Made by a program: the position numbers and the translations under genes
In this document: in pieces, positions 1 to 28,474 of the stretch
Numbering within the stretch: position 1 is the stretch's first letter
Layout of the letters: every line of letters begins with the position of its first letter
Notes under the pieces: model-generated
Database searches by the model: none
Seen by the model: the letters and a program-made list of their open reading frames with translations, nothing else
What the model was told of the DNA's origin: nothing
DNA from: an uncultured Desulfobulbus sp.
GTDB taxonomy: Bacteria > Desulfobacterota > Desulfobulbia > Desulfobulbales > Desulfobulbaceae
Direction of reading: 5' to 3'
Assembly: GCA_964593645.1 (NCBI GenBank)
Contig: CAZQKF010000001.1
Coordinates: 1-28,474 of the forward strand
DNA: 28,474 nucleotides

Positions 1-2
1 AG

Positions 3-416
3 ATAACTCCCTTCCATTCAGCAGCTAGTGATATTAGAATTCTCTACGCCGCAGATGGCAATCAGACAATTAACACGACTCCTGCCGAATTGAAATCTTA
101 CGATAGAAATATGAACGCCAATTCTAAAGGTCCTGGACTCTATGCCGGTCTTAACTCACCAAATCCTGGAGCTGGCGAAGCGGATCTTAGTGACCTCAAT
201 ACCAAGGATCATGTCGATATGTACCTCTATGAGGTTGCCTATAACGGCGGTTGGACCATGGTTAATGGAAATGGTACTGACTATGTCGCCAAATTAACGC
301 TCAATTCTGACGGCTCTACGATTATCAATGCCGCTGCCGTACCGGTGCCCGCATCAGTATTGTTGTTTGGCTCCGGTCTGCTTGGCATGCTAGGCATTCG
401 CAGGAAGGAATCCTGA
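3..416 (+). CDS. PEP-CTERM/VPLPA-CTERM-type sorting-domain surface protein, 5'-truncated by the window edge
   Basis: The frame is open from position 3 (ITPFHSAASDIRILY...), so the TTG at 90 is not the true start. The C-terminus VPVPASVLLFGSGLLGMLGIRRKES has a VPxP motif, a hydrophobic helix and a basic RRK tail. Confidence 0.85.
   Translation: MTPFHSAASDIRILYAADGNQTINTTPAELKSYDRNMNANSKGPGLYAGLNSPNPGAGEADLSDLNTKDHVDMYLYEVAYNGGWTMVNGNGTDYVAKLTLNSDGSTIINAAAVPVPASVLLFGSGLLGMLGIRRKES
339..413 (+). other. Exosortase-type C-terminal sorting signal (VPVPA variant)
   Basis: V-P-V-P-A starts at 339, followed by a transmembrane segment with LFGSGLLG and then RRK. Confidence 0.85.
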
Positions 417-489
417 TATCAGGAACATGAAGAGAATAATTACATAAGCAAATTAATCATCTATAAAAAATTATTCATACGAGGGAAAA

Positions 490-1752
490 ATGAAGAAATC
501 TATAGTAAAATCAGCAGTACTTTGTGCCTCTGTCCTTGGTTTGGCCATGAGCGCCAACGCCGCTGTTATCAACCTTAACCTTACCGGCGCCTCTGCCGAG
601 TACACCTTCTGGTCAGCGGCCGCCCATCCGTTCCTGGCCTCTCTGGGCTGCACCGCTATTCAGGATGCCAAAACTGGCAAACAGGGTATTACAATGGGTA
701 CCTGTAACTCCGGCGCCGATACCGTATATATTCGTTATGCCTCCAAGGCCTCTTATGACGGCGTCGTCTCCCAGAAGGGCATTGATCCCTTCAACCAGAC
801 AACCTGTATCGACAAGAGTGAACGTGAATTCGCAGATGAGACCCTTGCTGATTTTTCCACGGGCGCTGTCAATGGTACCAAGTGCCAGCAAGTAACCTTG
901 GGTGCCTCTGATGTTAACGCCGGGACTTTTAATCAACAAAGCCATGGCCAGCTCTTGGGCCCCCTGGGCGGCGGTCAGTATGATCCCTCTTTTAGTGGTA
1001 TTGATGCCAGCGGACTCACTACCTACAACCCCATTGTCGTGCCCTTCAGTTTTTTCAAGACTATCGATGTGCCGACCAATAACATGACCCGCCTGATGGC
1101 CACCCAGATTTTCGGTGGTACGGTTGCCGATTGGGGTGCCTTTAATCCTCTCTGGGCTGGTGTTCCGGTCGCTGCCTGTCTGCGTCACGCCGGTTCCGGC
1201 ACTCACGCCACCCTGGACGCCGCAGTCTTCCGTGGTGAAGCAAAGATGTCTACGACTGAAGATGCATTCGGCTTCTTTGGTCCAGTTACTTATTTCAATG
1301 AGGGATCCAGTGACCTGGTCAGGTGCCTCGAGTGGGCCCATACCAATGGCTACGGCGCAGTCGGCTATAGCGATGTTGACAAGGTTCTTGATGTAAATGG
1401 TCAAATTATCACTGACCCCGCTAATGCCGTGAACGGTGTTATGCAGATGTCCTATCAGGGCGAGCAGGCCGTTAAGAGCAATATCGTCAACGGCGTTTAC
1501 GATTTCTGGTCGTCACAATGGATCTTTGAAGATACCTGTGAAACTATGGTTCCGGCTCCTCTCGGCTGTACAGGTGGTGATGATCCTAAAGGTGTAGCCG
1601 CTGGCGGCGCCCTGCATACCTATATTACCCAGATGATGGCTTTTGCCTCTGACCCAGCTAATATTGCTCTGTCCGGCAAGGGTGATTTCTGGGCCGCTCA
1701 AGGTGAAATGCATGTCAGTAAGGCTTCCGACTGGGCATGGCCTACCCGCTAG
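490..1752 (+). CDS. Secreted periplasmic-binding-protein-fold protein, PstS/DING-like
   Basis: RBS GAGGG at 481-485. Signal peptide ends in ANA|A. N-terminal LTGAS, central GASD and LRHAGSGTH resemble the G-A/S-S/T, G-x-S-D and R-x-x-x-SGT anion-binding segments of PstS-family proteins. There are 8 Cys in the mature part. Confidence 0.6.
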   Translation: MKKSIVKSAVLCASVLGLAMSANAAVINLNLTGASAEYTFWSAAAHPFLASLGCTAIQDAKTGKQGITMGTCNSGADTVYIRYASKASYDGVVSQKGIDPFNQTTCIDKSEREFADETLADFSTGAVNGTKCQQVTLGASDVNAGTFNQQSHGQLLGPLGGGQYDPSFSGIDASGLTTYNPIVVPFSFFKTIDVPTNNMTRLMATQIFGGTVADWGAFNPLWAGVPVAACLRHAGSGTHATLDAAVFRGEAKMSTTEDAFGFFGPVTYFNEGSSDLVRCLEWAHTNGYGAVGYSDVDKVLDVNGQIITDPANAVNGVMQMSYQGEQAVKSNIVNGVYDFWSSQWIFEDTCETMVPAPLGCTGGDDPKGVAAGGALHTYITQMMAFASDPANIALSGKGDFWAAQGEMHVSKASDWAWPTR

Positions 1753-1801
1753 CATGTTGCCTGTATAATTAGCACCGTTTTACCAGATTGATGTTTTAAT
1801 T

Positions 1802-1837
1802 AAAAAAACCAGGGGGCTCCGGCTCCCTGGTTTTTTT
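1802..1837. terminator. Intrinsic terminator, probably bidirectional
   Basis: A7-CCAGGGGGC-TCCG-GCTCCCTGG-T7: a 9-bp stem (one G-U pair), a UNCG-type tetraloop, and A7/T7 flanks. Confidence 0.9.
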
Positions 1838-1996
1838 ATGTCTGCCGAAACTCTCCGCTTAATTGAAAATTAATTTAATTCTAACCTGAGCGAAATACGG
1901 TTGGTTTAAGTTTGATGCGTTTCTGTCGACAAACCGTGGCCGTAGTTTCTGTGACCTTTGTCCCCTGCCTGTTAATTTTTTTACCGGATATGCAAA

Positions 1997-2893
1997 ATGA
2001 AATACGAAAAAATCGAACGACAACTCTCCTTTGTCATGCTCCTCGTTTTTTCTGCCCTGCCGATGAGCGGCTGTGCCGCCAATCGGCATCTGAAATCTAC
2101 GACAAGGACTGTACAGGAAAATGAACAGGTTGCGGTCTCCTACACCTGCACTCTGGCAGATGGTAGCCTCGCAATCACCAACCAGCAGCAGGTTGCTGAC
2201 GACCCGGCAATGACCAGATCACCCCTTTTCAGGACGCCGAAGGAGTTTGGCCCGCAGTTTATGACTGCGACCTTAAAACCAATGATTGATCCAACCGGCC
2301 ATACAAAAATTCTTGGTTTTAAATTCAAGAGTTTTGAAGAGGCGGTTACCGAGCAACTTGCCGGTCGCCTGGTTGGGCTGCCCTACGACGAGGTGCGGCA
2401 GGTGCGTCTGAGTTCTACTGTTCCAGATGGTTTAGAAGCCAGGGATCGTTACCTGAAAAGATACCGTAAGACCCGTCATCCAAAAGTGCTCAGGGTTCCT
2501 CTCTGGCAGGTGACCGAGCAGTTGGGAAAAGCCCCGGTTGCCGGGGCTAAATGGCAGGGTAAGGACGGGATCACCTTTATTGTTGACTCGGTGGACGGCA
2601 AAGTCGTCCACCTGCGGCGTCAAATTAAGTCTGGCGCAAAGCTGCAGACACCATTCGGGCCAGCCGAGGTCAGCGATGATGGTGATTCATATACCCTGAA
2701 TATTGATCCAAAGGTGGGCACCGTTGTGCGTAGCGGGCCATTGGTTGGCCGCATATCCAGGGTAAGTGACCAGTCTTTTCAGCTTGATTACGGTAACCCT
2801 TACGGTTTTGAAGATCTTGATTGTCGAGTGCGGATCGAGAGGCCGGACGGCGAAGCCGCAAACGGCGTCGCTTCGAATCCAGTCGTTCAGTAA
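1997..2893 (+). CDS. Lipoprotein, degenerate SlyD-like FKBP-type PPIase/chaperone
   Basis: Lipobox MSGC. VAVSYTCTLADG matches the first FKBP strand. C-terminal DYGNPYGFEDLDCRVRI aligns with SlyD DFNHPLAGKTLxFxVxV. Paralogous to the next gene. Confidence 0.7.
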   Translation: MKYEKIERQLSFVMLLVFSALPMSGCAANRHLKSTTRTVQENEQVAVSYTCTLADGSLAITNQQQVADDPAMTRSPLFRTPKEFGPQFMTATLKPMIDPTGHTKILGFKFKSFEEAVTEQLAGRLVGLPYDEVRQVRLSSTVPDGLEARDRYLKRYRKTRHPKVLRVPLWQVTEQLGKAPVAGAKWQGKDGITFIVDSVDGKVVHLRRQIKSGAKLQTPFGPAEVSDDGDSYTLNIDPKVGTVVRSGPLVGRISRVSDQSFQLDYGNPYGFEDLDCRVRIERPDGEAANGVASNPVVQ

Positions 2894-2920
2894 AACCTAA
2901 GCTGTAAGCTTAAGGTATTT

Positions 2921-2929
2921 CCCCCCCCC
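2921..2929. repeat. Intergenic poly-C tract (C9)
   Basis: Nine consecutive C residues, 31 nt upstream of the ATG at 2961. Confidence 0.9.
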
Positions 2930-2960
2930 GTTTATTCGGGAGTAAGAGGAGTATTGCAAA

Positions 2961-4064
2961 ATGAAACAGAAGATAAACGTCTTTATCCTGATGGTCTTGC
3001 TGCTTGCCATGAGCGGCGGTAGGGCGGACAGCAGGACGAGGCTCGATATGGCCCAGCGGATAGAGGCTGGAGACCTGGCGACGGTTGATTATACGGTCCG
3101 CCTTGCCGACGGAACGTTGGTTGTCTCGACCAGTGATGTTGGGCAGGCGGAAATGGTGGTAGCGGGCAAAAAGGCATTATTTCCGATGCTGGGCAAGGCG
3201 GTAATCGGCATGGAAAAAGACGAAGTAAAACATTTGACTATCTCGCCCGAGTCAGGCTTCGGGCTCTATGACCCGGACCAGGTGAAGACCTTGCCGGTTC
3301 AACAGAAAATCCCCCAAACCGAACAAAAGACTATGGCCGAGGTAAAAAAACGCCTTGGCAGTCCGAAAACAAAGGTCAGGCCCGGCATGGAGGTGCCGCT
3401 TCTGCCCTTTTTCAAGAGCCGGATTATCAAAATAGACGGCCAGACAGTCACTGTCAGCCATCTGGTCAAAGACGGCAGCGAGATCGATACGCCCATTGGC
3501 AAGACCTCTATTAGACTTGCAAACGGCAAAATTGTTCTGACGCTGCACCCCACGATCGGGGCGCCTTTTGTCCGGCAGGGCAAGAAGGGCTTCATTACAG
3601 CTGCCGATGATAGGGAGTTTAGTGTCGATTTTAATCATCCTTTGGCCGGCAAAACCATCAACCTCAATCTCAAGGTACTAAAAATACGCAAAAAGGCTCA
3701 ACTCGCAGACATTGGCCCTATCGAGTGGCAGAAGAATCTGAAAGAGGCCAAAGAGGTAGCCAGAAACAGGCATAAACCAGTTTTCCTGTTTCTGTATGCC
3801 GATTGGTGCCCGTGGTGCAAAAAGCTGGAAACTGATGTGTTGACCGATATTCGCATCAAGATGCTGCAGGATGACTTTGTCTGGGTCAAGGTCAACTCTG
3901 ACAAGGAGCAGAACTATAAGAAGGAGTACCAACAGCGTGGCTTCCCGCTTATCGTGCTGCTCGATGAAGAAGGACAGCCTGTCTCACGGATCGACGGGTT
4001 TCAGGATAGTGCCGCCCTGCGCCGGGGCTTGCTCGGTTGGTTAAACACCAGAAAGAGGGGATAG
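2961..4064 (+). CDS. Exported SlyD-like FKBP-type peptidyl-prolyl isomerase fused to a C-terminal thioredoxin-fold domain
   Basis: RBS GAGGAG and a signal peptide. FKBP motifs GDLATVDYTVRLADG, ISPESGFG and VDFNHPLAGKTINL. Then LFLYADWCPWCKKL (CPWC at 3807-3818) and a GFPLIVLLD cis-Pro loop. Confidence 0.85.
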   Translation: MKQKINVFILMVLLLAMSGGRADSRTRLDMAQRIEAGDLATVDYTVRLADGTLVVSTSDVGQAEMVVAGKKALFPMLGKAVIGMEKDEVKHLTISPESGFGLYDPDQVKTLPVQQKIPQTEQKTMAEVKKRLGSPKTKVRPGMEVPLLPFFKSRIIKIDGQTVTVSHLVKDGSEIDTPIGKTSIRLANGKIVLTLHPTIGAPFVRQGKKGFITAADDREFSVDFNHPLAGKTINLNLKVLKIRKKAQLADIGPIEWQKNLKEAKEVARNRHKPVFLFLYADWCPWCKKLETDVLTDIRIKMLQDDFVWVKVNSDKEQNYKKEYQQRGFPLIVLLDEEGQPVSRIDGFQDSAALRRGLLGWLNTRKRG

Positions 4065-4067
4065 GCA

Positions 4068-5684
4068 ATGGCAGTCAAGCACCAAACAAAGCCTCTCCAG
4101 GTCATCATTTTTATGTTCGGCATCATACTCCCCGCTTTAATCAGGCCAGCGGCTTTACTGTATGCCGCAGATTCCGGCAAGGGTGCCACTTTTGCCATCA
4201 GGTCTTTTAACCTGAAAGGCAACACTATATTTGACGACCTTGCCATGCTGCCGACGCTGCTGCCCTTTATCGGGCCGGACAAGACAGCAGCGGACGTGGA
4301 GGCATCACGAGACGCCGTGGAGAAATTTTATCACGACAAGGGATATCCGGCAGTATTGGTTAACATCCCGGAGCAAACGGTGGACAACGGCGTCATCCGG
4401 CTTGGTATAGTGGAGAGCCGGCTTCGCAAGGTAAGGGTAACCGGCAACAAATACCATACCAGGGAAATGATCATGAAGCAGCTTCCAGCTCTGCAGCCGG
4501 GGGAGATACTTTATTTGCCGGATGTGCAGGCCGAGTTGACTGTAATGAATAGCGATCCTGACATGAAGGTGGCGCCGTTACTGATGCCTGGTCGAGATCC
4601 CGGCACCATCGATATTGAACTCAAGGTTAAGGATAATCTGCCGCTGCATGGCAGTCTTGAGCTTAACAACAGGTACTCGCATGATACCACGAAGCTGCGG
4701 TTGAATGGTTCAATCCGCTACGACAATCTGTGGCAGAAGCATAATTCACTATCCGGCCAGTTTCAGATCTCTCCACAGAGGCTCAATGAGGTTCTTGTTC
4801 TGTCTGCCTCGTATGTCATGCCAGCGCCCTGGAAAAAAGACAATAAGATCATTATGTATGCCATTAGCTCGGACAGTGACACCGCTTTTGGAGAGGGGTT
4901 TCAGGTGAAGGGCAAGGGCCGGATTTACGGAGTAAGATATCTTGTGCCGCTGCCGATATACCAGTCTTACTCTCATAACATTACGATGGGAATAGATTAC
5001 AAGGACTTTGACGAAAGCCTGGGTTTTGCCTCCTCCCCCGGCAATCCAGTGAAAACGCCTATCACCTATATGCCTCTTTCCCTATCGTACAGCAGCCAGC
5101 TGGCCGGGGAAAACGGCTACACCGCCTTCAGCGCTTCTTTAAACATGGCTCTGCGCAATATGGTCACCGACCAGCGTCAGTTTGAGGTCAAACGTTTCCG
5201 GGCCAAGGGCAATTATGTTTACCTCACCCTGGGTGTGGAACAAACAATCAGACTTCCCTATGATTTAGGGCTTTACGCCAAAGTAGATGGCCAGGTCGCC
5301 AGTGAACCGTTGATTGCCAATGAGCAGTACAGTGCCGGTGGCATGGAAAGCGTACGAGGCTATCTGGAAAGCGAGGACTCCGGGGACAATGCGGTACACG
5401 CCACCATGGAGTTGTCGGCTAAACGGCTGGACAGTGCCCTTGATTTCTGGCCCCGGGCATTCTCCCTGACGCCTTATGGCTTTGCCGATTTTGTCCGACT
5501 ATGGACCAAGGAGCCGTTGGCTGGCGAAAAGGATGCCCGTAATCTGGCCTCTATCGGGCTGGGGGCGCGTGGTCAGGCCGGGGCATTCGTATATCGGGGC
5601 GATATTGGTTTGCCATTGGTTGACAGTGGTCGCATTAAAAAAGGCGATTACCTGATCCATTTTAAAATGGCCTACGAATTCTAA
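4068..5684 (+). CDS. TpsB, ShlB/FhaC/HecB-family two-partner secretion outer-membrane transporter
   Basis: Signal peptide; POTRA segment (FNLKGNTIF...YHDKGY...VNIPEQTVDNGVIRLGIVE); barrel entry GSLELNNRYS; loop-6 motif GGMESVRGY; C-terminal Phe (MAYEF). Confidence 0.92.
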   Translation: MAVKHQTKPLQVIIFMFGIILPALIRPAALLYAADSGKGATFAIRSFNLKGNTIFDDLAMLPTLLPFIGPDKTAADVEASRDAVEKFYHDKGYPAVLVNIPEQTVDNGVIRLGIVESRLRKVRVTGNKYHTREMIMKQLPALQPGEILYLPDVQAELTVMNSDPDMKVAPLLMPGRDPGTIDIELKVKDNLPLHGSLELNNRYSHDTTKLRLNGSIRYDNLWQKHNSLSGQFQISPQRLNEVLVLSASYVMPAPWKKDNKIIMYAISSDSDTAFGEGFQVKGKGRIYGVRYLVPLPIYQSYSHNITMGIDYKDFDESLGFASSPGNPVKTPITYMPLSLSYSSQLAGENGYTAFSASLNMALRNMVTDQRQFEVKRFRAKGNYVYLTLGVEQTIRLPYDLGLYAKVDGQVASEPLIANEQYSAGGMESVRGYLESEDSGDNAVHATMELSAKRLDSALDFWPRAFSLTPYGFADFVRLWTKEPLAGEKDARNLASIGLGARGQAGAFVYRGDIGLPLVDSGRIKKGDYLIHFKMAYEF

Positions 5685-5701
5685 CATAACAGGTGATTCT
5701 A

Positions 5702-8700
5702 ATGGTCAGCAAGTCCAAGAAAAAATACAGACTGTTTACTTTGCAGTTAATCATTGCCGCATCCTCGTATCTCTTTCTGCCGTCGCATCTAGAGGCAGCC
5801 CAGAGACTTCCGGCGGGCTATTACGCTGCTCAGAAGGTGCTGAACGGTCTGGTGTTACCGCCGCCAGCCTCCAACGCCCTGCCAAATATCAGGCAGGTGA
5901 TCAGCGGCGTGGCGGGTCTGGAAAAGAATGCGGCGGGTAACCGCCTGACAATTCATCAGAACGGCAAGAAGGCGATTCTCGACTGGAATTCTTTCAACAT
6001 CGGCGCCAATGCCGAAACGGCTTTCGACCAGCAGGGACATGCAAACTGGGCAGCTCTCAATCGGATCTACGACAACGACCCGAGTCAGATCTTTGGCAAA
6101 TTAAAGGCCGACGGCAAGGTCTTTCTGCTCAACCATAACGGCATCCTGTTTGGCCCAGATTCCACAACCAATGTCCATTCCCTGGTCGCCTCTTCTCTGA
6201 ACCTAGATCAAAACGATTTTCTGAATAATATAATGCACTTCAAGACGGCCGCTGGAGTTGGCGAGGCGCCGGGTGCCGTCATTAATCAGGGCAGCATTAC
6301 CACCGACCAGACGGGTTCGGTGTTTCTTATTGGCCCCAGGGTTGAAAACAGCACAGTGCTTGATGGAAACGGCAAAGTTAAAAGCAGCGGCACAATCAAT
6401 GCCCCGGCCGGTCAGATCGGCCTTATTGCCGGTGAGGATGTCACTATTGTGCCAGTGACTGACAAGAATGAGGCTAAAACTCGTCTCGCATCTAAGGTTA
6501 GTATTAACGATGGGCTTGGTACGGCTGTCAACATGGCGCATAGCAGGCTCGAGTCTAAAACCGGGCTTATCGGTATGTACGGTAAGGTAGTTAACCAGGA
6601 AGGCATGATCCGTACCGTGGTGGCTCTTGAGAACCAGAACCGGACGGGTATAGAACTTATGGCCAGTGATCATATAACAACCGGCCCAGACAGTGTCACC
6701 GAGGCCCCCATCTCCACAACAAACAAGACTCAGATTCTCAAATCAAAATTTAAGGGTGGCGATATTTGGTTTGGCGGCCTGTCGTCGGGCAAATACAATA
6801 AGGATACTCGCACAGGCTGGATCAAGCATGAGGGTAAAATTACAGCCCCGACCGGTGTCGTTACCATGAAGGCCGCTCAGAGGATCCTATTGGACTCTGG
6901 TTCTTCCATAGACGTCAGCGGTAACTGGGTCGCTCGACCCATGGAGGATGCCTTTGTTAACGTAAAACTGACCAGTGAGGTGCTACGAGACAATTATGTC
7001 AATAAAAACGGCCCTCTATTTGGCGCTACTATCAGGGTCAATGCCAGAGAAGGCACATCCATAGGCGATATCAGCGGGGCGCTGGCGAGAAGGGAGAATA
7101 CTGCTCTACAGAATAGTACGACCGCCGGCACTATCACCCTGGATGCCTACAGCGGTACTGTAGTCATCAATCCCGGTGCCAGTCTAGACTTTGCTGGTGG
7201 TGGCACGGTCTATAAGTCCGGTCTGGTGGCTACTACCAAACTAGTCGCCAATAATAAGGCTTACGATATTGCCAAGGCCTCAGAGAACCTCATCTATGAA
7301 GGCGTCTTCGGTTATTATGAAAAGAAGTTTGAACGCTATAATACCACTGATGTCTACTCCGGGACATCATACGGCAATGGCACCATGAAATACTTTGAGG
7401 GTTTTACCGAAGGCAGTGATGCCGGCCGTTTGGAAATTACGGCCAATGCGCTGGCCCTGAACGGCAGTCTGAATGGCCATGCCATTGCCGGTATCTATCA
7501 GACCGAGAAGAAGGAAAATGTAAACAGCTTCGAAAAGCTGGTCACCAGAGGCCGCAGGAGGCCGCAGGGTGGTGCATTGACTCTGCAAGGCCCCGCATCC
7601 GGCACACAAAATGTTGTAGATAATTTTGATGCAGTTGTTATAGCCGCTGGCTGGGGAGCCGGGATACGACTATCCATGGACGATTTATTGCCCACTACGA
7701 CTGTTAACGGCATTTCCCAGGCCGCCACCATTCTCCCGGCCGATATGATCAGTTTCGCAGGACTTTCTTATCTGGGTGTTGCCGCCGATACTTCTCTGGA
7801 GATAGACAAGGATGCCGTGCTTCGCCTTGAGGCTGGCGGGGAGCTGACGGGCAGGGCCCGTCTGGTCATCAACCGGGGGGCTATCGATATACCCGGTGGA
7901 ACGGTAAGCCTTTACAGCGATGAAAATATGACCGCTTACCACTCCACTGACCCTGATACTCCCGATAAATATATTGACATGCCAGAGGGGATCGTGCTCA
8001 CCAATACCAGCCGCATCGATGTCTCGGGGGAGGAAATAGACAACCGACAGGTCGGTCAAATTGCAAATGGTGAACTGCGGCATGGAATTATTGCCGGGGG
8101 TAAGGTTTCACTTCATGACGAAATCGACTACACCCGCAGCGACGGCCAATTAGTGATCGACAAGGGGGCCGTGGTGGATGTCTCGGGCGGCTACGAGATT
8201 ACAACGAAGGGCGAACTACTGGGCGGCAATGGCGGCCAGATCGACCTTCAGGGCACCGCTATAGTGCAGGAAGGTATCCTGCGTGGTCGTTCCCTCGCCG
8301 GGTCTTCTGGCGGTACTATTGCCTTGCACAGCGAACGGGTTCTGATTGGTGGCAAGGTTCCGGAACTGCCGGGTAACAACGACGGCCCCCAACCACTGCC
8401 GGTTGACTTTTTCGCCGGCTATCTGCCCGAGAATCTTAAGGGCGGCCCAATAGATGAAACGGCACCGGGGCGGGCCAGGGGCCTGGTGCTGGATCCCGAT
8501 AAACTTCGTGATTCCGGTTTCGCCAATATAATAGTGAAAAGCGTTGGAGATCTTTTTGTGCAGAGCGGCACCGAACTTTCTCCCTCGGCCTCAAAAAATG
8601 CCTCTCCGTTGCGAAATACACCAGTATCCGCCAGGAATGGTGGTGCACAACAGGAACCAGAAGTGGTGCAGATGGAGGAAGACCTGCTTGGCCCAACCTC

Positions 8701-11700
8701 TCTTAGCCTGGCTGCCGGACAGGAGTTTACTTGGGAGGACAGGGACACCAACCAGCCCGTTCGTACTTTGGATCAGGCCCGCCTGATCGTTGAAAAAAAG
8801 GCTGTCCTGCGGACAACGCCGACTGCAGCACCGGAGAAGTCCTCCATAACCCTGCTTGGGCCTACGGTGGAGATTGACGGCCAGGTGCTTGCCCCGTCCG
8901 GTGATATCCGCATCGTGGCAGAAACCGCTACACAAAAAATGCCGGTCATTCATGTTACAGATACCGCAACGATCAGCGTTGCCGGGGCTAATGTCCTGAA
9001 CCGAATCCCTGGAGCTGTCAACCAGCCTTTGACCTACACCTCCCTTGATGCCGGCAGCATTGCCTTAAAGACCCAGATGGGTAAGGTGCTGGTAGACAAG
9101 CTGGCCGTTCTGGACGTTTCCGGCAGTGCACCAGCTGTGGCCGGATATTACCGGGAATTATCGGGTGGTGCAGATCTTCACGAAGCGTTATCCGCCAGCA
9201 AGGCGGGCCGTCTGGATATAGAGTTTGGAGAGGCGCTCGACCTGGCAGGTGAGCTGCGGGGAGGTTCGGCTATGGCCGGCATCGATGGCGGTGAACTTTC
9301 CATTACACGCAGAATGGATAATGCCGCACTGAACGTCAGTAATAGTGATTTAGGCGTTTGGCTGGCCGACGGTTTTGAGTCTCTGTCCCTGACAAGCTAC
9401 AGTGAGGTAAGGTTCTCCGGGGCCGTCAATCGCACCGTGCCCCGCACCCTTACCTTAGATGCCCCGGTGATCAGTGGCAGCGGTGAAGATATCAGCCTGT
9501 CGGCCAATCATGTCCAGTTGCGCAATAGTCTGTACGCCTTCAGCTCTGATGTTCGTGGTAATGCTGCTACTGCGGGCAAAATGGATATTTCCGGTAACTG
9601 GCTGGACGTCGAGGGTGGCTCCTATTTCAAGGGGTTTGACAACGTGAGCCTGCGCAGTCAAAACGACCTTACTCTGGATGACATATACAGTAACAATGGC
9701 AGCAGCAGCGTTTGGCTCCGCACCCTGGTGGCCGATAATGATTTGACCATACGGGCCGCCAGGATATTTCCCCGAACTGCAGCCGATTTCACAGTCAAGG
9801 CCGGCGGCAAAATAACCATCCTGCCAGGCAAAAAAGAAGAGAGTAGAAGGCCGATTTATTCGGCAGGGGGCCAGCTTGTCATTGAGGGGCAGGACATAGA
9901 TCTTGAGGGCTACGTCGCCGCCCCCATGGGCCGGATTTCCCTTACGGCTGCCGCCGATGACGGACGCATCTATCTGGCACCGGGTGCCACCGTTTCTACC
10001 AGAGGTGAGGCCGATGTTGCTTATGGCCTGTTAGGAGAGGAAAGCTGGTCAGTGGCATCCACAACCAATAATCCCAATACTCTAGGGTTGAATACCGTCG
10101 TCAATGGAGCGCCGGAAAAGGCTGTTGCTTTGAACGGCAACGAAGTCATTGTCAGCCAGGGCGCCGACATCGATGTTGGCGGCGGAGGTGCCATTTCAGG
10201 TAGCCTTTTCCTGCCCGGCATCGAGGGGTCGGCCAATCCATTGGCCGGCAATTATGTTATTTCCCCGGATCACTCGGTAGAACAGTCCGGGTTGGCTGTT
10301 TTTCTGGAAGGTTCGGAGAAACTCGGCCTGAATGCAGGGCTGTATTCTCTGCTGCCGGTCGAAGAGTACGCCTTTGTACCAGGGGCCTTGATCGTCGAAT
10401 CTCTGGGGATCACAGCCCTGCCAGGACAACAGGGTGAAACGGTTCGTCAGGGGGTAGTGTTGGCCGGGTATGAGACGGAGACCGGCATAACTGCCGTACC
10501 GGCACAGCGAACAGGTTTTCTGGTTCGCTCTGCGTCGGATGTACTGCGGGAGGGTAATTTTACCGTACGTTCCCTAGCGGCAGCAGAGGGGGGGGCAGTT
10601 TCCCTAACGGCCACTACTGCGATTCTCGATGGCTCCATCGAAGCGGCAGCTATGACTGGCCACACTGGCGGCAGCCTCGATCTTGCGGTACTAAATCCCA
10701 TTGAGGTTGGTTCGGGAAAGGCGCCGTTGCCCGCCGATTTTTCCTTTACTTCAGAAATTCCCAAGACGCTGGCCGGCAAATTCTTACTTAACGGTGAGGC
10801 TGTTTCGACTGCCGGTCTGTCCAAAATGACACTGGGCGCCATCAGTTATGACACTCTTCACCAAATTATCGCCGCAAAGACCACCGACTCCATAACTATG
10901 CTGGAAAACAGTAGGCTCTCGGTACCCGAACTTTCGCTTAACGCTGATAATATTTACATGAAAGCAGGAGCAACCCTGGAGGCTTTATCGGGTAAGGGGA
11001 GTTTGACATTAAGCGCAGGCCGGGTGGATACTGCGGTGGGATCGGAAATGCATGCCGCACACGCTTTTTCTCTTGAGGCTGATACACTGGATATGAACGG
11101 CGCTCTCAAGGTGGACAACTCATCACTCTCTCTTTTGTCTTCTAATATGTATTTCCTGCCGCAGGGGGTCAGTTATCAGGATATCGTCGCCAGGGGTGGC
11201 AACCCGGAGGATAAAGGCATGTATCTGCCTTACTCCTTGCTGGAGGTTATGAGCGGCCAGGACAACGTTACCCTGCAGGGTAGAAAAGGCATTGAATTTC
11301 TTGCCGACACCAATCTTAAAATGGCCGGAAATCTGACCCTTGATGGAGCAAGGTTGACTGCCGATGCGAATCATCAGGTCAGTTTGAATGCGTTGACGGT
11401 CACTCTCCTGCATAGCGGCAATGAAGCGGCGGAGGTTGGCGGCAATACTACGGGCAGTGGCGGATCTCTAGCGATCAGCGCCAATGAAATACAGATTGGC
11501 AAGGGCGATCTGCAGATAGATGGTTTCCATAACATCTCCTTTGATGCCGGCAAGGGCGATCTGGTCTTCAGGGGGAAAGGGTCTCTCACCGCCAAGGGAG
11601 ATCTGCAGTTGAGCGGCAACAAGGTGACCACCTCTTATTATCAGGTGGGGGATGAGCCGTACCAGCCAACTGATTTTGCGGTAAAGGCGGTGGACTCCGT

Positions 11701-14700
11701 CCTGACGGTTCTGCCAGGTACAAATGAATCGGGCGTGGTATCAGGCACCTTGGAGGTGCCGGGCGGCGGCCTGGAGCTGACAGGTAGAAAGGTGGATATA
11801 TCCGGTGACATTGAAGTGCCGGCAGGCAGGCTGCTTGTCACCGCCACCGGCACGGCCAATGACGGAGATGGCATTTTTCTGCGGGATGGTGCCTTGCTGG
11901 CGGCCCGCGGCAATGTTTACGAAAAGAGAATACAAGCTGGCGGCGGGGAGCAGACCCTGACAACGGTCACTCCCGGCGGTTACATCAACCTGCAGTCAGA
12001 AAAAGGGCGGATTGATCTTGCCGCTGGCAGCCACATCGATGTTTCAACGCTGAAGGGTGATGGTGAAGCTGGCGAAATCAGCCTCTATGCGCCGATGGCC
12101 GGGGTTGGTTTGGGAGGAAAACTTTCGGCCCATACTGCAGGCATCGGTGCGGGGGGAGCTTTGAGCCTGGCAACGGATAAGATAGGAACCTTTTCGACCT
12201 TCTATGCCAGTATTGAGCAAGCGGGCTTCAGCCGTGCTCTGGAACTAGGGGTGCGGAGCGGCGATATTATTATCGATACCAACGACATGGTCACTACCCC
12301 GAATCTGACCCTGTCCTCCGAAGACGGCAATATCCTGGTCAAGGGTACCATTGATGCTTCGACTGCCGGAGACGGCGGCACGGTCAAACTGTATGGTAAA
12401 AATGTTGAGATCGATGGCGGCAGGGTGTTGGCTAAGGGCAAGAATGGCGGCACGGTTGAGATGGGTACCGTGACCGGGCAGAACATGGACGATGCGGACG
12501 GCTGGATAACGATGATTAACGGCGCACTCGTTGATGTTTCTGGTAGCAGCGGTACTGGAGGCAAGGTCTACCTTCGGGCTGGTGTCAAGGTGGCGGGCGA
12601 CGATGTTAAGGTAAACCTGAGAGGTGGTACTATATCAGGGGCAGCCGAAACGGTGGTTGAGGCGGTGCAGGTGCAGCAGCTCAATCCCGGTGCCAGTGTT
12701 TCTTCATTTAGCACGTACAGCTGGCAGACGATAGCCCAGAATTTCATGACCGCCCAGCAGGCCGACACCAATAAGGGGAAAAGCCGCTTGCTTGCCGAAC
12801 TTGGGGCTGGGGCGGATAATTTTTACCTGCGGCCCGGTATTGAGGTCCGTAGCGCACCAGGTTCAGATCTCAAGGTTTCAGGAAAATTGAACCTGGGCAA
12901 ATTGCGTTTTGACGTAGAACCGGGGAGGCCGAAGGAAACGGGAGTATTGACCCTGCGCTCGCCAGACAACCTGACCGTCCAAGGCGACATCATCGATGTG
13001 CCCACCGGAGCCGCCGCAGCCCCGGCCGGTGAGAACCCGTCCTGGGACATCAATCTGGTTGCTGGTGCTGATACAGCCAGCGGCAACGTTATGGCTACTA
13101 ACGTCGGTAGCGGCGATCTGGCCGTTGGAACGGGTGGCACGAAATCGGTTGTTATCAGTGATAGCGGTGATGTGAGTTTTGCCTCGGGCGGCAATACCAC
13201 CATCGGCAAGGGCAAGAGTCAAGAAGGGTATTTCTATTTTAATAATAGCGGGGTAGCCAAGACGTTTGAACATCTGGACTACACTATTGCCTCGGTGGCT
13301 GGCGATATATCGGGCCGGGTTCGCAGTGATTTGACCTTTACTGGAGGCGCGATTCAGGACGGCAGCGGCTCGATATCTCTTGAGGTTGACGGCAATCTTG
13401 ATCTTGATAAAGGTGCCATCCGCACCATCGGCAAGCCGCCGGAGAATGTGAATGAGGTTTTCATAACTTCTATACAAAATTTACTGCTAGCTCGTCATAT
13501 CCAGCCCCAAAGCCCTATCTGGAACCGAATTATTACAATGTACAGTGAACCCCAGCGTTTACAGCAGTTCTGGGAATACCAAAACGGTGGTGATATCAGC
13601 ATTAAGGTGGGTAAGAACTATAAAAGCATGCTCGACAACACTCCGTGGGATTTAGCCTACACGTTGAAAGTGTCTGCGTCAAAAAGCCTGGATTTTTGGG
13701 CAGCCAATTACGGTAATACAAACAGCGACGGGCTGCGCGGTTTAGCTGCCATGGGGGGCGGCTCAGTTGACATCCGGGCCGGTGGCGATTTTACCGGTCG
13801 GGCTGGCACCTTCGGAGCTGGTGATCTGACAATAAGGGCTGGCCGAAATATTAATGGGCGCTTTCTGGTGGCGCAAGGAGATGGAAGTATCTCCAGTATG
13901 GCCAATATAGGCACTTCAAACAGCTTTCCTACTGCTCTTGAACTACTGGACGCCAGGGTAAACGTCAGCGCTCAGGGTGACCTGGTGCTTGGCGGCATCG
14001 TCAATCCGACCATTGCCAGTGAAAAGTTCAACAATTCCAAGCACTGGAATCTTACCTACAACTACAGTCAAATCGATCCGGTCACCGGCGAGTTAATCTC
14101 TGCTGATACAGCGGCTCATTTGACCTCAGTATTTGGTGATGTAGCCATATCTGGGAGCTATGATTCATATTACCAGTCACTCTCAGGCGTAAATAGCGAA
14201 ACTCATTGGAGGTTCACCCACCTTCTGCCGCCGGTTCTTGATCTGAAGGCTGGGCAGGATATTCGGCTTTCTGGAATTGAAACTTATTTGATGGCCCCAT
14301 CTCCCACCGGCAAGTTGTCGATGATTGCCGGCGGCGGCATATCGGGGCAGAAATTTAATAATTACGGAAAATTAGATATCCTGAATGTGTTGACTATCGC
14401 CATGGCCGATATGGATCCAGTTACGGTATACGGCGATCACGGAGGAGAGATCTTTAATGAGGTGGGCAAACGGTTCCTCTCCGAAGATATCTTGAAACGC
14501 ATGAATAACAAAAGCGGCGTATCAACAGTGCTTGGTGATGGTGCCACAACCGTGGTGCCGCTCCATAGCGGTGACCAGATGCCGGTGACCATCCTGGCCG
14601 GTAACGATATTAGTGACATAGGACTGACACTGGCTAAACAGACCAGGATCTCAGCCGGCGGCGACATAAATGGATTCAACTATATTGGTCAGAATATCAG

Positions 14701-15916
14701 TGCTGATGATATCTCGGAGATCAGGGCCGGCGGTGATATATCTCTAGAAAAGACCGCTGACCACAACTTTAATACGATAATCAAGCAGGGCGGCCCCGGT
14801 TTCCTGCTGGTCAAGGCAGACGGCAGCCTGAACCTGGGTAACTCGAAAGGCATCATCACGAACGGCAACGTCGAAAACCTGTCCCTTGATGCCGACGGCA
14901 GCACGTTGGCGGTAATGGTCGGTTATGACAAGAAGTTGAGCGAGAGTGAGCTGCGTGACTTTTTCGGTCGTCTGCGTGAAGCTGGTAAGGAATATTCCCG
15001 TCTGCTGGCCGATGGCAGTAATGAAGCAGCGGCCAAGGTACTGGCGGACACCAGACAGGGAGTGATCTTGCCAGCCCTTTACGGCGCTGTCGACAACGGC
15101 AGCATGAGAGGTACTGACATCATGGCCCCTGGAGCCTATGATGGTGGCGGTAATTTGGACATGATCAATTCTGAGATCAGTACCTCCGGAGGCGCCGATG
15201 ATATCTTCATGGTGGTCAGGGGTAATATCAATGTCGGCCGGACGACCTTTTCAAGCGATAGTAGTCAGAAAAATACCGGTATCACCACGGTGCGCAGCGG
15301 CGGTATTAATATATTTACCGGTTATGGCGACCTGAATGTTAACGAGTCACGGCTGATGACCTTCATGGGCGGCGATATCACTGCCTGGTCAGATTACGGC
15401 AATATCAATGCCGGCCGTGGTTCTACCACCGCCATCAGCGCCGTGGGCGAGACTTTCACCAATAACGCAGACGGCGATCTGGTTCCGGTCTTTTCGCCAC
15501 CATCCGTGGGCAGCGGTATCAGGACCCTGACCTTTGATCCGGATGGTTCGAATGGGCCGCTGACGGCACCTGTTGCGGGCGATGTCGCTCTGTTTGCCCC
15601 TGCCGGTGAGATAGATGCCGGTGAGGCGGGTATTAACGGAACCAACGTCATTCTGGCAGCCACAAAGGTCGTAAATGCCCAGAATATCAACTTCTCCCAG
15701 GGCGGCATCGGGGTACCAGCGAGCGGTGATGCTGCTGGCGGCATCGGGGCTTTGAGCGGGGCCAGTGATTTGGGCGGCGTGGGCAAGAATATAGCTGAGA
15801 GCACCTCCGCTCTGGCTCGGGCCAAGCAGCAGTTTGCCGATGAGGCCGCCATGCTGGCAGATACCTTCCAGCTTAAATGGTTAAGCGTGGAATTCACCGG
15901 ATTTGGATCTAAATAA
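5702..15916 (+). CDS. TpsA, filamentous haemagglutinin-like exoprotein with a C-terminal DUF3739-type domain (~3404 aa)
   Basis: ATG 5702 follows AGGTGA and is preferred over GTG 5693. Signal peptide, then a TPS secretion domain (ILDWNSFNIG, LNRI, VFLLNHNGILFG). Long Gly/Asn/Ser/Thr-rich beta-helix repeats (IDVSG, GGxIxL). C-terminal GNINAGRG...GSGIRTL...LFAPAGEIDAGEAGI block. Confidence 0.93.
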   Translation: MVSKSKKKYRLFTLQLIIAASSYLFLPSHLEAAQRLPAGYYAAQKVLNGLVLPPPASNALPNIRQVISGVAGLEKNAAGNRLTIHQNGKKAILDWNSFNIGANAETAFDQQGHANWAALNRIYDNDPSQIFGKLKADGKVFLLNHNGILFGPDSTTNVHSLVASSLNLDQNDFLNNIMHFKTAAGVGEAPGAVINQGSITTDQTGSVFLIGPRVENSTVLDGNGKVKSSGTINAPAGQIGLIAGEDVTIVPVTDKNEAKTRLASKVSINDGLGTAVNMAHSRLESKTGLIGMYGKVVNQEGMIRTVVALENQNRTGIELMASDHITTGPDSVTEAPISTTNKTQILKSKFKGGDIWFGGLSSGKYNKDTRTGWIKHEGKITAPTGVVTMKAAQRILLDSGSSIDVSGNWVARPMEDAFVNVKLTSEVLRDNYVNKNGPLFGATIRVNAREGTSIGDISGALARRENTALQNSTTAGTITLDAYSGTVVINPGASLDFAGGGTVYKSGLVATTKLVANNKAYDIAKASENLIYEGVFGYYEKKFERYNTTDVYSGTSYGNGTMKYFEGFTEGSDAGRLEITANALALNGSLNGHAIAGIYQTEKKENVNSFEKLVTRGRRRPQGGALTLQGPASGTQNVVDNFDAVVIAAGWGAGIRLSMDDLLPTTTVNGISQAATILPADMISFAGLSYLGVAADTSLEIDKDAVLRLEAGGELTGRARLVINRGAIDIPGGTVSLYSDENMTAYHSTDPDTPDKYIDMPEGIVLTNTSRIDVSGEEIDNRQVGQIANGELRHGIIAGGKVSLHDEIDYTRSDGQLVIDKGAVVDVSGGYEITTKGELLGGNGGQIDLQGTAIVQEGILRGRSLAGSSGGTIALHSERVLIGGKVPELPGNNDGPQPLPVDFFAGYLPENLKGGPIDETAPGRARGLVLDPDKLRDSGFANIIVKSVGDLFVQSGTELSPSASKNASPLRNTPVSARNGGAQQEPEVVQMEEDLLGPTSLSLAAGQEFTWEDRDTNQPVRTLDQARLIVEKKAVLRTTPTAAPEKSSITLLGPTVEIDGQVLAPSGDIRIVAETATQKMPVIHVTDTATISVAGANVLNRIPGAVNQPLTYTSLDAGSIALKTQMGKVLVDKLAVLDVSGSAPAVAGYYRELSGGADLHEALSASKAGRLDIEFGEALDLAGELRGGSAMAGIDGGELSITRRMDNAALNVSNSDLGVWLADGFESLSLTSYSEVRFSGAVNRTVPRTLTLDAPVISGSGEDISLSANHVQLRNSLYAFSSDVRGNAATAGKMDISGNWLDVEGGSYFKGFDNVSLRSQNDLTLDDIYSNNGSSSVWLRTLVADNDLTIRAARIFPRTAADFTVKAGGKITILPGKKEESRRPIYSAGGQLVIEGQDIDLEGYVAAPMGRISLTAAADDGRIYLAPGATVSTRGEADVAYGLLGEESWSVASTTNNPNTLGLNTVVNGAPEKAVALNGNEVIVSQGADIDVGGGGAISGSLFLPGIEGSANPLAGNYVISPDHSVEQSGLAVFLEGSEKLGLNAGLYSLLPVEEYAFVPGALIVESLGITALPGQQGETVRQGVVLAGYETETGITAVPAQRTGFLVRSASDVLREGNFTVRSLAAAEGGAVSLTATTAILDGSIEAAAMTGHTGGSLDLAVLNPIEVGSGKAPLPADFSFTSEIPKTLAGKFLLNGEAVSTAGLSKMTLGAISYDTLHQIIAAKTTDSITMLENSRLSVPELSLNADNIYMKAGATLEALSGKGSLTLSAGRVDTAVGSEMHAAHAFSLEADTLDMNGALKVDNSSLSLLSSNMYFLPQGVSYQDIVARGGNPEDKGMYLPYSLLEVMSGQDNVTLQGRKGIEFLADTNLKMAGNLTLDGARLTADANHQVSLNALTVTLLHSGNEAAEVGGNTTGSGGSLAISANEIQIGKGDLQIDGFHNISFDAGKGDLVFRGKGSLTAKGDLQLSGNKVTTSYYQVGDEPYQPTDFAVKAVDSVLTVLPGTNESGVVSGTLEVPGGGLELTGRKVDISGDIEVPAGRLLVTATGTANDGDGIFLRDGALLAARGNVYEKRIQAGGGEQTLTTVTPGGYINLQSEKGRIDLAAGSHIDVSTLKGDGEAGEISLYAPMAGVGLGGKLSAHTAGIGAGGALSLATDKIGTFSTFYASIEQAGFSRALELGVRSGDIIIDTNDMVTTPNLTLSSEDGNILVKGTIDASTAGDGGTVKLYGKNVEIDGGRVLAKGKNGGTVEMGTVTGQNMDDADGWITMINGALVDVSGSSGTGGKVYLRAGVKVAGDDVKVNLRGGTISGAAETVVEAVQVQQLNPGASVSSFSTYSWQTIAQNFMTAQQADTNKGKSRLLAELGAGADNFYLRPGIEVRSAPGSDLKVSGKLNLGKLRFDVEPGRPKETGVLTLRSPDNLTVQGDIIDVPTGAAAAPAGENPSWDINLVAGADTASGNVMATNVGSGDLAVGTGGTKSVVISDSGDVSFASGGNTTIGKGKSQEGYFYFNNSGVAKTFEHLDYTIASVAGDISGRVRSDLTFTGGAIQDGSGSISLEVDGNLDLDKGAIRTIGKPPENVNEVFITSIQNLLLARHIQPQSPIWNRIITMYSEPQRLQQFWEYQNGGDISIKVGKNYKSMLDNTPWDLAYTLKVSASKSLDFWAANYGNTNSDGLRGLAAMGGGSVDIRAGGDFTGRAGTFGAGDLTIRAGRNINGRFLVAQGDGSISSMANIGTSNSFPTALELLDARVNVSAQGDLVLGGIVNPTIASEKFNNSKHWNLTYNYSQIDPVTGELISADTAAHLTSVFGDVAISGSYDSYYQSLSGVNSETHWRFTHLLPPVLDLKAGQDIRLSGIETYLMAPSPTGKLSMIAGGGISGQKFNNYGKLDILNVLTIAMADMDPVTVYGDHGGEIFNEVGKRFLSEDILKRMNNKSGVSTVLGDGATTVVPLHSGDQMPVTILAGNDISDIGLTLAKQTRISAGGDINGFNYIGQNISADDISEIRAGGDISLEKTADHNFNTIIKQGGPGFLLVKADGSLNLGNSKGIITNGNVENLSLDADGSTLAVMVGYDKKLSESELRDFFGRLREAGKEYSRLLADGSNEAAAKVLADTRQGVILPALYGAVDNGSMRGTDIMAPGAYDGGGNLDMINSEISTSGGADDIFMVVRGNINVGRTTFSSDSSQKNTGITTVRSGGINIFTGYGDLNVNESRLMTFMGGDITAWSDYGNINAGRGSTTAISAVGETFTNNADGDLVPVFSPPSVGSGIRTLTFDPDGSNGPLTAPVAGDVALFAPAGEIDAGEAGINGTNVILAATKVVNAQNINFSQGGIGVPASGDAAGGIGALSGASDLGGVGKNIAESTSALARAKQQFADEAAMLADTFQLKWLSVEFTGFGSK

Positions 15917-16150
15917 CAGAATAAGCAGCTAGTGCCTCATAAACCTTAAAGTGTCGCATCTTACTTGTCATTTGACGCACCAACGGCGTTACGACTTCTG
16001 TTACATAGCGCTGCTATGCGCCGCCAGTCGAGCCTTGTTGGTACGCCAAATCACTTCGTAATCTTGCAACATTTTAAGGTTTACGAGGCACTAGTAGTCA
16101 GAAAACGGAAAATTTCAAATTCATAATTCTGTATTAAAGAGAGAAAAAGA

Positions 16151-17950
16151 ATGAAAAAAAACGACAACACGGGATGCAAGACGTTCATTGCCTTGACTAT
16201 TATTTTGGGTTTTGCGCTGCATGCGACCAGTGCCATGGCCTGGTGGAACGAAAACTGGAAATATCGCAAGACGATTAACTTTGACACCAGTGAGAATGGT
16301 ACATATCTCAAACAGGATCTGAAAAATATCACCCTGCTGGTCAGGTTGCACAGCGGGAATTTCGATTTCAGCCGGGCAAAGGAGGATGGCGGGGATCTGC
16401 GATTCGTTGGCAGCTCTGACAAGACTTTGCTCAGCTACCGGATCGCTTATTACTCTGCTATTGACGATATGGCTTATTTCTGGGTCAAAGTCCCTATGTT
16501 GATGGCCAATACTGATAAGAATGTGGCGTACCTGTACTACGGCAATGATGAAGCTAATGCCGCCGCTTTACCGCCAACTGGCATATTTGACAGTGCTACG
16601 GTTATCGCTTTGTCCCTGGACAAATATGAAGGGCTGCCGGTAGATAGTACGATGTACGGCAATACCGTCAAGGATGCCAACGCTGCACTCGGCACCCCGG
16701 CCGTTGTCGGGGCAGGGGCTTCATTATTTGGTAAGGAGTGGATAATAGTCAAGCCGTCAGCTTCACTTGATTTCAGCAAGGGATTGTCCTTTGCCGCCTG
16801 GTTTCGTACTTCTGATCTTAACGGGAAGTCGCAGCTGGCTACGGTTAACGAGGGACAACAATCTCTGTCTATCGATCTTGAAAACGGCAGTTTTGTGGTC
16901 ACCCTTGACGGGGAAAAAGTAGATGCCCGCTCCGCCACACCTATTTTGGTTAACGAGTGGCACTACCTGGCCGTCACTGCTGGCCAGGAAAAGGCTGCCG
17001 TCTACCTGGACGGCAGTCAGCTAGTGACCACGGCCTTCAAGGGTAAGTTACCAGGAGCGCAGACCATGGTGCGCATCGGGGCCGGGCCAGGGGGGAAAAG
17101 GGGTTTTACAGGCGATCTTGATGAAATTCGCCTAGCCAACGTGGCCCGTCAAGCAGATTGGATAAAGGCAGCATATTCTGACCAGGGTCCGCAGGCCAAA
17201 TTGGTGCAGATTGGTACTGAAGTGGGCAACGAAACCACCAGCTCCATGCCGGTTATCTATCTTGCCACCATCGTCAAAAATATCAGCCTCGACGGGTGGC
17301 TTATCATCGGCGTACTTGGCATTTTTTCTGTGGCAAGTTGGATTGTCCTGATGTGGAAGACTTTTTCTCTCTGGATGAATAAACGGGACAATAAGGCATT
17401 TCTGGAGGTGTTTACAAGTGACCATGAGGTGCGCAGCTGCATTGATGACGATGAGGAATATCAAAATTCCACTCTTTACCGGGTGTATCGCATGGGCTGC
17501 AAGGAACTGCGGGAACTGGTTTTTCCTCCAGATTCCAAGGATGAAAGCGGAGCTCAGGAACCGGTTATGCTTTCACGGAGGGATTTAGCGGCGTTCAGAA
17601 CCAGACTTGAAAATGGCTTTTTGCATGAGAACAAGAGACTTAACGGATGGTTACCGCTCTTGGTAGTGGCTATATCCGGAGGGCCGTTTCTCGGGCTGCT
17701 TGGTACGGTGTGGGGGGTTATGAATACCTTTGCCGCTATGGCTGAGGCTGGCGAAGCAAATATTATGGCCATTGCTCCGGGCGTGGCCTCGGCGCTGTCG
17801 ACCACAGTAATAGGCTTGCTGGTCGCCATTCCTGCCTCATTTGGCTACAACTACTTGCTGGGTAACGTTAAGGAGATTACCACCGATCTGGCTGTCTTCG
17901 TTGAGGATTTCGTTGTTCACGTGGATAGAAAATATGGAGATGACGAATGA
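16151..17950 (+). CDS. exbB: DUF2341 + LamG/concanavalin-like + MotA/TolQ/ExbB proton-channel fusion protein
   Basis: Signal peptide. DUF2341 signature WWNENWKYRK...DGGDLRF...FWVKVP...LYYGN. LamG motifs FAAWF, WHYLAVT, VYLDG, FTGDLDEIR. ExbB motifs GPFLGLLGTVWG and APGVASALSTTVIGL. Confidence 0.92.
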   Translation: MKKNDNTGCKTFIALTIILGFALHATSAMAWWNENWKYRKTINFDTSENGTYLKQDLKNITLLVRLHSGNFDFSRAKEDGGDLRFVGSSDKTLLSYRIAYYSAIDDMAYFWVKVPMLMANTDKNVAYLYYGNDEANAAALPPTGIFDSATVIALSLDKYEGLPVDSTMYGNTVKDANAALGTPAVVGAGASLFGKEWIIVKPSASLDFSKGLSFAAWFRTSDLNGKSQLATVNEGQQSLSIDLENGSFVVTLDGEKVDARSATPILVNEWHYLAVTAGQEKAAVYLDGSQLVTTAFKGKLPGAQTMVRIGAGPGGKRGFTGDLDEIRLANVARQADWIKAAYSDQGPQAKLVQIGTEVGNETTSSMPVIYLATIVKNISLDGWLIIGVLGIFSVASWIVLMWKTFSLWMNKRDNKAFLEVFTSDHEVRSCIDDDEEYQNSTLYRVYRMGCKELRELVFPPDSKDESGAQEPVMLSRRDLAAFRTRLENGFLHENKRLNGWLPLLVVAISGGPFLGLLGTVWGVMNTFAAMAEAGEANIMAIAPGVASALSTTVIGLLVAIPASFGYNYLLGNVKEITTDLAVFVEDFVVHVDRKYGDDE

Positions 17951-18357
17951 AACATCGAGATTTATTTGACGCAAAAGTATCTGATGATATCAACGTAACA
18001 CCATTACTTGATCTTGCCTGGACTCTGCTCGTCGTGTTCATCATTGCGGTCACCGCCTCCGTTCAGGGGATAAAGGTCAATATCCCCAAGGCTAGTGATT
18101 CCCCTAGTCTGCAAAAACCGAAAACCAAGGCTATCTCCATTATGGATAAAGGCCAGATTTATCTCGATGCCTACCCCGTGAGCATGGAGGAACTAGAGAC
18201 GTTGCTGCGGCAATACAAGGCGGCTGATCCCGATCTGCCAGTGGTGATCAAGGGAGATGCAAAGGTGTACTATCAGCAAATCGTTTCGGTGCTTGATCTC
18301 CTGCAGCGCCTGGATATCACCCAGCTAGGTCTGGTGACCCAGCGGTTGGTTAAATGA
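17947..18357 (+). CDS. exbD: ExbD/TolR-family biopolymer transport protein
   Basis: ATGA overlap with exbB. INVTPLLDLAWTLLVVFII carries the conserved transmembrane Asp. VVIKGDAKVYYQQIVSVLD matches the C-terminal domain. Confidence 0.93.
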   Translation: MKHRDLFDAKVSDDINVTPLLDLAWTLLVVFIIAVTASVQGIKVNIPKASDSPSLQKPKTKAISIMDKGQIYLDAYPVSMEELETLLRQYKAADPDLPVVIKGDAKVYYQQIVSVLDLLQRLDITQLGLVTQRLVK

Positions 18358-18414
18358 GGTCAAACGGAAATAGAAAGTTTCCTGATGACGGTTGCCAAAT
18401 GATGGTGTGCGCAC

Positions 18415-19104
18415 ATGTCTAAAAAAAAGAAGCATAATAAACATATTCCCAAAGGTCTTGTGATTGGCCTAATCCTTGTTGTTGTATTGGCGATGTTGGC
18501 CGCTGGCTTTGTGCTTATTAAGCAGTTGGTCACCGATGATGGTCATAAACGGCAGCGTCAGATCCAGAAGATCACTTTGGTCAAGCCTCCCGAGCCCCCG
18601 AAGATCAAGGAGAAACCGCCTGAGCCTGTGCATAAAAAGGAAAAGGTGATCGAGCAGCAGCAGAAAGAGGTGCCGAAGCCGCAGGAAGCCAAGGCCGACA
18701 ACGAGCCACCTCCCGGCGATGAGCTGGGCCTTGATGCTGAAGGCAGCGGCAGCGGCGACTCATTCGGTTTGAAGGCGAGAAAGGGGGGCAGGGCGCTCAT
18801 CGGCGGTAATGGTGGTGGCACTGGCTACGGTTGGTACACCAAGCGGATCGCCGATGAGCTGCAGCAATTGGTTAACAAACTTGTCCGGGACAAAGGCGGG
18901 ATCAAGGAAAAGGGCTTGAAAACCGAGATTCGGATCAAGCTGGATGATGTTGGCCGGATAGTGGATTTTACCATTATCGGCCCATCTGGAAACAATGAAC
19001 TGGATAACGCAGTTCGGCTGGCGCTAACGTCGGCCCAGCTCAGCGATCCGCCGCCCTATGGTATGTCCCGGGTGCTTAAGTTTAGGATCAGACCCAAAGG
19101 TTGA
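18415..19104 (+). CDS. TonB/TolA-like energy transducer
   Basis: Single N-terminal transmembrane helix, a Pro/Lys/Glu-rich linker (KPPEPPKIKEKPPEP), and a C-terminal domain with IKLDDVGRIVDF...SGNNELDNAVRLAL. Lies directly after exbBD. Confidence 0.85.
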   Translation: MSKKKKHNKHIPKGLVIGLILVVVLAMLAAGFVLIKQLVTDDGHKRQRQIQKITLVKPPEPPKIKEKPPEPVHKKEKVIEQQQKEVPKPQEAKADNEPPPGDELGLDAEGSGSGDSFGLKARKGGRALIGGNGGGTGYGWYTKRIADELQQLVNKLVRDKGGIKEKGLKTEIRIKLDDVGRIVDFTIIGPSGNNELDNAVRLALTSAQLSDPPPYGMSRVLKFRIRPKG

Positions 19105-19220
19105 TGGATGTATTTTTGTTTTCGGGGGAAGTTTGTTTTTGTAAAGGCATCATTAATTCTATAGTTGCCCCGTTACCATACCCCAGAATTTTGTTAATTT
19201 TATAAAGATTAGGAGTTTTC

Positions 19221-20771
19221 ATGTTACGGAAGATATTAAAAAAAAGCATTATCGTGGGGTTGTGCGGCGGCTTGCTGCTGGTGCCTTGCCGGGGAAAAGC
19301 GGCGGAAGAGAGCACATCGAGCGGCCTTGAAGCCCTGATTCAACTACTCAAGGAAAAAAAGGTCGTTTCAGGCGAGGAGGCAGCCCGTTTCACCAGGAAG
19401 TTACGGCAAACCGAGCGGCAGGAAGAGACAAAAAAGGTGATAACCATAATCCCCCGGGGCCAAATGTATATGAAGCAGCTTACTGATACGGTGGCAGCCG
19501 ACATTAAGGATCAGGTCAAGGATCAGGTCAAGTATGAGATAAAGGACGAGGTGGTTCGGGAGATAAAGCTGGGAGAAAGGACGGGGCCAGTGCCCTCATG
19601 GACCCAGCGTATACGATGGGGCGGCGATATCCGTCTGCGGCACCAGCAGGATCTATTCGATAAGGAAAACGGCCTCGTACAGAACCCCAGCGATCCGGAC
19701 TTTCTTTTGAATAGCACAGCCAACCGGACTCGTGAGCGCATCAGGGTCAGGGTCGCCTTGAAGGCGGAGGTCAATGATCAGGTAGAGGTCGGGGTACGAC
19801 TGTCCAGTGGCAACGAAAGAGAACCAGTTTCCACTAACGATACCTTGGGAGATTACTTAAACAAAGACGGTTTTGTCCTTGATCAAGCTTTTATTCGCTG
19901 GGTGCCGATACCCGAGGTTACCCTGCTGGGTGGCAGGATGCCGAACCCCTTTTTCTCAAGTGATCTGGTCTGGGACGGAGACGTTAATTTTGAGGGCATC
20001 GCCGTTCAGATTAATAAGCCGCTAGTTGGAATTTGGCGCAGCTTTGCCAATCTTGGTTATTTCCCCATCCAGGAGGTGGCGCTTTCCCAGCATGACAAAT
20101 ACATGATTGGCACCCAGGTGGGACTCGAGTACGAGCCGCGCCCTGAAATCCTCGGCAAATTCGGGATCGCCTACTATGATTATCACAATATTACCGGCGT
20201 TTCGAATACTGCAAACAATACTGGTTATTTCGATTATACATTGCCTGCCTTTCGGCAATGGGGCAATGATTATTACGATATCAACACTTTTGTCAGCACT
20301 GCAGGTACCCCGGTGGCCTATGGACTGGATTCCGAGTTCAGACTGCTGAACCTCACCATGTCCCTCGATGTGGCTCTCTTCACTCCAGTCGATATAGCCC
20401 TGAAACTGGACTACGTTACTAATCTGGCTTTTGACCATGACGAGATTCTGAAACGCACTGGCGAATCACTAGACAGGGAGACGGATGGCTTTATGGTGGG
20501 GCTGGCGGTGGGTTACTCTAAAGTTACCCATCTTGGCGAGTGGAAAACCTCCATTGCCTATAAGTATCTTGAGAAAAATGCTGTACTCGATGCCTTTACC
20601 GATTCAGATTTTCATCTGGGCGGCACTAACGCCAAGGGCTGGATAATCGGTGTTGATGTCGGTCTGTACGATAATACATGGGCCACCGCCCGCTGGCTGA
20701 GTAGTGATGTGATTTCCGGGGTACCATACTCCATTGACACATTGCAGATAGATTTGAATACCCGTTTCTAG
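19221..20771 (+). CDS. Putative outer-membrane porin (Porin_5-like) with N-terminal helical extension
   Basis: Signal peptide; LIQLLKEKKVVSGEEA motif; barrel start WTQRIRWGGDIRLR; DSDFHLGGTN; terminal beta-signal TLQIDLNTRF. Confidence 0.8.
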   Translation: MLRKILKKSIIVGLCGGLLLVPCRGKAAEESTSSGLEALIQLLKEKKVVSGEEAARFTRKLRQTERQEETKKVITIIPRGQMYMKQLTDTVAADIKDQVKDQVKYEIKDEVVREIKLGERTGPVPSWTQRIRWGGDIRLRHQQDLFDKENGLVQNPSDPDFLLNSTANRTRERIRVRVALKAEVNDQVEVGVRLSSGNEREPVSTNDTLGDYLNKDGFVLDQAFIRWVPIPEVTLLGGRMPNPFFSSDLVWDGDVNFEGIAVQINKPLVGIWRSFANLGYFPIQEVALSQHDKYMIGTQVGLEYEPRPEILGKFGIAYYDYHNITGVSNTANNTGYFDYTLPAFRQWGNDYYDINTFVSTAGTPVAYGLDSEFRLLNLTMSLDVALFTPVDIALKLDYVTNLAFDHDEILKRTGESLDRETDGFMVGLAVGYSKVTHLGEWKTSIAYKYLEKNAVLDAFTDSDFHLGGTNAKGWIIGVDVGLYDNTWATARWLSSDVISGVPYSIDTLQIDLNTRF

Positions 20772-20790
20772 CGGCAAGAGGAATACTGAC

Positions 20791-21495
20791 ATGAAAAAAA
20801 TTATTAATGTTTTGGTAGTGTTGCTTGTCCTGGTCGGCTTCGGGACAGCAGGATATATGAAGTTGCAGCTCGCAAGGGAAAAGAAAATGTCGGCAGATGT
20901 TGAGCTACAGTTGGAGAAGCTTCAAGCCAGAAATACCGGTTTGCATCAGAAATATCTGGAACAAAAAGCCATCGCTTCTGGTCTTATGAGGAGTAAACAG
21001 GCGGTCGAGAGTAATCAACGCAGGGGTGAGGAGAAGATTGAGCAGCTTCAGGCCGAAAAGGATAAGCTGCTGGCGGCAATCAAAAAGCAGGATTTGAAAT
21101 CTGAAAAGGCACTGCAGGATATGCAGAAAAAACTCAAAGGTCTGGCTGTCGAAAAAGAGGAATGTGCCGAAACCATCAAGAAAAGTCAGGAAGATGTTGT
21201 AGCTTTAAAGAATGTAATAACCGCCAAGGAAGCAAAGATAACTGATCTTGAACGCCGGAAAACACAGGCATTGGCAAAATTTTCCTCCACCGATTCCCGT
21301 CTTACTATCTGTGCTGGAAACAATCTCAAACTACGAGATATCGCCAACGAACTAGCCGAGTTGTATAAGAATAAGGGAGTTGTCGGGGCTATCTTTGATG
21401 AAGAACGGTTGATTCAGTACCGCCAGGTAGAGATTGAAAAATTGTTGCAGGAGTATGATGAGCGCATTGACAAACTGCAGTATTCCCTTCATTAA
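20791..21495 (+). CDS. Membrane-anchored or exported coiled-coil protein of unknown function
   Basis: N-terminal hydrophobic segment, ~150 aa of K/E/Q/L-rich heptads, and a C-terminal block CAGNNLKL...LYKNKG...EERLIQYRQVEIEKLLQEY. Confidence 0.8.
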   Translation: MKKIINVLVVLLVLVGFGTAGYMKLQLAREKKMSADVELQLEKLQARNTGLHQKYLEQKAIASGLMRSKQAVESNQRRGEEKIEQLQAEKDKLLAAIKKQDLKSEKALQDMQKKLKGLAVEKEECAETIKKSQEDVVALKNVITAKEAKITDLERRKTQALAKFSSTDSRLTICAGNNLKLRDIANELAELYKNKGVVGAIFDEERLIQYRQVEIEKLLQEYDERIDKLQYSLH

Positions 21496-21506
21496 CAGCT
21501 TGTTTC

Positions 21507-22184
21507 ATGAGGCGCTATTTTGGGGCCGTGGCCGTTGGACTGGCACTTTTCGCCGCCCAGCAGGTGCATGGTAAGTTGGTGGTGATGCCTGAAGGAGGTG
21601 ATATGGAAACAATTACCGATAAATACGGTCAAGCGGCCTCCAGACGCATCACTGCATGGATGAACCTGGTGAAGGATGCCCGAAAGCTGGTAACCAGAGA
21701 AAAACTGGAACAGGTCAATAGCTTTTTTAATCGCCTTCCGAACGTCTCCGATATCCAGCAATGGCAGGTCAATGATTATTGGGAAACTCCCTTTGAACTG
21801 CTCATTGTTAATGGCGGTGATTGTGAGGACTTTGTTATTGCAAAGTATTTTACCTTGAGGGAGTTGGGTATTCCAGAGGAAAGGATGCGCATCGCCTATG
21901 TTAAGGCCTTTATGTCTGACCGATCCATCGTCTCACACATGGTTCTCACCTATTATTCGTGCCTACAATGTGAGCCGCTTATACTTGATAATCTTACCGA
22001 TTCCATCCAGTCCTCCTCAAGTCGAAAGGATCTGGTGCCCGTCTACAGTTTTCAGGGTTATGATTTGATCAGTTCCAGGGAAAAAAAGGAAAATTTGGTC
22101 AACAATACCGCAGAAAAAGGCATACCGCGTTGGGATGAGTTGCTGCAACGCATAGAAGTTCAGGAAAAGATCCTGGAAAAATGA
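21507..22184 (+). CDS. lapG: LapG-like periplasmic transglutaminase-like cysteine protease (BTLCP)
   Basis: Signal peptide; LEQVNSFFN; DYWETPFE; GDCEDFVIAKYFTL (Cys at 21822); HMVL; ILDNL. The Cys-His-Asp triad is present and the gene is adjacent to lapD. Confidence 0.92.
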   Translation: MRRYFGAVAVGLALFAAQQVHGKLVVMPEGGDMETITDKYGQAASRRITAWMNLVKDARKLVTREKLEQVNSFFNRLPNVSDIQQWQVNDYWETPFELLIVNGGDCEDFVIAKYFTLRELGIPEERMRIAYVKAFMSDRSIVSHMVLTYYSCLQCEPLILDNLTDSIQSSSSRKDLVPVYSFQGYDLISSREKKENLVNNTAEKGIPRWDELLQRIEVQEKILEK

Positions 22185-22242
22185 TGAAGAAGGTTGCCGC
22201 TAAATCCGTAATCGGATTTACATCAGATAAGGCCCAAAAACG

Positions 22243-24189
22243 ATGAGATTTACATTTACCGCTATTATTTTTCTTTCCTTGCTTATGCTGATTCTTTTTT
22301 CTGGGGCAGTGTCAATCTCTTTGAAGATATCACAGGGGTATCTTACGAAACAGCTTGATGATCATGCCCAGGATACCGCTACAGCTCTGGCCGCTGTCCT
22401 CAATCAGGCGCTTGCGAAAGAGGATAGGGTTATGGTTCAGACACTATTGCGGGCACTTGTCGATCACGGACAGTACAACAGCATGGTAGTGTTACGTCAC
22501 GGCAAGAAGTTCATCGCCGTACGGCGGGAAATGAAAGATCTCGCAGGAGTGCCGGCCTGGTTTATGGAGCTGCTGCCGATGAGTGTTTCGCCGTGCCATG
22601 CTGAAATTTTTAATGGCTGGCGGAAGATAGGTCGGATAAGTGTCAGCAGTTATACCGGCATCGTCTATGAACAGCTCTGGCAGATTTGTAAAAATATCTT
22701 GCTGCTTTTCGGGGTTGTCTGGATGGTTGCTTACCTGCTTTTGGCCGGGCTTCTCGCCTTACTGCTGGTGCCTCTCAAGCAAATGGAAAGACAGGCTATC
22801 CAGATTGGCAGCAGAAATTTTGCCGTGAATCCGAGAAAACCCTGGTTCAAGGAATTCTCTACTACTGTCGATGCTTTAAACCTGATGTCTGTAACCATCA
22901 GTAAAATATTAGCTGATCAGGCTGTCGTTATTGAAAATCTACGCTGCCAGGCCAGTCGAGACCATGTCACAAACCTCGATATTTTTGAATATTTTCGGCA
23001 CGATGGTTCCGGATGCGCAAAAACTTATCCAACGGATGGCAAAAGGGCAGCCATTTCGCTGCAAATAACCGGGCTTAACGAGATCAACCGCAGGATCAAC
23101 AGGGCGTACGGGGACAGGGTAATAAGACTTCTTGCCGATATCTTCAGCAGTTGCTGTAAACGCATTGATCCACAGTGTTTGGTCTGCCGGGTTGCTGGGG
23201 CTGGTCTCTTTGCGGTGCTTGCGGCGGGAGGTGTTGATGAGTTAAAAAAACATCTCCCGTTCATGGTTGCTGCACTCCGGAAAGATCTGCCTTGCCCCGC
23301 CGATGAAATCATTGGCGTGAGAGCTGGAGCCTTTTTTTGTGATGCTGCCCAATCACTAGCTGAACTCCACCTTAAGGCGGAAAGGGTTGTCGCAACAATT
23401 GTGCTGCCCTGGCAGTGGAGAGTGCAGGCGATGGATGAAGTGGAAACAAATGTTGTCGGTAGGGGGGAAGGAATTGAGAGTCTTATCAATGGCAAAATTA
23501 CTACCGGCGATTTTGAACTTACCTCTGTTCGGGTAACGTATTTGTCAGATAACGGTATGGATCATCATGAATTGCTCCTGACACTGGATGATGGCAAGGG
23601 GGAAAAGTTGCGGGCTGGTCTGCTTTTGCCTGTTGCTGGGAGGCTTGGTCTCCTCCAGACTCTAGACCGTAAGGTGATGGAGAAGGTGTTTCTTCTGCTC
23701 TGTGCCGAGGCAAAAAAAGCATGCTATGCGGTGAATGTGAGCACCGTCTCGTTATTGGAGGAAGAGTTCCAGCAATGGCTGCTTGACAAGCTGAACTTGT
23801 TGACGGAAGAACAAAGAGGAAGGCTGCTACTCGAAACCTCCGAATCTCTGTGCGGTATGCACGGTGTGGCTACTTTTGTGCCATGGCTTGGAAAAATAAG
23901 GGGACTTGGATGTAAATTCGGTTTTGATCATTTTGGCATTCATCCCGAGGGCTTAACCATGTTACCGATTATACAGCCTGATTATGTAAAGATCGATCGT
24001 AGCCTGCTGATCGACATTACCCACGAGGCGGCATTCGGCAATCTTGTCCGTACCTTGTCCTCTACAGTACATGGATTTGGAATTACCTGCATTGCGCCGC
24101 TTATGAGTCTGGAGACGGACAGGCAGGTTCTGGTCTCACTGGGTGTTGACGGAGTTGTAGAGCCGATTGCGGCGGCGGAACCTGGCTAG
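22243..24189 (+). CDS. lapD: LapD-like inner-membrane receptor (periplasmic output domain, HAMP, degenerate GGDEF, degenerate EAL)
   Basis: QLDDHAQDTATAL; VPAWFMELLP; GWRK loop (22615-22626); second transmembrane helix and HAMP; DHVTNL; RVAGAGLF in place of GGDEF; FGFDHFG and PDYVKIDRS. Confidence 0.88.
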   Translation: MRFTFTAIIFLSLLMLILFSGAVSISLKISQGYLTKQLDDHAQDTATALAAVLNQALAKEDRVMVQTLLRALVDHGQYNSMVVLRHGKKFIAVRREMKDLAGVPAWFMELLPMSVSPCHAEIFNGWRKIGRISVSSYTGIVYEQLWQICKNILLLFGVVWMVAYLLLAGLLALLLVPLKQMERQAIQIGSRNFAVNPRKPWFKEFSTTVDALNLMSVTISKILADQAVVIENLRCQASRDHVTNLDIFEYFRHDGSGCAKTYPTDGKRAAISLQITGLNEINRRINRAYGDRVIRLLADIFSSCCKRIDPQCLVCRVAGAGLFAVLAAGGVDELKKHLPFMVAALRKDLPCPADEIIGVRAGAFFCDAAQSLAELHLKAERVVATIVLPWQWRVQAMDEVETNVVGRGEGIESLINGKITTGDFELTSVRVTYLSDNGMDHHELLLTLDDGKGEKLRAGLLLPVAGRLGLLQTLDRKVMEKVFLLLCAEAKKACYAVNVSTVSLLEEEFQQWLLDKLNLLTEEQRGRLLLETSESLCGMHGVATFVPWLGKIRGLGCKFGFDHFGIHPEGLTMLPIIQPDYVKIDRSLLIDITHEAAFGNLVRTLSSTVHGFGITCIAPLMSLETDRQVLVSLGVDGVVEPIAAAEPG

Positions 24190-24306
24190 AAGGCTGTCCG
24201 AGAATAGAAGCCGTAGCGAGAAGTTGGAGAATTGAGACCAATTTCTCCGGCTTCGATGTTTGCGCTTATCTGCAGTAGGTTCTCTATTCTTGAGCAAGCC
24301 TCCTAG
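24186..24306. mobile_element. 113-bp non-autonomous IS-derived element (MITE-like) between two CTAG copies
   Basis: CTAG at 24186-24189 and 24303-24306. Imperfect terminal inverted repeats AAGGCTGTCCGAGAATAG and (reverse complement) GAGGCTTGCTCAAGAATAG. Internal inverted repeats. Homologous ends occur at 26541 and 28454. Confidence 0.75.
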
Positions 24307-24390
24307 GCTGCCGGATGCGGGTGAATTGAACTGAAGGACAATGTACACTTTATTAACAATCAGATTACAGTTATCCCTGGAGGGAAAAGC

Positions 24391-25320
24391 TTGAGGAACT
24401 ATGGTGCAGCAGTGAAATATCCATGGAGTATATTCATCTTTGTTGTCCTGTCATTATCCGGTTGTACTACTTTCCGGGAGATCAATGTTGATATGATCCG
24501 TCTGGGCAGTGACAGCCAGCCTCTTTATTCTCAGGACAGTTCGTTTGAAGCGGCGGCAAGACGACTGTTGGTCGACCGTAAAGGGTACCAGCTGGTGGTA
24601 TGGCAGGGACGTTTCTACCTGTTTGATGACGTTGCATCAAGAGCAGCCTTTATGGTCTCAGGAAAGCTTAATTCCAAGGCAGAATCTAGTGCCTCTGCAG
24701 CAGGCCCTTTTGGAGAAATGGTCACTGCGGTATCAGGGAAAGAAAAGTCGGCGGCATCCCAACTACTGGAAATTTTTAAATCCATGCCTTTGCTCCTGAT
24801 TCGCAAGAGCAATGATTTTTTTGTCTGGTACTATCAGGATTACCTTTATGTCATTGGGAAATATGAAAGCAGCCTTCAGTTTGAGCAATTTTATATTCTA
24901 CCGAATACCGAAAGCCGTTTCAAGATGGGCCCGCATGGTGAAATTGTGATGTTTGAAATTGACAATAAGGACAGCAGTCTGAAAGAACGGTTGCTTGCCC
25001 AGTTCAAGGAAATAGCCTGGCCGCTCGAAGCAGCCAGTGATGATTATTTTGTCTGGAAATACCGGGGCCGGATCTACATCCTTGGTGACAGAAAGGCGAA
25101 CCGACTTTTTGCTAAAAGTCACTCCATCAGTTATTCAAAAAATGATCGGCAGATGGATTCTTATTCGATTAGACAAGGGATGCCAGGTTCGCGCATATAC
25201 CTTAATGCCGGTCAGCATGGCGAAATGGTGGTGGTTGAGGACGACCCGCATCAACCGGATATGGCCTTAAAGCTGTTCAGAAAATACCTTGGTGCGGAAA
25301 ACCTTGAGGGACTTTTCTGA
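24391..25320 (+). CDS. Lipoprotein with three ~76-aa internal repeats, function unknown
   Basis: GGAGG RBS 7 nt before TTG; lipobox LSGC. Repeats start near 24580, 24811 and 25039 and share VW-x3-4-Y...F...G[PQ]xGExV. Confidence 0.85.
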   Translation: MRNYGAAVKYPWSIFIFVVLSLSGCTTFREINVDMIRLGSDSQPLYSQDSSFEAAARRLLVDRKGYQLVVWQGRFYLFDDVASRAAFMVSGKLNSKAESSASAAGPFGEMVTAVSGKEKSAASQLLEIFKSMPLLLIRKSNDFFVWYYQDYLYVIGKYESSLQFEQFYILPNTESRFKMGPHGEIVMFEIDNKDSSLKERLLAQFKEIAWPLEAASDDYFVWKYRGRIYILGDRKANRLFAKSHSISYSKNDRQMDSYSIRQGMPGSRIYLNAGQHGEMVVVEDDPHQPDMALKLFRKYLGAENLEGLF

Positions 25321-25341
25321 TTGAACTTTCTCCTCGTGTTT

Positions 25342-25890
25342 TCATCTATTAACGACTGACCTCAGTACGGGACTCTTCCATGGCTCCCCACAAAATTGAC
25401 CGACCACCTCGTATATCGTACTTAAATTAAACGGTTTCGTGATATATTCATCTGCCCCAGCCCGTAGCAGAATTTTCTGATCCCCTATGTTTCCCGTTAC
25501 TGCTACAATAGGGATTCTTGTCCCCACCCTTCGAGAGTGGAGAGATTGAGCTAGTTTCTGCTGTTCTGCGAGTGCAAGGTGTTCCCCTTGCTCACATTTG
25601 CGAATAAATTGCGTGGCTGTTAATCCGTCCATCACTGGCATACGGACATCCATCAAAAGCATGTCAAAATCATGATCAGTCATGAAATATAAGGCTTCTA
25701 AACCGTTATTGGCTACCGATACCTTATAGTCACAGGCTTCCAGGCCTGATTTTAACATGCCACAGATAAGAGGTTCGTCATCCACAACAAGTATATGCCC
25801 GTAGTGTTTATTAGTTTTAGAGATGGCGAATGTTTGTTCACTCTGTTTTATCAAACGGTCCCTGGGCCGGATGCTCCCTGCTTCATTCAA
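25342..25890 (-). CDS. Stand-alone response-regulator receiver protein
   Basis: ILVVDDEP, LLMDVRMPVMDG (phospho-Asp), IVAVTG (Thr) and YITKPF (Lys). No output domain. Start codon uncertain. Confidence 0.88.
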   Translation of the reverse strand: MNEAGSIRPRDRLIKQSEQTFAISKTNKHYGHILVVDDEPLICGMLKSGLEACDYKVSVANNGLEALYFMTDHDFDMLLMDVRMPVMDGLTATQFIRKCEQGEHLALAEQQKLAQSLHSRRVGTRIPIVAVTGNIGDQKILLRAGADEYITKPFNLSTIYEVVGQFCGEPWKSPVLRSVVNR

Positions 25891-26095
25891 TTTTATACCT
25901 TTGCCTATATAAATATTCTAATTCCTGATCAATCAATTTAATATTGAATGATCCCCCCTTTAAATTATCACCATTGTCCAGAAGTGTGAGCCACTCAAGG
26001 TCTAAAGCGATTCTGCCGGCCAGTCTAGGTGAGACATTGACGTCAATGGACGTGTTGGTGTCATGAGATAAGTTGTTTGCTTTATGTCGTTCCAT
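25883..26095 (-). CDS. Small hypothetical protein (70 aa)
   Basis: GGAGG RBS 7 nt upstream of the ATG at 26095 (MERHK...), which is a better start than 26164. Its stop overlaps the annotated start of the receiver gene. Confidence 0.45.
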   Translation of the reverse strand: MERHKANNLSHDTNTSIDVNVSPRLAGRIALDLEWLTLLDNGDNLKGGSFNIKLIDQELEYLYRQRYKIE

Positions 26096-26422
26096 AATAG
26101 ATCCTCCCGATGCCAAGTTTATGTGGTTTTGATCTGCAATCAGATATCCAACGCATATGATCAAGTTATTTCGCTGAACGATTAAATTCTTTTTAGCCCA
26201 GGAATATTAGATGGGAATTAAATAATGATGAGGAATACGTTAACCAGGTATTACCACATGAGGTGGTATGGAAGAAATGGGTACACATTTAGGAGTGGGT
26301 TACTCATCCCCAGATGAGGTGACCAATGATAAAGGAATGAGACAATACTCTCGAAATTTAAAGATTTTATGAATAAAAATCGTATATTAGGTGTAAAAAG
26401 AGTATTAAATAGGGACATATTT

Positions 26423-26449
26423 CAGCGTTGATTGACGCCTGTTTTTTTT
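26423..26449 (+). terminator. Weak intrinsic-terminator-like hairpin with T8 tail
   Basis: CAGCGT-TGATTG-ACGCCTG (6 bp with one bulge) followed by TTTTTTTT. Confidence 0.4.
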
Positions 26450-26493
26450 GAATGGTTGGCGGATGTTTCCTGCTTGTCTAAGCAAGCTTGGTG

Positions 26494-26522
26494 TTGACAG
26501 TCCTCAAAATTATCGTTAATTA
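26494..26522 (+). promoter_or_regulatory. Possible sigma70 promoter for the downstream oxidoreductase
   Basis: Perfect -35 TTGACA at 26494-26499. Only a weak AT-rich -10 (TAATTA) at 17-nt spacing. Confidence 0.35.
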
Positions 26523-26540
26523 GCATTCCAGATGCCTTGG

Positions 26541-26604
26541 GAGGCTGTCCGAGAATAGAGAGCCTACTACAGATAAGCGCAGACATCTAAGCCCGAGAAG
26601 TTGG
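26541..26604. mobile_element. Single-ended copy of the same IS/MITE family
   Basis: Begins GAGGCTGTCCGAGAATAG. 26552-26604 matches the reverse complement of the right arm of the 24190-24302 element at 47/53 nt (counted by hand). No second terminal repeat before the ATG at 26706. Confidence 0.75.
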
Positions 26605-26705
26605 CCCATTTTTCTGTTAGTTTTCGTCTAATAGTGCTGCTATTGCCCGAAAATGATCGAAAAACTGGTTCTTTTTAGATTTGATCACCAAAACCGTGTC
26701 ATACC

Positions 26706-28337
26706 ATGCTGAGACTAACAGAACTAAAACTCCCCCTTGACCATAGTGACGCAGACATAAGGGCGTCAATCATTAACAAGCTTGGCATTCAAGCAAATAA
26801 TCTCATTAGCCACACAATCTTCCGACGCAGCGTTGATGCCCGAAAATCACACGCCATCGTATTTATCTACACGGTTGATATTCTAGTGACGGACGAAGAC
26901 AGTCTTTTTGCACGGTTTAAGGGGGATCGGCATATTGGTCTTGCGCCTGACACAACCTACCATTTTGTTGCCAGAGCTCCTGAGAAGGCACTTCCCGCAC
27001 GCCCAGTCATCGTCGGCATGGGTCCATCCGGCTTATATGCCGGATTAATCCTTGCCCAGTCAGGATTCAGGCCCCTGATTTTGGAGCGTGGTAAAGCTGT
27101 TCGGGAACGCACCAAGGACACCTTTGGGCTATGGCGTAAAGGTGTCCTTAACCCTGAATCTAATGTGCAGTTCGGAGAGGGCGGGGCTGGTACATTTTCC
27201 GATGGTAAGCTATACACGCAGATAAAAGACCCCAAGCATTACGGTAGAAAAGTATTGGCAGAATTTGTCAAGGCCGGTGCATCGCCCGAAATTATGTATG
27301 TCAGCAAGCCACACATTGGCACATACCGCTTGGTGGGCATCGTAGAAAAAATGCGTGGCACGATCCAGGCGCTGGGAGGCGAGATTCGTTTCCAGAGCCG
27401 GGTGGATGATATCGAGATCGAGGCCGGTCAGGTGCAAGGTGTCGTGCTGGCAAGCGGTGAACGCATCGCTACCAGCCATGTTATCCTGGCCCTTGGCCAC
27501 AGTGCTCGTGATACCTTTGAAATGCTTTATAAGCGTGGCATCTTTCTGGAAGCGAAGCCCTTTTCCATTGGCTTGCGCATTGAGCATCCACAATCGCTCA
27601 TCAACCGCAGTCGACATGGTATGAACGCCGACAATCCACTGCTTGGCGCTGCCGACTACAAGCTTGTTTATCACGCCAGCAATGGTCGGTCAGTGTACAG
27701 CTTTTGCATGTGTCCTGGCGGCTCCGTTGTCGCCGCCACCTCCGAACCAGGGCGGGTGGTTACCAATGGCATGAGTCAATATTCGCGCAAAAAGCTAAAT
27801 GCCAACAGCGGTATAGTTGTAGGAATTACCCCGGTCGACTACCCGGATGGGCCGCTGGCGGGTATGGAGTTTCAACGCTTCTGGGAGTCACGAGCCTTTG
27901 AGCTGGGTGGTGGCAACTACCAGGCTCCTGGGCAGTTGGTTGGAGATTTTCTGGCTGGCCGACCATCCACCACGCTTGGCTCAGTGCAGCCATCCTATAC
28001 ACCTGGCGTCCACTTATGCGATCTTAGCGCCGCTCTACCAGATTACGTCATAGATGCCATCCGCGAGGCCTTGCCCTCCTTCGCCAGACAAATTAAAGAC
28101 TTTGATCTGGCTGATGCTGTTCTCACCGGGGTAGAAACACGCACTTCATCGCCAATCCGCATCAAACGCAACGTCTCAGACCTGCAAAGCATCAACACCA
28201 AAGGTTTGTATCCCACCGGCGAAGGTGCAGGCTATGCAGGTGGGATTCTTTCTTCAGCCGTGGATGGAATTAAGGTTGCTGAAGCATTAGCCTTAAAACT
28301 GTTGGAATGTGGCGACCAAGTAGCGGCCCAAGATTAG
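26706..28337 (+). CDS. Uncharacterised FAD-dependent oxidoreductase/dehydrogenase (COG2509-like)
   Basis: Rossmann motif IVGMGPSGLYAG; SNVQFGEGGAGTFSDGKL; FCMCPGG; GVETRTSSP; C-terminal GEGAGYAGGILSSAVDG. Confidence 0.9.
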   Translation: MLRLTELKLPLDHSDADIRASIINKLGIQANNLISHTIFRRSVDARKSHAIVFIYTVDILVTDEDSLFARFKGDRHIGLAPDTTYHFVARAPEKALPARPVIVGMGPSGLYAGLILAQSGFRPLILERGKAVRERTKDTFGLWRKGVLNPESNVQFGEGGAGTFSDGKLYTQIKDPKHYGRKVLAEFVKAGASPEIMYVSKPHIGTYRLVGIVEKMRGTIQALGGEIRFQSRVDDIEIEAGQVQGVVLASGERIATSHVILALGHSARDTFEMLYKRGIFLEAKPFSIGLRIEHPQSLINRSRHGMNADNPLLGAADYKLVYHASNGRSVYSFCMCPGGSVVAATSEPGRVVTNGMSQYSRKKLNANSGIVVGITPVDYPDGPLAGMEFQRFWESRAFELGGGNYQAPGQLVGDFLAGRPSTTLGSVQPSYTPGVHLCDLSAALPDYVIDAIREALPSFARQIKDFDLADAVLTGVETRTSSPIRIKRNVSDLQSINTKGLYPTGEGAGYAGGILSSAVDGIKVAEALALKLLECGDQVAAQD

Positions 28338-28449
28338 CCGCCAAATATGAACATGTCTGACTCTCCCATGTAAATCCAAAGATACTGACTGTCAAAGCTT
28401 GTAAGGTCATAGGGGCATAGCTTGAGGTCATGCTGTGCTTTTTTGGTGG

Positions 28450-28474
28450 CTAGGAGGCTGTCCGAGAATAGAAG
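28450..28474. mobile_element. Left end of a third copy of the IS/MITE family, cut by the window edge
   Basis: CTAG + GAGGCTGTCCGAGAATAGAAG is identical to 24186-24210 except for one base. Confidence 0.8.

What the first reader, a model, noticed from the sequence alone, without database searches (positions are those of the whole stretch)
3..24189. Candidate new envelope system: TPS adhesin + ExbBD/TonB motor + porin + dedicated foldases + LapGD release switch + CTERM/PstS-like cargo
Seen: 13 co-oriented genes, nearly all with export signals or membrane anchors, with short gaps in two blocks (1997-15916 and 16151-24189). Established (from recall): P. aeruginosa has a phosphate-starvation region with DING-type lapA/lapB, TPS pair pdtA/pdtB, exbB2/exbD2, a TonB-like gene, a putative porin and a PPIase, whose joint function is unresolved. 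Inference: this is a distant version of that machine with a different parts list (FKBP rather than parvulin PPIase, a thioredoxin fusion, a CTERM-sorted protein, lapG/lapD). No ECF sigma/anti-sigma, T2SS or TonB-dependent receptor is in the window. Working model: one machine folds, exports, energises and proteolytically releases a giant surface protein.
Basis: partly seen in the sequence, partly recalled or inferred. Interest (0 to 1): 0.85.

Follow-up and report, generated by a model that had tools for sequence, protein, structure and literature searches.

The report
PdtAB-type secretion cassette plus LapGD
This is a Desulfobacterota copy of a widespread but unexplained gene set, already on record in Pseudomonas aeruginosa, that pairs a giant secreted fibre with a private proton-driven motor and a porin; the one new feature is a LapG/LapD protease switch attached to it.

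Summary
It is not a new system. The core is TpsB, a 3407-aa TpsA with a DUF3739 end, DUF2341-LamG-ExbB, ExbD, a TonB-like protein, Porin_5 and a coiled-coil protein. This core recurs in about 80 Desulfobacterota/Nitrospirota/Geobacter loci, in Verrucomicrobia, and in 80 named Pseudomonas, Bordetella, Achromobacter and Alcanivorax loci. A Klebsiella plasmid copy has the same gene order the literature gives for P. aeruginosa PA0692-PA0701 (pdtB-exbB2-exbD2-tonB4-PA0696...). This scan has already filed the cassette at least 30 times on other DNA.

The chaperone slot is filled differently in different lineages: FKBP/FKBP-thioredoxin here, parvulin or Skp elsewhere. A PstS-like gene recurs nearby.

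What is new is lapG-lapD fused to the 3' end. This is seen only in four genomes. None of the four has a LapA retention module or its T1SS secretion signal, and three show no HlyD-type T1SS adaptor. That points to a target within the cassette. However, no LapG-type site is conserved, and the DAAG in TpsA looks compositional.

A fold test gave only weak support for the TonB-like domain gripping the last strand of TpsA. The function of the cassette remains inferred.

The parts
3..416 (+). PEP-CTERM sorting-signal protein (5' end runs off the contig)
   Evidence: PF07589 E 3.7e-5 and TIGR03370/TIGR02595. It is paired with the PstS-like gene beside the cassette in L081/L082, L076 and several Syntrophobacteraceae loci.
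490..1752 (+). Exported PstS-like (phosphate-binding-fold) protein with 8 Cys
   Evidence: TIGR02136 E 1.4e-5. PDB 4exl PstS1 E 1.2e-7 with an aligned R-x-AGSG(T/S) loop. A terminator-like hairpin follows at 1812-1828. It recurs near the cassette.
1997..2893 (+). Lipoprotein paralogue of the FKBP/insert module, with diverged active-site segments
   Evidence: No Pfam hit. BLASTP to the next gene gives E 1e-9 over 273 columns. LPMSGC lipobox. An orthologue is present in L076.
2961..4064 (+). Exported split SlyD/SlpA-type FKBP fused to a CPWC thioredoxin domain
   Evidence: FKBP_C E 2.6e-8 and Thioredoxin_7 E 5e-17. PDB matches to 4dt4, SlyD and DsbD-gamma. Orthologues lie in the cassettes of L076 and L027.
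4068..5684 (+). TpsB outer-membrane transporter
   Evidence: POTRA_2 E 1.4e-14 and ShlB E 7.8e-19. 34-49% identical to TpsB in the related cassettes.
5693..15916 (+). TpsA exoprotein, 3407 aa, no cysteine
   Evidence: TPS domain E 2.3e-19, TIGR01901, and DUF3739 at residues 3226-3342. It is the only TPS domain found in the 74.5%-complete genome.
15716..15916 (+). TpsA C-terminal tail: flexible Gly/Ala/Ser linker, helix, then the terminal strand KWLSVEFTGFGSK
   Evidence: The tail pattern is conserved in 72 homologues and in the Pseudomonas-type Klebsiella copy. The model shows a disordered linker at 3342-3367, a helix at 3364-3391 and a loose end. Residues 3395-3407 form the predicted interface with the TonB-like domain (weak support).
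16151..17950 (+). ExbB-type proton-channel subunit with a roughly 340-aa periplasmic DUF2341 + LamG head
   Evidence: MotA_ExbB E 1.1e-26, Laminin_G_3 E 5e-19 and DUF2341 E 1.6e-11. The same architecture is found in the Klebsiella/Pseudomonas-type protein.
17947..18357 (+). ExbD/TolR subunit
   Evidence: PF02472 E 4e-26. It overlaps exbB by 4 nt.
18415..19104 (+). TonB-like protein: N-terminal anchor, Pro/Lys-rich spacer, C-terminal domain
   Evidence: TonB_2 E 7.9e-10. Sequence features seen.
19221..20771 (+). Porin_5 outer-membrane barrel with an N-terminal periplasmic helical stalk
   Evidence: PF16930 E 6.5e-132. AlphaFold model: barrel at 131-516, stalk at 34-120. Nearest folds are OmpM1, MOMP, PorB, AlgE and OprP, and there is no plug. 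The N-terminus carries the conserved motifs EALIxLLKxKGxIS and VITIIP.
20791..21495 (+). Membrane-anchored coiled-coil protein with a conserved C-terminal module (family at the PA0697 position)
   Evidence: No Pfam hit. Present in 52 related loci. hhalign against the Pseudomonas family that follows the porin: probability 98%, E 2.3e-13.
21507..22184 (+). LapG-type periplasmic cysteine protease
   Evidence: Peptidase_C93 E 2.7e-13. NF045674 scores 187 bits, below its 320-bit cut-off. PDB 4u65_E E 3e-43, with GDCED, His and Asp retained.
22243..24189 (+). LapD-type inner-membrane receptor with degenerate GGDEF and EAL domains
   Evidence: LapD_MoxY_N E 1.2e-28 and EAL E 1.6e-24. The GW loop aligns to 4u64. 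The Arg of the ExLxR motif is Thr here and in L001/L002, but is kept in L003.

Best explanation
The window carries one copy of the PdtAB-type two-partner-secretion cassette.

SHOWN, by homology and by recurrence in permuted gene orders: a conserved unit made of TpsB, a giant TpsA with a DUF3739 end and a conserved C-terminal tail, an ExbB with a DUF2341-LamG periplasmic head, ExbD, a TonB-like protein, a stalked plug-less Porin_5 barrel and a membrane-anchored coiled-coil protein. A periplasmic foldase accompanies this unit. Here the foldase is two FKBPs, one fused to thioredoxin; elsewhere it is a SurA-like parvulin or Skp.

INFERRED mechanism:
1. The foldases keep the cysteine-free 3407-aa TpsA export-competent.
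2. TpsB threads it out.
3. The flexible linker leaves the last ~45 residues (a helix plus a terminal strand) in the periplasm as a tether.
4. The proton-driven ExbB/ExbD/TonB-like motor acts on that tether, or on the porin stalk, to hold, tension or release the fibre.

In this small clade lapG-lapD were added to the 3' end of the operon. The genomes lack LapA-type substrates, so LapG most likely cuts a cassette component, TpsA being the best candidate by analogy with CdrA. LapD would hold LapG back in response to an inner signal. That step is inferred from linkage only.
For: Domains.

Co-occurrence around ExbB-fusion homologues in 80 loci: TpsA 73, ExbD 78, TonB 73, Porin_5 63, coiled coil 45. 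Most of the misses lie at contig ends.

The same set occurs in other gene orders: L076, L027, L005/L020 and Verrucomicrobia L123-L133.

Link to Pseudomonas:
- The Klebsiella plasmid NZ_CP065459.1 reads ExbB-ExbD-TonB-porin-hyp-YbjN-PPIase-hyp-LysR, with a decayed tpsA/tpsB upstream. This equals the PA0692-PA0701 order in PMC7035377.
- 80 named Pseudomonas/Bordetella/Achromobacter loci carry TpsB, ExbB and ExbD in 80/80 and Porin_5 in 78/80.
- The coiled-coil protein is homologous to the family at the PA0697 position.

Chaperone slot: SurA_N+PpiC, OmpH or FKBP.

Tail: conserved in 72 homologues and modelled as linker-helix-loose end.

TonB-like C-terminal domain against the tail: ipSAE 0.45, best control 0.00, interface at TpsA 3395-3407. 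The verdict is 'weak support'. The mark is reached by 51 of 78 solved complexes and 2 of 108 mismatched pairs. At 0.60 or under, only 5 of those 78 solved complexes reach it, as did all 4 mismatches that passed, out of 180.

lapGD:
- Intact LapG triad and the LapD GW loop.
- Fused to the cassette in G000, G010, G128 and G042, which fall in three GTDB families and have different downstream flanks.
- None of these genomes has retention_LapA or T1SS_VCA0849.
- G000, G010 (99% complete) and G128 have no HlyD-type T1SS adaptor.

Precedent: LapG releases the TPS adhesin CdrA by a cut near its C-terminus (PMC4694147).
Against: No experiment links the motor, the porin or LapG to TpsA in any organism. 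In P. aeruginosa the tonB4 and PA0696 mutants showed no virulence phenotype (PMC2729926).

No [T/A/P]AAG site is positionally conserved in TpsA or in any other cassette protein among the lapGD-bearing genomes. The window's DAAG reads GATG, GAVG and DTAV in the orthologues. Motifs of the form xAA[G/V] occur in 21 of 68 lapGD-less tails against 1 of 4 lapGD-bearing ones.

TpsA has no Cys pair like CdrA.

The complex prediction is weak. The family is one where beta-strand pairing is easily modelled.

An earlier check in this scan states that PdtA itself lacks the tail motif. I could not verify that.

LapD lacks the ExLxR arginine in three of four copies.

The lapGD link is one evolutionary event in four genomes. 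G000 is only 74.5% complete.
Confidence: 0.55

Rival explanations
1. The cassette is a nutrient-scavenging device, probably for phosphate, not an adhesin-handling machine. The fibre and the PstS-like protein capture a substrate at the surface. The TonB-like motor gates the stalked Porin_5 channel for uptake. LapGD only trims the fibre or is unrelated.
For: - In P. aeruginosa the homologous genes belong to the PhoB/VreI phosphate-starvation regulon. They sit next to the secreted PstS/DING-type LapA (PMC7035377, PMC9769906, PMC2242829).
- PstS-like genes recur beside the cassette here, in L081/L082, in L076 and in other Syntrophobacteraceae loci.
- A PBP_like_2 protein and phoU lie beside the TPS pair and porin on a Methylomagnum plasmid.
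- The porin's N-terminal stalk carries a conserved strand, VITIIP, in the position where a TonB box would sit.
- OprP is among the fold matches.
Against: - The porin N-terminus gave no confident interface with the TonB-like domain. Replacing the TpsA tail abolished the score.
- The porin model has no plug.
- PstS-like genes are absent from most of the loci examined.
- No pstCAB genes or phosphatase lie in the window.
Confidence: 0.25
2. lapG-lapD are functionally independent passengers. They regulate a different surface protein encoded elsewhere, and they merely share a transcript or an insertion site with the TPS cassette.
For: - No conserved LapG-type site exists in any cassette protein.
- lapGD accompany the cassette only in one small clade. 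The nearest relative, L004/G029, and roughly 150 other cassettes lack them.
- LapG homologues are common elsewhere in the order, in 67 of 151 genomes, and there they are not linked to the cassette.
- G042 has a T1SS adaptor on another contig.
- Giant repetitive adhesins often fail to assemble in MAGs.
Against: - None of the four genomes has retention_LapA or T1SS_VCA0849, and no HlyD-type T1SS adaptor was found in G000, G128 or the 99%-complete G010.
- The tight junction to the coiled-coil gene has been kept while TpsA diverged to 37% identity and the downstream flanks changed.
Confidence: 0.3
3. The genes are unrelated neighbours that happen to be co-oriented. There is no joint function.
For: Only that no experiment has shown a joint function. 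There is also a 234-nt gap and a possible separate promoter between tpsA and exbB.
Against: The same gene families recur together in several phyla and in at least four different gene orders.
Confidence: 0.03

Closest known systems
Pseudomonas aeruginosa PA0690-PA0699: pdtA, phdA, pdtB, exbB2, exbD2, tonB4, PA0696 (putative porin), PA0697, PA0698 (YbjN), PA0699 (PpiC PPIase), with the PstS/DING-type lapA/lapB upstream (PMC2729926, PMC7035377, PMC2242829)
   Same: Shared parts are TpsA, TpsB, a DUF2341-LamG ExbB, ExbD, a TonB-like protein, Porin_5, a coiled-coil protein, a periplasmic PPIase and a PstS-family neighbour. Homology was shown through named Pseudomonas-group loci and through a Klebsiella plasmid copy with the identical gene order. 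In both cases the function of the motor and the porin is unknown.
   Different: Here the gene order is foldases-tpsB-tpsA-motor. The PPIase is FKBP or FKBP-thioredoxin rather than parvulin. There is no phdA, YbjN, LysR, Hxc T2SS or VreAIR system. lapG-lapD are appended. The P. aeruginosa sequences themselves were not in hand.
P. aeruginosa CdrA/CdrB with LapG/LapD (PMC4694147; Cooley et al. 2016, as cited in PMC13090378)
   Same: A type Vb adhesin is controlled by a periplasmic LapG and an inner-membrane LapD. The cut is proposed about 50 residues from the TpsA C-terminus; the window's DAAG lies 58 residues from the end.
   Different: CdrA is unrelated in its tail and has a C-terminal cysteine pair; this TpsA has none. 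In P. aeruginosa lapGD are not linked to cdrAB. The di-alanine here is not conserved in the orthologues. No motor or porin accompanies cdrAB.
Lap system of P. fluorescens and Dvh system of Desulfovibrio vulgaris (LapA/DvhA T1SS adhesins, LapG/DvhG, LapD/DvhD; PMC13090378)
   Same: LapG has an intact C-H-D triad and the Ca-binding GDCED segment. LapD has the LapG-binding GW loop, a HAMP-like linker and degenerate GGDEF-EAL domains.
   Different: No T1SS, no retention module and no helix-DP-[T/A/P]AAG signature were found in the genome. The LapD ExLxR arginine is replaced.
Salmonella SPI4 SiiAB with the giant adhesin SiiE (bioRxiv 10.1101/641415; 10.1101/2021.05.14.443827)
   Same: A giant surface adhesin is encoded together with a MotAB/ExbBD-like proton channel that controls its retention and function rather than nutrient uptake.
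   Different: SiiE uses a type I secretion system. SiiAB are not homologous in architecture to DUF2341-ExbB/ExbD/TonB. No porin or TpsB is involved. This is an analogy only.
Canonical ExbB-ExbD-TonB with TonB-dependent transporters
   Same: A proton-channel pair works with a TonB-like protein that has a Pro/Lys-rich spacer and a C-terminal domain. Candidate beta-strand partners are present.
   Different: There is no 22-strand plugged receptor. ExbB carries a large periplasmic lectin-like head. The candidate TonB-box strands sit on a secreted protein's C-terminus and on a porin stalk.

Membership tests
Two-partner secretion (type Vb) | TpsA with an N-terminal TPS domain | tested here: met
   PF05860 E 2.3e-19 and TIGR01901 E 2.9e-20.
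Two-partner secretion (type Vb) | Adjacent Omp85-type TpsB with POTRA domains and a ShlB barrel | tested here: met
   POTRA_2 and ShlB. An 8-nt gap separates it from tpsA.
PdtAB-type TPS-motor-porin cassette (P. aeruginosa PA0690-PA0699) | ExbB with a DUF2341-LamG head, plus ExbD, next to tpsB/tpsA | tested here: met
   Homologues in named Pseudomonas-group loci are 33-36% identical over the full length. The Klebsiella copy has the same three Pfam domains.
PdtAB-type TPS-motor-porin cassette (P. aeruginosa PA0690-PA0699) | Porin_5 barrel after the TonB-like gene | tested here: met
   PF16930 E 6.5e-132. Present in 78 of 80 Pseudomonas-group loci.
PdtAB-type TPS-motor-porin cassette (P. aeruginosa PA0690-PA0699) | Coiled-coil protein at the PA0697 position | tested here: met
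   hhalign probability 98%, E 2.3e-13 over 210 columns.
PdtAB-type TPS-motor-porin cassette (P. aeruginosa PA0690-PA0699) | TonB4-like protein | tested here: inconclusive
   A TonB_2 domain is present in the same position. tblastn found no direct similarity to the Pseudomonas-type protein.
PdtAB-type TPS-motor-porin cassette (P. aeruginosa PA0690-PA0699) | PpiC-type PPIase and YbjN protein downstream | tested here: not met
   Neither is in the window. FKBP-type foldases lie upstream instead. The parvulin is present in the Nitrospirota and Verrucomicrobia copies.
PdtAB-type TPS-motor-porin cassette (P. aeruginosa PA0690-PA0699) | Induction by phosphate starvation (PhoB/VreI) | not testable with these tools
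   No expression data are available. The only hint is the neighbouring PstS-like gene.
Lap system (LapG/LapD/LapA) | LapG with the Cys-His-Asp triad and a Ca site | tested here: met
   Alignment to 4u65_E and 4fgo_A retains GDCED, H and D. The NCBIfam equivalog score is 187, below its 320 cut-off.
Lap system (LapG/LapD/LapA) | LapD periplasmic domain with the LapG-binding Trp loop | tested here: met
   LapD_MoxY_N E 1.2e-28. GW aligns to the GW of 4u64.
Lap system (LapG/LapD/LapA) | LapD EAL domain able to bind c-di-GMP (ExLxR arginine) | tested here: inconclusive
   The motif reads ELLLT here and ELHLT in L001/L002, but KLHLR in L003. Binding itself cannot be tested with these tools.
Lap system (LapG/LapD/LapA) | T1SS adhesin substrate with an N-terminal retention module and a [T/A/P]AAG site | tested here: not met
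   NF033682 and TIGR03661 were not found in G000, G010, G128 or G042. No HlyD-type adaptor was found in G000, G010 or G128. No DP...[TAP]AAG candidate is convincing. G000 is only 74.5% complete.
CdrAB-type LapG-released TPS adhesin | Di-alanine LapG site in the periplasmic C-terminal tail of TpsA | tested here: inconclusive
   DAAG is present at residues 3346-3349. It is not conserved in the three orthologues and is no commoner than in lapGD-less tails.
CdrAB-type LapG-released TPS adhesin | C-terminal cysteine pair that retains the adhesin in TpsB | tested here: not met
   TpsA contains no cysteine.
TonB-dependent transport | 22-strand plugged receptor with an N-terminal TonB box | tested here: not met
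   None is in the window. The Porin_5 model is a plug-less porin-type barrel.

The most novel reading that the evidence does not exclude
Type Vb secretion, thought to need no energy at the outer membrane, is coupled here to a proton-driven motor. The TonB-like protein grips the conserved terminal strand of the periplasmic TpsA tether. In this clade a LapD-gated LapG, with a non-canonical site preference, cuts that tether. Fibre tension or retention and fibre release would then be two separately controlled steps of one machine.
Probability: 0.12. Interest if true: 0.85.

Novelty: new variant of a known kind. Interest (0 to 1): 0.5.

Why it matters
The core cassette is present in hundreds of species across at least four phyla, including an important pathogen. 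Even so, nobody knows why a two-partner secretion system needs a private ExbB/ExbD/TonB motor and a stalked porin.

This copy adds two clues:
1. The foldase slot is interchangeable (FKBP-thioredoxin, parvulin or Skp). That argues the giant fibre's passage through the periplasm is the shared problem.
2. A LapG/LapD switch has been recruited in genomes that lack any LapA-type substrate. That argues part of the cassette stays in the periplasm as a cleavable tether.

If confirmed, it would widen the range of LapG targets and give a handle on the motor's role. The gain over what is already recorded is modest, because the cassette itself is in print and has been found repeatedly in this scan.

Tried and rejected
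1. DAAG (TpsA 3346-3349) and TAAG (185-188) as conserved LapG sites: rejected. Neither is kept in the M19, Dive96 or MAG125 orthologues. Such motifs are as common in lapGD-less tails.
2. A conserved di-alanine in any other cassette protein of the four lapGD genomes: only helix-internal or signal-peptide sites turned up, and none is convincing.
3. A genome-wide DP...[TAP]AA[GV] scan of G000: nine hits, none in a large exported protein.
4. A LapA-type substrate or T1SS elsewhere: not found. Absence from a 74.5%-complete MAG is weak evidence on its own.
5. The porin N-terminal stalk as the partner of the TonB-like domain: it gave no confident interface in the three-chain fold. The score fell to 0.00 when the TpsA tail was replaced. 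This is no evidence against binding.
6. Mis-binning of the contig: GC content and tetranucleotide profile fit the rest of the bin. The patchy distribution is therefore better read as gene transfer or loss.
7. Single-protein pattern scans with the FKBP-thioredoxin protein and with TpsB found few distant loci.
8. The sigma-70 promoter and terminator scan was not enriched over shuffles, apart from the hairpin after the PstS-like gene.
9. The control genomes of the genome search do not include P. aeruginosa, so they could not test the Pseudomonas link.
10. The P. aeruginosa locus itself was not among the 80 loci returned, so PdtA's own C-terminus could not be read.

Full report
**What is there**

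The window is a whole 28.5-kb contig of a 2.84-Mb, 613-contig, 74.5%-complete MAG of the Desulfobacterota.
- a PEP-CTERM protein;
- a weakly PstS-like exported protein, whose phosphate-loop segment aligns to PstS1 of PDB 4exl;
- a lipoprotein that is a diverged paralogue of the next gene's FKBP module;
- a split SlyD/SlpA-type FKBP fused to a CPWC thioredoxin;
- TpsB;
- a 3407-aa cysteine-free TpsA with DUF3739 near its end;
- an ExbB with a DUF2341-LamG periplasmic head, then ExbD and a TonB_2 protein;
- a Porin_5 barrel;
- a membrane-anchored coiled-coil protein;
- LapG and LapD.

**The core is a conserved unit**

Homologues of the ExbB fusion were found in 154 genome stretches, of which 80 were fetched. 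Within 10 kb of them, tblastn finds TpsA in 73, ExbD in 78, TonB in 73, Porin_5 in 63 and the coiled-coil protein in 45. Most misses lie at contig ends.

The set survives rearrangement:
- L076 (Syntrophobacteraceae) reads TpsB-ExbB-ExbD-TonB-porin-coiled coil, then PEP-CTERM-PstS-like-FKBP-FKBP/Trx-TpsA.
- L027 reads ExbB-ExbD-TonB-TpsB-porin-FKBP/Trx-TpsA.
- L005 and L020 put TpsB after TpsA.
- Verrucomicrobial loci read TpsB-motor-porin-coiled coil-parvulin-TpsA.

De novo clustering of the neighbours shows a variable chaperone slot:
- a SurA_N+PpiC parvulin in Nitrospirota, Geobacter and Verrucomicrobia;
- an OmpH/Skp protein plus an unknown 314-aa protein in Desulfobacterales;
- FKBPs in this lineage and in Syntrophobacteraceae.

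The PEP-CTERM/PstS-like pair also recurs beside the cassette in Syntrophobacteraceae. In the closest relatives it borders a polysaccharide-export locus. Its membership of the cassette is therefore plausible but not settled.

**It is the Pseudomonas cassette**

The literature gives the P. aeruginosa order as pdtA-phdA-pdtB-exbB2-exbD2-tonB4-PA0696 (putative porin)-PA0697-PA0698 (YbjN)-PA0699 (PpiC PPIase)-PA0701 (LysR). It calls the Ton part uncharacterised and notes the TPS/ExbBD/PA0696 association in other proteobacteria (PMC7035377, PMC2729926).

A Klebsiella pneumoniae plasmid, NZ_CP065459.1, carries exactly that order. Its ExbB has DUF2341, LamG and MotA_ExbB domains. Its porin is 30% identical to the window's over 95% of the length. 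Its ExbD is 53% identical. A decayed tpsA/tpsB pair lies upstream.

Using its ExbB as bait returned 80 named Pseudomonas (fluorescens group), Bordetella, Achromobacter, Alcanivorax and Janthinobacterium loci. The window's TpsB, ExbB and ExbD hit all 80 and its porin hits 78. The coiled-coil family aligns to the family at the PA0697 position with 98% probability.

PA0688/LapA, next to pdtA, belongs to the PstS/DING family (PMC2242829). This parallels the PstS-like gene here. This scan has filed the same cassette at least 30 times in at least 25 other genomes. A later check on one of those reports marked the gene row as already in print.

**Anatomy bearing on mechanism**

The last ~65 residues of TpsA follow a pattern kept in 72 homologues and in the Pseudomonas-type plasmid copy. 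The beta-helix ends in NAQNIsFs-G-VGVP. A Gly/Ala/Ser linker follows, then a helix, then the strand KWLxVxVxxF, often with an acidic tail after it. The AlphaFold model shows the linker as disordered, then a helix at 3364-3391 and a loose end.

The porin model is a plug-less barrel (residues 131-516). It resembles OmpM1, MOMP, PorB, AlgE and OprP. Its N-terminal helical stalk carries two conserved motifs, EALIxLLKxKGxIS and VITIIP.

A three-chain fold tested the TonB-like C-terminal domain against the porin stalk and the TpsA tail together. It gave ipSAE 0.45 with a best control of 0.00. The interface lies at TpsA 3395-3407, and the score is lost when the tail is replaced. The verdict is weak support. 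The mark is reached by 51 of 78 solved complexes and 2 of 108 mismatched pairs. At 0.60 or under, only 5 of those 78 solved complexes reach it, as did all 4 mismatches that passed, out of 180. This fits a motor-grips-tether model but does not establish it.

**The LapG/LapD add-on**

LapG is intact. It scores E 3e-43 against the P. fluorescens protein of 4u65, with GDCED, His and Asp kept. LapD keeps the LapG-binding GW loop. It has Thr in place of the ExLxR arginine here and in two orthologues, while the third keeps Arg.

In a sample of 151 genomes of the order, LapG homologues occur in 67 and the Porin_5 cassette in 16. The two lie together only in G010, G128 and G042, which are the genomes of L001-L003, and in the window. 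These four fall in three GTDB families. The same-genus genome G135, 96% complete, has neither gene.

The junction to the coiled-coil gene stays at 11-24 nt even though TpsA has diverged to 37% identity and the downstream flank differs. The contig's composition fits its bin.

None of the four genomes has the LapA retention module or the VCA0849-type T1SS signal. G000, G128 and the 99%-complete G010 show no HlyD-type T1SS adaptor. A canonical Lap substrate is therefore unlikely, and a cassette component is the natural candidate. The CdrA precedent supports this: LapG is proposed to cut that TPS adhesin about 50 residues from its C-terminus (PMC4694147).

Against this, the window's DAAG and TAAG are not conserved in the orthologues. 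No other cassette protein has a convincing shared di-alanine. Motifs of the form xAA[G/V] are found in 21 of 68 lapGD-less tails against 1 of 4 lapGD-bearing ones. TpsA also lacks CdrA's cysteine pair. The release step is inferred from linkage alone.

**Verdict**

The locus is a real and conserved cassette of a known, unexplained kind. This copy is a new variant in two respects: FKBP-thioredoxin foldases, and an embedded LapG/LapD pair without a recognisable substrate site. The identification is secure. The mechanism remains a hypothesis, namely foldase-assisted export, a periplasmic tether engaged by the motor, and LapG-mediated release.

Noticed in passing
window 24391-25320 (+): A 309-aa lipoprotein with no Pfam or NCBIfam hit. 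It has two internal repeats of an F-V-W-x-Y...Y-(V/I)-(I/L)-G motif. A 61%-identical copy lies beside the lapGD-bearing cassette in L002, on the other strand.
   Followed up: partly
window 25342-25890 (-): A receiver-only response regulator of 182 aa with an N-terminal extension. A weak homologue (29% identity) follows lapD in L001 and L002, so it may be a regulator tied to the locus.
   Followed up: no
window 19300-19600 (Porin_5 residues 27-125): The periplasmic stalk of the porin has two motifs conserved across the family. One is a helix, EALIxLLKxKGxIS-EEA. The other is a TonB-box-like strand, VITIIP. The nearest solved fold is OmpM1, itself a stalked porin that attaches the outer membrane.
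   Followed up: partly
L154 (Klebsiella pneumoniae plasmid NZ_CP065459.1, 1-13800): An IncFIB/IncHI1B clinical plasmid carries a 61%-GC Pseudomonas-type PdtAB cassette. Its tpsA is fragmented and its tpsB frameshifted, while the motor, porin, YbjN, PPIase and LysR genes are intact.
   Followed up: partly
L155 (Methylomagnum ishizawai plasmid NZ_AP019784.1): TpsA, TpsB and a 528-aa PBP_like_2 binding protein face a Porin_5 gene that is followed by cax and phoU. No ExbB/ExbD lies within 18 kb, so this looks like a motor-less variant with a phosphate link.
   Followed up: no
L081/L082 1-6100 (upstream of the PEP-CTERM gene in the closest relatives): A polysaccharide-export set lies directly upstream, where the window's contig ends: an outer-membrane barrel, a Wzz/GNVR chain-length determinant and a tyrosine-kinase-like ATPase. 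The same trio follows the cassette in L023 and L072 and precedes TpsB in L131.
   Followed up: partly
G000 versus G135, G010, G128, G042: The cassette's closest relatives (65-80% protein identity) are in other GTDB families, while the same-genus genome lacks it. The composition of the contig fits its bin. This suggests lateral transfer within the order.
   Followed up: partly
window 22243-24189 (LapD): The cytoplasmic half is unusually rich in cysteine. It lacks the ExLxR arginine in three of four orthologues, which raises the question of whether this LapD reads c-di-GMP or another signal.
   Followed up: partly
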